In this document: positions 1-64,000 of the stretch, piece after piece
How the letters are laid out: each line of letters starts with the position of its first letter
Numbering within the stretch: the stretch's first letter is position 1
From: Phallusia mammillata
Lineage: Eukaryota
Length of the DNA stretch: 64,000 bases
NCBI GenBank assembly: GCA_965637545.1
Contig: OZ281495.1
Location: forward strand, 28,396,001 to 28,460,000
Reading direction: 5' to 3'
Translations under genes and position numbers: made by a program
The notes under the pieces: generated by a model
What the model was told of the DNA's origin: nothing
What the model saw: only the letters and a program-made list of their open reading frames with translations
Databases searched by the model: none

Positions 1-742
1 TTTGAAAAAAGGCGATTTTTGTGGACTTTGAGGAGAATTATAACAATACGTACAAACTATTAATAACATTCTGAGAAAAAATGGAACTAAGTTGTTTTCT
101 TTAGAAATGTGTTTTTCAACTTTTTTTTTCCATTTCCTTCACAGTATATGGGTCCACTTTTTGTTCTAAACATTTGTAAACGTAGGCGAATAATTAAATA
201 TTTTAAAGGTCATTGTGGTTAACATATGATTTAAACGAAAGGCGTCGACTTAAACTGACAACATCTAATTTGTGATGCGATAAACTCGCAGAAATTACAC
301 GTGCAAAATGTTTGTCACGAAAAAGAATTGCAGCCAACAAACGACTGCCCTAGGCAAAGGCATTAAAAAATCTTGTTATACCACGAGGAGCAAAACTGGT
401 ATTACCACGAGGCTCTTGGTTTAAGTTGGTTTTCTTGCGTGTATCCAATTAAAAGCTGCTGTCCTGATCGATTTTGTCCACTTATTTCGTAATGGCCTTT
501 TGGGGTAGCGTTTTTTAAAGTTTAAACAGGTGCAGAGTCCTAGAATGTAGATTGCTGATTCATACAAACCAGTATATATCCCCGTACCGTTTCCAAAGCT
601 TTAAACGATTTCACGGGTGCTTCGATTTTCTGGCTTTTTTAATCCTTTCCTGAGGATTTATGGCCAGGGAATAGCCCTCCCCACTCCGAATGAAACACAG
701 CTTGTGAATTTTTAATGTAACTAATTGCCCTCTTGTGCGTAG

Positions 743-2823
743 GTACCTGGTCATCGTGCACCCGTGCTGGTACGAAGCACATTACACGAAACGAAAGACT
801 TTCCTCGCGGTCCTACTGGTCTGGATCTGGTCGAACTTTTTGACCTCGCCCACATTGTTCGGTTGGAGCGGCCTGGGGTAAGATCTCAATCTCAGTCTAA
901 TGTGTTTTGTGTTTCTCAACACTTTTCTTAACACTTGGAAATGTATACATGATATACCTGTCCAATAGGCATTAATCTGCAAGTCCAATAAAACGCCAAA
1001 GCTTGTACTTTTTACAATCATACCGAGAGAAAATGTAAAATGTTACCAGGTTTCTAAAGTTTTTCTCTATTTTGGTAACACTAAAGTAAACTGTGAAAAC
1101 AAGTTTCTTTTTTTTGTAGTAGCTAGTTTTTTTAATTGTATAGCAAAGTGTGTTTCTTATAGTTTATTGCACGACGTGTAAAACTCCATCGTTCTAAATC
1201 CTTAAGTTTTTTTTTCGTTTGCAGTTACGACCCTAAAATGGTTGGCTGTGCGTGGGACGACCAGGCGGCCATAAGTTACAACGCTACTTTTATGACACTC
1301 GCTGTATTCGCTCCTCTAATTACTATATGCATCTGCTATGGGAGGTTATACAGGTGAGCTATGCGTTAATTTCAAAGATCCATCACCAATGTGCATGTAG
1401 AATTACACAAAGAATCATTGATATTTCACCACCAGAAAAAAGGATTTTCCCAGCAGAATTACATTTTGTAATAGGTTTACGGACGCCATCATACTGCTGT
1501 ACTGTGAAAACGTTGCTTAGTTTTATATGTAATAAAGCGTTATAAAAGCTTACAGCCATTAGCTGACAAGTAATTAGCTACAGAGTGTGTACAGTGTTTC
1601 GGCCAAGAACGTACCGCCTTTTTTTAAAAATTGTCGGTCACAACCAGTTTGAAGATTTGTCAGACATGTGACCTTAAATGATCTTTCTAGGTGCGTACGT
1701 AATCGTGGTCGGTGGATCCGAAGTTTTGCAGTCTCTCCCTCTAATGTGCTGCGCCAGGCCAAGGAGCGGCGATCCTTGCAGAAGGAAATCAACCTATTGA
1801 AGACCCTGGCTACGGCACTGGCCTTCTTCATTTTATGTTGGATGCCGTACGCCTTTAGCGTGACCTTTGACCCGAAGGGTATTCCCCACAAGTCCAAACA
1901 GGTTCGTAGCGCATAGCGTTTGTGAATGATTTGAAAACATTTTGCGTTGGGAAATTTTAACTTTAGCGGGTTTGGACGATGAGCAGCATTGTTTGAAGGA
2001 AGTACGGTTACAATTGCTGACTGTGGGTTGTTTAATTTTCAATTTCATAGGATTTCCTGTATTAGTATTACCAGGACAAACGCATGAAAGTTGTCAATGA
2101 CGCTGCTACAACCCTTTTAATAACACAACTTTATGCGCAATTAGCCTTAGATTAGAACAAATCACGCATTTGGGTAAATCCAAAAACTTAGAGAATGAGA
2201 TCAAGTTTGGAGAATGTAAATAAAAAACATCACATAAGCATGAGTAAGAAATATTGTGGCCTAATAAACATATAAGAGATTTTTTTCCCGGTGGCAAGTG
2301 TTTTCACCTCAGCGGTTTACTATGTTAAAAAACTTTAATTTAAATGTTTGTGATAGCAGTACAGTTCATGCGAAATACAACCTACAATAAATACGTAATT
2401 GTATCATGGGACCTCTGCACATAACGAAAGTGTACCCTAGATAAATTGGTTAGTGACAATATGTTTTTCCTTGCAGATCGTAGCCTGGTTTGGCCTCTCA
2501 AACTCCGCGGTAAACTTCATCGTGTACGGTGTAATGAACACCACCTACAGAAAAGGTTACAAGAACCTGCTTAGGCTGCTCTGTTGCTGCAAGAAGCCAA
2601 CCTTGTCAAGGTACGAGGTGTGGATCTTTGATTCTTTCTAATTATTTATAAGTTGCCATTTATAAATTGGGGGGATATTTACTTTTATTTCTGATTGGGG
2701 TCGTCAGCCACAGATTTGTTACCTAATTGACTTCGGTTTGTTGTTTATTTTAGACTTCCATCGGTTTTTCGACATTACAACGAATCGCGGAACAACAATG
2801 AACATGCGTCGCCTCATCGGTAA
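743..2823 (+). CDS. Class A (rhodopsin-like) GPCR paralog 1, NRY-type (melatonin-receptor-like); 5'-partial, TM1-TM3 exons lie upstream of the window
   Basis: GT-AG exons 743-877 (RYLVIVHP..TM4..GWSGL), 1225-1353 (ECL2 Cys, TM5), 1691-1901 (ICL3, TM6 CWMPY), 2477-2610 (TM7 NSAVNFIVYGVMN, helix 8, CCC) and 2754-2823 (C-tail). The 3' end is uncertain because the stop overlaps a cg|gtaag donor. Exon phases match paralogs 2 and 3. Confidence 0.88.
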
Positions 2824-5800
2824 GCACACAACCACTTTAAGTTGTTTTAACATTACCTTTTAAGCCGCAAGCAAAGGCTTTGTAACCATCATATCTCAAG
2901 TAACATAGGTGACCGAAACTGTCAAGCCAACAGGATGCAGGCTTTGACATGTCAGACATACATGCAACTCAACAAAAGCAATACAAGAGTTGCATTTGCA
3001 TCCCACTTTACGCAACATCGCATAGACTATGGAGATTCTCCATTTGTCCACAACATGTTTTGGTGTTATAAGTGAGGAATAATCACATTGCAATTATAGT
3101 CGTCGATGTGTAATTACATTTACCAGCTCAAGACCTAAAAACAAAATGAAACAACGCAAAACAACAAAAAACAGTTGACTGTGAACGAATTATAGGCATA
3201 ACATCGCCCATAAACTGCAAAACCTTTATGCAAAAAATGGCAAGTCATTTGGGGCATCGTTGGTTAGCTAAAATGCTAAACGACGATGTGGTAGAGTATA
3301 CTGGGAATCTGCACTTTGTAGACGGACGAAAGGCACGAGTAAAAAGGTTTGATCTTTATCAACATATTTGCGGGAAGTTTGGGATTTGGGTTTGACGTTG
3401 TCGGCGACGTGAATTTGTGGCCAGCAAAACACACTTCGTGAAGTGAAGTTTTTCACAGCACAAACAGTCTATAAAAGTTGCGATGTCCAAAGTTATCTGC
3501 CGAAAAGTGTTGCAAAACAACAGTATGTTGCACAGAAAAGTAATTAATTGCAACGTAAATATTTCACTTGTTTTGCCTGTTTTGTAAACCCCACTGACAA
3601 CTTTGGTTGCGGGTAAAGATATAACCAACACTATTTTCATTATGTGCGTCTACGATTATGTGCGTCTACGCAGATCTGATAATTTGTTTTAATTAGGTTT
3701 GTTGTTTATTGTGGGAACGTTTTGCATAATTTGTTGTATTAATGCAGGGCCAACAACAGCCTTCCGGTTGGGGAGTCAAACTCAAACATTCATCAGTACA
3801 AGGGTGTTTCTTGACCACGAAGAAAAACACGTCAAATTTATTTCACGTGTCTCCACAAGATTGCCACAAACGGCTTCAAATCAAACTAATGCCAAATAGC
3901 TTATAAGCTGATTGATTTTCATCATCCAAAGTTGATTCCAGTGCTGGTTCAGTGTTTTGCGTTTTATTGCAGTTTACAAACCGCCGTCAAATATCACTGT
4001 GATACAGTTTACAGTTGTCTTTCTTGTTGTCTATTTCTTGCGTTACATTGAATAAACTGTTGTTCCTGTACGAACTCAAAGGTGTTGATCCATAACGTTA
4101 AACTCGTAGGTCTTTACAAGGTATGCAGTCCGTTGAACCAAGCGTAAAAGTTCGACGGAACAAATAATAGCTTACATTGCAAACCGCTACGCTGAGAACT
4201 AACCAAATGCGGAATCCAGTCAAGCATAGAAGAGTTCTGTTGGTTACTAAGGATCAAGACAAGGGCTTTATTCCAGCTGAATACATGGTCACGCCTTAGT
4301 GCTATCGTCGCTAAAGGAATTTTAAGTTTTTTGTCGAAATATCAGCTGCAATTAATGTGCATTTTCACTTTAAGTACATATGTGTGTTCAGCACCCAAAA
4401 TATCTTTAACCGAATTGAAATATTTTCAGCTAAAAACGAAAACGTGTCCTCTTTTGATGGCTATAATGCACACTTGAAAATATTGCGTAAAAATTCCCTT
4501 GCGATATTTTTCTCTCACTTACCCTATTGATGAGCTGTAGAGACTTTAGGTTCATCACGCCGTCCATCTCTCTTAGGAATTAAATCCCTACATCTGTCCA
4601 GCGCCAATTGTCGCACTTAAACCGTGATTAAAGGACTGCCCCTGGAGAGCGGTGTCAAATGCGGCGAGGTTTTACATCCTCAATGACGTCATACATTGTG
4701 ACGCGAACGACGTCAGATTGATGGCGTCAACAATCCCGACAACAAAAAACCTGCAACCAAAGGTACTTTAGCGACACCAAGTGTGCAATAAATTAAAATA
4801 AAACCTGCCACTAGAGGAAGATTAGCCTCGAAGTTACATAACAATTTTGTTGCGAGAATAATTTATGATCTGTTTTACGCGTTGTCCGTAGTAATACTGT
4901 GTGTTTCTTTGCTATCTTATAATTTATTATTTATGTAGTTCTTGGTTTAGTCCTGATTGATTTTGTTAGTGTTATGTTTCCTAAAGATTTATTATTTTAA
5001 AATTGCCGTTTCGAACGCAACCGCTTAACCGGCTTGGCTTTTCTGAGAATGCCCATGATCTTAATCTTTTCCATTGTCCAGGGCTGGCAAGGAATTTTCC
5101 TATTTTTGTTGTCCTTTTCTGTTTTATACAAACGAAATTTTAGTAACAGATTGTTGTTCATTTAGCAAAACAACTCTATATGAATATCTTTATAATTTTA
5201 AGTGAAATTCTCTAGTATATTGGCAACGGCCTTGTTAACTGATTAAAAGTATTGTGTAAGCTTTCTGAAACAGCTCTGTAGAGTGGGACGTTCGAACAAT
5301 ATATGTTGAATCTGCTATAGCCATTTGAACAACGCTACGAAACTTCGAACTCAAGCGTTATGTTACGCTTGTTGAAATATCACAGGTATCTTTGTTAAAG
5401 TTGTTCTGTTACCTGTGTAAGATGTTTTTTGATGTTAGGTAACTTTTGTTTGGAAACGTTTTACTTTGTAAATTCATCATCTAAATATTTTTTTCATTTT
5501 GATGTAATGTGTGTTTTCCTTATTTTGCGACGTTAAAAATATACCATTCAGATGTTATAAACGTCAATTGTAAGAAGAAACGAAACGGAGAAACGAACGT
5601 GGCTGCAGTTATACGTTATACCGGTTATAAATATCCTTCTACAGAAAATTCTTTAATGTCACTTAAAATGGCACGCATCGTTTATAGGATAAGCAATGCG
5701 TCAAGGTCAAAAAAGTCTGGAATCATATCTCATTCTAGGTTTACTTTGTGATCTGCATCTGATATACTTGCCTTACTCGTTCGCCCAGAAAGCTTAACTT

Positions 5801-8800
5801 CATACTTCAAGTTTGTTCGTTTCTCTTTTCTCCATAAAAAGCAGAACCACCTTATGTTACAGCAGCACACATACGTGATACCCCCTTTAATATGGACAAT
5901 AGATTCGTGCGCACTGTCTATTGTAAAAAGGTTCTCATTGCCTATTAATGCATGTTAGTAGCGGATGGCTATTTGCGTGTAACTAGATTATGTTAATTTG
6001 TTTTCTAACTTTGTGCTTTTCACCTTAACGTACAGCATTTGTATTCATCTTGAGTCACTATCTTTAAACGTACAAGTTGATATGAGTCAGAGTTTAGGAT
6101 CTATCATAAGAGTTTGTGGATCAAATCAATAAGAATATGTATAAGTGGTAACGGTAACATCTGTGTTATGAGAGATAAAGTGATGCAATCACGATAAACA
6201 GCAAAAAACATATGCTTGTTTTGCGTTGAAGAACTGTTTTTCAGTCGCGAAAGCCGCAGGGCAACCAAACTACCTTTTTAAGTGTATTTCCACCAAAAAC
6301 AGGAATAGCACTTTTCGGTTTCATCAGAGTCAGTTTATGTGTAAACTGTCATAAAGCATATGACCACTTAGTCATGCTGCACTAGCCATCAGGTGTCTGT
6401 TAAACTGTATCGTTGAGTGCATGTAAGATTTCTGACATCAAGGCCGCGGTTGTTACATCAGGAGATGAATTATGCATTATTGCAGCCTCTGTTTAAATTT
6501 GTTCTTGTTTGTGCGGTTAATATGTTGTCTCATAGTTTAAGTCGTTCACACTAGTGAGGCAATAGATTTGAAAAGAAGTTGTAGTTTGTTGTGGTAGCGA
6601 AAAAGTGGTGACTAAAATGCAACAAGAAACAAATCAATCCAATTATTAAATAGTAAATTTGAACCATAGCTATAGTATCGGAAAATGATCGGTTCGTAAA
6701 ACATCGTTGAAAATCGCTGACCATTTAAAGTGCCTTGACCTGTTGTGACTCAGAGAAAATGGCGTGTTGAATGCTGTCATCGGGTAAAATAAGTCGGCAG
6801 AGGTAGGTAAAACACTTTAGATACAGACTGATTGATGTCTTCATCCGCCGGCAAACCTAACCCAAAATACGGTCCATTGAGGTTGAATGCTGTTTGTCAT
6901 CAATATCAATAAACCTTGTATAGATACGTTTAGATGACCCCAGACCATACATATCCCGTAACGGGCTTTAAGAAAACGACCTGGCGTAAACCCGAAAGAA
7001 GGTCAAAGGATACAGCTCAAGATACATCTTGGTAATAACAGCATCAGTGCATCTAAAGGTAAAGGTTGCACTTGGTTCATCTGGGTTTAAACCCTAACAG
7101 TTTCCTGTTAAATTTCCACCTTTTGTTAGGTTTTGTGTGACAAGCTGTTTTTTTGACCTGACTGATTGTTGTCGAAAATTTATTGCCTATGGTGGTTTGG
7201 CTTCTCCAGACACTGGTCTGAAATGTTTGCGGTGAAACAAAACACCTTAAAGTCATTTACATAGAGAATGTCGTTAGATAGTGGTGTGTTGCTTGTGTTG
7301 TTGCTAAACGACTGATAATACTTAGCTATAGTCAACACCTATCACATGTGTTCGTTACTATTGCACAATATATTATCACGTTTCTCAAATGTTACATTTC
7401 AAGGACCTATATCAAAATACTTTGTCTTTCGATTTTAAGCAACTTTCTGTTTCGAAACAAATTACAAAACCGCTCAGACAAATAGTTTGTTAGAAACAAA
7501 ACATGATTATAGAGAACGTGATTATTGTTACAAATTGTAAAAAAGTTTGCTGGTTTAAGACCTTAGATCTAAATTCTAATTTTTTTTTTGGAACCGAACT
7601 GCTAAATTCTATTCAGTGACAGCCACAACATTCCCCTACTTGACATTTCGTGACAAGCGCTGTGTCATGTTTTGCTCGTAAAGTCTAATGTAATGACTGT
7701 GGGTATACCACTCCTTGTTACAGCACATCACGGGATTTTTGTGGGTACAGATTCTGAACATTACCTACATGTTGTTCGTTACTGCGACCATCTATTTAGT
7801 TTATCTTCTTAAAAACGGAAAGTTGCACAATTAAAGACCTATTTTTAGCGTTATGTTGATTAATGAATGGGCACTTGTCTTTTATAGCGTACATAGTTCT
7901 GAAAATGTCCTAACATGGTTTGTTGTATAGCTTGTAACAATGCTAGGTTTGTTGCAAAAATGGAGTAAAGTCGTGATTTAAAGTATCGCGGGATTTTGAA
8001 CGGGTATTTTCTGCCCATTACGGCAATTACAAACCCAATAAGGACATCGATATAGGTCAATAGTTTCCAAAGTCAAGTGTTGGATATTTATTTAAAAATG
8101 CAATTCCACTGCAATTATTGGCTTGTTAAATTTAAGTCAGCTTAAATATTGTCCTATTGGAAAACTTACATTAGTGTAATTTAACACGTTTATAAATTAT
8201 AAACTAAAACAGTAAAATAATGAATGCTTTAAAAATTAAAAAGCGTTTATAGCTCAACAATGTGCAACAATGCAGTGTAAGTTACTATCATTTAAAAAAA
8301 TGCACAAAATACGAGTAAAATCGCTTACCTTTATCATGTTACCAATGCGTAACGACTTGATCAGGACAGACATGTGACAAAGAACCCCGAGTGACGTCAC
8401 GGCATGACTTCCGATATGCAAGGGAAGTCTGCTTGGGGACCGGAAAAATATGCAATGCTTCCTCTCATTGCCGCTATGACGTCACAGACAGGCTGCGCGA
8501 TTTTTGATGAGTGGCAGTGCTTGGTGATTGAGGTGAAGTTCGGCCCGCGGCTAATTGCCGAAAATTTTTTGACAGCGCTCGCGTGTAGCTTTTCGATTAT
8601 GTGAAAGACGTAATGTGAAATAACGCTTGTTCGATTGTTATCTTATACCAGTAAACAAAGACTTACGGAAATTTGAAAACCCTTTTGTTTTATTGTTGTC
8701 ACTTTCGCTAACCAGGGAATTTCATGTTTGAAAAGGTCGTACCACATTTGAGTTCTATTTCGGGATCAACGAAAAAACAATTTGCCGAGTTGGAATTTTC

Positions 8801-9410
8801 TGCACGACAAAGACGCCTACTACATATAAGGTTTTGAGGCTTTGTTTAAACAAAATGACGTTGTCGCGCGGTTGTCGCGCGGTGTACTGAGGTTTCTTTA
8901 TGATTTATTTGTAGTTTCCGACTATTTACAACCGTTATGTCATGGTTTGGCTTGTGCCGTGTTGTGACTTGTACATGTCAGCTGCAATGGCAATTTGTTC
9001 CCCCCGCCCAGAGAAGTTTGACCTTAGAAATGGACACTGAGAGCAAAAAAGGCGACAGCAGGTTAAATAAAAAGCCCTGTATCACAGAAGGTGTTAGATA
9101 GTTGGCTTCGATAGGATAGGCGACGAACGTATATTGTTGATTTGCATCAAGATTCTGCTACAATTTTATAAGATTGTTACTCGGTCTATGCAGTCGGGAA
9201 TTGGTTATGTCATTTATATGTTCAATTTCACAAAGTAAACGTTTATATATTAAACTAAACCCTCAAACTCTATAAACTTGTAATATCAATGGACCTTTAC
9301 GTATTTTTAGTTTGTAAGCTTTGAAAAATCGAAGTACCGTTTTGGTCTTTGACAAACTATATCTAACTCGATGTTTACATTTGTTTCAGCAGATTTCCAA
9401 TAAAGTAATC

Positions 9411-12400
9411 ATGTCTAATATATCAATGGACGGTCTGGAATGCACTAATACCTCTGGTCCATACTGTGGAATATACGATGCCGGACGAATTGTTGACGCC
9501 ATATTCCTGGTGATCTTAACAGTTGTCGGCACTGTTGGAAATTTCCTTGTCATCTTTTCTATCATCTGCGCAAGAAGAGTGAACAAGAATGGAAACGTAT
9601 TCATTATTAATCTGGCTTTGGCTGATTTGATTGTGAGTATTTGGAAAGGAATGTTTAGGCAATAAGAAAAAATATTAATTAAAGACAGTTTTGGTTGTAC
9701 GTTTAGGTTTTGATTTGCTTAACTTAAAGTCGCAACAATGAACATGGTAAAAAACAAGGATTTTTTGACTATTTTTTATGCATATTTGATCATATCATAT
9801 TAAATACACATTTTAAAGTATAATATCTTGTCAAACAAGGCTTGTGGTATAAATGAAAATAGAAAATGTGTAAGTTTATGTTCAGGATAATTAATAAACT
9901 TATGTGTTGTTAAACGTGAGCGAAAAATACAACACACTGCATTCCGATAACGATTGGTTCCGGCATGTCCAGGATACCTCTGTGGTTAACAATCCTCGAA
10001 TCGATGCTAATGTTTTAACGCTAAACGGTCGATACACGCATTTTTAGCTAATTTACCAAAAAAAGAGAAAACGTTTGAACACGCCGTCAATATCATGGCT
10101 TGAATATAATAAAAACGCAGAAGAATCATGGTGGTTTGTGTTGGATAGCTCGATATTCAGAATAAAAATTAATATACAGCGGTTTATGCTTTCGTGTCAA
10201 ATAAATATTCATGTTTCCTTTTTGAGCGAAATTATTCATTCCTAAATAAATAAAAATGTAACTTAAGACTTGTTCCTGTTTTATTGAATTTTTAATCCTA
10301 TTGCTAAATTATTGCTTTAAAACATACCAAGGTGAACTGCTGCATGTTAAAATGGTGGGTAATTGTTTGTGGCTGTTACTTTCACAAATTAAACAAGATA
10401 ATACTTTTTGTTTACTGTATTGGGTAATATTACTTCGGGGAAAAGTTGGAGTAGAAAAAACTGGCAAATAGTTACAATTAAGCACCCCAGGAGCAGCATA
10501 GCATTGTAACTCACTCCAGACAAAATTTAGACTAAAACAATTGTAAGAAATACGGTCCAACAATTTCTTTGTACCAGAATTCCGTGCGAAAACAATTTAT
10601 TACTTTAAACTGTCGTGTTTCAGGTGACCGGATTTTTTACCCCAACAGTGGTTGCAAACGTCATCCGAACAACAAATGCCTTGAGTGACACAGCCTGTGA
10701 CGTAGCCGGTTACCTAGTAACAGTGTCTTGTGTGTGTTCCGCAAGCAACCTCATGAGTATAGCATTCAACAGGTAACCATATTTTTATTCTACATTCTGC
10801 GCAAATCAATCTAAACAAAATCGCCATAGTCTTATGAATGTTATCTAATGTGTAAGCCTTTAGAATATTGCAATGAATTACTCCCAAAAACGCAAGAGAT
10901 AAATTATTTTAATCGCTCATAGCACGACACGACAATATTTTTAGTTTTTTAGATTATCCTACATTTGATTGCCGGGGGATTTGAGAATAGTACTTGTTTT
11001 TTTCACTTAAAACTGTACCACCAAGCAAATCTTGTATTTGGACAAAGGAGAATTTGAGCCTTATCAATTGCCCTCAATAAAAAGATTTATATCTGATCAC
11101 GAACTATATCAGATAGGAAATCTACGAAATTCCCCTAAAAAGATTGTTACGGAAATATTTTATCGTTTCTGGTGGTGCAGCGATAGCAATACACACAACA
11201 CACGACTATATATTTCCATGTTTCAGGTATTGGGCTGTGGTTCGGCAACCAACATACAACAAGGTTTTTACAAAGCGTCGCATCTACCTCCTCGCCATTT
11301 TGAACTGGGTGTGGGCAAATCTTCTTATTATGCCAACCCTTCTCGGATGGACCCATTTGGAGTAAGTTAAATACTTGCATTATTGCATTGGTTCGTAAAA
11401 AACGTCTGATCGAACACCCATGGATTTGGGGTCTAATTAAGCTAGTGTAAAGCCACAAGGCTACGAAAATGTGTACTGCACTTAAAGTGGCTCTAAGTTT
11501 ATCTATACTGTTTTTTAAACGTTTATGTGTGTGACCAAAGCTTGTACAATGGTTTTCGGTGTACTCCGAACCTTATTTGTCAGACGAATAACGACAGAAC
11601 ATTGGCCATAGACCAAGGTTATCATGCCGGACTATAGCACACGCTCCTGTGCTTATTCCTTATATAATTCGTATGGATATAGTAAATGCATGTGTATAAT
11701 TTCGAAGACATAATTGCTAGTCATTGAAGCTATACTTATAATAGATATGATCATAGTACCTTTATGATACGAACTGTCAACACGCCTACTAAGAAACGTT
11801 TAATCTTACATTTGCATTTTGTAGTGTAGCATACAAACATCCGGTGTGGTAACTAGAACTAAGTTGACCGATTCGAGTTTAAGCACGTGTGGATTAATTG
11901 TCTTGCAGGTACGGAACAGGCATGATGCTCTGTTCATATGACAACGTCAGTGCACCCGGATATAACGCGTTTGTGTTGATTCTGGCTATTGCCTTTCCAA
12001 TTACTGCCATCGTGTTCTTCTACTGGCGTTTATTCAGGTAAGCCAGAAAAACTTACAAAATAACTTCTTTTTAAACATTCGAAATAAATAAGGAATAAAT
12101 TTATAAACGGTCTACTGAAACTGAAATATAATAAAAGCACACTTTAATTTAAAAACAAGATCAGAAAAAGTCAGTTTTTGAATGAACAAAAAACGAGAAA
12201 TTAACGGATAAATTAAATAAAAGTAAAATCTATTGTCTGTAAGGCCAAAACAAACTCGTTTATTGATATCGCAATGAAACTGAAAACAGAAAGGTAAGCA
12301 AAACAAAAAACGTAATCGTAAATGAAAATCAAAAATGATACTAATATGCGCTCGAGGCGTGGTAATACCTTCTTTAACGTAATATGCCTGAATTCTCTTG

Positions 12401-14133
12401 TGATGAATAAACCACATATATGTGGAAGATTGGCGCTAAATACTCTCGCATTGCCGACTTATAAGAGGATTTAAGTCTACATATGGGTATAAGTTACAAC
12501 ACAAACTTAATTGCTGATGTCAAATATTTTTGACAGTTTCGTCAATAGGAATACTTAGTATTCACATTAATCTGCTGGTGGTCTTCAAAAAACAGTAAGA
12601 TCAACACATTACAACATTCTGAAGTAAAAAACGTGTTTAATTGATTTTCTTAAGTTGTAATAAAACTTGCTCTACCTATATCCGTTTACCATTTTTGAAC
12701 CTGTTTTGGTTGATTTATGTAATGTTGGAAAATGGTAGTACACATATTGACTGTAGCTTCGAATGGTTTAAAGAACACAATAGCAGACGCTAGTCTTTAA
12801 GAACTTAGTCAAATAAACCATCTCATTTGATAAGCAGTTTCGATTACCCAAAGTTCTGAATTTCCCACTACTACTAAACAGTGAGCATTGGTCCACCAAT
12901 ACCAGGCATATTCACACACCAGCCTTTTTAAGTGTGCCAAATTGTCAACTTGGACAACTTTCTGGGTGGTTTAATACTTTACTAGTTGTATGAATTAAAA
13001 ATTAAAATCAGCAATTAACATTCTGACATAAAAAACAAATGTGGCTATTCCACCAATCAAAGAGATCTAAACATATTTCTTTTGACTCAGTGCTGTTAAA
13101 AAGCGGGGGAAAGTTGTGAAAAAGATGAGCAGTCATACAAATTCCGGACTACGTAATATGGAACAACGCCAGCTGAAGAAACAATTGAACTTGGCTAAAA
13201 CACTTTCAATCGCTGTCATTGCTTATGTTGTTTCCTGGACTCCATACGGTATCCTTATCATTCTACCGCAAGATCTGGTCCCCCCACTTGCAAAACGAGT
13301 AAGTAAAGAAGTTTTTAATTAAAACTATTTCTTCTTTACAGTCAAGCTTTAATTAGGGCCGTTTGCTCATTTGCCAAGGAAGCAAAGAGACCATATCCTC
13401 CATTTTTTTTAAATTGTTCATATTCATAAAGCACAGTTAATACGTTTCTCTCGTCGTGTACATTCTCTAACACGAATTTATTTTTTCTTTAGATTGCATC
13501 TCGCTTGATCCTCACGAATTCGGTGGTAAATTTCATAATTTACGGTGTGATGAACCCGACTTACAGGAAAGGATACAAAAGGCTGTTGTCCTTTATGTTC
13601 TGTTGCAAAACCGGAAAAGGGTAAGTTTTGAGACCTTTGGTGATCAAACATTTCAAAGTCAAAACACCAAATTACAATAATGCAACCAATACCATCTGTC
13701 CGACCCGACCTATTGAATTTCACATATTTGTTATTAAACTTATCTTGAAAAAGATATATAAACTCCTTATTCGGCCTAAGTTAATTATACTATGTAAAAG
13801 CTAAGGTTGGTATTTTTTAGAAAATGGAAGAGCGAAATGGACTCCAGTACTACTGGCCAACCTTCCACTGTCAGAAGCCGATTCAAGTCAAGATTTATGA
13901 AATCCGTAAGTACACTCATTACTTTATGTTTTCGAGAAATGTTTTGACCAAAACACAAGCTTGCTTTTTGAACGATTTTTTTTCCTTTACAATTTTGTCA
14001 TTGAAAAATGGTTAAAAGCGTTTGCATTTCTCAGGGTGAATCGCCAGGAAAATCGCCTAGCTCGGTGTCAAGGAAAGGCAATTTCCGCTCAGGAACACCC
14101 AGCGGTTCCAACGACACTTTGAATGCTATTTGA
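9411..14133 (+). CDS. Class A GPCR paralog 2, NRY-type (melatonin-receptor-like), complete, 8 coding exons, about 384 aa
   Basis: Exons 9411-9632, 10624-10772, 11227-11361, 11909-12037, 13091-13298, 13493-13620, 13821-13905 and 14035-14133, all GT-AG and in frame (1155 nt). Motifs: TM1 GTVGN, TM2 NLALAD, TM3 Cys..FNRY, TM4 W, ECL2 Cys, TM6 SWTPY, TM7 NSVVNFIIY, Ser/Thr-rich C-tail ending DTLNAI*. Confidence 0.92.
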
Positions 14134-15196
14134 CTGACATGTTTTGACCTACCTACATGTTCTGGTCGTTGCATGTTAAATGTTGGTATCATCAACACTG
14201 TATGGATGTTGTTGTAACCTTTGAGGTAAAGTTGTCGGGCAGCGCTTTTTGATCGGGACTTAAGTTTGAATAAAACTGGTTTGATTCGGGCCTGACTTTA
14301 CACTTGGCCTTTTCTGTGCCGCAATTTTGTTTCGGACCTAAATTGAACTTTGTTTTATAAAACTTTCGCGTTCGATTTATGCGTTTGGTTTGTACTACTT
14401 GGCTCGGGCCCCAGTTTCAGGCCTGTCTGCAACTCCGTGGTGGTGTAAAGATGTGTGGTAAAAGAAAAGTTGCCCCCAAAATATTCTTAAAACAGACAAC
14501 TTAAAACAACTGTTTACATACTTCTTTAGTGGTAGGTTAAATTCTGATTAGTCTAACTCTAGTTAATCACAAGTAAGCAATAATTTATCACCGAGGCAAC
14601 CTGACAGGGGTTCGTGTTATGAAGCGCCATGATCCGTTTCCCATCAATAATAAATAATACCATTATCAAAAAGTGCATATTACCTTAAAGTAACACTTTA
14701 TAAGTTCAATGACGCCAAACAGGTCGAAAAGGTTTTTATTATAGTTGTTATTGTATTTTTTGTTTTATTGAACTACGTGCTGATGTTTTGTTGCACTATT
14801 CTTGTGGTATGGTCTAGTATAAGTGTGCTGTTTTTATTCTTTATTTTTGTGCCCATCCTTTATTTTGTTGTATGAGTTCGTACTCGATTTCTTGTTTAAA
14901 CGTTAATAAGAAAAATACAAAACAAAAACAGTTTTGTTGATACCCCTGCCTGCTTTAACAAGTCATTGGATTTACAGTTACACGCGATTAAAAGACTTAC
15001 AATTTTTATACTTTCTCACAGATACTGATGATGTTGATAAGGCGAAATATCAATATCCTAAAACATTTATCTGTATCCATACTATTCCTTTGTCTCAAAA
15101 ACCTTGTGCTTGAGCGACACATAGTGGTATATTATTTTAGTTTAAATCAAACACTTAAAAGCGCTATTGGTATAACATCGTGCGGTTTCGCATAAA

Positions 15197-15710
15197 ATGC
15201 ACAATCTGGGGTAGGAACTTGGCCGAATGGTCTGGCGCGCCTGACCCACATACAGACATAAAAAAAAACCTTAATCGGGATTCGTCCCCGGGAGTGTCCT
15301 GGGTTCGAACCCCGTGAAAAAAAAAATGCACAATCTAGGGCAGGAACTTGGCCGAACGGTCTGGCGCGCCTGACCCATATACAGACATAAAAAACCTGAT
15401 CGGGATTCGTCCCCGGGAGAGTCCTGGGTTCGAACCCCGTGAAAAAAAAATGCACAATCTAGGGCAGGAACTTGGCCGAATGGTCCGGCGCGCCTGACCC
15501 ATGTACAAACATAAAAAAACGACCGGGCTTCGTCCCTGGGAGTGTCCTGGGTTCGAACCCCATGAAAAAAAACATGCAGAATCTTCGGGCAGGAACTTGG
15601 CCGAATGGTCCGGCGCGCCTGATCCATACACAGACATAAAAAAACCATCGGGCTTCGTCCCCGGGAGTGTCTTGGGTTCGAACCCCATGAAAAAAAACGC
15701 ATAATCTCCT
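15197..15710 (+). repeat. Head-to-tail array of 4 tRNA-derived units (about 124-129 bp), each with Pol III A and B boxes and a short poly(A) end
   Basis: Units start at about 15197, 15326, 15450 and 15574. Each has TGGCCGAAYGG (A box) and GGGTTCGAACCCC (B box) and ends in a short A run. Confidence 0.85.
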
Positions 15711-15986
15711 GTGTAGCTGCTTTTTGATGCAAGTTTCTTTTTACACTTCTGCTTATGAAAACAGCAGAAAAGAAAAAATATGCATTAGTTTTAGTTTTTT
15801 TTTTCGAGCTGAACTATACACCTTAGCTTTGTAAATAGGAAAGGAAATGGCATGCGGAGTTTTCTTAATTATTCCTTTTCGATGTTCCATAACACGCTCG
15901 GCAGGCGAACTGACTTGCTGTGAACTTCAAAACCATGTTTACAAACCATTGGGGAATGAATTATTTAAAACATAAAAGCCTTAGAT

Positions 15987-16409
15987 ACGCCAGGCCCATT
16001 GAAGGCGCTATACCGAATCAGCCGGTCACCAAGCATTCACCACCATATGGCAAGGCGTAGGCTAGAAAAATCTAGCCTGCGGTGGGATTCGAACCCACGA
16101 CAGGAGTCTTTCCGTTCGGCGAACGGTGCTTGTGATTCGACTTTCGGCGGATTCTCCACTGGCCCTGTGTAGCTCAGTTGGTAGAGAGCGAGTCCCGGAA
16201 AGACTCCTGTCGTGGGTTCGAATCCCACCGCAGGCTAGATTTTTCTAGCCTACGCCTTGCCATATGGTGGTGAATGCTTGGTGACCGGCTGATTCGGTAT
16301 AGCGCCTTCAATGGGCCTGGTGTACTGTGATTTATAAATGAGTGTGCTGTGATCGCTGGTCTGCATAGACGCTTCAGGGCTGATCCCAGTTATGAATTTA
16401 TGTTCATCT
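15987..16409 (+). mobile_element. tRNA-derived SINE insertion with 5' inverted duplication, flanked by a 14-bp TSD
   Basis: Direct repeat taaaagccttagat at 15973-15986 and 16410-16423. tRNA-like head at 16162-16235 (TAGCTCAGTTGGTAGAG A box, GGGTTCGAATCCC B box). Perfect inverted arms at 15990-16114 and 16196-16320. Confidence 0.85.
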
Positions 16410-18754
16410 TAAAAGCCTTAGATTGAATTATCCGATTTGTCACGCATCACACAGCAAAAAGTATGTCATCGTACTTAAAAAGCAAAATGCTTTTATGTCG
16501 GGAGCTTAATTGGGTAAAGCTTTGCATTGATTTGACATGTCTCAGTACTAATACCCTTTCGTCTGTCCATTATCTTTTAATTGTGGATTAACGTCTTAAA
16601 AAGATGCTGCAAATAAAAAAGTCTCTAGAATACAAATCTCTGTGTGAAATAGATTCTTCGATTGGGTTATCAGATTGTACAAGGTATATACCATAGAAAG
16701 AGCTGTAACTAGGACAGACTTTGAGTGGAACGGGCTTGTTTCGGGTCTAATTTTACATTCGGCTTCAATTTACCAACTTTTGTGCCTACTTCGGCTATGC
16801 ATTTTCTACAAAACAAGTTAGGGTTTAGTTACTACTCTGAACTGTGTAATGTTCTTAATGATCGTTTAGTAAGTGTTAAAGGATAGTATGGAATTTTGTA
16901 TGTTTAAGCAAGAACCTAATAGCATTATACCAATATTAAAAATAATATATTGAAGAAAATACGAAAAGACTTACCAAGTCGTCATCAATTTGAATGTGCT
17001 TTCGTCTTGTCAAAATGATTGATTCAAAAACTCGGTCATAGCATTCTAGGTCAGTTCACACGTGTAATTACTGGCACCACGCGTCTCTGCAGAAGTAATT
17101 GAACTTCAGCGATTGACCAATTGCTTGTATTCGGATGTTGTTCATGCTGCATTTCGCTCCTAGCGTGTGTGGCGATTGGCATACAACAAACCACTGCCAC
17201 ATTCGGTTTTCTGTCAACTGGGAGCGTGTAGACTGTTAGTTTTTGTACAAAGCTTGTTTTTTGTGTGCGAGACCTAGGCTACCGTAAGTTTTAAGAGACC
17301 TAGTTTACTGTAAGTTTCGAAAATGCGATCTGCGCAGGTAAATTTAAATGTAAAATGGTCGATGAGCATAAGGTTCGTGTCCCTTGTCAGTTGGGTCGTC
17401 GCCATTTCACACTGCGTGAGAACTATTACTCGCTGCGTTGAATAAGTGCAATCAAATTAAGGTGAAGCTATTTTGGGGCACAGAAAGTTCAGATAAAGTG
17501 GAATGTGCATATATCTGAACCAGTATTCACTTTTCTTAATTGTTTCACCTTTTAACTGTTGAAGAGTATTTGTTTTGGCCTGAGTAGTAATTATACTCTG
17601 AATGAATAGAAAGGAATGGAGTATGTGTCCAACTTTTAAACGGTTTACAAATCTTTTGAAACAGTAAAGGCAACGAGAAACAGATGAAAATAAAGCGATT
17701 TCTCATGATTCATATTAAAAACGTCCTTTACATAATTGCTTGGGTTTGAGCGCTTTTAGCTTTTGTTCAATTTAATCAGACCAACTATTTGCAGCGTTTA
17801 GTAAACTACTAATAAAGGAATTTTTGATGGTTATTACTCAGTAATTACCCATTCTTTGCTCACACCTCCTTTGGTAATCTTACTTATGATTTGCGTTGAG
17901 GTTAAAGCATAAGACTCAGATCTGTCTCATTATTTGACGGCGTTTCGTTGTGACGATATATATACATGTACACATAATGCATAAAATACAACGTTATTTT
18001 ATTACTCCAATTGTTCAAGTTTGCACCAATGACAATCTATGTGTCATTATATTGCAAAACATGTTTCTGAATTGGGTGTGAAAATTACAGTCATTTACAA
18101 TTTCCTTTAGGTTTCATCATTCATTATTTCGTTTAAAATAAAGCCCTAAATAAAAGAATGATTGACTATTAATAGAAACCTGACTCAAATAGTTCAGTAC
18201 TTGACACTCACTGGTTGGTAACCATTTTATGATTAATCACTTGGGATTGTGCAGTGGCCTAATGTTTTGTAGATCTACATTTTAAACGGCAACGTCAGAA
18301 GTATCAGGCAGCGATGGTCGTATTTTTGTTGTTATCAATTTGTTTTATTTTAAGTTGAATATTTAGGTAGGCTAAAATAGCACATTTTGACCCATTTGTT
18401 GTCATCGGTTTAGTTATTGTTGACGTTAGGGTTACTGAGGATGGCAACATGACGCTGCTTACGGGAAACCGGATAATATAAAAACAAAAACAAACGATTG
18501 GCGCCGCCGTTGTGCTGAACGCAAACGGAGGTCCTTTGTAATGATGAACTAAGTAGTGAGTCTGGTTCCATTGTATTAAAACTACAAGGAATTGCATGGT
18601 CCGAGGTAAACAAGGTCTCTTAGTTGTCCATGTATTTTCAAAAAGCTTTTGATTAGCAACTTAGAATACGCAAGGTCACGTATTTTGACAGGAAATTAAT
18701 GTTAAAGAAGAAACAGAGTACTTAGGAACACTATACACGGACTTAAAAAGTAAT

Positions 18755-18893
18755 TTAATCATAAACATTACTGCCAAGGCACTGGTGTATACAGAATACA
18801 TCGTTGCACTGATTATGACAACAGAGATTGTCGAAACGTCTGAACGATGTATTCTGAATACACCAGTACCTTGGCAGTGATGATTATGATTAA
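18755..18893. other. Long imperfect hairpin (51-bp stem); candidate hairpin RNA or small foldback element
   Basis: 18755-18805 is the reverse complement of 18843-18893 with 4 differences. The 37-nt loop contains a gacaa/ttgtc mini-stem. Confidence 0.75.
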
Positions 18894-21800
18894 GAAACAG
18901 AGTAAGATTGGAAATTTTAACAAGTTTCTGCTGATACGTTAAGATCAAGGAAAAATGTAATGCTAGTGTTCAAAAGCCACACTTTGGGCGAAAAATAGGC
19001 AAATGTACGATAAGGTGCAAAAGGCGCTGTACTCTATTATTGCTGCTCGAATAAAAAAGCAACCCTAATCTGCTCATGCAGTCAGCAAAAATGTCCACGC
19101 TTAACAAAGCTTAATTGATTTCGTGACAGTACCAGTTGGTCTTAATTAAAACTTATTGTTGATAGCTGCCAAAATATAGATCGAGAGATAATTAGTGCGA
19201 GGTGCCTGCAAATGGTAATAGACGTCTAGAGCGTTTGACTAATGGCACAAAATCAATTTTAATCTCATTTTGAACGATGCGTAATAAAATATTACTATTT
19301 TTTTAGAGATTATATTATGCAGATTAACTAATAAACCACTATAGTTGCTTGTTATGAACATTGTTAGGTAATAAACTAAAATCTGGCCGATAAAGGTTTC
19401 GCATATCCTATTAGTGAGTCTTAGTCATCTTTTTCGTGAAATATTGGTTAAACATTATATAAGCTGCTGCTGCCAGGCATACTACAATTGCCAAAAGAGG
19501 TGTGTAAATTTGATTTGGTTTGAGCAAGTTTAGCTTTTTACACGTTTTGACAACAGTAGGATTCAAGTTTAGAACAAGATGTCCGTATTTAGAAATGTGC
19601 TACAGGACCAAACTGCTGATTAAACAGCTTCCAAAATCAAACTTTTTTTCCCAATCAACTTTTGTGTTCAATGTGTAAAAGTTCGTTTGTGATACAATAA
19701 TGTAAACTGCATCTTGCTTTAAACATTCTTCCAGTAGCGAGGTTTGAACTGACAATCGTCGTACTTCGTGTTGATAAAACACTTATCCGCCAGCAGAGCT
19801 CAGGCGCCGAAGGCTATGTGACGTCCGTAAACGAGACAATGCTATACGTTTATGACGTGTCACCTGGAAACACGTGGTCGATTTGCCTTAATTGTCAATC
19901 AAATCAGTACAATTTGGGCGGTAAATTGCGATCATCAATTTGCCAAATGCCTGCCTCTGGATGCTACTGTAGTATGTGGTTAACCACATTGATCAGGTAT
20001 AATACAAATTTAGACGGGTTCTGACCATTTATGGTGCTAATAAGTAAAATTTATTGCAACCGCATTTAAGCACGTCATGACACGACCTGTGTGTTGCACG
20101 TTTGGGAAAATGACTTGCGTTTTTGCCAAAAGTTAATTGGAACATGTAATGGTTACAAACTTAGCAGTTAAGTTCAATACTGAACAAACTGCGTAAGTTT
20201 ACAGACAAATTGATCTAAAAGAGGGCCTTTTTTATTTAAAGCCCAAAATTGTCCCGAAAGTTATCAGAGTAAAATTGTGCATCCATGTTTAACATCCCCT
20301 CTCGTTCAGAGAAAACGCATTTGAATTGTAAACTGTACATGATCTTACTACACATAGACGAATTTTACCAACTTAAAGAATAACAAAAAAAACTTAAACT
20401 CCTTTGTTTTAAAATGAAAGTGTCACAACAATTGTGCTCAATTCCACACGTCATGTAAAGACCTGGAAGGGTTCCTTACTCTCAACCAGGCACGTTGACG
20501 CAATTATTTTGTTGTCTTTACATTTCTAATTAGTCCCGATACGCGTCATGACGTAACGTGGCTATTCGTTTCAAAACCACATTGCACTGATTTGATAATT
20601 CGTGTTAAATTAGCCTAGCTTTGTTCCTCTAGCCAGGCCCAGCAGATGAAAGGCGATGTTTACAATAGGGAGTGATTCGCAACGGGCTGCTATTTGGGCA
20701 GTGGCTGTGGTCTAGACAGCCGTCAAGGTATAATGGGCCCGACCCACCTTTATAACTGCATGGCGTTGGCTGTTACAGTTGCCAGATTGAGATGTGACAG
20801 AGTGAGTAGGCTGTGTGAGACTTGATGCTTTCATTAAGTGACACACAAGCGGTTCTGACTGTGAGTTAAGTAAACCAGGTCGGGTATAGTAAAATGCAAA
20901 CGTGTCACATTTGACAGTATCCCTAAATCAAAATGACATGCGATTTAAAGTGACAGCAAATGTAAAGCCTGGGCCCTGGGACTTCCCTAGCAATGCAGAT
21001 TTCAATTAGGCTTGCGTATTACAGATTTTTATTACATGGTTTATGAAGACACAGGTGTGCTTATCAGATAAACTTCGATTTCGCGTGAAGTAGATAAAAG
21101 TAATTAGCCTTTCAAGCATACATAGGGTGCATTAAATTTTAAACATTTACATGAATTTCGGCATTGCTGTAACGTTATACGGTCTAACATATTCACACAT
21201 ACTACTATTCACTACATTGCTTTGTGCACCATGTATAATTTGTTATGTACAAAGCAAGAAATCACCAAGCAAGGAAGCCAACAATATAATGTGTGCGCTA
21301 TGCCTTTTCGAGAAACATGTCGCTGACTTCCTTGAGTGGTTTCACCTTTCAGTCAGTTCGCTGCCTAAGAAATTTCCCAGCGCTCTGATTTACTGCGAAA
21401 AATAACCTAACTAAGGCACAGAACGGAAACTGATATACATGACATATCGCAATGTGCAGCTCGGCCTTTTTTGTAATGTGTGATGCCTTTCGAAAATCTT
21501 CTGGCTCAGTAGCAAGACATTTAGTAAATGCTAGGTGTTAAGGCTAAAACCTTAAAATGGCTTCATAAAAGTCAAAATTGCAGGATGAAATGTCGTTTAT
21601 GCTCGGGTCAGCTTTGCATACACACCTAAACTGGCAAGCATAAAATAGCCGAGAAACAACGAATTTGGCTAATGGCAAGTAGTTTTGGTGGAGTGTAAAA
21701 CAAGTTGTATTTAGGCATAAAAAGATGTTTTGTCATAAGTGACGGGTAATGTGTTTGCAAACATTTGTCAAAGTCATTAAACTAGTAAATTGCCTTCCAC

Positions 21801-24351
21801 TCTTTTTGATTTGAGGTTTATCATCGCTAAATTCACAGGCATATGGCTTTAGGTACTGCCATACATCTGTCATAAAAACTCTCATGCAGGCGTTTAACGT
21901 TTTTCTCCTTAAAAAATAGTAGCTACTGGCTATATAGTATAGTTGTAAAAGCGACACGATTGGTTCTCTAATACGTATGTTTATCATAAGGGTGTTTATA
22001 AGCAAAACCGTTTAATGTTGACTTCTTTGAAGGCCAGATTGGTTATGCGTGTACCGAATTAAATTTAAAAATGCATTTAATTATGCCACTAAAGAAAAAC
22101 TAAAATGAGCATGTTTAGTGCCCGTTGGGTTTACGCATTGTAATTGCACATTCCTTTTTACATTAGATTAGACTAGAGCGTGCTGTTCTAACCATCTAAT
22201 TGGGTTAGGTTACATTGACATCCTTCGCTGCAATTCCCTGAAATATGGTTGGTAGTAAACAACGCACTACGCTGACTGTATACATGTGTAATATGTAACC
22301 TCACGTCGAACTTCCGTTCAAGCAACAAAACAAGCTATAATTAAACTCCGCACCGTTAGCAGTATTAATCACGACAATACGTCATCATAGGAGAGTCGAG
22401 CGGCGAAATTCCGGTTACCGGATGAAAGTAGTCAACAAACTGACCACTAAAAGATATTAAACGAATTTATTGCAGTTTTTACCCAATGTGTCATAAAGGT
22501 TTGATTCTAGGCATTCTCTTTTTTCGGATGCATCATAGATTGACATCAAAGTAGTCACAATCACACCGAATGCATATGAATGTGTTTGTAAGTACTATGT
22601 ATGAAATACATATGACACTGATTCATTGAATGATATGTACATTTGCAATCCGAATTATAGAGCAACAATTTTATAGCAAAACTACGAACATTGCTATTCT
22701 GCAGCAAGTCCATAGGAAACGAACTTAAATAGCTTTGGTCTTACTCGGAAAAGGCTTGGATCAGCCATCGCGCTTTTAGGGGTTACGTCATAGGATTTGT
22801 GCCTTTTTGGTCTATTATCTTCGACGTCTGTAGAACCAGGCTGTCTTGTGGTGATTCAGGCGAACCCAGATGCATTGTGACGTCACATTGGGTTGGCATT
22901 CTATGAAAAGTCAGGTGTGATTTGGCTGAACTACAACGCCTTGTGCGTTGAAATTGCACCACGTGGTATAGGAGACTGTTTGTCAAGTGATTTAGAGTGG
23001 CGGTATCTGCAGTTTGAAGGTTGTGTGATAAACCTGGTGTTATCAGGAACGTGGCTTTACAAAGGCAAACTCAAACGCTGTATCACCACCGTTGCCATAC
23101 CAATGTCACGATACAGGCGTGGTAAATGACGTTGGAAAAGATGTTATGTCGAGACATCTAAATGTGTATGTCCGCACGTTTATTTGTTTCAGCATTGTTG
23201 ACATTTTCTTTCAATCTAACAGCTTTTGGTCATGACGGCAATCAAATGTGCTGCATTTTAATGTAAAATATACAACCAGTGGCCTTTTCCTACTGCAGTA
23301 AGTTCATATAATGTGAAGCTGCCTTTAGTGTTGACTTTGTTTTTGCTAACCTAAGTCTAAATGGAGTAATGGATTGTTGAATTCTATTGCCCTTTCTTGT
23401 GTTTCAATCTCCTTGTGGCATTCATCAACTCTTGCGGAAGTCTTCATTGTAACCTACCCGTCTAGCCCTCAAGGTGATTAGCAGTTCACAGGACAGAAGT
23501 AGAAAACGAGAAATTCACGGAAGAAGTTGTTTAGTCAGTGTGGACCAGGAAACTGGCAGATAATGTGTTGCAAGGTGACTGTAAGGGCACACTGGCAAAG
23601 CTTTAAATACAGTTATGTATTTTGCAAGCATTGCCAGACCAGGTTTAGGTAACGGATGGAGTTAGTTCTTGTGGCCTGCTTAAGATGTTAACAGTACGGA
23701 ATGGACAAATGCATGTTTTATTTGTGTGATAAGAAGTAAGAAAATTTATACATCATTTAGATGGCACTTTGTCAAAGCCTTTTCAGAGAAACGTTTAAGT
23801 GATCGGGGCCCTTAAAACGCGTTTAATTATGCATTAAGCTCTTTTAAGCCCTAAGACATTGCATTTGATTTTTAATGCAATGTATTTTAAAGATGTTGTA
23901 AAACTTTTGCTGTTGTCAAGTATTGGTGAATTAAAGTTACGTTACAATTTAGTTTTGTTATATGCTTAATGCGTTAACTCAGAAAAGGCACCTTTACCCG
24001 TTTTAAACAGTGCTCTATTATTAGCAACTAGTGTTCTGACTGGACAAAATGGAAGGATATGAGATTCTGAAACATTGCACGATTACAATATTGCCCGTTA
24101 AAAGCGTCTGGCCAAAATCGTGGAATTGCCGCAAAGAGTTTTTTTGAGTTTTATACGTGGGTTTAGTCTACGAGCACATTGACCTTATATGCGTGTGTAC
24201 AACAGATTGGCTCCAACTGAACTGTTATTTAACCCTGTCGCATTAATTGTAAGGTGTGCTTATGCATGTCTGATGCATAATAAGGGTCCATTGCTAAACT
24301 CATTGTATGTTTTATTTAATGGCTTGCAGAAACTAAATAGTAAGAGTAAAA

Positions 24352-27300
24352 ATGTCAACGCTTTTATTCAATATTACCGTTGCTACGTTGACGACCCTTG
24401 ATGAACATCATGATGAATTAGAAACTCACGGGCATCACGATCACAGTCACGATCACCACTGGGAGGATCGGAGCCAGGCCGAAATCGGAATTGAAGTTTT
24501 CTTCCTTGCCCTGATTGCAATTGTTGGCACTTTTGGAAATCTCATTTTAATTCTTTCGATCGTGATACTAAAGAGAGTTCACAAGAATGGAAACATATTC
24601 CTTGTGAATCTAGCAGCAGCGGATATGTTGGTAAGTTTTGTTAACTGTTAACATTTACAACTACTCGCACTTCGTGTAAAGACCGCAGCACCCAAGAAGT
24701 GACTTGTTTGTTAAACTCAAGTTTAGTAATAGCGGGATTCAGTTAATGTGACAATATATTGTAAAACAATTAAAATTCTGTACCAGCTGGCGAAAGAGAT
24801 GACTTTCGCTTTGACCAACGCCATTATGAAACAATTAGTTAATTAACGCAGCCTAAACGCCAAACCTACGTTTAATTGCCCATTAAAGGCCCATTTCCTT
24901 ATGTCAACAGTTAAGGAGTATGACAGTTGAAACGTTAGGACACCTGCGAGAAATTACATTACCAACATAACGATTTTAATCCTTTCAGGTCTCGTGTGTC
25001 TGTGTGCCAATTGTAGCCGCCAACGCCGCTTTGGGAATGAATGTACTTCCCGAAATCGGCTGTACCATCATGGGATATTTGACCATCGTGTGTTGGGCAA
25101 ACTCCTTGTCAAACTTGGCGTTTATAGCAGCAAATAGGTAAGCTGTGGTTCAAAGGTGTTTAAAAATATCTAAAAAGGTTATTGGAATACACAAGGATAC
25201 ATTATCTTAATATTTCTCTAATCCACATTGGGTTGTTGTATTTGTTTGCATGGACATACTGCATAACGGCAGAAAAATTGATGCATAGTGCATATTGCTT
25301 AGGTACAGCATGGACATATGCGTGGGTGCAACTCCATAGCCCACATATATAAGTAAACGTCGCGCTGTTTCTGAGTAAAAACACGGGCTTGTATCCCCCA
25401 TTGCGATGTGTTGACGACTGCAGATCAATGTATGTTTAATGTAGGTAAATCGATCGATTGCTCATTGGTATTAATGACGGCTTTAATTAGAAACTATTTT
25501 AAAGTAGAAGGGTCAGCGCAAAACAAAATACCAAACAAATTCACCTACTTTTCGGTTTGAAGACATTTAGTGGCATATACAGTTTTAGTAGTCGCTTGCC
25601 TGTAAAAGTAGATATGAACCCGCATGCCACAAGATTACAATTACATTAATTCTTGCCAGGACCGCCAATTAATCATCTGGTGACAAACTCTTTTATAACA
25701 AACATTAGTGGAGTTTGCATGCCCGAATTTGTCTTATGATTTAAACGATATGTGCCATCATATATTTAAACGATATGTGCCATCATATGGGCATCAATTT
25801 TTTTGGAATCAAAACTATGGATGTAGTTGGAATTCTTTTATAACGGGAAATTTTTTTTTTAACGAAAACATTGTTTATTGTTTATTGAGTAATGCGCGCG
25901 GTTTATATGCAAACGAGCACGTATTGGCAAAAACTTGTCCATTAGTGTTGTTATTCCGACGTTAATGAATGTGTTTGCGTTGTTGATGAGAAACTTAAAC
26001 GAACTCAGTTGACTTTTGCGCGAGTAGCCACATTTGGTAGGGAATTTATTCTTTGTCTTTTTGTAACTATGCTATAAAAAAGATAAAAATTTTACAATTA
26101 TTAGGTTTTCGCAAAATACCCTTTTTTTTATTTAAGTATTTGCGTAAAATTTACTATTATGAACTACCCACTATGGCCATTATGAATTGGCTACTGTGGC
26201 CAATTTCAAACTACATGCAACCGATTTGGTTAGAGTGTGAATTGTTATTTTTGATTGCCTAAATCTCAGGCAGTTTAATTAGCTTGCCTTTAACTTTTAT
26301 TCTATGAAATCCAATCACAATTTTCTGCTAATCCGTAATGTATGGTTGGAAATGTCACGGATTTTCCCACTGTTTTTGTCCAAAATCCTATAAATAGCGG
26401 GTCAAAGGTTAATTCGCATGCATATTTTATCTTCGTGTTGCGGACATCCTATGTCTACGACCATGTTTGGTACATAATACATACTCGTACTGATATGCGG
26501 CCCCCGATTGACTTTCTTTTGTCGTTTAAAGACTTCGTGACTATGATTTTTTCTTGTGTCGTAATGGCATTATGGTGTGTGTAATGCAACGAAAATACAA
26601 CGTTACGCGGTCTTAAACTCAGTTGTCCTTCAAAACACCATCGGTATAAAATAGCCAAGTTAACTCACGTGCCTTTAATAACAGATGAAAGGATGCATTA
26701 TACGATCTTAAATTAAGTGGTATAATTAATCTTTGCACTGGCTATAGAAAGAAGTGAAAATTACAACGGTGTTTTAACACCGCATATTTAAATTCTTAGC
26801 ATTGAAAATAAACAAACTTTGTCAGCCAAAATGCATAGACAGTATTAGTGCAATAAATGTGTTTTTTATTTTGCCGACATTAGCATAGCTTTCTATATTT
26901 AAATGTGATTTGTCATGCATTGAAACTTTATGTTGACGCAATAACAAGTGCCACTGTGCAATGGCCGCCGCATTACTAACTAAAGCGATGACGAAATGTT
27001 TTTGCGTGATGTTATAACACACTGCTTTTGAGCTAATTCATACGCTCTTTATACCCTACTCGTTTCGTCACACTGATTTTTATGATCTCCATAGATACTG
27101 GGCAGTTGTCCACTACGAGTCACACAGCCGATATTTCTCAAAGAAACGAACAATCGCCATGGTCTTGGTCACTTGGCTTTGGGCAAACCTTCTTATTATG
27201 CCCGTTCTGACTGGCTGGAGCAAACTGGAGTAAGTTTTTCGAAAACTATTATTTTGAAACAACAACCTACCAACTAAGTATAACATGACAGACTCTTATA

Positions 27301-29052
27301 TAGGACAAGTCGTAAGAATAATTTTCAAAGAAATTATTTGTTTTCATGACAAAATATTTTAAACAACTAGCCAAATTTTAAAACATGTATATAATACCGC
27401 GCCACATAAGTCATGTAAACCGTACGTCATTTATTTCAAGCAAGTTTACGTCATAACGAATGGAGGTTATCTATTTGTATCCTGGATGTTATTCATTTGT
27501 ATCCCGGTGTACAAAACAGTCAAAACAGTCCCGGTGTACAAAACAGTGTTTTTACCATATCCAAAGTATTATCCACGACTCCAGGTACCATACCGCGAAA
27601 AAACGCATCTTCCGTTATTTTTAATGTTGTTACCATAAAGTAATACAATTCTTGAAATACATCTTGTACCTCGTGGGCTCGAGTCCTGCGGAAAGGTTAT
27701 CTTTTTAATCTGTACCTTGCGGTGCTAGAATACATTTGATTCGGTATGGCGATTTCCAGGTCTGGTATACTATATGTTCCTGTTTAAATTTTCTATCCAA
27801 AAATGAATCATTTTGAAAGCAGGAAGCCATATTAATAATTTTTCTTTTTCATATTTAGGTTTGATGCAAAAATGATGATGTGTTCATGGCATGACACCGA
27901 GACGCCAGCTTTTAACGCTTGTATGATGGTTGCTGTGTTTATTCCAGTCATTATTATCATCGTTTGTTACTGGAGACTAGTGCAGTAAGTACACGTGCTA
28001 ATTTTATGACAATAAATTATGTGTACCTTACAATATTTTGCAATGTAATTTTTAATTTTAATTTTACAGTTCCGTACGCAAACGAGGAAAATGGGTTCGA
28101 AGCATCAGTCAAACTTGCAGCGCACAATCTCAAGGAACCAATAAGAAAACGGTTCGAAAAGAAGTCGATTTAATGAAGACTCTTGGCGTGACTGTTGCCG
28201 TTTTTCTTCTTTTCTGGCTTCCCTATGGTCTTATGCTAAGCATTAATCCTGAGCAAATCCCAGCTATCGGAGAGAAGGTAAAAGGTTGAGACGTTTAGTG
28301 AAAAGTCTACGTATTATTCTTTAGTTTATTTTGTCAAAAAAGCTTTACCTTTTCAAACTAATATAACGATATTATGCAGTAAAAAAATCTTAGAATACAC
28401 ATTTATCTGTCGCTATTGGAAACACGCTAATTTGCGGCCATCAAGTTTACGTGTAACCAGTGTAAAATACTATGTACAACTTTGTAGTTTGACTGTTATG
28501 TAAATCATTTGATGAATTGTCGACGGTTTTTTTATACCTTGTTTTTATCTTGACACTTTATTTCTTACAAAAAGTTAACAAATCGTTTTAGATAATCGCT
28601 TGGTTGGCATTGAGCAGTTCTTCAGTCAACTTTATCATTTACGGTGTTATGAACCCAGTGTATCGACGAGGTTATGTGAAACTTTGGAATAGAGTGCGCC
28701 ACTGCACCTGCAAACGGTTCAAGTATGTACTTTTTGTGAAAGCTGTAACTAAACAAATGAAACTGTTACAAAAATTGTACAAAATTTTGGTCCCACTTAC
28801 ATGCATCAAACTAATTTGGGTGTTTTTTTTAATTTGAGTGTATTTTGCCACTTTGAAAAGAAAACACTTTTTCTCCTATTTTTGGAAAAGAAGAGATAAC
28901 CCACAATAAATTAAATTGGAAGCTCCGTTCAGTTTTGTTTATATTACAACTTGCAACTCTGTTACAGGGCCGACAACGACAGCAGCTCTACTTTCTCAGT
29001 AAAACAGACCAAACGCATGTCTACGGCATCCCAGGTTTGTGAGTCTGAATAA
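24352..29052 (+). CDS. Class A GPCR paralog 3, NRY-type (melatonin-receptor-like), His-rich N-terminus, 7 coding exons, about 370 aa
   Basis: Exons 24352-24630, 24989-25137, 27095-27229, 27859-27984, 28070-28277, 28592-28722 and 28968-29052, all GT-AG and in frame (1113 nt). Motifs: GTFGN, NLAAAD, ANRY, FWLPY, SSVNFIIYGVMNP. The N-terminus contains DEHHDELETHGHHDHSHDHHWED. Confidence 0.92.
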
Positions 29053-29256
29053 ATATAAACGTCGATTTTCACTTACAATATGTAAATTGTGCATAAACTT
29101 TTAATCATCCCTCTGAAATCTCAAAATATAATTTACCTTTGTTACGCTTTTATGAAAATCGCACTTGCTGATGCCAACAATGCTTATCTTCACTGATTAA
29201 TGATGATGCCAACCTGGACATTTCCAACTATAAAGTTGTCATTTGCAGCACGAAAG

Positions 29257-29430
29257 GCAGACAAAGTGCCTGTGCTTCGAGTTTAGGCGGCCCTACCACT
29301 GAGCCTGTGTAGCTCAATTGATAGAGCGCAAATCATAGAAAGGCTCCTGTCATGGGTACGGTTTCCATCTTAGACTATTTTTTTAGCCTGTACCTTGTAA
29401 CATTTGACAAAGGTTTGGTATCGTAGATTT
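29257..29430 (+). mobile_element. Diverged copy of the same tRNA-derived SINE family as the 16.1-16.4 kb element
   Basis: gtttaggcggccctaccactgagcctgtgtagctcaattgatagag..ctcctgtcatggg..ttttagcct aligns by eye to ctttcggcggattctccactggccctgtgtagctcagttggtagag..ctcctgtcgtggg..ttctagcct. Boundaries are approximate. Confidence 0.7.
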
Positions 29431-30071
29431 GCCAATGCTATAACATTTCGTTTATTTTTTAAATTTCTGTTTTTTTACCAGATGTTTTTTATCATTTTAG
29501 GCACATAGAAAAGTCAGTCGATTATCCACCCCACAACTGAACTTCGGATTTAACAGTGGGGTCTCCAGCAAGGATTTTTCCGACGACAGACAGTGCAAAA
29601 GCGTTGCATAAAAATACTGGTGACCTGTTTTGAGAGATAAATACGTGATTTGATTTTACATCGAAGGACAAAGGTAGTAGGCAAAACCACAAAGAAACCA
29701 CCCCGAGAACATCTTTCAGTCGCACAGTTTATAAACGAAAACCAAACAGCATAAGTTTTATTTTTAGTCGACCGTCTAAAGTTTTGAAGGTATTAGCTTC
29801 ACTTGCACTTGTTGATGGAATGTGTTGTCTATATGTCTGTGTTGTAGGCACAAATAAAACACACACATGCAGCAATTAGGAAATGGGCATTCTTACATGT
29901 TTGCATTAATGACTGACTCAAAGATACCTCACAACAAGCCACCGGTTTGAATTTTGTTTCTGTGGTGCCACAGATGTCATATGAACACCAAACCTTAAAA
30001 TTTAAAGTTGGATGATCTGTAGCATGATTAGTAGAAGCGATTGCCATTCTTATTCAGTCAAAAGTCTAAAT

Positions 30072-30215
30072 CAGGGTTTCTTAACCAGGGCTGCGGGGAC
30101 GTGTATAAAAAATAAATTGCAATGGTTTAGTTACTTAAGCAATTACAGAAGGGGGTGGGAAAATTGGTTGGTGATTTGAAAGGGGTGCAGCAAGGTAAAA
30201 GGTTAAGAACCACTG
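30072..30215. mobile_element. Non-autonomous hAT-type MITE (144 bp)
   Basis: Imperfect TIRs cagggtttcttaacc / ggttaagaaccactg; 8-bp TSD gtctaaat / gtctaaac. Confidence 0.75.
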
Positions 30216-30510
30216 GTCTAAACGAAAAGCACTCTGTCGATTTTTTTGGTGTTCGCGCAATTTTTTTCTGCGAAGTTTCTGGTTATTTTTTTAGTTCAAA
30301 TGTTATTTTTTACTTTTGTAAATGTTGCCATTGTTGTGCAATACCACGTGTTCACAATGTTTATTACGAAATAAAAGTTTCACCTCTGAACTTCGGGTGT
30401 TGGTGCACTGTAACCGGACAAAAGTGCAGCGATTGCAATTTTTCTATCAAAACTTTGCGAAGTATATTAAGTCGATTATTGTTTGTACCCCAGGGAGGTA
30501 TCACGTAACG

Positions 30511-30720
30511 CAGTGGTTCTCAAGCTTTTTTTGTGGCGACGCCTCTTCAAAACTGGACTTGCGACGCACCAGCAAATACAAGTTTTTGAGGAAACTTATT
30601 GTTAAAGTTGTGTTTATTGACACAACAACAAAAAACCACGAAACGTAACTATTCTGCGACGCCCTTGGAAAATTGAAACGACGCACCAGGGTGTCGCGAC
30701 CCACAGTTTGAGAACTACTG
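30511..30720. mobile_element. Non-autonomous hAT-type MITE (210 bp)
   Basis: TIRs cagtggttctcaa / ttgagaactactg; perfect 8-bp TSD acgtaacg on both sides. Confidence 0.85.
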
Positions 30721-31226
30721 ACGTAACGAGTGGCCGCAAACACAGTTGCGCCCTCCATTGGGTAAAACACGACACGTGTAGATGCTGTTAAGTTAAGTTA
30801 CGTACTTTGACCAAACCAACTGATAGCACATGGTTTTACGTTTATCGTGGGGTACATTCTTACTGTGGGTACATTCTCACTTATAGTACAATAGAGAAAT
30901 ACTTGGTAAAATAGGGCATGCGAAACAAATTGTGTACATGTTACAAACACTTGCTGATACTTGGTGTACGTAAAACATTAATGTATGAAAAGTTTCGGCT
31001 TGCGCCCCAACAAGTGTTGTGTATCCCTGACCGCTATGCCTGGCGTGTTTAATGTTTCTATTAATTAACAATACGCAAAATATGTCAAACTGAAAAGCAG
31101 GTATATGCAGGCTATTCGCAAAGCTTTTGCACAAAAACTGCCATTTTGCTACAATAACGTTACGTAACAAAATCACAACTTTACTCGATTTTACCCTGCA
31201 ACAATCTTTTGACACAGCATCCATTT

Positions 31227-31491
31227 TTAGGAGATGATGCACCTTTTTTTTCTTTTGTTGTTCCGGTTCTTGTTGCTTAATTTCCAATTCTTGTTGTCTT
31301 CACCGCTCAGTTTCCATGTTGGTCTCGGTGTTCTTCCAGAAGCAGATAGAACCACACACGACACAAACAACCAGGAAGATCACAACCACGATCATGCCCA
31401 TATATTCACTCGCCAGTTTTTCACTTAACTGAAGACTAAACGATGCACTAAGAACGGTAACAGCGATTGCCAATCCAGTTACTTCAGGCAT
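31227..31491 (-). pseudogene. TM + charged helix + CaaX microprotein, copy A (in-frame TGA plus 1-nt homopolymer shift)
   Basis: MPEVTG..YMGMIVVVIFLVVCVVCGSICFWKNTETNMETER*RQQELEIKQQEPEQQ. Removing one A from the A8 run gives KKKRCIIS* (stop at 31227-31229). Confidence 0.55.
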
Positions 31492-34400
31492 ACTGTTGTT
31501 TGTTCAGGTATGGCAACAAGTTTTAAGCAAGCTTTTGTTTTTGCCACTATTTCTACAAAACGATGTTCATCAAATTATCAGTTCCATAGAATTGCTCTGA
31601 AAAAGAACGTTGTGGGTAACATTAATGTAAGATTTTGGCATAACAAATACTGTAAACATTAAGCTTCACTTGTTTACACAACCAATCTCGCAGACTAAAT
31701 ATATCCTCAAAAAGCGTCCACTGTAACCAGCAAGCTTTTATCGAAAATGGAATGTTAATTTCATGCACATTGCTAGTTCAACGCTAAAGCACCTTTTTCT
31801 ATTTCAACTTGATGATTTTAATTAAGGGTAACAAGTTCGTTCAGCAAACATTTTCACTTCTGCATATTTGATTTATTTCGTCAAACAGAGGTATGTTTGC
31901 AAACGAAGAAACCATTGCCATAAAACCAAGTTCCAATCTGAAAAGATCGCTCCACTTTAAGGACTTTGAATCGTTCTTCACTTAAAAGTATGCTATTGGG
32001 ATTTTGGTTGGAAGCTATAACCCGGCAAATGTTTTTTTTTAATTTTTAGTAACATAGCTTATTTAAACCGCAGGAATTAATGTCCACCTATGATCTATTT
32101 CTCACAACAAAAAACTATCGTATTGAAAAACTGTCCTTATAGTGCATAAAAAATTAAAAATCTGACCAAAATCCTTTCTCATACATTGATAAGCAAATGA
32201 CCTTGATAAGTATAAGTACCTTATTATAGACTATCACGTCCTCTTGGTCTGTGATAAATCCGCAACAAACACCTAAAGTTTAAGGTAAAAGCTTAGGAAC
32301 AATTTGCAGACGTTGCAGTTCGCAGCTTTGTACACGAAGCAAAGTTATCCCGCCTGGGGATTCCCCGGCCGATAAATAACCTACGAGGTGTTTTTTGACC
32401 ATTTGCTGATCACAAAAGTCTGCTTTTAGCGCACGTACACATGTTTGCCGAACCTATTGACGCTATAAACCATTTTCGAACTTGCTGCTGTCAACTGTTG
32501 TGTATTTTGTGAGGAAAGCAGATTTTCAAATTACATCACCAAGTTGTGTAAAGTATATTGCAGTACGATTCGCAATGTTCTTGATGACAATGTTTAAGGT
32601 CTGTTTTTTATCGTCAAACCAAGCAGAACTGTATGAAAATGGACAAGTTTACCTTTTCGGTCGTGATTGTTTACTTACCTTTGTATATCAACCTACTGTT
32701 ATTTGCCTATGTGGCCCAAAAAATAACCATTCCAAACTTCAGGATCTTTTATTATTATCAGATCAAGTTCCTGTGTTTTACTTCTTCCGTTGTTGTTGTA
32801 TTAGCATAATTTCGACCGCTATTATTTCGCATGTGGACAACAATACAGTATGTATCTTTTTGGGCCACATTCAAGCGTTCAAAATAAGCCTGAACTTGTA
32901 GAAATGTAGAAAACGGCTTGTTAAACTTAACTAACCCCAAACGTCACCGCAATCCATCGTTCAAAACCAATTTGTTACTATTACTGCATTCCAGTCCATT
33001 TAAAGAATGTTAAACAAAAGACAGTGAATAGAAGTAAAACAAATGCAATGAATAAATGTAAGGTTTTAAAATATATTTTCCTTTAATTTAGTTGTGCACA
33101 TACACCCCTGTACAATTGAAATTTATGCATGTTTTATGTGTTTTTTTTTAAAACTGATTACGATTTCTATGAATGGTTGCAATTTCAGTTTTAAAACTAG
33201 CAGTCTCAAGGCCTTGAAGTTTTTGAAAAAAAATTGGATGAAATTTATCGAAATACTATGGGACCGTTAAAAGGAAATGTCTGTGAAAGTTCATATTAAT
33301 GTACAATAGCTGTATGTTCAGTAATCGTTGCAATTGAGCTGGTGGTCTTTGTTTTTCCAACTGCATGCTGGACGCCATTAAACTTCACGCATTAAAGCGG
33401 AAACAGTTTGTTACGTAACAAACACCATCTATTGTGGCGGATGAATATGTGCACTTTACATGTAAGTACAGTATTCAGTTAAACCAGATGTTGGTTGAGA
33501 TTGTTGTTGGTTGAAGTATTATTGCAGCAAAAGTTTGTTAAAAAGTATGATTAAATGAACCAGGCAGTTACATGTTTGAGCACCTGACCAATGTAAGTAA
33601 GTTTGCTGCATTGTTTGTTGTAATATTACAGCTTTTGAAACAGTCTGCGTTTGTGTATGAAACTGTGGAGTCAGTACATACAATCCTGTTTACAAAAGTT
33701 GTAAAAAAGTGACAAAATCATGGTTACAACGTATTATGTATTTCCCAGCTGCAACTATACTGTAGCATAAATGATGTAATATATTAGCCAGCACTTGCAC
33801 CCACATTTTATTACATTGCTGTACTGTTGCTACAGTACCTCAAATTCAGAAAATTGACATTGATTGGGCAGGCGCTTTTTCGGTTGGCATTTTGTCAATT
33901 TGCCCGCAGGATTTCAAATACCTTTTTCTTGTATAACTAGGTCACATTGGAGCGGTCGAGGCTTTATTAGGCAGCGGCATCGTGTTAGAAACGTGTAAAA
34001 AGTAGAGCAGGGGTGGCCAACCTGCGGCTCTTTGCCTGGTTTTATTCGGCTCTTACGTTGTTTTTGAAGTTTGGGGCCTCTGTGGATATTTTGATTGGTT
34101 TGTGGTCTCTGTGGATATTTTGATTAGTTTGTGGCGATCTGGTACAAAAATTGTTAAATTTGAAATAAAGCTATAACAATTTTGCTTTTGAACAAACTTA
34201 CTATGAACTGCAACAGTATTTGGCAAATAACTTGATTATGACGACAAATATTCAATTTTTGAACAATGAATGATTGCTCATTTTTGCGTACAATGCGAAT
34301 CAGAGAAAAAGCAACAGCAATGTTTACAACAAGCTATATTGTTCCAAAATTAATTATGTTTCAATCCGTTTTTCGGGTTATGAAGAACGATATGTTTTAT

Positions 34401-37400
34401 GGGCAGTTTGTCTCTTGGTTTTGTTGTGGTGCGACGTTTAGAATTAATATCTGGCGCAGGTATCTGTGTGTGAGGAACACCCCTGAAGTAGAGCAACATA
34501 AAACAGGTGTTTACTTTAAGGAAATGACGATAAAAGGATAAGGCAAATGACACGCTTCGATGCGTATTAGTAAACACGGTAGCCTGGTCGACACAACATC
34601 CTGTTATTCTACGTTTGTGTGGGAACTTGCTTGGTATACCATTTATTATCATTTTAATCTCAACAATATAAAGTCCAAAAGCAGTAATGATTGTTTGTTT
34701 TGGGGCAACCATATTTAGTTTTGCACCCTGTTGTTTAGGCACTCACTTCCTCGAATTGTTTGTGCAATACTTTAAAGCGAACGTTTTTTAATCAGATTGG
34801 CCGCCACCTGATGGCGCCATTAATGCATTGAAGAAACGCGATTACCATATATTGAGACAAATTCCGCGACAACTATTTTCAATTGAATATTGCATATCTC
34901 GGCACTGACTCTAAAAATTTTAAGGTCAGTGTTACCAATGTCACACTACTTTCTTGCCAATGTCACCCTACATATTAACATTGATAAAAGATCTTAACGA
35001 ACAACTAATACAAAATATCAATGCCAAACATTGTTTATGTTTTACATCAATCAACGATAACAATTTGGTTACAGTTAATAAATCGAAAAACGTTTAACAT
35101 AAATAATTTAAGGTTTATTTTTCTATTTTTTACTTCCACAGAAAAAAATGTACTGCGCTAAAGTGTAATGTATCATACTGTTATTGGCAGTGTCTAACGT
35201 TTTCGTAACAGATTAAAATTTGAACAACATTCATAAGCAATCAGTCCATTTCAGGTCCTTGACCTTTCTGTTGTTTAAGGTTGTGCACTATTAATTCTGC
35301 TGCAATCAGGCAACATGAAACTGTAAGGTAAAACTTTTTTACTGCTTTAGAAATACACAAAATGTTTTAGTGGGCTTGTTTTGTTACTCCTGTAATACCC
35401 ATATAACACAATTGTGGTCGTTATATAATGCTAATTTCCCACGTTTGTAAATTCTAGATGTTTTGGTCATTCTACAAAACGTTTACTTACCATCTACAAC
35501 AAGTGATTATCAACGACAAGTGATCATCTATCTTCTTTTCAGCAAAAGGTCAGTGATATATACTAGGCACCCACAACAATTGGTTGGCATTACGGCCTCA
35601 GTTTTTCCTTTTGGAGGTTTGAGATGTGGCAGGTCAGTTTTCAAGATTGACCTTTCTAGAAATTGTTTAGCTGCAGCAATAATCGCTGATTTTTTATAGG
35701 TCATATGCAAGATGAAAGCGGCGCCACACGTACTGTTTGATGTTTTTTTGTTTTTTACTGCCTGACGCAATAGGAAGATAATAACAATTTAAACAGTTTT
35801 TGCTGCTTGAAACTTATCGCAGTTTTAGTAATCGGGTACAACCATCTTTCGAATGCAAGGTGCAATCAGTAAAGCTCGTGTTGACCAGTAAATATCCTAG
35901 CTGTGGTTTCCGACTACAGGTCGTGCTTAAGTTGCAATAATTTTTTTTTGATTTTTGGTGGTATTGTTGTAAGGTGGTCTGGTTCCATCTTCATTCGTTG
36001 CTTTATACACTACTAAAAGATTGTTTAACCTAGAAATTGACCAAGCAAATGTTTATGTCGGGTGTTACCAAGAAATGTGCTCGTATATTTATCCAGAGTT
36101 TGTTTTTTATTATTTATGAACTTTAGTTAAAAAAAACTGGGACTTAAACAGTAGCAACGTATATTCACCCAACATGACATTGGTTGTGTCCAGATTGCGA
36201 ACCAGCGCGCATTATCGCGCACCGTAAGGGTTCGGGCACTTTTTTTGTCTTCCTTCTCAGTACATCTTGTTGTCAAAGTCGGAAAACAATTCAACGCTGG
36301 CGAGGCGTTGTGAACTGCATTACATAAACGAAATCACTAATGCGTAACAAACAAGCGTCACGTGCTAATCACTAATTATGCCTCCAATAAACCTTCGTCG
36401 TTAAGGCGCTGTTAACGCGCCTACCCTCCGCCGTCTTTTGCGACGGTTACAATTACAATGACCTGGCGTCGACGTAGAAACGTAATGGATGTGTTTGCAT
36501 TTTTGCAAACGGTTGCAGCACACAATTACATTGGTTCTAATGGCCCGATATAAATGACAAAATTGGATTTGAATCTGACTGAATTCGAATCCAAAGGATT
36601 TAACATTTTTAAACAACCCTCTCTGGGCACAATATTTTTCCTCTTTATATAGAGATCATCGAACCGAGAATATTACAGATTACAACATTTAAATACAAAT
36701 TATGTTTCGCTGTTAAAAAAAAAAACAATTCAACACTGTATCACACTAAACAAACTGCACGTGCATTTTACACACGAAACAGTTTTTTTTGAAAAGGCAA
36801 AGGCAAAGAAGCATGCGACAAAATTTGCGTTCTGATTGCCTGTAAGATTTTTTGTAGAAGTATTGCATGTTGCAAGAGAATGCACAACCTGGTTATTTTC
36901 TAAGGGACACTTTAAAGAATTCACGTGACAATTTGTTAGATTCGGTGATTTAAAACTTGAACATATTTTTAAAAGTCATCCGCAGGTGGTGGTTGGGTTA
37001 TATTGTTAATTCTGTACAAATTGAAACTAAAGTCTTGATCGTTTAGTGTATTTAACTCGCCGATGGTAAACAACAGCTGATAAGGTTATTGTTTGCTCGG
37101 AACGTCTTTTGTGTGGTGATTTGATTATGAAGAGATCAGTCTTGCCAATGTTGCGCCTATCTCAAAGCTGACTGCCTAGGTCAATAGTCAAACGAAAAGC
37201 GAAAACAACCGACATGCAAAACCTTTAGGATATTGCCACGTGCTTTCTCTGTTTGCGATCAACAGACCTTGTTCATATAAAGCCGCGATAAAGACCATAA
37301 TCGTGGAACTAAGTTACATGGAGTGCTGATTTTTTGTAAGAACCTTGTGCAATTCTCATTGACCTTATTAATGTTTGATTACTTGTTGATAAATTTATGA

Positions 37401-37465
37401 ATTACGAAAAAGGAATGGAACGATATTTGTTTATTAACTGAGTAGTGGTGTAGTTTAACTTTTTT

Positions 37466-37909
37466 CAACATTTGCTTGTTTGCGACGTGATTTAAAAAAT
37501 GAATGCCAGTGAAACCTCTTTATTAACTACACGAGCTGTGATAACGGAGCTGTAAATTGGACACTTTAGAGTTTTACAACATTTGCTTGTTTGCGACGTG
37601 ATTTAAAAAATGAATGCCAGTGAAACCTCTTTATTAACTACACGAGCTGTGATAACGGAGCTGTAAATTGGACACTTTAGAGTTTTACAACATTTGCTTG
37701 TTTGCGACGTGATTTAAAAAATGAATGCCAGTGAAGCCTCTTTATTAACTACACGAGCTGTGATAACGGAGCTGTAAATTGGACACTTTAGAGTTTTACA
37801 ACATTTGCTTGTTTGCGACGTGATTTAAAAAATGAATGCCAGTGAAACCTCTTTATTAACTACACGAGCTGTGATAACGGAGCTGTAAATTGGACACTTT
37901 AGAGTTTTA
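37466..37909. repeat. Tandem repeat, 4 x 111 bp, near-identical
   Basis: Units start at 37466, 37577, 37688 and 37799, with one substitution in unit 3. A single diverged unit occurs in the paralogous block at about 50470-50560. Confidence 0.95.
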
Positions 37910-38848
37910 GACCATGATATTGTTACGGAGTTATTTTGGACCCGAACTGCCATGGGCAATGTCAATAACGGCTCTCAACTTAAAGCCAAAGATACCAAGC
38001 ACTGGTTTAATTAAATTTAATTGGCGGCGCAACTTTATTAAAACTACAAAAGCAACAGCTATGAAAGTACGTTACAATTAAAACAATTAAAAAACGATTA
38101 ACACTTGGTGACCCAAAAACACCTCGCGTTACTTGCGCCACCCACAGAAAAAATGTATTTTACAAAACCAAAAAGCAGCGCATTGCCGGCCAATCAGTGC
38201 AAGTCTTGCAGCCCTTAGGGCGGTGGTTCTCAACTCAATTCAGGTCATGGACCACTAGTCCGATTAAATAAATATTTTGGACCAGTCCACTTTTAAGCAA
38301 AGATAGAAAAGCATCCACCACAAGCGTGTTGTCTTGAAATATTTTTTTTTCAACACATAATTTTGTTTTAAGGAGAGATAACAGATAACAACAAATTGCC
38401 AATAACTTGGATAAACTTTTTTTTCTTCTGAATATTCAACGAATTATTTGCAACTAACTTATTTCCAAACTAGTCCTGTGGACCACCCAAAAAGTTACCA
38501 CTAGTGCACCAAATCAAACAAAAGAGAAGAAAAGAAATGCGCATGACAGTGCCAAATAAGGAAAACAAGTATCCAAAAAAAATTGCGCATGACCAAAATA
38601 TATGGTCACAGTATAAATGAATTTTCAAGTGGAATAAATCGACCTTTTTTTATTTATGTATATATATATATATATATATAAATGTACATATTGTATGAGC
38701 CAAAGCTAAGCGTAGCCAAAACCAATTTGGGCAAACTTGCTGCGGTTACTATTAGTATGCTACGAAATGACACAGCATATTATGTGCGTATATAAAGCGA
38801 CTGCACATCAAATCAAACGTATTTAACACGACCTAAAAATTTCTATAC

Positions 38849-39166
38849 TTACACAATATTGCACTCAGCATCACGTCTCCTGGGATACTCGATTTGAAGT
38901 TGCCTGTCCTGTCTCTTTCGTTCTTCGAGGACTAACTCAGCTTGTCTGATGGTGTGTTGTCGTACTTGCTCCCGTTCGTTGGTTTCTACGAGCATGCAAA
39001 ACCGGATAATCCATGCGATTGAAAAACAAACCACAGCCGCAAAACACACGGACAAAGCAAAGTCACTAATACAAACAACCACAGCCGCGAGACACACGGC
39101 CAAAGCAAAGTTACTAATTCCGATGTGTATCTGTCCAAATCTAGCAAAAATAGCATTTTCGTCCAT
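38849..39166 (-). CDS. TM + charged helix + CaaX-like microprotein, copy B (105 aa, intact, duplicated hydrophobic segment)
   Basis: MDENAIFARFGQIHIGISNFALAVCLAAVVVCISDFALSVCFAAVVCFSIAWIIRFCMLVETNEREQVRQHTIRQAELVLEERKRQDRQLQIEYPRRRDAECNIV*. Clear paralogs at 47.0-47.3 kb and 61.2-61.7 kb. Confidence 0.65.
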   Translation of the reverse strand: MDENAIFARFGQIHIGISNFALAVCLAAVVVCISDFALSVCFAAVVCFSIAWIIRFCMLVETNEREQVRQHTIRQAELVLEERKRQDRQLQIEYPRRRDAECNIV

Positions 39167-41835
39167 TGCGTACTTGTCCAACTTGGTGCGACAAAGTAAA
39201 AGCATAGAGCCAATAAATGATAAGCTGCAGACAGTGCACACTGATTTGGTGCGACAAAGATTTGCGAAAACTTAACAATGCAGTTTTTCGTTACAAGGTA
39301 TATACAACCAGATTAGTTTCATTTTATCTAAGGGCGCTAGTTACCTGAAAAAAATCACTTTAACTAACATACAAAATGTTCAGCTTGTACAACAACTCTT
39401 ATTAGATTTATTAGTAAGATAAATTTGCAGATTAACCTAACAGCTTTCTAGCGTTGTAAAATCCTTCACATGTAAGCAACCCAATTTCTGCTATCGTGCT
39501 AAAAGCCCAGAACATGCGACTGCAATATTTCGTTTTTTTTACTGTTAAAACTCTGTATTTGTTGTAAACTTTTTTGTTACTCGCTCTTTATTCAGCACAC
39601 GTAACACAAATTGCCATTCGGGACTAGTGATAGAATAATTTAATTCAGTTTAGGAGGATCAGAAATTTGCTGGTTTCCAAATTTATGGATTGCTGAGTAA
39701 ACAACATGATAGGTTTACAGGACAAAAGGATACTTGAATGATCTTTTTTGATTGTGTTTGATGACGAGTGCGTGTTTGCACTCCGAAGAGCAACGACGGT
39801 AAAGTCGTTGAAGACTAACCTAACAGCTGTCTAGCGTTGTAGAACCCTTCACATGCAAACAACCCCAATTCAGCTAGTGCGCCAAGTACAACCACAATGA
39901 AACCAAACTTTCAACTGGACCCGAAACTTTGGTTTCGCTCACTTCGTTGTACTGGTTTGATGGAGCTTATATTGTTGTTACTGCAATATTTCAAAATAAA
40001 CGTTAGGTAACACTATGGTAAACGGTCTTGTTAATAAAATCAGATTGTTAGATCTAAAACGGTAAATGCAGTAAAAGATAACTATAATACACTGAGAAGC
40101 CATCTTTTTCACTTCCTCATTTCTTATCTAATTGAGCAAACAAAAAGATTAATGATGTAAAGAAATGCATTTGCGTTACTCAATGAAGTGCCAGTCTAAA
40201 AATGTTTCATTTTAATCAGGCGCGTACTCAAATGAACCACGCAGCTTGAACGCCTTGGTCTGTTCTAGGGTTTTAGCCGAAATCTACAGTCCTGCAAATA
40301 ACGAAAGATGACTGCATTGAACAAAGAGATTCAGCCTTCCATTTAAACACTTTTAAACTCTCACGTCTCCAACTCTGGAGAGAGCAAATATGCTTGACTA
40401 GACTGTCCGCCTACGTACAATTTCAAGACATTGCAAACAACGGTTTTCCACCTGGGGAATTCCCGACTGATGGCGTTGAAATTGTGCAGTCAACCGTTGC
40501 AGAATTTTCGTGAAGTAAAAGACGCCACTTGCCTCTTCAGCAAAATTGCAACATTTTAAGGGCCTTTTTTACTTTAGTTTCTTGTCTTTCTTTCCTCGCC
40601 TCCATTGGTATGAAATAGCGTATTTGTAAACCCAAGGCTATAGCAGCTGCATCTAAAGTTTTTCGCAAATTATAACTACCTCGCTGTGTGTCTAAACAAA
40701 AGTGTGCCAAAGCTGAAACTCTGTTGTGACTTTGTAAAAAGTAAGATTTTCAAATATATTTTCCTTCCAGATGCCCAGATACACTATCAGGCAACTAGAA
40801 ATACATGCACCTTTCCTTTTTATATTGGAAAACATATAATCGATATTGCCACATTGTGAAAACAGTCAAATAAACGTCTTAGTTGTAAAATGCCTTTCTC
40901 ACTTGTACGCGCAAAACATATTTTATGGTTTTTTTGTTCCTAAGTTTGTAAAAGTATTTCAACTGCAGATATTTTCAACAAACTAGAAAACGTTTCCTTA
41001 CCATACCGTCAGTTTTCAAGATAGCACGTAATATTCATAGTCGGCTACTGCCACCGTCAGAATGCGAGTAAGTTATGGGTGCTCATCGGTAAGTTATGGG
41101 TGCTAATTTAAGCATCCCCTCGCACGCGGTACTGTTTACTATTTTCTCAAAAGCAAAAGAAATATCAACACTTTTACGCCAAGTTCATATTCCTGGTGCG
41201 TAAGACTCAAAACAACTTTATTTAGACTGTCATGTTAATTATATGTACACAGAGCCAGGTATTGTTAAGAACTTTTGCACACTTTCAGCTTGACTCCAGG
41301 CCAAGATCCTTAATATGCTTCGAAGAAGTATTTTTCAGTGAGTTTATTTGCTTGATTAACATAGTATTAATAGCGATAGCATGCTAACTAAGACAGTCAC
41401 TAAACTATTTGTTGAACGTTGTCACAGGGTTGCAAACAAAACAGGAAATTGTAAAACAGAAAATAAAAACTACAACCACATTGCCACAAATCTTGCCAGT
41501 TTTTATTACCGATTTTTTTTAAAATCTTATTGTCGTGAAAATTTCATGTAGTTTTCAGGCAAGTCGATTGTGATTTTTAGCTTAAGTGTGTTTTTAACAT
41601 ATTTTCCGTTGAAATAGTATAAATTCTTAGCAATAAGGCCAAATTCTTTGAAATAAATTGTAAACATAGTATTTTCGCTCAAATTTTTTAACATAGTGTT
41701 GTTACGGTACAAATCAAATCAATCCTTTACATGCATATCTAAATCTAAATGCTTTATAGGTAAAATGTCAGCAACAGAAGTGCTGTAAGTACCACAGGTT
41801 TAGCAATTGTACGTTAAGGGAAATTTTGGACGTGT

Positions 41836-42700
41836 TTACTTGGTCGCCTTTGAAAGCACCCATGAAGCAACGCGGACAAGAATATGCAGTGCTTCAGAAT
41901 AATGATTTTGCCATTTCGATTCTTCGTTCTTTCTGCGAGCCTCTTCTTCTTTACGAGCCTCTTCTTCTTTACGAGCCTCTTCTTCTTCACGAGCCTTTTC
42001 TTCTTCACGAGCTTTTTCTTCTTTAAGAGCCTTTTCCTTTTTACGAGTTTCTTTTTTATCCCTAGATTTTTTACGAGCTTCTTTTTCGCGGGCTTCTTGT
42101 TGTCTCCGAATCTCTTCTTTGCGAATATTCTGTCTTTTCCCTTCCATTTCTCGTTGAAACTCTTGTCCTTTCCTTTTCATGTCTATGTGAAACTCTCTTT
42201 TGTCCTCTTCAATTTCTCTTTGAAACTTCTGTCTTAGCCCTTCCATTTCTCGTTGAAACTCTTTTTTCCCTCTTCCATTTCTCTTTGAAACTCTTGTCCT
42301 TTCCTTTTCATGTCTATGTGAAACTCTCTTTGTCCTCTTCCATTTCTCTTTGAAACTTCTGTCTTTGCTCTTCCATTTCTCGTTGAAACTCTCTTTTGTC
42401 CTTTTCCATGTCACTTTGAAACTTCTGTCTTTGCTCTTCCATTTCTCGTTGAAACTCTCTTTTGTCCTTTTCCATGTCACTTTCAAACTTCTGTCTTTGC
42501 TGTTCCATTTCTCTTTGAAACTTCTGTCTTTTCCATTCCACTTCCGCCTCTCTGCGAGCCTCTTGGTTCACCCGTTCCGCTGAAAATTCTCTCTCGTATC
42601 GTGTTACAGTTTGTTCGTGATAGCAGCATAACAACGCAAACAGTACAATAACTCCAGGCGTGACACATTTCTTCCCGATTTGTCCAAGTCCGATGACCAT
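41836..42700 (-). pseudogene. Single-TM protein with 11/22-residue amphipathic repeats and an EEEARK low-complexity tail (about 288 aa if two 1-nt homopolymer deletions are corrected)
   Basis: ORF 42700-42314 (hydrophobic GVIVLFALLCCY, then QREMEEQRQKF-type repeats) continues into ORF 42486-41836 after single-A losses near 42330 and 42265. 66-nt DNA periodicity at 42361-42490 and 18-nt repeats at about 41935-42020. May be an intact gene with sequencing errors. Confidence 0.6.
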
Positions 42701-44350
42701 CGCGATACAATTTGTTTCCGTAATTTCTGTATTTTTGGAGTCTACCGAGCTTAATACAATTTATTTTAAAATTTGATGCTATTTGCAAAATAATTGAACT
42801 TGTACTTGTATAATGTAAATGATTTCTTGACAACATCTATTTCCTTGTTTAAAAACACAAAAATGGTTTTCCAAGCCCTGTGTTCTGTCAAAGAAATACC
42901 TCAATCAACTACCATTTTAGGCCCAATTGATAGTCCAACTTATCTTTGACTTCGAACCGTTATCAAGGACACCAAATAAACTTTTGAGACAAAGCTCGCC
43001 GGCTAAAAGCTGTCTCCCCAAAACGTCGCAAACGTTTAAAACACGTGCATGCACCCACTTTTAGGCACACATAACTAGGCCAACAGACATACGCCTATTT
43101 TCAGCTTTCTAAAAATGATTTCGGTATTACCTATTCTACAACAATGTTGTCTTCGATATACCCATGAATGTGTCAAAATTGCGCTAGAATCGTTAAACAC
43201 CCGAATGGCAAACCTAACAGGCTTAAACGGCTCGTAAGAGGAACTACAATTACAGGCAAAAAAATCTATGTCCTTGGGCCAAGTCACATGCGATCAACCC
43301 TTTAACGCAACAAAGCAAATCACACAAAGAGATGGGTGAGCTTAAAATTTTCCATTGACGACACGGCACATCGAAAAAAACATCCCGCGTTTGGCCAAGA
43401 ACGCATGGGTTGAGTAATGTGTGACGTCAATTGGCCCTGTGAAGCATTAGTTATCTGTGCGACTAAAACTACGCGATTACCTAATCGTAGGTTACACGTG
43501 CATTGACCTAAGTCAACCCAAAATTGACACCAGATACAAAATACGGTCGTTGAAATAATTTAAGTTATCCGAAATTTTTTAAATCTTCGACGTCAAAAAT
43601 TAAAAAAAAATAAGCCTGTGATTTTCTTCTTTCCTATGAGTTAAATTTGGGGATTTATGTTCTTGCACACAAGCATAATACGCAGCAAAGAAATGATCGT
43701 CAGTGTGGAAATTCCGTTGAAAGTTGAATTGACGATCAATAAGTTATTACAATATAGGCTCCCAATTTCTTCAAGAGAAAGGAATTGGCAACAATGCCTA
43801 CTTTGGGTCGCGAGATTTAACTTATTGGCATGCGCCAAACAACATATTAAAGACTGTTGAAAGAGCTAAAAAAAATTGATACATTATTATGCCTGACAGC
43901 AACAGTTTATTTAGCATTTTCAGATCCCTGTATTAAATCGTAGTTGTTGCGGTTGTCGAATAATTAGTATCTGGTTTTTGTTGTAGTGTATCTGCTTTTT
44001 GTTGTAGTGCTGGGCTTATTTTAAATTATTTTTTGAAAACTACTTTTGTGTGACCATTCATTCCAGTCGAAAAATTTTTTATTGCCTAGGCTTCTTTTCG
44101 TTGTTTTAGCCTAAATTGAAATTATACCGTATGTACTTTTGTAATGTTACAAAAACAGGTTGTGACAAAGAGTTCCTTGTATCTTTGTTTGTTGGATTAG
44201 ATCATACGTTAGTCCAATTACAACTATGCATTTTATTTCTTTATTATCTGTTCTACAGTATGGTTGTGTTCAAAGTCTTTTAGTTGGTTTTCTATTTTAA
44301 AAATTGTTAGCTTTTGACGTTTAGTTGCACAGCTTTAATACCGCATAATG

Positions 44351-44650
44351 CAGGGGTTCCCAACCTTTTTGCGATCTCGTACCACTTGGACGCTCTTTAC
44401 TGCCACGCGTACCATTTCTTGCAGAACATCTAATTTAATCGAATCTTTATTCCGAAGAATAATATTGGCCTACTAAAGTAACACTAAAGCACCACAACTC
44501 AATTGAATTTTTTGTTTCCTGTCAACCAATTGGTCAACAAAACCAGATAAATATATGATAAAGATGTAAATCCAGGTTGTTCTGAAAAACACGAAAGCTA
44601 CTCGCGTACCACCTGAAAAACCTTCGCGTACCACAGGTTGGGAACCCCTG
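44351..44650. mobile_element. Non-autonomous hAT-type MITE (300 bp)
   Basis: TIRs caggggttcccaacc / ggttgggaacccctg; perfect 8-bp TSD gcataatg. Confidence 0.9.
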
Positions 44651-44793
44651 GCATAATGCATGTAGTTGTGTAGTACGGAATTTAAGTGATATAACACGAC
44701 GTATTCATTCAAATTGTAAGTAAGCTTGTTAACTTGCTTAAGCGTACGTAAACAGGATTTGTTTAAAGTGAAGCTTGTTCGAACCAAATATGG

Positions 44794-44952
44794 TTACTGA
44801 ATATTACAATTGTCAGGTCCAATCGCCACTTTAATTTCCACTAGTGTTTTTTTCTTTGGTCTTCTGCCTTTAGCACCTTCAATTTGAAGTTGTACTCGTC
44901 GATAAAGTAACTCATTAAGCCTTTCCGATTCTCTGCAAAGGTCCAGTCTCAT
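44794..44952 (-). pseudogene. Deletion derivative (copy D) of the TM-CaaX microprotein: TM lost, C-terminal 52-aa frame ending CNIQ* retained
   Basis: The orthologous ATG at 44962 gives MEENETGPLQRIGKA*. The next ATG at 44952 gives MRLDLCRESERLNELLYRRVQLQIEG..GPDNCNIQ*, homologous to the C-terminus of copy F. Confidence 0.55.
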
Positions 44953-47049
44953 TTTCTTCCATTGGGTACTTGCATAACTTTCTGCAACAAAGATTTGCAA
45001 AGACTTGTTTTTGCAGTTTGCAGTTTTTAGTTACAAGAGTATAGGCAAACAAATTAGCTTTGTTATTTGCCTAAGGACGTCTGTTCCCTAGAAAAAAGTC
45101 ACTACAAAATGGCAATACAACGTACACAACAACTCTTATTAGAATTTATAGTTAGATAAATTTATAGATTAACCTAACAGCTGTCTAGCGTTGTAGAACC
45201 CTTTACAACCCAATTCAGCATGGTGCTACAAGCACAACGAAACCAAGATTTCAACGTGAACCGAAACTTTGGTTTCGCTCACCTCGTTGTACTGGTTTGA
45301 TGGAGCTTATATTCTTGGTACTGCGATCTTTCGAAATAAGCGTTACGTAACACTCCGGTCGAACAGCTTTTTCATAAAATCCAAATGGTGGAATTAAAGC
45401 GGTAAATACAGTAAAATATAACTTATACACTGAGAAGCGATCCTTTTCACCTCCTCATTTCACATGTACTTAAGCAAACAAAATCAAACCTGTATGCAGA
45501 TAAGGTAAGTGATATAAAGAAAAGCATTTTCGATACTCAATGAAGTGCCAATCTGAAAATGTAGTCTCATTTAAACCAGGCGCGTACTAAAATGAACCAA
45601 ACAGCTTTAACGCCTTGGTTTGTTCTAGGGTTTTAGTTGAAAACTACAGCCCTGCGAATACTGAAGGTGACTGCTTTGAACAGACGGATTCAGTCTTCGA
45701 CTTGAAGCAGTGGTTCTCTTTTTTATTGTCGGGGCCAAAAGGTATTTTTTAAGCGTGTAGAGCAAATAAGCGTGACTAGACTGTCCGCCTACGTACAATT
45801 TCCAGACATATTTGAACCGAAACAACGGTTTTCCATCTGGTGATTTCCCGACCGATAGCACTGAAATTGTGCAGTCAGCCGTTGCTGGATTTATGTGAAG
45901 TAAAAGGTGCCACTTGTCTCTTCAGTGAGATTGCAACATTTTAGGGACCTTTTCTCCTTACGTTTTTGTTTTTATTTCCTCGCTTGCATTGGTATTAACT
46001 AACATTTTTGTAAGCCTAGGGCCATAGAATCTACATTCCATATTTTTCATTTTGATGTATTAATGACATTGTCGATACGAGCCTCAAAATAAATCGCTGC
46101 CCAAACAATGAACGAAAAAGTTTACTAAACTTACCTCAAACCTATAAGCACAGCCCATCAAATGTCGAACCAATTTATAACTACATACCAGTGTGTCGAA
46201 AGTAAGCCAAAACTGAAACCATATTGATTGGAAATTTTGTACACAGCCAACAGCAAAACAAAATAGCAGCGCATTCCCGGCCAACCAGTGCAAGTCATGT
46301 AGCCCTTACGACATTGGTTCTCAACTCGTTTCAGGTCATGGACCACCAGTCCATTCAATAAAATTGTAAATATAGATAAAATAGCATCCACCAAAAGCAT
46401 GTTGTCTTGAAATATTTTTTTTCAATACATAACTTTATTTTAAGAAGAGATAACAGATAACAACAAATTGCCAATAACTTGAATAAGCTTTTTTCGTACT
46501 GAATATTCAACAAATTATTTGAAACTAGTCTACAATTGAACACAAAATATGTCCTGTGCACCACTCAAAAAGTCACCATGGACCACCAATGCCACAAATA
46601 AAACAAAACAGAAGAAAATAAATGTGGCAGTGCCAATCAGGAAAACAAGTATCCGAAAAAAATTGCGCATGACCAAAATATATGGTTACAGTACAAATAT
46701 TTAAACAACGGATATAAACCGACGTTTTTATTTATTTTTAGTACACGCAAAAACATAAAGGATTTATTCTTTGGATTTATTTACACCAACACACCCACAT
46801 ATATCTGTACATATTGTATGAGCCAAAAGCTAAGCGTAGCCAAAAACCGATTTGGGCGAAGTTGCTGTAGTTACTATTAGTTTGCTACGAAATGAAACAG
46901 TATGTTATGTGCGTATATAAAGCTACTGCACATCGGACCAAATGAATTTGACACGACAAAATAATTTCTAAGCTTTTCGCGTAAAATTATTTTGAGCGAT
47001 ATTTGTTTAATATGAAGCTTGGTCCAAGCAAATATGGTTACTGAATATA

Positions 47050-47316
47050 TCATTCAGGATCTGGTTTCCTAGGATATTCGATTTGAAGTTGCCTGTCCCG
47101 TCTCTTTCGTTCTTTGAGGACTAACTCAGCTTGTCTGATGGTGTGTTGTCGTTCCTGCTCCCGTTCCTTTGGTCCTACCATTATGTTCCACCAGATAATC
47201 CATGCGATTAAAAAACTAACCACAGCCGCGAGACACACAGACAAAGCAAAGTTACTAATTCCGAGGTACATTGGTCCAAATTTAGCATAAATACCATCGT
47301 TTCTATTTTCTTCCAT
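47050..47316 (-). CDS. TM + charged helix microprotein, copy E (88 aa; CaaX lost by an inferred TGC>TGA change)
   Basis: MEENRNDGIYAKFGPMYLGISNFALSVCLAAVVSFLIAWIIWWNIMVGPKEREQERQHTIRQAELVLKERKRRDRQLQIEYPRKPDPE*, followed in frame by TAT ATT CAG TAA (relic of C-N-I-Q-stop). Confidence 0.6.
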   Translation of the reverse strand: MEENRNDGIYAKFGPMYLGISNFALSVCLAAVVSFLIAWIIWWNIMVGPKEREQERQHTIRQAELVLKERKRRDRQLQIEYPRKPDPE

Positions 47317-47555
47317 TGTGTTACTTGCTGCGACAAAGATTTGCAAAAACTTAACAATGCAGTATTCAGTTACAAGAGTATCTTCCAGCAGATTATCTGT
47401 ATTACTTGTCTGAGGGCGTCTGTAAAAGTCCCTTCAAGTAACATAGAAAATGGTGATACAACATTCACAACGACTCTTATTAGAATTATTAGTTAGATAA
47501 ATTTGCAGATTAACCTAACAGCTGTCTAGCGTTGTAGAACCGTTCACATCACAAC

Positions 47556-47921
47556 CAGTGCCGGATTAAGGGTTTGCTGGCCTGTAGGCACATTTTCTAA
47601 GTGGCCCGAAAATCAGGGTTGCCAACTAAAAAATTATAATTATCAGTGTTGCCAAATCATTGTCACAAAGATCATTGTTGCAACTATAACACAAGGTACC
47701 GTGCAAAAACTTTGTCATATGCCTAACTAAATAACAACTTTGCGCGTTTTTGCTGTTGAAAACGCGTCAACTAGTTTTTGGAGGTCAATCAAACAGAGCT
47801 ATTAGGATAAATACTTACTAGTTTAGAAAATAATTATTTTTGAAAACATAACTAAATTTCTACTGATTTTAAAGTGGCCTGGGTTTTTGACTGGCCTGTA
47901 GGCATGGTTAATCCGGCACTG
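47556..47921. mobile_element. Non-autonomous hAT-type MITE (366 bp) inserted in one copy of the duplicated block
   Basis: TIRs cagtgccggattaa / ttaatccggcactg; perfect 8-bp TSD atcacaac; subterminal direct repeat tggcctgtaggca. The empty site (cacatcacaacccaatt) is seen in the 50.8 kb copy. Confidence 0.9.
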
Positions 47922-49346
47922 ATCACAACCCAATTTAGCTATGGTGTTACAAATGCAACGACACCGAAGTTTATACAGAAACCGAAACTTTGGTTTCGCT
48001 CACCTCGTTGTACTGGTTCGATGGAGCTTATATTGTTGTTACTGCAATATTTCGAAACAAACGTTAGGTAACACTGTGGTAAAGTGTCTTAAATCGTAAT
48101 AAAATCGGTTTTCTACAACTAAAACAGTACATACAGTAAAAGATTACTAATACACTGAATAGCCATCTTTTCACTTCCTCATTCCCTATCTACTTAAGCA
48201 AACAAAATCAAACCTGAATGCAGACAAGGTAACTGATGTAAAGAAAAACATTTGCGATTATTAGTCCGCCTACGTACAATTTCCAGACATACTTCAACCG
48301 AAACAACGGTTTTCCATCTGGGAAATTCCCGACCGATGGTGGTGGATTTGTGCAGTCCACCGCTGCTGGATTTACGTCAAGTAAAAGGCGCCACTTGCCA
48401 CTTCAGCGAGATTGCAACAGTTTAGGGACCTTTTCTACTTACGTTTTTGTTTTTATTTCCTCGCTTCCATTGATATTTACTAACGTATTTGTAAACCCAA
48501 GGCTATAGCAGCTAAATCTTAAGTTTTTCTCGTTGATGTATTTCTGACGTTGTCTTTACGAGCCTCAATACGAGTTGTTGACCAAACAATGAATAAAAAA
48601 CTTTGCTTCCTCAAACCTATAAGCATTAAATGTCAAACCAATTTATAACTACCCATCAGTGTTTCGAAAGTATGTCAAAACTGAAACCCTATTGATTTCA
48701 GATTTTGTACACAGCCAAACGCAACGGTATAATAAAATATAATGTTTTTAAGTATATCTTCCTTTCTTTCCAGATCCACAGATGCACTGTCAACTACAAA
48801 ACCTATGCACCGGTGAAAACATTAAACAAAAAATCTGTGCTGTCTGTTAATCCACGTCAATAAGCGTATGTTGAGTAATCTCTAGTACTCTTGATTGGTC
48901 TCTGCTTTCCAAGTTGCCTCTAGCCATAATACTTTCCGCTTGGAGGGTAAACGACTTGTTATCTAATAAACACCAAGGATTTTGGCGGATGAATATAGCT
49001 TTATGCGTTTTAACTGTAATTCAGTTAAGCCAGATTCTTGTTAAATCTATATTTCATTTGCATTGGCTCTATATGCTTTTATATGTTTCATTTCTTTGAT
49101 GAAAAAATTTGTTGAAAAGCGTGCTTGCCATACTGCACTATACATATGGTATGTTTGTTTTTAGAATCGGGATAATTGGAATCATAAGGGAAACACAGAG
49201 ATAATAGAAATCATTTTGGTGTTAAACCACAATAAGCTTGTTTTTGTTGGTCGCAATTCTGGCATAAGTCTGAAGGAATGCTGAGCACTTTTGGAATTTG
49301 GCAAAACAACTGACTGTTTTTTTGGGTTTGAAACATCTGCTTAAGT

Positions 49347-49747
49347 CAGGGGTTCCCAACCTTTTTGCGATCTCGTATACACTTGGACGCTTTGTACTGC
49401 CACGCGTACCACACTAGCCTACTTTAAAGCATAAACTACCTCTTCAAATGTCACTGATGTTGAACATTTTATTCCGATCTACTTTTAGCTTACAACTAGC
49501 ATTATTTAACGCCATTTGTAGCTTAAGCTATAAAACATGAAATCTTTGGAAAGCAATCATTTGACATAATTAATTTAACGCACACTGTCCCTGAGCGTTG
49601 TACGGTTTTTCAAAGCAAATGTGCTTCTTGTTGATTATTGACATGACCTGTATTTTATAAAGTTGTTAATCCAGCTTTTTGTGAAAAACGGAAGCTACTC
49701 GCGTGCCACCTAAAATACCTTCGCGTACCACAGGTTGGGAACCCCTG
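49347..49747. mobile_element. Non-autonomous hAT-type MITE (401 bp), same TIR family as 44351-44650
   Basis: TIRs caggggttcccaacc / ggttgggaacccctg; perfect 8-bp TSD gcttaagt. Confidence 0.9.
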
Positions 49748-52700
49748 GCTTAAGTAGAAGAACGAAATTTCTTTTCATTTTAATTTTATAATCTGTTAAA
49801 AATCTAACACTGTAAAAGGAAAGGAAAACATTTTAGTTTATAACGTTGCACCAGTTAGACGAAACAGTTTACAAAACATGCAAGATGTTGCACCAAACCT
49901 TGTATAGTATGTATGTACCACTCTTTCGGCTACACATAGACAATTTCGTTTCATTCATAAAACCATAGTTTTGTTGCGTTCGTCGGTGCATGTTTCAGCT
50001 TGTACACAAGTTTTCAAATATTCATATAGATTGTCCTAAAAACACAACCAGCCTAACGCGAAAACAACCGACATGCAGAACCTTTAGGATCTTGCCACAC
50101 GTATTCTCTGTTTGCGATTAACAACACTTGTTAAAATATAAAGCCGCGATAAAGACCTTAATTTAGGAACAAAGTTAACATGGAGTGTTAATATTTTGTT
50201 AGAACGTTGTGCAATTCTCCTTGATCTTACCAATGTTTGATTACTTATGGATAAATTAATCAATTACGGAAATGAAATGGAACCTTATTGGTTTATTGAC
50301 TGACCCATGGTGTAGTTTAACATTTTGCGTGATTTGTATTTGGACCAGGTTGATGTTAGATTTGCGCCTTGGTAGAAATCAAATAGTTAGAGTGCATCTT
50401 CAGCTGCAAAAACTTATTTATAAACTGTGAAATTTTTTGCCTACCTTCTCATTTTAACATATGACTGAACACGTTTGCCTGTTTGCGACGTGATATAAAA
50501 AGTGAATGCCAGTAAAACCCCTATATTAACTACATCAGTTGTGTTAACTGAGCTGGGCACTTTAGATTATTTGGACGCAAAATGAGTTATTTTAGACCCA
50601 AAATGTGCAAAGTCAATAACGGCTCACCACAAAAGTCAAAGATACCGGGCATGCACTGGTTTAATTTAGGCCGCGCAACTTTATTAAAACTACAAAATCA
50701 ACAGCGATCAAAGTACGTTACAATTAATTACAATTAGCACTTGGCGACTCTCAGCCAACACTTTGCGTTACCAGATTATCTGTATTACTTGTGTAAGTCA
50801 CTTGAAGATTTACCTAACAGCTGTCTAGCGTTGTAGAACCTTTCACATCACAACCCAATTCAGCTATAGTGCTATAAGCACAGCGAAACCAGGGTTTTAA
50901 CGGAAACCGAAACTTTGGCTTCGCTCACCTCTTTGCACTGGTTTGGTGGAGCTTGTATTCTTGCTACTGCAATATTTCAAAATAAACGTTAGGTAACACC
51001 CAGGTAGAAGGTCTTGTTAATGAAATCCAATCGGTGGAACTAAAGCGGTAAATACAGTAAAAGGTATAACTAATACACCACGAAGCCATCCTTTTCACTT
51101 CCTCATTTCACATCTACTTGAGCAAACAAAATCAAACCTGAATGCAGACAAGGTAACTGATGTAAAGAAAAGCATTTGCGAGTGCCAATTTGAAAATGTA
51201 GTTCCATTTTAACCAGGCGCGCACTAAAATCAACCAAATAGCTTGAACGCCTCGGTTTGTTCTGGGGTTTTACCCTAAATCTACAGTCCTGCAAATAACG
51301 AAAGGTTACTGCTTTGAACAAATATTTATCATGCCTTTTGAAATCATCACATATTTAGCTCTGAGAAAGGCAAATAAGCTTGACTAGACTGTCCGCCTAC
51401 GTACAATTTCCTATGACACGAAACAATGGTTTTCCATCTGGGGAATTCCCGACCGATAGCGTTGAATTTGTGCAGTCAACCGTTGCTGGATTTACGTGAA
51501 GTAAAAGGCGCCGCTTGCCTCTTCAGCGAGATTGCAACATTTTAGGGACCTTTTCTACTTTTAGTTTCTTTTCTTTCTTTCCTCGCCTCCATTGGTATTA
51601 ACTAGCGTATTTGTAGACCGAAGGCTATAGCAGCTGCTTCTTAAGTTTTTCGTGTTGATGTATTTCTGACGTCGTCTTTACGAGCCTCAATACAAATTGT
51701 TGCCCAGACAATGAATAAAAAACTTTGCTAAACTTACCTCAAACCTATAAGCATTAAATGTCAAACCAATTTATAACATTCTCACCACAAACCCAAATTG
51801 CTGAGTCAGCACCATAAACGCCTATGCTCCGTTGCGCCACCTACCAAAAATTCCCAGACCGGGCGCAAGCCAAAGTTCAGTGTTAGTAGCTCTACCATGT
51901 TTGTAAGTCCGGGAAATCTATAAGTAAGATAATTTGGTAAAAATATGCTAAAATACTATGAAAACATTAAACGATAATAAATGTGCTGTCTGTGAAACCA
52001 CGTCAACAAGCGCATATTGCATGTTAAGTAATCTCTACCACTCTTGATTGGTCTCTGCTTTTCAAGCTGCCTGTCGCTATAATACTTCACGTATCTAGGA
52101 GTAAACGACTTGTTACGTAACAAACACAAACTATTTTCGCGAATGAATATACAGGTTTATGTATTTTGACTGTAATTCAGTTAAGCCAGTTTCTTGTTAA
52201 ATGTATGTTTTATTTCAATGGTCGTAAAGTGAGTTAAAAAGCGTGAGTTAGGCAGTTACATCTTTGAGCACCTGACCATTGTCAGTAAGTTTGCTTCATT
52301 GTTTGTTGTAACGTTACAGGTTTAAACAAGTTTTGCGTTTTGTGCATGTAGATGTTTTTTGAATGCATAGTCTGTACATATGAACAGTTGAAAAAAGGTG
52401 AAAAAATTGGGTACATAAAAACATAACGCATTTGTCATTTAAATCCTAACAGTAAATGTGCGGTTGATACAGAACGTTTATTAATTAGGCAGTGTTTTTG
52501 GCAGGACGCTTTTTCTACTGGCAGCTATAGTCAATTTGGCCGCAGAACTTTGTTTCCAAAGTCGGTGCACGCTTTTTTTTTTTTTTTTGTAATTAGGTAA
52601 CATGCTGTTGTGTGGTAACTTGCTTGGTATTTTCCTTTTTATAATCAATCATTTAACGTTGTAAGTTCTGTAAACGCTAATGAATGTATATTGTCCAAAT

Positions 52701-53683
52701 CTGGTTGTGCGTTTATCATGCGTGTATACTGTGCCGGCTATGAAGTCATATTTGTAGGTGAATTAGACTTGTGTTGGTTTGTTTTCCATGTCTACAGCCT
52801 GTTGTTTAGGCACTCACTCCCTCGAATTATTTCTGCAATAATTTAAAGCGAGCTTATTTTTATCAGATTGGTCGCCACATGAAGCCGCTATTATGCATAA
52901 AAGAAACGCAACTACCTGATACTACACATTTTAAGGTTGGTGTAGCTTTCTTGTCAAGCAATATGTATGTTTTACACGAATCAACGACAACAATGTGGTT
53001 GTAGTATATAACGTGAAGTTAACAAATATTATAAGATATTTTTTCTCTGATAAAATTCACTGTCAAACTGTGTTGTTTTATGTATCACACTCTTTTCACA
53101 TCTTATAGACAATGAAATAATTGTGTGGAGACTGTAAATTGACTTTCCACGTGTACGCTGTATTTAAGTGCTAGGTTATTTATTGGTGTTTTCAAGTTTG
53201 TAAAAGTATTTCTTTTTTAGAGGTTTTCGCCCAACTACAAAATGTTTCTTTCCATCTACAGCAAGTTATCGTCCACTATTTCCATCATACAACTTACAAG
53301 TGTCGCTAAAAGGTAGGTTAGATGTCAAGCTATCTTGTAATAGTTATCAGTTATTAGCTAATTTGTTGAAAAAGTTTAAATGTGTTGTGTGCACGTTTAC
53401 GTTTGGTTAGGTTTCTAAAGTTGCCGTGACTGTCTTATAAAACCCATTAAAATAAAGATCGCATTATATAGTGTTTACTGTGAAAATATAAAAAGAATCT
53501 AACGTTTATTTTACTTGCCCGTTATCTGCTAAGAAAAGATAATGTTGCTAATGAAGTGTCATTAAATTTAGTGCGTGATTTACGTTTCACAAAGGTATAC
53601 TTGATTTATGTGGATGGTAGTTAATCGTTTCTCTACCTAACAGAATTGCCAAGGAACATTATACATATCTCGAATTAACTACA

Positions 53684-53902
53684 ATGGGAAATACCGTGTC
53701 AGTTTCATTCTGCGGATTAAAGGAAATCGAGGTGAAGGGAAACGCTACCGGTTTCTTCGGAGTGTTGGTACTTGGAGCCATTTCGACAAGTGGTCTTGTA
53801 ATTTCTGGGGCAGTTGGAGTTGTATATTTACTACGTGATGTAGTTGGAAATGTTTTAAAGGAGGTCGGGCGAGATTTGTTTGCCAAATACTTGGGTTTAT
53901 AA
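53684..53902 (+). CDS. Gly-rich hydrophobic microprotein (72 aa) with an N-myristoylation-like start (MGNTVS)
   Basis: Intact ORF; splice acceptor ctaacag at 53637-53643 upstream; AATAAA at 54042-54047; alignable paralog at 63392-63583. Confidence 0.6.
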   Translation: MGNTVSVSFCGLKEIEVKGNATGFFGVLVLGAISTSGLVISGAVGVVYLLRDVVGNVLKEVGRDLFAKYLGL

Positions 53903-54099
53903 ACGATTTCAAACAACGTAGAAAAAAGCCCCAATGTAATCCCCGTAGTCATTTCTAACCCATTGCACATTCCACTTTCCTTGAATTATGTATATGTATG
54001 TTGTTGAAACAGTTTTGTTATTAAACGAATCTCCCGCAGACAATAAAATGTACAAAAGAAAGATTCTTGCTTCTGATCAGTATAGTATTGGACTGTTTC

Positions 54100-55127
54100 A
54101 TAAAAACAGATAAAAGCATAAATCGTTTCTTTTAATAACAGAAATATATATTTCGCCTTAATAAATAGGCATCGTCAGTTTCTGCAAAAAAGCAAACATG
54201 TAAGGGGCTGTCGGTAAAAGTAGTAAAAAATAAAATAGTTAAAACACTTATAAAATTTAAAACTGTACAAATTAAACAACTGTGAAGCACAGAGGCAAAC
54301 CACGACTAGCGAGTGGCCACAAGCGACACGAGAAAAGGCAAGAAAAAAGAGACGTGATAAACTGATAAGCCATTAAAAAACACGGTGGGAAGTAAATAAA
54401 CCTCTAGGCGTGAAGAAACAAAACATTAAGGGGTAGAAACACAAAAATGGGATTACCTCACGCGCGGCAGAATCATTTTTTGTATGTTAATTTCGGCCTT
54501 GATTTTGTTCAGCCATTTATCTTCAAAAATATCTAAAAGATTTGGTGAAGGCATTTGCACAAACACAACATAAAAACACAGGTGGATGTGCGGTTTACGC
54601 TTTAATATCGCACTATGGTTCTCCGCGTAGTGGCGCAGTAGCGCAGTAGCGCAGCTCGGTCATTGTTTGCCGAGCAGTCGAACGTTTTCCAAGTGGCGCG
54701 ATGGGTATTCCACCGTGTGGAGAACTTGTTCTTGGTTTGACCAACATATTGCTTGCCACACTTGCGGCAAGTGGCCACATAAATGCCGTAGTTGCGACAT
54801 GTTAGATTTTGGCGAAGTTGGATACTGCCTGTGGGCGTTTTTAAAACGGTGGTATGGTACACCATAGTTTGGTGACTACCAAAATTGCCACATAGTGCGC
54901 ATTTTCCGCATGGACTTGAAGAGCCTGTGCCGTTGTCTTTGCCTGCCTTACTGATGGACAAAGCTTTGAAGTTGGATAGAAAGTGTGCCAGTGTGGGTGG
55001 CCTTTTGTATGTAATAGAAGCCAAAGGTTCCATAGCTTTCTCTTTTTGAGTCAATAAAACACAAGCAGGGAATGCCGTAGCCCAAACAATTCGATTTTGA
55101 GGTCTATTTTTGTCTTCCGGCCCAAAC
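54100..55127 (-). mobile_element. 5'-truncated Penelope-like retroelement (GIY-YIG endonuclease region plus 3' end)
   Basis: Translation ITYKRPPTL..PCGKCALCG..H..NLTCRNYGIYVATCRKCGKQYVGQT..RWNTHR..AALLR matches the Cys/His-rich linker and GIY-YIG domain of PLEs. After removing an 8-bp duplication it continues ..LDIFEDKWLNKIKAEINIQKMILPRVR* (stop at 54453-54455). A hammerhead motif lies downstream. The lower boundary is approximate. Confidence 0.85.
54139..54184 (-). ncRNA. Minimal type I hammerhead ribozyme in the Penelope-like element 3' region
   Basis: Minus strand CAGAAA-CUGACGA-U-GCCU(auuuauua)AGGC-GAAA-UAUA-UA-UUUCUG: both core boxes, a 4-bp stem II, a 6-bp stem I and a vestigial palindromic stem III. 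Confidence 0.75.
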
Positions 55128-55234
55128 CTTGTCGAAATGGCTCCAAGTACCAACACTCCGAAGAAACCGGTAGCGTTTCCCTTCACCTCGATTTCCTTCA
55201 ATCCGCAGAATGAAACTGACACGGTATTTCCCAT
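54602..55234 (-). CDS. Chimeric ORF (210 aa): 35-aa host microprotein N-terminus fused in frame to a PLE GIY-YIG endonuclease fragment
   Basis: The first 35 codons are identical to 53684-53788; the junction codon AG|G is at 55128/55127. An 8-bp tandem duplication (gcgcagta, 54633-54648) truncates the endonuclease C-terminus. Expression is unproven. Confidence 0.55.
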   Translation of the reverse strand: MGNTVSVSFCGLKEIEVKGNATGFFGVLVLGAISTRFGPEDKNRPQNRIVWATAFPACVLLTQKEKAMEPLASITYKRPPTLAHFLSNFKALSISKAGKDNGTGSSSPCGKCALCGNFGSHQTMVYHTTVLKTPTGSIQLRQNLTCRNYGIYVATCRKCGKQYVGQTKNKFSTRWNTHRATWKTFDCSANNDRAALLRYCATTRRTIVRY

Positions 55235-56499
55235 TGTAGTTAATTCGAGATATGTATAATGTTCCTTGGCAATTCTGTTAGGTAGAGAAACGATTAACTA
55301 CCATCCACATAAATCAAGTATACCTTTGTGAAACGTAAATCACGCACTAAATTTAATGACACTTCATTAGCAACATTATCTTTTCTTAGCAGATAACGGG
55401 CAAGTAAAATAAACGTTAGATTATTTTTATATTTTCACAGTAAACACTATATAATGCAATCTTTATTTTAATGGGTTTTATAAGACAGTCACGGCAACTT
55501 TAGAAACCTAACCAAACGTAAACGTGCACACAACACATTTAAACTTTTTCAACAAATTAGCTAATAACTGATAACTATTACAAGATAGCTTGACATCTAA
55601 CCTACCTTTTAGCGACACTTGAAAGTTGTACTGTTGGAGCAGTTGCAGAAGCCTAAAAAACGCGGAGGTGAAGTTTGGGTAAACATTAGCGTATCAACTT
55701 CTTCAGGCTCCAGCGTGTAAAGTCAGTAGAACAACTAATCAACAATAAGATCGTAAAAAGCAATCGAAATCACTAAGCCTTTTTACATGAGCGAATCGAA
55801 TCGTATCGTTGATGCGCATTGTGTGACGTCACGATTTCGATTCGCTAAAGCGTAAAATTACATGGTTGCCGAACCGAATCGCATTCAAGGGTTCAGCTTT
55901 GCGCAAAAACGATATGGTGGTCATTGCAAAGTGATATTCAAAGATAAGGCCGGATAATTGTTAATTTTAAAGTATTTTTAGACTTTTAGTCTATTCTTCC
56001 GAAAAAAATCTGAATTAATTTGTGTGCAGCAGTTGTTTGCGTCGAGTTTAGACATACCAAATGTATGAATTTGTTTATTGTGAACAGTTAAACCCTCAGG
56101 AATAGTTGGAAGAAATATTCAAAGTGTATAGATCACTCTGACTTCATTGTCCAATAGTAATAAGTGCTGATTTCTAAGTTGTACGTACTAAAACTGTTTT
56201 ACATTTCCAGGCCATGTAGCACATAAAAAAAATTCTTTATATGACTGTACAAATCTATTAAATTTGTTTCATTAGAATCTATTGTGGGTTATATGTATAA
56301 AAAACGACTAATTTGTATAAATTTGCACCAGTTGGACGAAAAACTCGATTAAATATGTAACTTATGGACCGTCCGTTCAGTGTATGGACCGTTCGTTCAG
56401 TATTAGCTACAAATTTCCCCGTTACTTTCGGCACCAAATTAAACAAACAACATATGGTTTCAAGTTGACGTAATTGTTCACAAAAGAGTTCTCCTAAGC

Positions 56500-57036
56500 C
56501 AGGGGTGCCCAACACGTGGCACGCGTGCCAAATGTGGCACGCAGAGCATTTTAATATGGCACTCGAGCTTTTGCTAGTATTAAATAGATACAGTATTAAA
56601 TAGCTTATCATTTATTGGCTCATATGCTTTTACATAAATAGATACACATTGTGATTTCTCACCCTACCAACTTTTTGTCTATTTTCTGAATTTCACAAAC
56701 AAGTTTACTTGCATTTGACATGCGAACTTTCCCTTGACGAGTCTATTTAACGTTCTACATATTAGCCGAATATTCGGAATTGCCCCCAATCGGTAATAAG
56801 TTAGGAAGATTTAACAACCTTCTGTTTCGTCTGGGAAAACCGGCAAAGGGTAACAATAGTAGCCTACACGTGACAAGCTGGGCTACAAACTGTAGTGAAG
56901 ATGTGGACGCGTAGGGAAGAGCACAATAATTGTCCAGTAAAATATCCCGTGTTTACAAAAAAGACCAAACTTTGGCACGCGAGTTTTTTTGATAACCAAA
57001 ATTGGCACGGCATTGTTTTCGAGTTGGACACCCCTG
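56500..57036. mobile_element. Non-autonomous hAT-type element (537 bp)
   Basis: TIRs caggggtgcccaac / gttggacacccctg; perfect 8-bp TSD tcctaagc. Confidence 0.88.
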
Positions 57037-57055
57037 TCCTAAGCGTATTGGCGCC

Positions 57056-57178
57056 TAAGCGTATTCAAACCACCTGTGCCGAGCGCATCGAGAATCGGAG
57101 AAGTCTAATACGCTTTGCCTTTTTTCTTTTTCGAAAACGAGAGAAATGCGTATCGAATAAGCGTATCGAATACGCTTA
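57056..57178. mobile_element. Short putative MITE adjoining the hAT element
   Basis: Terminal inverted repeat taagcgtattc / gaatacgctta with an internal gcgtatcgaat repeat; no clear TSD. Confidence 0.4.
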
Positions 57179-57959
57179 AACGCTCGGACTTCCTAAATTA
57201 AGTGATTCTAAATGTGTAAGTATAAATTATTTCTCCACCGATTCCTAAATAAATTAAAGCTGGAGACTAAAGGGCTAATATTCCCTGAAACTAATACGGC
57301 GTTTGCACGGTTATTTATTTGGAATAACGACAAATGACTCCACACTTGAACAAACTACAGACCATTAGTTTGTTTGATGCTTCCTTCCACGACTTAACCT
57401 AAAGATTTCGATGTTTGCATTTCGATTTAGATACAAACCACCATGTACAACTGGATGTGGTCACTAATGCAGCTGTTGCTTGAGGTTGGGATGTTTACCG
57501 TCGGTTATATAGCTTAACGCAGATGTTTTTTAGTTGTGGGCATTGTGTATGATGAAAACTGGTAACAAAACCAGATATTGTAGTGCACTGAATCACATTC
57601 AGTTTTTAAAACGCGTTGATTATGTCACGAAATTTAACTTAACGATCTTTCATTGTATTACTGACTATACGATCGTCATCAAATTGTGTTCATAATTATT
57701 GTTTATAAATTACGAGACTTTGGTAATTGCAAACCAGCTAAATGCTTTTCTCCCCTTTATTACTTTATTCTTGCCTTTAATAATATCACAAGCTTCATTT
57801 TAACCGCTCCCTTGCGAGAAAGCAACTTTATTTGGAGCTGTGTAACAGCTGTGTTCTTGTTTGATCTATGAGAAAAATCAATCATCCCATTTAAACATTA
57901 TCATGATTCAGTAAAAAACAAAACCGTCGAAATATCTGATTAATAAAAGACCCCTTCAT

Positions 57960-58172
57960 TCATTCCAAAGTTTTACGCCTGCTTCTTTCGCCGCAACTGT
58001 CCACCACTTTGTGTATCACAACCCCAATCAGCACGAGTGCCACCATATTCAGAGCGCCGTTTATGCCAGTTCTCCCCCTAGCCGTAAGAAGAGCCCACTG
58101 ACCCAATTTAAGCAAAAGCAATGGTATTGGTTCACTCTTACTATCAGTTTTTGCTTCAGATTGCTCAGTCAT
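57960..58172 (-). CDS. Putative single-TM microprotein (70 aa), possible distant family member (copy G)
   Basis: MTEQSEAKTDSKSEPIPLLLLKLGQWALLTARGRTGINGALNMVALVLIGVVIHKVVDSCGERSRRKTLE*: hydrophobic stretch followed by a basic tail, with an (L/F)GQ motif like copies B and C. The upstream region falls in an assembly gap. Confidence 0.4.
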   Translation of the reverse strand: MTEQSEAKTDSKSEPIPLLLLKLGQWALLTARGRTGINGALNMVALVLIGVVIHKVVDSCGERSRRKTLE

Positions 58173-58241
58173 TTTCACAATTGTTTAAGAATGCTCGTGC
58201 TTCCTCTCTCGTTCGTAAACAGACCTCTCTCTCTCACACAG

Positions 58242-58380
58242 NNNNNNNNNNNNNNNNNNNNNNNNNNNNNNNNNNNNNNNNNNNNNNNNNNNNNNNNNNN
58301 NNNNNNNNNNNNNNNNNNNNNNNNNNNNNNNNNNNNNNNNNNNNNNNNNNNNNNNNNNNNNNNNNNNNNNNNNNNNNNNN
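58242..58380. other. Assembly gap (139 N)
   Basis: Run of N characters. Confidence 1.
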
Positions 58381-61242
58381 GTTTCTGATAAAGCATTTTT
58401 TTATTCGTCTTTAACTAACTATTTGAGCATTAGTTCAAAGACACCTGAAATAATGCAAATGCACACTGTTTTGTTTTCTATACGTGGCAAAAAAATGCAT
58501 TGAATAGTTTCCAACAGCTTTTTAAAGGCAGCTTTGCGGTTTTGGGATTTTAAGCAGTAATTAAAGAATGCAGCTGCTCCTATCATTCGTATCTGATGGG
58601 TCGCATTTCAATTAAAGCAATTGTCGTTTTAAAAGAGGTTTTACAGATAGTTCTCACTCGACAATTATTTTTTTACCCACAGAGGACCTGAAAGCTAGTT
58701 GAAGAGTTGTTTGGACTTGTTGAAACCTTTTTTGCGTTCACCAATCTTGTGGCATAGTTGTAAAAATGCTGTTTAAGAAACATTCTAAACCGTAAGTTAA
58801 ATTTTTTCCTTCACAAATTAGTCTACATAACCTTATTTTTGTCATGGTACCTCCTGCTGTTTTGCTTCTCTTTCTGGGGGACACAAATACCCCGGGTAAC
58901 GAAACAAGAAACTGTGTTTGATTGTTGTGCGATTTCTAGACTGATTTTGAGCATGGGACAGCAAAAGTTACGGTTCGTGAAGATCATTTTAAAAATACCA
59001 AACGCCATATTTCTTTGCGAATAATGGCTTAGAAACCACTTCTTTTAGCTATGTTTCATCATCATTGACTTGTGCTTGGTCCGCATGTTGATCAGGCTGG
59101 ACGTTTCCAAATCACAGTACCAATATGAACAAAATTTACCTTTGGAGATAAAAGTTACATTAGTCAAGCATGGCCGTTGGTAAGAGGTCTGCTGCTTTCG
59201 ATTTATTGCACTAAAGAGTCCATTTCCTGTTTTGGTATGCTAACCAAAAATTGGGCACATAAACAACAGTTATAAATACAACAAAGGTAATGTAAAGAAA
59301 GTGTTTGTTGTTGAAGCATTATGTTTGTTTCACTCTAAAAACTGATTTGAGTGTGGATGCAATGTCTTTTGCTATATCCAACATATGATTAAAATTAGAA
59401 CTCGCAATGTCAGCGATGCAAACTTTTCGGTTACGGTTAGTGACAGTACAATTAAGCTCCAAGTAATTTTACTCCATGGCTTTTTTCCTACAAAATTATA
59501 TTGCAAAATCTGTCGAGTTATTGCCAGGTTGCCGCTTTGTAACCAAATCAGGCCATTTATGGACATCAAGTTGTGCTGTTTCAAAAGTTATTTTTGTTAC
59601 ATGCTTTTAGACATTTCTTTCGCCTTTTTTTTGCATTTACATATGTTTCTCTAAAGAAATAGTGGCTGTTTTAAGAACACTTAAGTTGATGAACAAATGT
59701 AATTATACCATCTTCAGTCCTAGCGTTATACTGCCTGCAAATAATTAAACGTTTCAATTCCAATGTCAGTTTAGTCACTAAACTTTAGTGGGTGGCAGCA
59801 CAGCCAAAAGTGGGTTTAGCGTCACTTAGATTCCGTATTAGCAATGTGATTTTACCTTTCACTACATCATTTGTTAGTTGTAAAAGGTTTCTTTGAATAC
59901 TTTTTCCTTTCAATCGTACTGCTCTAGCCAAAATGCCTTAGCTACCCACAGTGTGAGTTTATTTGTGTTCAGTCATTCCGAAATAAATGTTTGCTTTTAG
60001 CGCGAATAGCTCAGCACGCCACCGTGGTGCAGTATTACCTACACTCTCACTCCTCCGGTAGACATAGAAATCAAGTATAGGCTGGTTCAGTAATAATTGT
60101 AATTTGCATTGTTCTAATTTTCGGTTGAAAGCTTTAGAGCGTTACCTTTGACGTAGAATAACACAATACATTAAAACAGTAAACTCCTGCAAACTGGTAA
60201 TGCTACAAAAACATTAGATGTTAGAATTTGACAAAATACGCATTCGTTTCTTTTTTTTCTGGGTGTGCTTTGGGCTTGCAAACAGGCGCTTTATTTTCAC
60301 AAGGCTCAGTTTACGAAAGCTAATAAAGTTGTCTATAAGCTGTTCTTAAACCTAAGCTATATAATAACGAACATTTTTAGTTTGTTTGTGAGCTACCGGG
60401 GTAGTTGCGACTTGGTGAGTGCAACTTGTCGGGAAAAGTTTATTAAGCGAACTGTACTCTGACAATCCACATTATTGCTCCGTTGAGTTCATTTTGCTTA
60501 TTAGCCAGTGGTAAACGATTGGTTTAACTTAAACTTTCCACATTCCTTTCATTTTGTTGTTTTTACCTGGCTTTCGCAAAACGGTCGTATGTTTAAAAGT
60601 TGTTCTTCCGCTCTAATTGGTGCATTTTGTAAATATAAATTTGCAGAACATTTCGTAAATATAAATTTGCAGAACATTTCGTAAATATAAATTTGCTGAC
60701 ATGTAGCTTGTCAATGGAACTTTCATGTACTGTTTCTGTTTCTATTTTGAAACATTTGCGAATAGATACCGAACACTTTTCCTCATTAAAATGTGTCATA
60801 AAATAAGAAAACCAACACTGAGGACACTCTGTTAAAAGTTCTGTTGAAAGTCAGACAATTAACGTTATAATATAAATTTAAAAACTAAATTTAGAGGTGG
60901 TAAACATTGTGTGCAGTCTAAAAATAATTCTTGGTACATGCGATAAACAACAACATTTTAAATGGGTTACATTAATATAATGGATCCTTATTTATTTACA
61001 CTTACACAATGTTTGAAATAAAGGTATACAGCACCACTGATTTTAGATAACTTGCTGCAGTTACTATTAACACATGCAGATATGACACTGTATGTTCTAT
61101 GCGTATGTGTGAAGTCACTCTCTAATCGAATATAATTAAGTTTGAAAACTTTTCGCGCAAAAACATATGGACCTAGCAGATATTACTTTAGCAAACCTAA
61201 ACAGCAAATATAATTTGTAAAGCTTGTTTGAACTAAAAATTG

Positions 61243-61660
61243 TCACTGAATATTGCAATCGTCGCGCCTTATTGCTGTATCAAACTCAAACATTGGTTTC
61301 TCTCTTCTCCTGCTTTCTGCACTTTCGATTTGAAGTTGTTCTCGTCGATGAAGTAACTCGAATTGCCTTTCCGATGCTCTGCAAAAATCGTCTCTTTTTC
61401 GTTCTTCCAAAACTAACTCAGCTTGTCTAATGGTGTGTTGCCGTTCTTGCTTCCGTTCCTTGGCTTCCAGTTTAGCTTGTTATTTTGTTCCTTTGCGCCT
61501 CTTGTTGTGTCTTCTCCAGCTCGATTATGTAACCACCGATGATGATTGCAAGCAAAAAAATACATACAGCAACGAAAAACAAGGACATAGCATAGTTACT
61601 AATTCCGATGTAAAAGTTTCCAAATCCAGCAAAAAATGCCTCATCTCTGATTTCCCCCAT
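61243..61660 (-). pseudogene. TM + charged helix + CaaX microprotein, copy F (138 aa if one extra A is removed)
   Basis: MGEIRDEAFFAGFGNFYIGISNYAMSLFFVAVCIFLLAIIIGGYIIELEKTQQEAQRNKI / QAKLEAKERKQERQHTIRQAELVLEERKRDDFCRASERQFELLHRREQLQIESAESRRREKPMFEFDTAIRRDDCNIQ*, with a +1 shift near 61480. Confidence 0.6.
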
Positions 61661-63391
61661 TGCGTCTATGCTTAGACTGGTAAGATTGACACAAGAATTA
61701 AGTGTTAACAATATACAGTTTTCAGTTTAGGAAGTATTTACAAAGTAGCCTTAGACATCTGAAAACACAGTAGACATCTGAAAATATCTAAAGAAAGCAA
61801 AGTCAATAATCACACACAATATAGTTACACATTATGTTGATACCTGCAAACCTAAAAGGGCTGCCCAATTGTCTAGAGGTGCATTACAGTTCACATATGA
61901 GTCTACTTTTGTCAGCTCCAAAACAGCGAGCTAAGCCGAACAGGTTAAACATGACGAAGGCTACGGATGACAGAACATGCTACTGCAATATTTCATTTTC
62001 TTTGCAACTGTTCAAACTTTGTAATTGCTGTACACTGTTTTGTTACTCGCTTTTCCTTTAGCAAACGTAACACAATTCAACATTCAGCACTAATGATAGA
62101 ATAGTTTGGTTCAGTTTAGAAAAGTCAGAAAATTGCTGCTTTCCAAATTTATGGATTGCTGAGTAAACAACATGAAAGGTTTACAGGAGAAAGGGATACT
62201 TTGATGGTGATCTTTTATCGTATTTTATGACGAATGCGTGTTTGCGCTTCAAAGGGCATCGACTTTATATATAAAGCAGCGTTTGCCTATTTGACAACAT
62301 GTACAACAACTTTTATTAAAATTATTAGTTGGATAATATTGCAGCAGACTAGCCTAACAGCTGTCTAACGTTGTTGAACCCTTCACACGTAAGCAACCCC
62401 AATTCAGCTAGTGCTTCTATCTTTATTCCGAAAGGTTAATGATCTAAAGAAAAGCATTTGCGATACTTAATCAAGGGCCAATCTGAAAATGTAACCAGGC
62501 GTGTACTAAAATAAACCAAACAACTTGAACGCCTTGGTTTGTTCTGGGGTTTTAGTTGAATTTTAGTTGAATAGCCCTGCAAATAACGAAAGATGACTGC
62601 TTTGAACTGATGGCTTCAGTCTTCGAACGCTTTTTAACTCTCACATCCACCAGCTTTTAGGAAAAGCAAATAAGCTTGACTAGACTGTCCGCCTACAATC
62701 AATTTCCAGACATGGCACTTCAGGCTATGACACGAAACAACGGTTTTCCATCGGGGGAATTCCCGACCAAAAGCGTTAAATTTGTGCAGTCAACCATTGC
62801 TGGCTTTACGTGGTTAAAAGGCTCTACTTGCCCCTTCAACGAGATTGCAACATTTTAAAGACCTTTTTTCTAACGTCTATATTTTCTCGCTTCCATTGAT
62901 ATTAATTAGCATAGATGTAAACCCAATGCTATACCAGCTGCATCCCATGTTTTTCGTAGTGATGTGTTTATGACGTCGCCGTTGCGAGTCTCATTATAGA
63001 TCGTTGCCCAAACAATAAATAAAAAACTTTGCTAAACTTACCTAAAAGCTATAAGCACAGCCCATGGAATGTCAAACCAATTTATAACTATATATCAATA
63101 TGTCGAAAGTAATTCAAAACTGCAATTTTGGATTTGAGATATTGATTTAAGATTTTGTACACAAAAGCAAAGGTATAATAAAATATAAGGTTTTCAAGTA
63201 GATCTTCCTTTCTTTCCAGATCCACAGATGCACTGTCAACTAAACACCTATGGACCTTTATTATTTTATTGAATTGAAAATCATACGATTTCTATGACTG
63301 ATTTGGTGATCAAACGAAAAAGGCAAATAGCACACTATAATGTGCATAAGCGAACACGGTAGTAAGGTCGCTACACCATAATTTTAGGATT

Positions 63392-63583
63392 TTATTTCGT
63401 TTGTTTTTGTGGTTTTCCGTAAATTCTTACAAGAACATACGCAATTGTGTCTCTTGCAAAATACAGCAGCAATGCAGCGATTCCGACCCCAGCCACCACG
63501 ACACCTCCCCATACCATTGTTGCCACTGTTCCTGTGATAACTATGGTCAATCCAATAGAGGCCACTGTCAGGGTAAAGCTCAT
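63392..63583 (-). CDS. Gly-rich hydrophobic microprotein (63 aa), paralog of 53684-53902
   Basis: MSFTLTVASIGLTIVITGTVATMVWGGVVVAGVGIAALLLYFARDTIAYVLVRIYGKPQKQTK*. It shares the T-x-(S/T)-V..GL..I..G and Y-x-x-R-D-x4-V-L patterns and the upstream ag|(a/g)attgc(c)aaggaac context with the 53.7 kb gene. Confidence 0.55.
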   Translation of the reverse strand: MSFTLTVASIGLTIVITGTVATMVWGGVVVAGVGIAALLLYFARDTIAYVLVRIYGKPQKQTK

Positions 63584-64000
63584 GGTTCCTTGCAATCCTT
63601 CAGAAAAGTAATGTAAGATCAGTCGAAGGGAGAAATATTAATTCATAGTTGTGTTGTTGAAGTGATTGACAAGTGTTGTTGAAGTGATTATTTTTCAAGT
63701 TAAGAAATGCTAATTGTTCAACGGCTAATACTTCAAACGTAAATACACATATACATAAAAAAAATAGGTTGTTTTTTATTATCTGCCCAAATGTTCGACT
63801 AAGACTCTAAGTAATACAAAGATTGACCTAAATTGCTAGTGGTAAAACTTCTCTTCACTGTCTTTGATTTGGCAATCACCCTATTGTAGGAAGCCTTCCA
63901 TCAGTCGCAACGTCGAACGTATCCGGTGACTCACTTGGTAATAAATCGGTTTTCTAGAACTAAAACGGGAAATACAGCTAAAGATAATGATAAAAACCTG

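What the first reader, a model, noticed from the sequence alone, without database searches (positions are those of the whole stretch)
24400..24468. His/Asp-rich extracellular N-terminus on a melatonin-receptor-like GPCR: candidate metal or pH sensor
Seen: DEHHDELETHGHHDHSHDHHWED has 9 His in 18 residues and 9 acidic residues in 23, directly before TM1. Paralog 2 lacks it. Established: (HX)n His/Asp tracts bind Zn, Cu and Ni in ZIP/ZnT transporters and His-rich proteins, and extracellular His residues mediate proton or zinc sensing in GPR4/GPR68/GPR39. Inference: neofunctionalisation of one tandem paralog as a metal- or pH-modulated receptor. This would be notable if the host is an ascidian, a group known for metal accumulation and acidic cells.
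Basis: partly seen in the sequence, partly recalled or inferred. Interest (0 to 1): 0.7.

Follow-up and report, generated by a model that had tools for sequence, protein, structure and literature searches.

The report
Histidine-rich tail on sea-squirt orphan receptor
A receptor gene of the vanadium-accumulating sea squirt Phallusia mammillata really does encode, and express, a histidine- and acid-rich outer tail just before its first membrane helix. That makes it a reasonable but untested candidate for a metal- or acidity-tuned receptor.

Summary
Window 24400-24468 (+) encodes DEHHDELETHGHHDHSHDHHWED, residues 17-39 of a rhodopsin-class GPCR. It has 9 His in 18 residues and 9 acidic residues in 23.

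- **Expression:** Spliced contigs from four studies carry the tract without a mismatch. They confirm the introns and begin with the ascidian spliced leader, so the ATG at 24352 is the first AUG of the mRNA.
- **Identity:** The protein is identical to UniProt A0A6F9DFD9 of Phallusia mammillata, the ascidian in which vanadium accumulation was first reported.
- **Position:** The tract lies in a tail predicted to be disordered, between a conserved N-glycosylation sequon and a conserved Trp. It ends three residues before TM1.
- **Family:** The receptor belongs to the ascidian tandem "melatonin-receptor-like" group (NRY, NFIIY). It lacks the melatonin pocket residues, the amine Asp and the opsin Lys, so it is an orphan.
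- **Relatives:** None of about 110 relatives has such a tail. These include the window paralog, a second Phallusia paralog, and Clavelina, Ciona and Styela homologues. The one exception is an unplaced metagenomic GPCR fragment. No one-to-one ortholog was available.

Metal or pH modulation is chemically plausible but untested. A neutral low-complexity insertion is almost as likely. This scan had already noted the neighbouring receptor cluster.

The parts
24328..24329 (+). AG of the spliced-leader trans-splice acceptor; the mRNA body starts at 24330
   Evidence: Contigs of runs X4 and X8 carry GAGTACGGG + ATTCTATTTGAATA before 24328. Together with the genomic AG this gives the 16-nt leader published for Ciona. 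The leader is absent from the window.
24330..24351 (+). 22-nt 5' UTR without any ATG
24352..24630 (+). Coding exon 1 (93 codons): N-tail, TM1, ICL1 and the start of TM2
   Evidence: ORF. Donor GT at 24631. Joint 24629/24988 is present in 4 runs. Pfam 7tm_1 matches residues 62-93.
24370..24378 (+). N-glycosylation sequon N7-I-T, conserved as NxT in relatives; marks the tail as luminal/extracellular
   Evidence: Alignment A2.
24400..24468 (+). The His/Asp/Glu-rich tract, residues 17-39
   Evidence: Present with 0 mismatches in spliced contigs of 4 studies.
24460..24462 (+). Trp37, the conserved Trp of the juxtamembrane 'PW' motif that closes the variable linker
   Evidence: Alignment A2.
24989..25137 (+). 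Exon 2 (rest of TM2, ECL1, TM3; ends inside the Arg codon of NRY)
27095..27229 (+). Exon 3 (completes NRY, ICL2, TM4)
27859..27984 (+). Exon 4 (ECL2 with the disulfide Cys and W-H-D, TM5)
28070..28277 (+). Exon 5 (ICL3, TM6 with FWLP)
28592..28722 (+). Exon 6 (TM7 with NFIIY, helix 8)
28968..29052 (+). Exon 7, C-tail. It reads through to the stop at 29050-29052 (370 aa), or is spliced at 29034/29035 in the database isoform.
   Evidence: Loose end of the contigs found at 28969. Translation.
29501..29611 (+). Exon 8 of the 401-aa isoform (P0002 / A0A6F9DFD9)
9411..13620 (+). Tandem paralog A (six exons recovered, 3' end not defined). It is 40% identical and has the same intron phases. Its N-tail has no His.
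741..2596 (+). Tandem paralog C, only its last four exons; the 5' part lies before the window

Best explanation
**What it is.** The tract is a real, translated, lineage-specific His/Asp/Glu-rich segment of the extracellular N-terminal tail of a fast-evolving orphan class A GPCR of Phallusia mammillata. The tail is predicted to be disordered. The receptor is one member of a tandem 'melatonin-receptor-like' cluster.

**Where it sits.** It fills the variable linker between a conserved N-glycosylation sequon and a conserved juxtamembrane Trp. It ends three residues before TM1, at the mouth of the ligand pocket.

**What its chemistry implies.** It has four HxH and three HH units flanked by carboxylates. 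Such a segment should chelate Zn2+, Ni2+, Cu2+ or Co2+ (possibly vanadyl). With generic pKa values its net charge moves from about -7 at pH 8.1 to about 0 at pH 6.

**Most likely role.** I think it is a modulatory metal- and proton-binding tail. It would change how the N-tail packs over the extracellular loops, and so tune ligand access, basal activity or surface delivery. It is probably not the primary agonist site.

**Shown:** coding, expression, first-AUG status, position, uniqueness among the available relatives, and an intact receptor core.

**Inferred:** metal and proton binding, and any effect on signalling.
For: - **Sequence and statistics:**
- **Expression:** spliced contigs in 4 runs of 4 studies carry the tract with 0 mismatches. 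They also carry a template-switch tail plus the spliced leader directly upstream, so M1 is the first AUG. The next in-frame Met is inside TM2.
- **Identity:** the product matches Phallusia mammillata A0A6F9DFD9.
- **Structure:** the AF2 model has pTM 0.76, residues 1-32 at pLDDT below 50, and TM1 starting at residue 42.
- **Topology:** relatives share the NxT sequon and the 'PW' motif.
- **Intact core:** GN(1.50), D(2.50), the TM3-ECL2 Cys pair, NRY, FWLP and NFIIY are all present.
- **Not a fresh microsatellite:** His and acidic codons are mixed and the DNA repeat is weak. This fits selection on composition.
- **Charge:** the calculated charge switch is.
- **Divergence:** gene B has a long terminal branch.
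- **Precedent:** GPR39 binds Zn2+ through N-tail His17/His19 plus Asp313 and is pH sensitive (PMC8070507).
- **Host:** P. mammillata is the species in which high vanadium in ascidian blood cells was first reported (PMC11043195).
Against: - There are no functional data of any kind.
- The tract is absent from every available relative, including the closest one (Clavelina, 46% identity), a second Phallusia paralog and paralog A. There is therefore no evidence of conservation.
- The region it occupies varies in length and sequence across the family. Such regions commonly accept neutral low-complexity insertions.
- A residual hexamer repeat points to an origin by slippage.
- The expressing samples are coded, so a link to blood cells, metal handling or acidic compartments cannot be made.
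- The long branch could equally reflect relaxed constraint.
Confidence: 0.42

Rival explanations
1. The tract is a neutral, or nearly neutral, low-complexity insertion. Replication slippage of a CAY-GAY-type hexamer expanded inside a linker that tolerates any sequence. The tract may bind metals in a test tube but has no sensing or regulatory role.
For: - The linker between the sequon and the conserved Trp differs in length and sequence in every relative.
- The tract is confined to this one gene among about 110 relatives.
- A hexamer repeat remnant is present.
- No ortholog carrying the tract was found.
Against: - Codon heterogeneity and interspersed L, T, G and S residues argue against a recent pure repeat.
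- 18 of 23 residues are still His, Asp or Glu.
- An unrelated GPCR fragment from a metagenome has a very similar tail placed directly before TM1 (P0072). This hints at recurrence.
- The tract is unavoidable in any functional product, and the gene is expressed in all four studies that were laid; twelve further runs of the same studies hold about the same share of the stretch's words.
Confidence: 0.4
2. The first 16 residues are a cleavable signal peptide. The mature receptor would then start Asp-Glu-His, giving an amino-terminal Cu(II)/Ni(II) (ATCUN, X-X-His) site backed by further His residues.
For: Residues 1-16 are uncharged and moderately hydrophobic, and His is the third residue after Leu16. 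This is inference only.
Against: - The hydrophobic core is short and is interrupted by Asn and Thr.
- Leu at position -1 is unfavourable for signal peptidase (general knowledge).
- The NxT sequon inside this stretch is conserved in relatives as a normal, uncleaved GPCR tail feature.
- No signal-peptide predictor was available.
Confidence: 0.05
3. The tract acts in biogenesis or protein-protein contact, not in sensing. For example, it could control ER export or surface delivery, or bind an extracellular partner or matrix component through His-metal bridges.
For: GPCR N-tails commonly affect surface delivery (general knowledge). The tract is disordered and highly charged.
Against: There is no specific evidence. 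Paralogs work without it.
Confidence: 0.1
4. The tract is an annotation or assembly artefact: not part of the mRNA, or not translated.
For: None found.
Against: Four independent studies give spliced contigs with the tract, 0 mismatches, and the leader 22 nt before the ATG. A transcript-derived database protein is identical.
Confidence: 0.02

Closest known systems
Non-vertebrate deuterostome melatonin-receptor-like (mtnr-like) GPCRs, e.g. the three to six genes reported for Ciona intestinalis (PMC2396169, PMC7541902)
   Same: - The same motifs are present (NRY, N-x-I-I-Y in TM7).
- Closest hits are ascidian proteins that NCBI names 'melatonin receptor type 1A/1B/1C-like', from Clavelina, Ciona and Styela.
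- The genes are arranged in tandem, and Clavelina accession numbers are adjacent.
- All fall in one ascidian clade in the tree.
   Different: This member has the longest terminal branch among the ascidian members of known source in the tree. It is the only one with a His/Asp-rich tail. At the top of TM7 it has E-K where most relatives have K-K.
Vertebrate melatonin receptors MT1/MT2 and GPR50
   Same: Class A alpha-group fold, with NRY instead of DRY and N-x-x-x-Y without Pro. The MT1 alignment spans TM1 to helix 8 (93 bits). The nearest ESM Atlas structure cluster is MTR1B.
   Different: - Pocket anchors are not conserved: N162(4.60) to V, Y187(5.38) to F, H195(5.46) to V, Q181 to D. The roles of N4.60, Y5.38 and H5.46 come from PMC8786939; the roles of Q181 and F179 come from memory, since that paper does not mention them.
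- Scores to 5-HT1A and squid rhodopsin are equal or higher.
- The gene has 7-8 coding exons, against the two-exon gnathostome gene (PMC7541902 abstract).
GPR39, the Zn2+-sensing class A receptor
   Same: Working analogy: His residues of the N-terminal tail (His17, His19) plus an acidic residue near ECL3 (Asp313) bind Zn2+, and the site is pH sensitive (PMC8070507).
   Different: There is no specific sequence relationship: GPR39 is not among the best 60 PDB matches. GPR39 uses two His residues, not a 9-His tract. Activation of this receptor by a metal is untested.
Proton-sensing GPR4/GPR65/GPR68
   Same: Extracellular His residues titrate near neutral pH (general knowledge, not tested here).
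   Different: These belong to a different class A branch, and their sensing His residues are scattered over helices and loops instead of forming a tail tract. None is among the best 60 PDB matches.
(HX)n loops of ZIP/ZnT metal transporters and His-rich metal-storage proteins
   Same: Alternating His with Asp/Ser next to a membrane helix. Weak, sub-threshold Pfam matches to CbtA and DUF1980 arise from this composition.
   Different: The tract sits on a receptor, not a transporter. The Pfam matches are far below their cut-offs and show composition, not homology.

Membership tests
Rhodopsin-class (class A) GPCR, Pfam 7tm_1 | Seven-helix fold with a PF00001 match and the core microswitch residues | tested here: met
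   PF00001 is precomputed for P0002. Exon pieces match consecutive parts of the profile. The AF2 model shows seven helices plus helix 8, pTM 0.76. GN, D2.50, the TM3-ECL2 Cys pair, NRY, FWLP and NFIIY are all present.
Melatonin receptor family (MTNR1A/B/C, GPR50) | NRY in place of DRY at the end of TM3 | tested here: met
   AANRYWAVVH aligns to MT1 AINRYCYICH.
Melatonin receptor family (MTNR1A/B/C, GPR50) | NAxxY in place of NPxxY in TM7 | tested here: inconclusive
   The receptor has NFIIY. The Pro is absent as in MT1/MT2, but the Ala is Phe (motif from PMC8786939).
Melatonin receptor family (MTNR1A/B/C, GPR50) | Ligand-pocket residues N4.60, Y5.38, H5.46 and ECL2 Gln181/Phe179 | tested here: not met
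   In the phmmer alignment to 7vgy_A these are V, F, V, D and W respectively.
Melatonin receptor family (MTNR1A/B/C, GPR50) | Closer to melatonin receptors than to other class A families | tested here: inconclusive
   PDB scores: 5-HT1A 95.8 bits, squid rhodopsin 94.4, MT1 93.1, GPR50 92.3. The first ESM Atlas hits are melatonin-receptor clusters, but these are leads only. No tree including vertebrate sequences was built.
Melatonin receptor family (MTNR1A/B/C, GPR50) | Two-exon gene organisation of gnathostome mtnr genes | tested here: not met
   There are seven or eight coding exons, and the first intron lies in TM2. The vertebrate organisation is from the PMC7541902 abstract.
Aminergic receptors (the database name is '5-hydroxytryptamine receptor-like') | Asp3.32 that pairs with the ligand amine | tested here: not met
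   In the 5-HT1A alignment the Asp of ...IALDVLC... faces Thr of ...GYLTIVC....
Opsins | Schiff-base Lys in TM7 | tested here: not met
   In the squid rhodopsin alignment the Lys of FAKASA faces Leu of LALSSS.
Zn2+-sensing GPR39 / proton-sensing GPR4-65-68 | Specific sequence relationship to these receptors | tested here: not met
   None is among the best 60 of 525 PDB matches. The resemblance is functional analogy only.
Metal-binding (HX)n tract | Repeated HxH/HH units with flanking carboxylates in an exposed, flexible segment | tested here: met
   Four HxH and three HH units lie in residues 19-36, with pLDDT below 50.
Metal-binding (HX)n tract | Measured metal affinity and a functional consequence | not testable with these tools
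   This needs peptide ITC/IMAC and receptor assays.

The most novel reading that the evidence does not exclude
This receptor is a genuine metal-sensing (Zn, Cu, Ni or vanadyl) or proton-sensing GPCR. It would have arisen independently of GPR39 and GPR4/GPR68, by insertion of a His/Asp tail into a duplicated melatonin-receptor-like gene in a metal-hyperaccumulating ascidian lineage. A similar tail on an unrelated metagenomic GPCR (P0072) would then mark a recurrent route to such sensors.
Probability: 0.15. Interest if true: 0.75.

Novelty: new variant of a known kind. Interest (0 to 1): 0.42.

Why it matters
If the tail modulates signalling, it would be a second, independently evolved solution for sensing metals or protons through a class A GPCR N-tail. 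It would sit in the species where biological vanadium accumulation was discovered. It would also give ascidian metal biology its first candidate cell-surface sensor.

The tract is short, deletable and chemically simple, so the hypothesis is cheap to test.

If the tail is neutral, the locus is still a clean example of a low-complexity insertion tolerated at the mouth of a receptor. It is also a well-supported gene model, with a trans-spliced 5' end and two 3' isoforms, for an orphan receptor that databases name '5-hydroxytryptamine receptor-like' although it lacks the amine-binding Asp.

Tried and rejected
1. **Ortholog search.** A word search with exon 1 for exon-sized products found nothing. 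The exhaustive HMMER search with exon 1 gave 102 hits. None was closer than 62% identity over TM1-TM2, and none carried the tract except P0072/P0111. Orthologs in Phallusia or Ascidia relatives are simply not in these libraries.

2. **Tree.** The tree of 24 family members left gene B in an unresolved ascidian polytomy. Orthology to Clavelina P0004 (46% identity) could not be shown.

3. **P0072.** This is the metagenomic GPCR fragment with the tail MDHDHFGHDHEFHSDHNHSH. Its contig is 1.7 kb, its organism is unknown, and it has no intron where the Phallusia genes have one. I treat it as a separate occurrence, not an ortholog.

4. **A second His-enriched frame at 31348-31401.** This is a non-coding frame that appears to lie opposite a hydrophobic ORF on the other strand. 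It is unrelated.

5. **Pfam CbtA and DUF1980 hits** (E 0.04-0.05). They are below threshold and driven by composition.

6. **Signal peptide and ATCUN idea.** Kept only as a 5% rival.

7. **The HDEL string inside the tract.** It is not at a C-terminus, so it is not an ER-retention signal (general knowledge).

8. **Literature.** Searches for His-rich GPCR tails, His-rich ascidian metal proteins and Phallusia melatonin receptors found nothing on this receptor.

9. **Expression level and tissue.** Only contigs of coded runs were available, so depth cannot be interpreted.

Full report
**1. Observation**

Window 24400-24468 (+) reads DEHHDELETHGHHDHSHDHHWED in the frame of the ORF 24352-24651. Residues 19-36 hold 9 His in 18, and the 23 residues hold 9 Asp/Glu.

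The rest of the protein has 6 His in 324 residues. The binomial tail for such a window is about 1e-11 to 7e-11. No other stop-free 18-residue stretch in any frame of the window exceeds 6 His, and 50 shuffles of the window reached at most 7.

The DNA is not a clean microsatellite. Tandem Repeats Finder reports only ATCACG x3.8 at 24434-24456, with score 32 and 76% matches. His is encoded by 3 CAT and 6 CAC. The acidic residues use GAT, GAA and GAG.

**2. Gene model and expression**

Comparison with a tandem paralog located six conserved exons. Canonical splice sites give a 370-residue seven-helix protein.

Sixteen runs of four studies hold about 0.20 of the sampled words of 24200-28900. The exons make up about 0.22 of that stretch.

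Contigs of four of those runs, one per study, were laid on the stretch. They are 1.4-1.8 kb long and cover exons 1-6 with 0 mismatches. Their five joints are GT..AG at exactly the predicted places. The runs are labelled RNA only by a guess, but intron-less contigs show that they derive from cDNA.

Two contigs carry GAGTACGGG followed by ATTCTATTTGAATA immediately before 24328. With the genomic AG at 24328-24329 this is the 16-nt spliced leader ATTCTATTTGAATAAG, published for Ciona intestinalis (PMC1488885). From memory, the preceding bases look like the tail of a template-switch oligonucleotide. The leader is absent from the window.

The mRNA is therefore trans-spliced at 24329/24330. Its 22-nt 5' UTR has no ATG, so 24352 is the first AUG. 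The next in-frame Met lies inside TM2, so any functional receptor must include the tract.

The contigs continue from 28722 into an exon at 28968. From there the frame either runs to a stop at 29052 (370 aa) or is spliced at 29034 to 29501-29611. The spliced form gives the 401-aa database isoform.

**3. Identity**

An exhaustive HMMER search with exon 1 returned P0002, a 401-aa protein that is 100% identical over residues 1-93. It is identical to my model up to residue 365.

P0002 is UniProt A0A6F9DFD9 / CAB3254766.1, '5-hydroxytryptamine receptor-like [Phallusia mammillata]'. The host is thus an ascidian of the family Ascidiidae. It is the species in which Henze first reported high vanadium in blood cells (PMC11043195).

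**4. What kind of receptor**

Pfam 7tm_1 matches. The AlphaFold2 model, built from a 22-sequence alignment, has pTM 0.76 with seven helices and helix 8.

Against solved structures the scores are nearly equal for four groups:

| Structure | Bits |
|---|---|
| 5-HT1A | 95.8 |
| Squid rhodopsin | 94.4 |
| MT1 | 93.1 |
| GPR50 | 92.3 |

The two melatonin-receptor hallmark motifs are present in form: NRY, and a Pro-less TM7 motif (NFIIY, against NAIIY in MT1). The pocket residues are not conserved in the MT1 alignment (roles of N4.60, Y5.38 and H5.46 from PMC8786939; roles of Gln181 and Phe179 from memory):

| MT1 residue | This receptor |
|---|---|
| N162 (4.60) | V |
| Y187 (5.38) | F |
| H195 (5.46) | V |
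| Gln181 | D |
| Phe179 | W |

The aminergic Asp3.32 is Thr, and the opsin Lys is Leu. The receptor is therefore an orphan of the non-vertebrate 'mtnr-like' group. The literature counts three (PMC2396169) or six (PMC7541902) such genes in Ciona. This agrees with the earlier scan note s1-364054 about the cluster just upstream.

The window itself holds three tandem members. Paralog C (741-2596) is partial. Paralog A (9411-13620) shares the intron phases and three identical exon lengths. Gene B is the third.

Clavelina lepadiformis has an equivalent set with adjacent accession numbers.

**5. Where the tract sits**

In the model, residues 1-32 have pLDDT below 50, and the TM1 helix starts at residue 42.

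Aligned N-tails of 16 relatives share an NxT sequon near the N-terminus and a 'PW' motif about ten residues before TM1. In gene B these are N7-I-T and W37. The His/Asp tract fills the linker between them. That linker differs in length and sequence in every relative and is longest in gene B.

With generic pKa values the tail goes from about -7 at pH 8.1 to about 0 at pH 6.0. The tails of paralog A, Phallusia P0036 and Clavelina P0004 change by only about 1.5 units or less.

**6. Relatives**

Of 116 retrieved proteins, only P0002 and the P0072/P0111 cluster reach more than 4 His in an 18-residue window.

The closest full-length relatives lack the tract:

| Relative | Identity to gene B |
|---|---|
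| Clavelina P0004 | 46% |
| Clavelina P0069 and P0030 | 44% |
| Phallusia P0036 | 42% |
| Paralog A | 40% |
| Styela P0095 | 37% |

In a maximum-likelihood tree, paralog A groups with Clavelina P0069 and Ciona P0025 (support 92-93). Gene B falls in an unresolved polytomy with a terminal branch of 1.17. The corresponding branches are 0.27 for P0036, 0.49 for P0004 and 0.65 for paralog A.

No one-to-one ortholog is available, and an exon-sized search was blank. The tract is therefore younger than the split of Phallusia from the other sampled genera. Its conservation within Ascidiidae is unknown.

P0072 comes from a 1.7-kb metagenome contig of unknown organism. It starts MDHDHFGHDHEFHSDHNHSH and runs straight into TM1. 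It is 44% identical to gene B over TM1-TM2 and has no intron where the Phallusia genes have one. I read it as an independent occurrence.

**7. Interpretation**

Shown:
- The tract is coding, expressed and unavoidable in the product.
- It is extracellular by class A topology and by the conserved sequon.
- It is predicted to be flexible, lies next to the membrane, and is unique among the known relatives.
- The receptor core is intact.

Inferred:
- The tract chelates transition metals and titrates near neutral pH.
- This alters receptor behaviour.

GPR39 is a working precedent. It uses N-tail His17/His19 plus Asp313 and is pH sensitive (PMC8070507). It is not a relative of this receptor.

The mixed codons and the weak DNA repeat mildly favour selection on composition. 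The variable context and the absence from all relatives favour a tolerated insertion.

I put the modulatory metal/proton-binding tail at 0.42 and the neutral insertion at 0.40. Minor rivals are a biogenesis or partner-binding role (0.10), signal-peptide cleavage creating an ATCUN site (0.05) and artefact (0.02).

Any link to vanadium handling is speculation. The tissues and stages of the expressing samples are hidden.

**8. Verdict**

The protein is already in public databases, under a name that its sequence contradicts. I found no paper that discusses its tail.

It is a new variant of a known kind: a class A receptor with a candidate metal/proton-binding tail. Interest is moderate until binding and deletion assays, or orthologs from Ascidiidae, are in hand.

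Noticed in passing
window 741-2596, 9411-13620 and 24352-29611 (+): Three melatonin-receptor-like GPCR genes lie in tandem on one strand, with conserved intron positions and phases. Exons 2, 3 and 5 of A and B have identical lengths. The first gene is cut by the window start. An earlier scan note places more copies upstream.
   Followed up: partly
L001:1307-1621 (protein P0072; sister P0111): A metagenome contig (ENA ERZ27265005, 1.7 kb, organism unknown) encodes a GPCR first exon. Its tail MDHDHFGHDHEFHSDHNHSH runs directly into TM1. It appears to be a second, independent His/Asp-rich GPCR tail. Kinase exon fragments lie upstream on the same contig.
   Followed up: partly
window 24328-24351, and 9380-9410 for paralog A: Gene B mRNA is spliced-leader trans-spliced 22 nt before its ATG. 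Paralog A has a similar TTTCAG acceptor about 21 nt before its ATG, which suggests the same 5' processing. That was not checked with reads.
   Followed up: partly
window 29035-29500: The gene has two 3' ends. Exon 7 either reads through to a stop at 29052 (370 aa), or is spliced at 29034 to exon 8 at 29501-29611 (401 aa, the database isoform). The laid stretch ended at 28900, so the contigs could not say which form dominates.
   Followed up: partly
window 16162-16237 and about 29287-29370 (+): ARAGORN calls a tRNA-Ser(GGA)-like element downstream of paralog A. A related copy, 67% identical in translation, lies in the last intron or 3' region of gene B. This is probably a tRNA-derived SINE family.
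   Followed up: no
gene B residues 297-299 (window about 28269-28277 and 28592-28594): At the top of TM7 most relatives have a basic K-K pair, while gene B has E-K. In ECL2 gene B has W-H-D where most relatives have W-D-D, although Styela P0095 also has W-H-D. These may be co-adaptations of the extracellular face.
   Followed up: partly
protein P0001 (2073 aa): A database protein matches the exon-1 query in 33 separate stretches. It looks like a run of many tandem TM1-type exons or genes fused by gene prediction.
   Followed up: no
window 25244-25413 (-): Run X1 has a short, low-depth contig (170 nt, depth 2.5) on the opposite strand inside intron 2 of gene B. It could be a repeat or an unannotated transcript.
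   Followed up: no
window 31300-31420: The + frame reads EDHNHDHAH here. It is not a metal-binding tract.
   Followed up: partly

Follow-up and report, generated by a model that had tools for sequence, protein, structure and literature searches.

Does the minus strand of this Phallusia mammillata locus hold a family of genes and, if so, what kind of protein do they encode? The window (the whole stretch of 64,000 nucleotides that was analyzed) had been predicted to carry a tandem family of microproteins anchored in membranes at both ends. The original prediction had placed paralogs B, D, E, and F correctly on the minus strand, and its shared motifs are also present: GISN(F/Y)A in B, E, and F, RQHTIRQAELVL.ERKR in the same three, and LQIE in all four. 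The family's predicted peptides include those of the RQHTIRQAELVLEER-type and ELLHRREQLQIE-type. A genome search added a fifth and cleanest copy, G, 31 kb beyond the window. The five copies are as follows:

Copy B, 38849..39166, minus strand: intact 105-aa ORF with its stop, ending CNIV.
Copy D, 44794..44962, minus strand: broken; its C part ends CNIQ and a stop.
Copy E, 47038..47316, minus strand: 88-aa ORF (47053-47316) with an early TGA at 47050-47052.
Copy F, 61243..61660, minus strand: long type, split between frames, ending CNIQ and a TGA stop.
Copy G, G000:C2:28490774-28491190 (L003:1366-1785), minus strand: intact 139-aa ORF, ending CTIQ and a stop.

All four copies first named are thus paralogs, and the ends read for B, D, and F proved correct, but F is split, D has no transmembrane (TM) segment and E has no CaaX end. 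Two of the five copies are intact (G and B) and three are broken (D, E, and F).

Searching the whole genome (240 Mb) returned these five copies (n=5), all at C2 28.43-28.49 Mb, within about 56 kb of one chromosome, which bears out the claim of a local tandem family. Their homology is beyond chance, with whole-genome E-values of 6e-25 for B-E, 4e-28 for G-F and 1.5e-7 for G-B. Units B and E share 80-87% identity across about 2.5 kb, flanks included, and their ORFs 85%. Two further features describe the duplicated unit:

Upstream flank of the duplicated unit, 39802..40665, minus strand: homologs restricted to the cluster.
Ghost repeat unit, 50055..51777, minus strand: flank homologs of unit B present, ORF-bearing middle missing.

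Since homologs of 39802-40665 occur only inside the cluster, the array arose by local segmental duplication and not from a dispersed element. A transposon reading is out, as both the ORF and this 864-nt flank are confined to the cluster and the genome has no further copies. No Rfam family was found in 31000-64000. The ghost unit matches the downstream (37196-38089) and the upstream (39802-40665) flank of unit B. Three broken copies in five, together with one repeat unit minus its ORF, agree with the birth-and-death evolution that had been proposed. An assembly gap (58242-58380) interrupts no copy, its distance being 2.9 kb to F and 10.9 kb to E; a further copy may sit hidden there, and the ORFs listed across it are artefacts of X. 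A haplotype without 41666-43848 possibly exists.

In our best explanation, copy G would be a working gene, and B probably too. G keeps its 139 codons open in DNA of 36% GC. B has a short acidic N-end, a TM segment and a charged helix before CNIV and the stop; its TM segment holds a 48-nt in-frame tandem duplication (39024-39118; TRF and alignment), and its X residue is changed, to Val. The leader of B also carries an insertion:

Insert in the 5' leader of B, 39196..39244, minus strand: 49 nt, flanked by the 14-nt direct repeat CTTTGTCGCACCAA.

About 800 copies exist of the dispersed palindromic repeat of which this insert is a solo end; the insert brings an in-frame upstream ATG in weak context. 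The stop of B could also be read as a splice donor (GTAAGT overlapping TAA). We dropped this reading, as the stop is conserved in the other four copies, where CAG-TAA or CAG-TGA stands without a GT.

The same explanation would make E, F, and D recent pseudogenes, or derivatives. In E, the Cys codon has become a stop (TGC to TGA) and the CaaX is lost; after ...DPE the sequence continues TGA, TAT ATT CAG TAA, with a relic YIQ and the ancestral TAA at 47038-47049. The relic had been read as xNIQ before a stop; it is in fact stop-YIQ-stop, the Cys codon having turned into a stop and Asn into Tyr. F is not a single ORF: compared with G, it has lost 8 nt between 61480 and 61479, and the resulting frameshift puts its N part with the TM segment (61475-61660) and its C part (61246-61479) in different frames. 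D retains the family start MEENETG (44918-44962) and then runs into stops or out of frame, the TM segment and the RQHTIRQ segment being deleted. The C part of D (44797-44961) is its sole family-like part and belongs to the long G/F type; translation from a secondary ATG at 44952 would yield a potential 52-aa helix without TM, with RRPKKK and a CaaX.

Two other candidates were rejected. Copy A (31227-31491) had been described as a distant member that reconstructs to a KKKRCIIS end. It has no detectable homology to the family (hhalign probability 2.8%; absent from the genome family searches), and its CIIS end lies in another frame than its TM ORF, so that a CaaX needs a frameshift. The polybasic, K-Ras4B-type signal rested on A and is not supported. 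ORF C (41836-42700) gave an hhalign probability of 1.5%.

The family was said to be undescribed, and homology searches agree. In Pfam, B, E, D, F, and the neighboring ORF C came nowhere near a cut-off; HIV-1 Vpu (PF00558) matched E at 11.9 bits (E = 0.2), short of its gathering threshold of 24. G found no match in a word-based search of 5.8 billion proteins, and the family profile, run as an exhaustive HMM search against 1.84 billion proteins, had 0 hits. Feature searches of the ESM Atlas reached 0.76-0.77 at best, below the useful level, all with bacterial hypotheticals. The exact products of G and B are not on record, in records that possibly do not include the source genome or its near kin. 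The best explanation, to which as a whole we give an even chance, is an orphan family of lineage-restricted, single-exon small-protein genes turning over by birth and death, whose products would carry a TM segment and, at the opposite end, a prenyl group, with G and probably B working.

Comparison of the copies shows where sequence has been retained. By global alignment, G-B, G-E, and B-F are 59-64% identical in the ORF and 46-51% in the flanks, and G-F 76% against 68%. In the old pairs (G against B, E, or F), the alignment is confined to the ORF and excludes the flanks. Omega in the reading frame is 0.44 for G-B (p=0.007), 0.33 for G-E (p=0.0008) and 0.30 for the C parts of F and D (Fc-Dc; p=0.001), while the same columns in shifted frames give 0.8-2.1, not significant. 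Purifying selection in the old pairs is frame-specific. B and E evolve neutrally, with an omega of 0.84 and differences of 13/13/15 by codon position. The dN/dS ratios proposed as a check on the copies are thus low for three pairs but not for B-E. G and F differ by 1 indel within the ORF (417 nt) and by 16 within the flanks (about 600 nt); the two indels between the B and E ORFs (6 and 48 nt) are each in frame. The start context (A at -3, G at +4) and the stop position are conserved in 5/5 copies, and all five share one further element:

Upstream block, 39251..39301, minus strand: ATAC..AAC.GAAAACT..ATTGTTAA..TTTGC..TTGT.GC, conserved in all five copies.

Its equivalent in E is 47330-47381, and G and E are identical at 37/52 positions, a score that no shuffle reached. 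Judged from the sequence, this block of about 50 nt is a candidate core promoter or 5' leader.

Transcripts were searched in twelve same-species runs guessed to be of RNA type, which contain a fraction of 0.00-0.02 of the words from B or G. Runs X3 and X4 cover only the 48-nt dispersed repeat and not the ORFs of B or C. No transcript of the predicted family was found among the contigs of these likely-RNA runs, which are small, of unrecorded tissue and available as contigs only. With only 2/5 copies intact and no transcript seen, the double-anchor idea is plausible but unproven.

The ancestral gene may have been functional and all present copies, G and B included, may be unexpressed relics in a duplication-prone region. 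This would account for the old signal of purifying selection; in its favor are the missing transcript contigs, the visible damage in E, F, and D, the B-E omega, the repeat insert in the leader of B and the ghost unit without ORF. We nevertheless regard it as unlikely: G has a clean frame of 139 codons although the G-F flanks have accumulated about 32% substitutions besides their 16 indels, the single G-F indel in the ORF is on the F side, G keeps both its Kozak context and the upstream block, and the nature of the RNA runs tempers their silence.

We turn to the proteins that the preferred explanation, a family of small-protein genes with G and probably B working, would produce. AlphaFold2 models G as a single helix (residues 3-121; pLDDT >90 at 21-110) followed by a non-helical, disordered tail (residues 122-139; pLDDT about 45-52). 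The maximal 19-residue Kyte-Doolittle hydropathy is 2.5-2.9. The helix segment is 45-49% charged without a hydrophobic seam; no hydrophobic periodicity of 3.5 or 3.6 residues, as in coiled coils, rose above shuffles, and there is a slight excess of opposite charges at i/i+3 and i/i+4 (salt-bridge score against shuffles, p = 0.046-0.12). The proteins lack a signal peptide. By eye, the N-flank of the TM segment is acidic and its C-flank neutral to +1, a small charge difference. The predicted layout of N-terminal TM segment, charged helix and C-terminal Cys at -4 is supported, with the Cys kept in four of the five copies; E has lost it and D lacks the TM segment.

The Cys lies exactly four residues from the end in B, D, F, and G, and its codon varies synonymously (TGC/TGT). 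The distance to the stop has been kept in these four copies over a dS of about 0.8-1.0. By chance, a Cys at -4 occurs in 30 of the 689 stop-to-stop frames of at least 40 aa in the window (4.4%). The a2 residue is Ile in every copy, including the E relic; X is Gln in D, F, G, and the E relic and Val in B. At X, farnesyltransferase (FTase) prefers Q, S, M, A, and C, and Val is less typical; the linkers before CaaX ends are disordered. CNIQ had been put forward as a known farnesylated end, and a published source supports this, giving CNIQ as the Rap2a peptide solved in a crystal with FTase (PDB 1tn6; PMC3188499). From these features we infer that the C-terminal Cys would be prenylated; the membrane topology and the suggested immune or self-recognition role are likewise conjectural.

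The genes might be real and the Cys still not be a prenyl acceptor. The protein would then be N-in/C-out (type II), its Cys forming a disulfide on the luminal or extracellular side, or the Cys-x-I-Q end would have another role, and there would be one anchor. The small flank-charge difference, the otherwise open 88-codon frame of E without the Cys, the Val of B and the frequency of a Cys at -4 by chance are in favor of such a reading. We consider it improbable, given that the Cys-stop distance is kept in four copies and the stop position in all five, that the a2 Ile is invariant, that CNIQ is the same as a proven FTase substrate, that the preceding tail is disordered like CaaX linkers, and that the absent signal peptide and acidic N-flank favor N-out. 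Chance ORFs in duplicated non-coding DNA, whose shared peptides merely reflect recent segmental duplication, would fit the B and E units, where the ORF is hardly better conserved than the flanks, and the lack of seen expression, but are very improbable in view of deep pairs that conserve the ORF only, an omega below 1 only in the reading frame, the depletion of indels in the ORF and the long open frame of G in DNA of low GC.

If the preferred explanation of an orphan, doubly anchored family is right, each protein would have a short net-acidic N-end, one TM helix whose G-I-S-N-(F/Y)-A face is conserved, running on into a highly charged helix (40-80 residues), and a disordered tail, about 18 residues long, that ends in Cys-x-Ile-Gln/Val. 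The TM segment would insert into the ER so that the C-end faces the cytosol and the N-end lies outside, an orientation that the small flank-charge difference and the absent signal peptide would favor. Farnesyltransferase would act on the Cys, with aaX cleavage and methylation next. The TM segment would hold the weak farnesyl anchor near the bilayer, and the far end of the rod would be pinned to the same or a closely apposed membrane. The outcome would be a strap or spacer of about 8-12 nm at the cytosolic face.

Tetherin (BST-2) is a type II TM protein with an extracellular parallel coiled coil and a GPI anchor, and the original prediction compared the family to it. Both place a helix between an N-end TM segment and a C-end lipid anchor (here a predicted one), and both families evolve fast. 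In the copies studied here, however, the anchor would be a cytosolic prenyl group instead of GPI and thus sit on the membrane's other side, the tail is polar with a CxIQ end and has no C-terminal hydrophobic GPI signal, and there is neither heptad periodicity nor homology (Pfam; HMM of 1.84 billion proteins). Without coiled-coil periodicity, the analogy is topological at most. ER/K single alpha-helices (SAH) have densely alternating E and K/R, i/i+4 salt bridges and no hydrophobic seam. The family resembles them in its uninterrupted AlphaFold helix, its charge content and the missing seam, with marginal i/i+3 and i/i+4 enrichment; unlike classic SAH, its segment is less charge-dense and richer in Gln. 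As in Rap2a, D and F end in the identical CNIQ and G in CTIQ, with the Cys at -4 after a disordered linker. The family has a TM anchor and, unlike Rap2a, no GTPase or other known domain; the likeness is confined to the tetrapeptide, and the modification is a predicted one. The human prostacyclin receptor is a prenylated integral membrane protein, with an isoprenylated CaaX on a GPCR tail (PMC3145543). It likewise joins a TM protein to a C-terminal CaaX with a tail able to pin back onto the bilayer (on the cytosolic side, as we infer here), but it has seven TM helices and a short tail, whereas the family has one TM helix, a long charged rod, 88-139 aa and no homology to it.

A broader reading, which we hold to be distinctly doubtful, is a taxon-restricted class of microproteins with one TM end and one farnesylated end, whose stiff charged rod of 8-12 nm would lie along or between cytosolic faces as a cytosolic counterpart of tetherin. 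Rapid birth and death, the pattern of immune or recognition genes, would maintain it in a nursery of about 100 kb with two other, unrelated families of small TM proteins. Should the copies be unexpressed, the locus would be just another array of duplicates in decay. If both G and B prove to be expressed and farnesylated, they would present a rarity in nature, a single-pass protein whose TM segment and prenyl group sit at opposite ends; the few prenylated integral membrane proteins known to us are multi-pass receptors or transporters. Such a protein would be a compact model for the influence of a second, weak lipid anchor on a membrane-proximal helix. The cluster shows an orphan small-ORF family in the middle of turnover, with one pristine copy, one altered, three differently broken and one empty unit, and is useful for the study of how microprotein genes are born and die.

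The four minus-strand reading frames of the original prediction, B, D, E and F, are present in the window (G000:C2:28396001-28460000 of a eukaryotic assembly of 240 Mb in 312 contigs). Six-frame whole-genome searches with B, G and a family profile found these and a single further copy, G, 31 kb past the window end.

38852-39166 then TAA, minus strand: copy B, intact 105-aa frame
47053-47316, minus strand: copy E, protein of the copy B type, Cys codon TGA
50055-51777: empty unit, flank homologs present, ORF absent
61246-61479, minus strand: C part of copy F, with RQHTIRQAELVLEERKR, an additional ELLHRREQLQIE segment and a CNIQ end
61475-61660, minus strand: N part of copy F, carrying the TM in a frame other than that of the C part
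C2:28490774-28491190 (1366-1785 of L003, a stretch outside the window), minus strand: copy G, uninterrupted 139-aa ORF with a CTIQ end

Copy B shows, in order, an MDEN start, a hydrophobic stretch with GISNFA, RQHTIRQAELVLEERKR, QLQIE and the CNIV end. The earlier observation was largely right, with four corrections and this one added copy, and its interpretation is supported in part. Copy F has the motifs and the terminal box expected of it, but 61243-61660 is split over two frames and is not a single ORF. Copy D keeps the family start (MEENETG) and an F-type C part ending in CNIQ, but it lacks both the TM and the RQHTIRQ segment and is out of frame. The relic "xNIQ" read in copy E was wrong, because the Cys codon itself is the stop and the former tail reads stop-Tyr-Ile-Gln-stop. 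In copy D, a secondary ATG (44952-44794, minus strand), 10 nt past the strong family ATG whose frame stops after 15 codons, would open a 52-aa TM-less peptide with the helix, RRPKKK and CNIQ, that is, polybasic plus CaaX.

We then compared the copies pairwise for dN/dS (omega). B and E are young duplicates; the whole 2.5-kb unit is 80–87% identical and the ORF 85%. Their differences fall evenly on the codon positions (13/13/15), with an omega of 0.84, and the pair either carries no information on selection or includes a member already released from constraint. The older pairs are the informative ones. Alignment of G with B or E is restricted to the ORF (59–64% identity, against 49–51% in global flank alignments), B and F share 59% in the ORF versus 46% in the flanks, and outside the ORF of old pairs BLAST gives short stray matches only. 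G and F are 76% identical in the ORF and 68% in the flanks. In the reading frame, Nei-Gojobori omega was 0.44 for G-B (p = 0.007), 0.33 for G-E (p = 0.0008) and 0.30 for the C parts of F and D (p = 0.001). When the frame of these alignment columns was shifted, either way, omega was 0.8–2.1 and nowhere significant, so the low values are not an artefact of picking protein-similar segments.

Indels follow the same pattern: G and F differ by a single ORF indel over 417 nt, the 8-nt deletion responsible for the frameshift in F, whereas their flanks have 16 over some 600 nt (p about 0.002 by our own binomial arithmetic on the counts), and both B-E ORF indels, of 6 and 48 nt, are in frame. The start context of all five copies is A at −3 with G at +4, their stop codon position is the same, and synonymous variation is seen at the Cys codon (TGC, TGT, TGC, TGC). 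From these sequence comparisons together we conclude that the family frame has experienced protein-level selection, under which copy G most likely still stands. Upstream, a block of about 50 nt lying 40–95 nt before the ATG is conserved as far as G-E (37/52 identical), a score reached by none of 300 shuffles. Separately, 44 nt of the ELLHRREQLQIE segment (61297-61340) are identical in F and G. D and G, which otherwise cannot be aligned at the DNA level, match at 94% over 32 nt of the same core, a pattern suggestive of gene conversion or of constraint on the nucleotides themselves.

The 864-nt upstream flank of unit B recurs only within the cluster, which indicates an origin of the array by local segmental duplication and rules out a dispersed element as its source. 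A further copy may be hidden in the assembly gap at 58242-58380, between the empty unit and copy F; no copy touches the gap, the nearest (F) being 2.9 kb away, and no family reading frame crosses it. A 111-nt tandem repeat (four units, 99% identity, 37461-37909) lies directly downstream of unit B.

As predicted, the state of the copies follows a birth-and-death pattern. G is clean, while E without its Cys, frameshifted F and TM-less D are broken. B carries an in-frame 48-nt tandem duplication within the TM, a last residue Val in place of Gln with an adjoining deletion just 3' of the stop, and, in its leader, a 49-nt insert (39196-39244) that supplies an extra upstream ATG, weak and in frame. 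This insert is a solo piece, between 14-nt direct repeats, of a dispersed palindromic element. Genome-wide, one 30-mer of the element has 817 occurrences, 424 forward and 393 reverse; exact copies are numerous, and inverted pairs 120–400 nt apart are frequent. A MITE-like example at 1482-1668 of L021, a stretch outside the window, has perfect 67-nt arms and a 53-nt middle, and the element is also found within contigs of likely-RNA runs.

Two candidate relatives were rejected. Copy A, proposed as a more distant paralog, was found by no search and reached a profile comparison probability of 2.8%. Its KKKRCIIS end is in a frame other than that of its TM ORF and is within chance, since a Cys at −4 terminates 30 of 689 long frames in the window. 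The TM and 11-mer-repeat protein C (41836-42700) is non-homologous by profile comparison. In each of two DNA runs, X1 and X2, a contig links 41666 to 43848 via 29 different letters, skipping the whole of ORF C (depth 65 vs 94 and 349 vs 409, respectively), and may stem from a second haplotype lacking these 2.2 kb or from a paralogous locus. A Gly-rich hydrophobic microprotein (53684-53902, plus strand) has a further relative in the interval separating copy G from the window (3284-3520 of the outside stretch L015, C2:28483284-28483520, minus strand; 33% identity, E = 2e-10, common VY.LRD..G..LK.VG). At least three unrelated families of small TM ORFs thus share this region of about 100 kb. An inverted duplication (53281-53790 and 55128-55638, 98.8%) surrounds a 210-aa ORF (54602-55234, minus strand) with what we take, by eye alone, to be a motif resembling the GIY-YIG of Penelope-like elements (GIYVATC...YVGQT).

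Transcripts of the predicted genes were not recovered. X1 and X2 cover 38300-44200 evenly and are DNA. In 12 same-species runs guessed to be RNA, which are small, of unknown tissue and stored as contigs only, 0.00–0.02 of sampled B or G words were present. The two at 0.02, placed on 38300-44200, matched nothing but the 48-nt dispersed repeat (39196-39243), leaving ORFs B and C untouched. These results are evidence against strong, broad expression of the family, not proof of silence.

The hydrophobic segment reaches 2.5–2.9 on the Kyte-Doolittle scale (19-residue window). AlphaFold2 with the family alignment predicts a single continuous helix over residues 3–121 (pLDDT >90 at 21–110), the final 18 residues, Cys box included, being disordered. 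The soluble part is 45–49% charged, with no hydrophobic repeat of 3.5 or 3.6 residues above shuffles and marginal enrichment of opposite charges at i/i+3 and i/i+4. The overall picture is thus closer to a single charged helix than to a coiled coil. The N-flank of the TM is short and net acidic and the C-flank neutral to slightly basic, charges that by the charge-difference rule favour the N-out/C-in orientation required by a CaaX box. CNIV is a less typical box; the CTIQ of copy G retains the aliphatic a2 and Gln as X. CNIQ is the Rap2a C-terminus, crystallised in human farnesyltransferase (PDB 1tn6, PMC3188499), and among TM proteins the prostacyclin receptor sets a precedent for a prenylated tail (PMC3145543), which in our family is a prediction. 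By these analogies a double anchor, TM plus prenyl, is a chemically and topologically coherent reading, each step being putative.

Pfam gave no family at its cut-off and the ESM Atlas no useful neighbour. No relative was found by a word-indexed search of 5.8 billion proteins or by searching 1.84 billion representatives exhaustively with the family profile, both perhaps lacking this genome and its nearest kin. In agreement with the original prediction of an undescribed family, these searches indicate an orphan. Signal-anchor TM, charged helix and CaaX box are of known kinds, and their combination in a single-pass protein of 88–139 aa is unusual. Expression and modification being putative, we class the family as a variant of lipid-anchored membrane proteins and not as a new category. 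The full double-anchor reading with special biology seems unlikely, and our best explanation as a whole, prenylation included, has about an even chance of being right; the family probably includes at least one live gene.

What the first reader, a model, noticed from the sequence alone, without database searches (positions are those of the whole stretch)
53288..55630. Penelope-like element captured a host gene's upstream region and N-terminus: in-frame myristoyl-motif/GIY-YIG endonuclease chimera inside an inverted duplication
Seen: 503 bp (about 400 bp of upstream sequence with the splice acceptor, plus 35 codons of the MGNTVS microprotein) is duplicated in inverted orientation and joined precisely to the 5'-truncated end of a PLE. 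This makes a 210-aa ORF, or 257 aa with a complete endonuclease C-terminus if an 8-bp duplication at 54633-54648 is removed. The parent gene remains intact and converges tail-to-tail with the chimera. Established: PLEs encode RT plus GIY-YIG endonuclease and are often 5'-truncated with inverted segments. Inference: RT template-switching onto flanking DNA created a new gene in one step, possibly a membrane-targeted Zn-finger/nuclease, and the two arms could also pair as dsRNA to silence the parent. Caveats: an in-frame join has about a 1-in-3 chance, and this allele lacks the distal conserved Glu/Asn, so it is probably nuclease-dead.
Basis: partly seen in the sequence, partly recalled or inferred. 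Interest (0 to 1): 0.85.

Follow-up and report, generated by a model that had tools for sequence, protein, structure and literature searches.

The report
Penelope insertion with folded-back host DNA
A jumping gene landed just behind a small host gene and, while inserting, copied 503 bases of that gene backwards onto its own broken end; the join happens to be in frame, but the fused protein has lost its cutting residues and its upstream control region and was not seen in RNA, so it is most likely an insertion scar, not a new gene.

Summary
The structure is real: 503-nt inverted arms (4 mismatches), a 210-aa in-frame ORF, and an 8-bp duplication absent from family contigs. The element is a 5'-truncated, Neptune-type Penelope-like element (about 54004-55130, minus strand) with a minimal hammerhead; its family has tens of copies. 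Public contigs show the arm is single-copy host DNA, and another animal carries an allele without the insertion. The inner join has 3-nt microhomology, which fits fold-back of the stalled cDNA onto the neighbouring gene. Inverted 5' arms are the normal Penelope scar (4 of 6 relatives; the scan also noted several elsewhere in this genome). The only unusual point is that this arm is host flank rather than element end. The new-gene reading lacks support: an in-frame join to this ATG arises at 7% of landing sites, the upstream conserved block was not copied, the membrane helix is cut, the catalytic Glu/Asn and last zinc His are frameshifted away, and one RNA run shows parent and family transcripts but no chimera. 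No listed contig spanned the inner junction. Verdict: a variant insertion scar, mildly useful for Penelope mechanism.

The parts
53288..53790 (+). Left arm: native host DNA that served as template (end of a predicted non-coding exon to 53312, predicted intron 53313-53643, 5' UTR, first 35 codons of the parent ORF)
   Evidence: single-copy depth and contiguous with left flank in run X4, record 27
53684..53902 (+). Parent ORF, 72 aa, starts MGNTVS (PROSITE myristoylation pattern), one hydrophobic helix; orphan
   Evidence: no homologue; RNA-run contigs 53654-53841 and 53889-54034 at depth about 4
53194..53269 (+). Conserved non-coding block (shared with 35452-35507 and 40942-41004), with a predicted acceptor at 53261; lies outside the arm and was not copied
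54004..55130 (-). 5'-truncated Penelope-like element, Neptune-type: end of RT thumb, CxxCxxC linker, GIY-YIG endonuclease, 3' UTR; 3' end at about 54004-54008
   Evidence: repeat depth begins here and unique contigs end at 54007/54033/54034
54138..54185 (-). Minimal type I hammerhead ribozyme motif: CUGANGA, one extra base, 4-bp stem II with G10.1-C11.1, GAAA, palindromic stem III, 7-bp stem I; predicted cut after 54145
   Evidence: features as in PMC4209133; not detected by Rfam
54633..54648 (.). 8-bp tandem duplication in this copy; frameshift before the distal His, Glu and Asn
   Evidence: family contigs lack 8 letters at 54633 in all four runs; frames
54458..54632 (-). Distal endonuclease segment (D..E..W and IN motifs), out of frame in this allele
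54602..55234 (-). Chimeric 210-aa ORF: 35 host codons, junction codon, 174 element-derived codons ending in 12 out-of-frame residues
55128..55130 (.). 3-nt microhomology at the element/arm junction, matching 53788-53790
   Evidence: family continues past 55130 in frame as W-K-E-R-F (loose end)
55128..55630 (-). Right arm: inverted copy of 53288-53790; no hammerhead, no element sequence beyond the microhomology
   Evidence: outer junction on contigs 55592-55799 (X1) and 55592-55783 (X2)
55631..55638 (+). Right flank at the outer junction: 6-of-7 match, shifted by one base, to the template's continuation (53281-53287)
   Evidence: suggestive only

Best explanation
A single, fairly recent, still polymorphic Penelope-like insertion with a templated inverted duplication of the target flank; the fusion ORF is an accidental, most likely silent by-product. 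Steps: (1) The endonuclease of an active family member cut AT-rich DNA about 100 nt after the stop codon of a small host gene, and reverse transcription was primed there (inferred from the known mechanism; position shown). (2) Synthesis stopped after about 1.13 kb (shown: 5' truncation). (3) The cDNA 3' end annealed through 3 nt to the same strand 215 nt upstream of the insertion point, exposed by resection or strand opening, and was extended for 503 nt (microhomology and geometry shown; enzyme not known: element RT or a host repair polymerase). (4) The new end was joined to the right-hand target end, possibly through an imperfect 6/7 microhomology (suggestive). (5) Later the arms drifted by 4 substitutions and the endonuclease took an 8-bp frameshift (shown). 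This is the geometry that normally gives Penelope elements their inverted 5' copy; here the fold-back landed beyond the element's end, in host DNA.
For: Element identity and truncation. Family of tens of 98-99% identical copies with its own transcript, versus single-copy arm. Allele without element and without second arm in X4: one contig 52736-54007 at flat depth 7.67 that runs on for 408 letters not listed as a second piece. 3-nt microhomology. Inverted arms in 4 of 6 relatives with long flanks, all overlapping element sequence. Inverted 5' copies described as typical of PLEs (PMC8557442); microhomology 5' joins and host DNA capture in PLEs (PMC3846280); cDNA self-annealing fold-backs and locally templated inserts for L1 (PMC11702581); fold-back inversions at breaks in yeast (PMC11724301). 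Chance of an in-frame join 7-21%. Loss of Glu, Asn and distal His. No chimera contig in the RNA run.
Against: No listed contig spans the inner junction in X1 or X2 (bin arithmetic), so the in-frame join rests on the assembly. Only one putative RNA run was laid, as contigs, at depth about 4 for the parent, so a rare chimeric RNA would be missed. The empty site could not be read, so a target duplication or deletion is not established. DNA fold-back and a jump onto the parent's unspliced RNA give the same sequence.
Confidence: 0.68

Rival explanations
1. Same event, RNA template: the stalled reverse transcriptase jumped to the nascent, unspliced transcript of the neighbouring host gene and copied it towards its 5' end. 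The product is again a silent scar.
For: The arm has the orientation a cDNA of the parent transcript would have; the parent is transcribed; PLEs are known to retain introns and to mobilise intron-containing host genes. In Ciona the first exon plus intron has a median of about 455 nt, close to the 356 nt between arm end and acceptor.
Against: The arm ends inside a predicted exon that starts at 53262 behind a good acceptor, not at an obvious start site; the outer 6/7 microhomology fits DNA annealing.
Confidence: 0.15
2. Expressed chimeric neogene: read-in transcription from upstream repeats, with cis-splicing or leader trans-splicing to the copied acceptor, makes a myristoylated protein with a zinc-binding linker and a dead nuclease stump; or transcripts across both arms form a hairpin that dampens the parent.
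For: Open 210-aa frame from a good ATG context; the intron's donor and acceptor are copied; the right flank ends in an acceptor-like CAG exactly at the arm's start (0.3% of positions); myristoylation pattern is rare among local ORFs (2 of 175); tunicates trans-splice first acceptors (organism from earlier notes).
Against: No chimera contig and an unbroken parent-allele contig across 53719 and 53790 in the RNA run; upstream conserved block not copied; membrane helix cut; frameshift arose after insertion; allele absent from another animal; exact protein not on record; truncated domain models poorly (pLDDT 50, weak evidence). After splicing only about 170 nt would pair.
Confidence: 0.07
3. The whole 2.3-kb unit moved here: a read-through element RNA carried the host gene as a 3' transduction and the ordinary inverted 5' copy was made from its end.
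For: Both arms end at the unit's outer edges, as in canonical inverted PLE insertions; host spacers inside PLEs are known.
Against: In X4 the host gene is contiguous with the left flank from 52736 without the element; arm depth is single-copy; no target duplication brackets 53288-55630.
Confidence: 0.04
4. The inner junction or the right arm is an assembly artefact.
For: No listed contig across the inner junction; X2's arm contig 53297-54033 is unbroken; an assembly gap lies 2.6 kb away.
Against: The right outer junction with its own allele at 55622 is on contigs of two runs; X1's arm contig has about the summed depth (43.5) and breaks at 53718, where the arms first branch; the arms differ at 4 sites; a 3-nt microhomology with the true family sequence sits at the join.
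Confidence: 0.06

Closest known systems
Canonical endonuclease-positive Penelope-like elements, Neptune clade (Arkhipova 2006, as summarised in PMC8557442)
   Same: C-terminal GIY-YIG after RT, CX2-5CxxC linker, CCHH motif, hammerhead near the 3' end, 5' truncation, inverted segment at the 5' end, AT-rich target.
   Different: The inverted segment is single-copy host flank starting 215 nt beyond the element's end, not the element's own pseudo-LTR; clade not tested on RT.
Inverted pseudo-LTR insertions and host-DNA capture by Adineta vaga Penelope (PMC3846280)
   Same: Inverted repeats around the unit, microhomology 5' joins, captured host DNA, chimeric ORFs that survive if in frame.
   Different: There host DNA lies between pLTRs or inside the ORF; here it forms the inverted arm itself and its source is the adjacent target.
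L1-associated fold-back junctions and locally templated insertions (PMC11702581)
   Same: cDNA 3' end self-anneals to resected target DNA through a few bases; extra sequence is templated from DNA near the site.
   Different: Seen somatically for a LINE with an AP endonuclease; here a germline PLE allele, with the chromosome healed after 503 nt.
Fold-back inverted duplications at double-strand breaks (yeast, PMC11724301)
   Same: Microhomology-primed fold-back synthesis, then end joining.
   Different: Those are mostly 5-34 bp and involve no reverse transcription.
Naiad/Chlamys PLEs (PMC8557442)
   Same: CX2-5CxxC finger and inverted insertions.
   Different: Naiads carry the endonuclease at the N-terminus and lack canonical hammerheads; this one is C-terminal with a hammerhead, so it is not a Naiad.

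Membership tests
EN+ Penelope-like element | GIY-YIG endonuclease C-terminal to an RT in one ORF | tested here: met
   Pfam GIY-YIG; aligns to C-termini of RT proteins P0002, P0004, P0012; the RT core itself is truncated away in this copy
EN+ Penelope-like element | CCHH motif within the endonuclease | tested here: met
   CxxC between GIY and YVG, His after RW, distal His in the second frame; incomplete in this allele's reading frame
EN+ Penelope-like element | Minimal hammerhead in the terminal repeat region | tested here: met
   cleavage not assayed
EN+ Penelope-like element | Dispersed multicopy family with 5' truncation | tested here: met
   depth about 15-50 times single copy; family continues past 55130
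EN+ Penelope-like element | Telomerase-like RT phylogeny | not tested
   RT core absent from this copy; no reference set at hand
Neptune clade | CX2-5CxxC finger in the RT-EN linker | tested here: met
   CxxCxxC invariant in alignment A1
Neptune clade | Placement by RT tree (versus Nematis) | not tested
   no RT in the window
Naiad/Chlamys | N-terminal endonuclease, no canonical hammerhead | tested here: not met
   endonuclease is C-terminal in full-length relatives and a hammerhead is present
Canonical inverted pseudo-LTR insertion | Inverted arm is a truncated copy of the element's own 3' end | tested here: not met
   arm is single-copy host DNA with no hammerhead; relatives' arms do overlap element sequence
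Canonical inverted pseudo-LTR insertion | Target-site duplication and 30-40 nt tail | tested here: inconclusive
   no shared 7-mer bracketing the insertion; empty site not readable
Active GIY-YIG nuclease | Catalytic Arg, His, Glu, Asn in one frame | tested here: not met
   Arg and first His present; Glu and Asn out of frame
Domesticated or chimeric TE-derived gene | Junction-spanning transcript | tested here: inconclusive
   none in one putative RNA run held as contigs
Domesticated or chimeric TE-derived gene | Fixed or conserved, single copy under purifying selection | tested here: not met
   absent from the X4 allele; frameshift private to the copy. The 6 synonymous versus 4 non-synonymous differences from family contigs more likely reflect the source lineage
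N-myristoylated protein | Gly2 with accepted residues at 3-7 | tested here: met
   PROSITE pattern match only; modification not testable here

The most novel reading that the evidence does not exclude
Penelope integration folds back on the target itself, so it can duplicate and invert the 5' part of a neighbouring gene in one step; here that made a segregating chimeric gene that is transcribed by read-in and splicing to the copied acceptor and yields a myristoylated zinc-finger protein or a hairpin RNA against the parent. The weaker half of this claim (flank fold-back is a recurring outcome that reveals how inverted pseudo-LTRs form) I put at about 0.3; the expressed, functional chimera at the probability given.
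Probability: 0.07. Interest if true: 0.7.

Novelty: new variant of a known kind. Interest (0 to 1): 0.3.

Why it matters
How Penelope-like elements make their inverted ends is described as unresolved (PMC8557442, PMC3846280, PMC11167929). Ordinary insertions cannot tell a second truncated cDNA or self-priming on antisense RNA from a fold-back at the target, because the arm is element sequence in every case. An arm made of adjacent host sequence, joined by 3-nt microhomology, can only have been made at the insertion site after priming, so such alleles are informative if they recur. One case could equally be host break repair. As a new gene it would be a snapshot of gene birth, but nothing here shows expression or function.

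Tried and rejected
Naiad/Chlamys (my first guess): rejected, domain order and hammerhead. Arm as the element's own pseudo-LTR with an antisense ORF: rejected by depth and the X4 contig. Paralogue of the parent in the window: none significant; the 63-aa ORF at 63583-63392 scores E 0.67. Homologue searches for the parent: blank, which holds only for proteins of similar length. Exact look-up of the chimera: blank. Rfam: no hammerhead hit. Locus scan with alignment A1 failed; with the single protein it gave 5 loci. No close (over 60%) family member was found in protein collections, so the full-length element was not read. AlphaFold models were uninformative; no fold search was run. The bacterial promoter scan does not apply. 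A neighbour-gene search to name the organism was blank; the organism is taken from earlier notes only. The N run at 58242-58380 was left alone. Read laying allowed one call, so the inner junction could not be re-examined.
Full report
Observation. The longest inverted repeat in 44-64 kb has arms 53288-53790 and 55128-55630, 503 nt, with four substitutions. The minus strand carries a 210-aa ORF, 55234-54602, whose first 35 codons equal those of a 72-aa ORF at 53684-53902 on the plus strand. The one coding difference between the arms is synonymous.

The element. The part of the ORF after the join hits Pfam GIY-YIG and has 651 relatives in a full HMMER scan, the best full-length ones being 806-974 aa proteins with an RT domain, matched at their C-termini at 44-53% identity. 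The alignment shows the end of the RT thumb, an invariant CxxCxxC linker, GIY and YVG with an inner CxxC, the conserved Arg and His, and then, in a second frame, the distal His, the D..E..W motif and the IN motif. Against I-TevI the distal Glu and Asn align with the known catalytic E75 and N90 region (weak E-value, residue roles from established knowledge). A C-terminal endonuclease with a CX2-5CxxC linker is the Neptune layout; Naiads have the endonuclease in front and no hammerhead (PMC8557442). About 270 nt after the stop codon lies a minimal type I hammerhead, 54185-54138, with the extra base between positions 9 and 10.1, the G10.1-C11.1 pair and a palindromic stem III that PMC4209133 lists for PLE hammerheads.

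What public reads show. One call laid contigs of three DNA-like runs and one RNA-like run on 51800-57600; these are contigs, so depth is only a rough guide. Depth over about 54004-55130 is 15-50 times the single-copy level, with contigs 98-99% alike, so the family has tens of young copies. Family contigs in all four runs lack 8 letters at 54633: the duplication belongs to this copy. A loose end behind 55130 gives the family's continuation, which reads W-K-E-R-F in frame and shows that 55128-55130 belong to both the element and the arm: a 3-nt microhomology with 53788-53790. Unique contigs stop at 54007, 54033 and 54034, which puts the element's 3' end near 54004-54008, in AT-rich sequence about 100 nt after the parent's stop codon. 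In X4, a different sample with 18 differences, a single contig covers 52736-54007 at flat depth 7.67 and continues for 408 letters that are not listed as a second piece; the right-arm bins are empty. So the parent gene is native to this place, and the insertion with its second arm is absent from that allele. In X1 and X2, which match the window exactly and may be the source animal, both outer junctions are on contigs, and in X1 the arm contig has about the summed depth and ends at 53718, where the arms branch. No listed contig crosses the inner junction; bin arithmetic shows none laid on 55131-55291. A short low-depth path into a high-copy repeat is easily pruned or filtered, but this remains a gap in the evidence.

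Mechanism. With the element on the minus strand, the cDNA grows rightwards from about 54005 on the plus strand and stops at 55130. The next 503 letters are the complement of the same plus strand, read back from 53790 to 53288. The simplest reading is that the cDNA end annealed through three bases to its own strand 215 nt upstream of the priming point and was extended, then rejoined the right-hand end; the right flank matches the template's continuation at 6 of 7 bases with a one-base shift, which is suggestive only. Inverted 5' copies are the ordinary PLE scar. Among six relatives fetched with long flanks, four have inverted arms of 134-1155 nt, each overlapping the ORF end, a hammerhead core, or sequence similar to the window's hammerhead region. 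Here the arm has no element sequence. Fold-back of a cDNA end onto resected target DNA and locally templated inserts are documented for L1, fold-back inversions at breaks for yeast, and microhomology joins and host capture for rotifer Penelope. My paper searches found no description of a PLE whose inverted arm is host flank, but the library is incomplete. A jump onto the parent's unspliced RNA would give the same sequence and is the main mechanistic rival.

Is it a new gene? If the fold-back had landed anywhere in the 1 kb left of the element, 7% of positions would fuse the element in frame to this ATG and 21.5% to some ATG; 1 of 23 sites with the same three bases does so. In a genome where earlier notes list many inverted Penelope insertions, such a join is expected somewhere. 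The arm begins inside a predicted non-coding exon and holds a predicted 331-nt intron, but not the conserved block at 53194-53269 or anything upstream, so expression would need read-in transcription. The captured 35 residues keep the myristoylation pattern but cut the hydrophobic helix (hydropathy 1.9 to 1.1). The frameshift removes the Glu, the Asn and the last His of the CCHH finger. In the RNA-like run X10 there is a family transcript (54026-55092, 18 differences, no duplication), two parent contigs at depth about 4 (one with the left-arm allele running unbroken past 53790, one crossing the host/element junction), nothing over the upstream 1.5 kb or the intron, and nothing attributable to the chimera. 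This is one shallow run, so it does not prove silence, but it gives no support. It also suggests the parent is not fully silenced in a carrier. Differences from family contigs are 6 synonymous and 4 non-synonymous, which more likely reflects the active source lineage than selection on this copy.

The parent. It has no homologue in the collections searched and no significant paralogue in the window. It looks like a real small gene: good acceptor and ATG context, an ORF longer than 97% of shuffles, a pattern met in 2 of 175 local ORFs, RNA contigs over the coding part, and neighbours that are also short hydrophobic ORFs. Its function is not known; a small single-helix membrane protein is the likeliest reading.

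Organism and limits. Earlier notes name the sea squirt Phallusia mammillata; I did not verify this (the element's relatives include Phallusia proteins at 49-55%, which is no proof). The trans-splicing argument depends on it. The N run at 58242-58380 was not touched.

Verdict. A real, polymorphic, dead-on-arrival-type Penelope insertion whose inverted arm was copied from the neighbouring host gene. It is a variant of a known scar with some value for mechanism and little evidence for gene birth. Interest 0.3.

Noticed in passing
window 38000-64000: Degenerate tandem array of 2.5-5.6 kb units with short single-helix ORFs on the minus strand (39205-38849, 47316-47050, 61660-61472); the 88-aa member has no homologue of similar length.
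   Followed up: partly
window 54026-54183: Depth over the hammerhead end is several times to twenty times that over the coding part, which points to many short hammerhead-only copies of this family.
   Followed up: no
window 55631-55679: Depth in X4 equals 37 nt at the depth of record 27, so the empty allele may rejoin near 55643 after about 250 letters missing from the window: a possible target deletion including the parent's own 3' end. Arithmetic only.
   Followed up: partly
window 54020-54047: The element's tail, read on the parent's strand, offers ATTAAA and AATAAA, which could now end the parent's transcript.
   Followed up: no
window 55631-55651: On the minus strand the flank ends in a pyrimidine-rich CAG exactly at the start of the right arm, an acceptor-like site met at 0.3% of positions.
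   Followed up: partly
window 56500-57036: High-copy element with short terminal inverted repeats starting CAGGGG and an 8-bp target duplication, hAT-like MITE, nested in other repeats 55770-57185; contigs that skip it exist.
   Followed up: no
window 41836-42700: Long charged repeat ORFs with an 11-residue period behind a hydrophobic segment.
   Followed up: no
window 9321-9665 and 24352-24651: First exons of two GPCR-like genes, the second with a His-rich N-terminus.
   Followed up: no
window 15147-15732: Tandem repeat that opens ORFs in three frames.
   Followed up: no
L002 3359-5228; L007 836-3749: Relatives with canonical element-derived inverted arms of 655 and 1155 nt.
   Followed up: yes
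L001 1-888 (P0001): The top protein hit holds the endonuclease segment twice in tandem on a 915-nt contig; probably an assembly duplication or a partial tandem insertion.
   Followed up: no
window 58242-58380: Run of N 2.6 kb right of the finding; left as it is.
   Followed up: no
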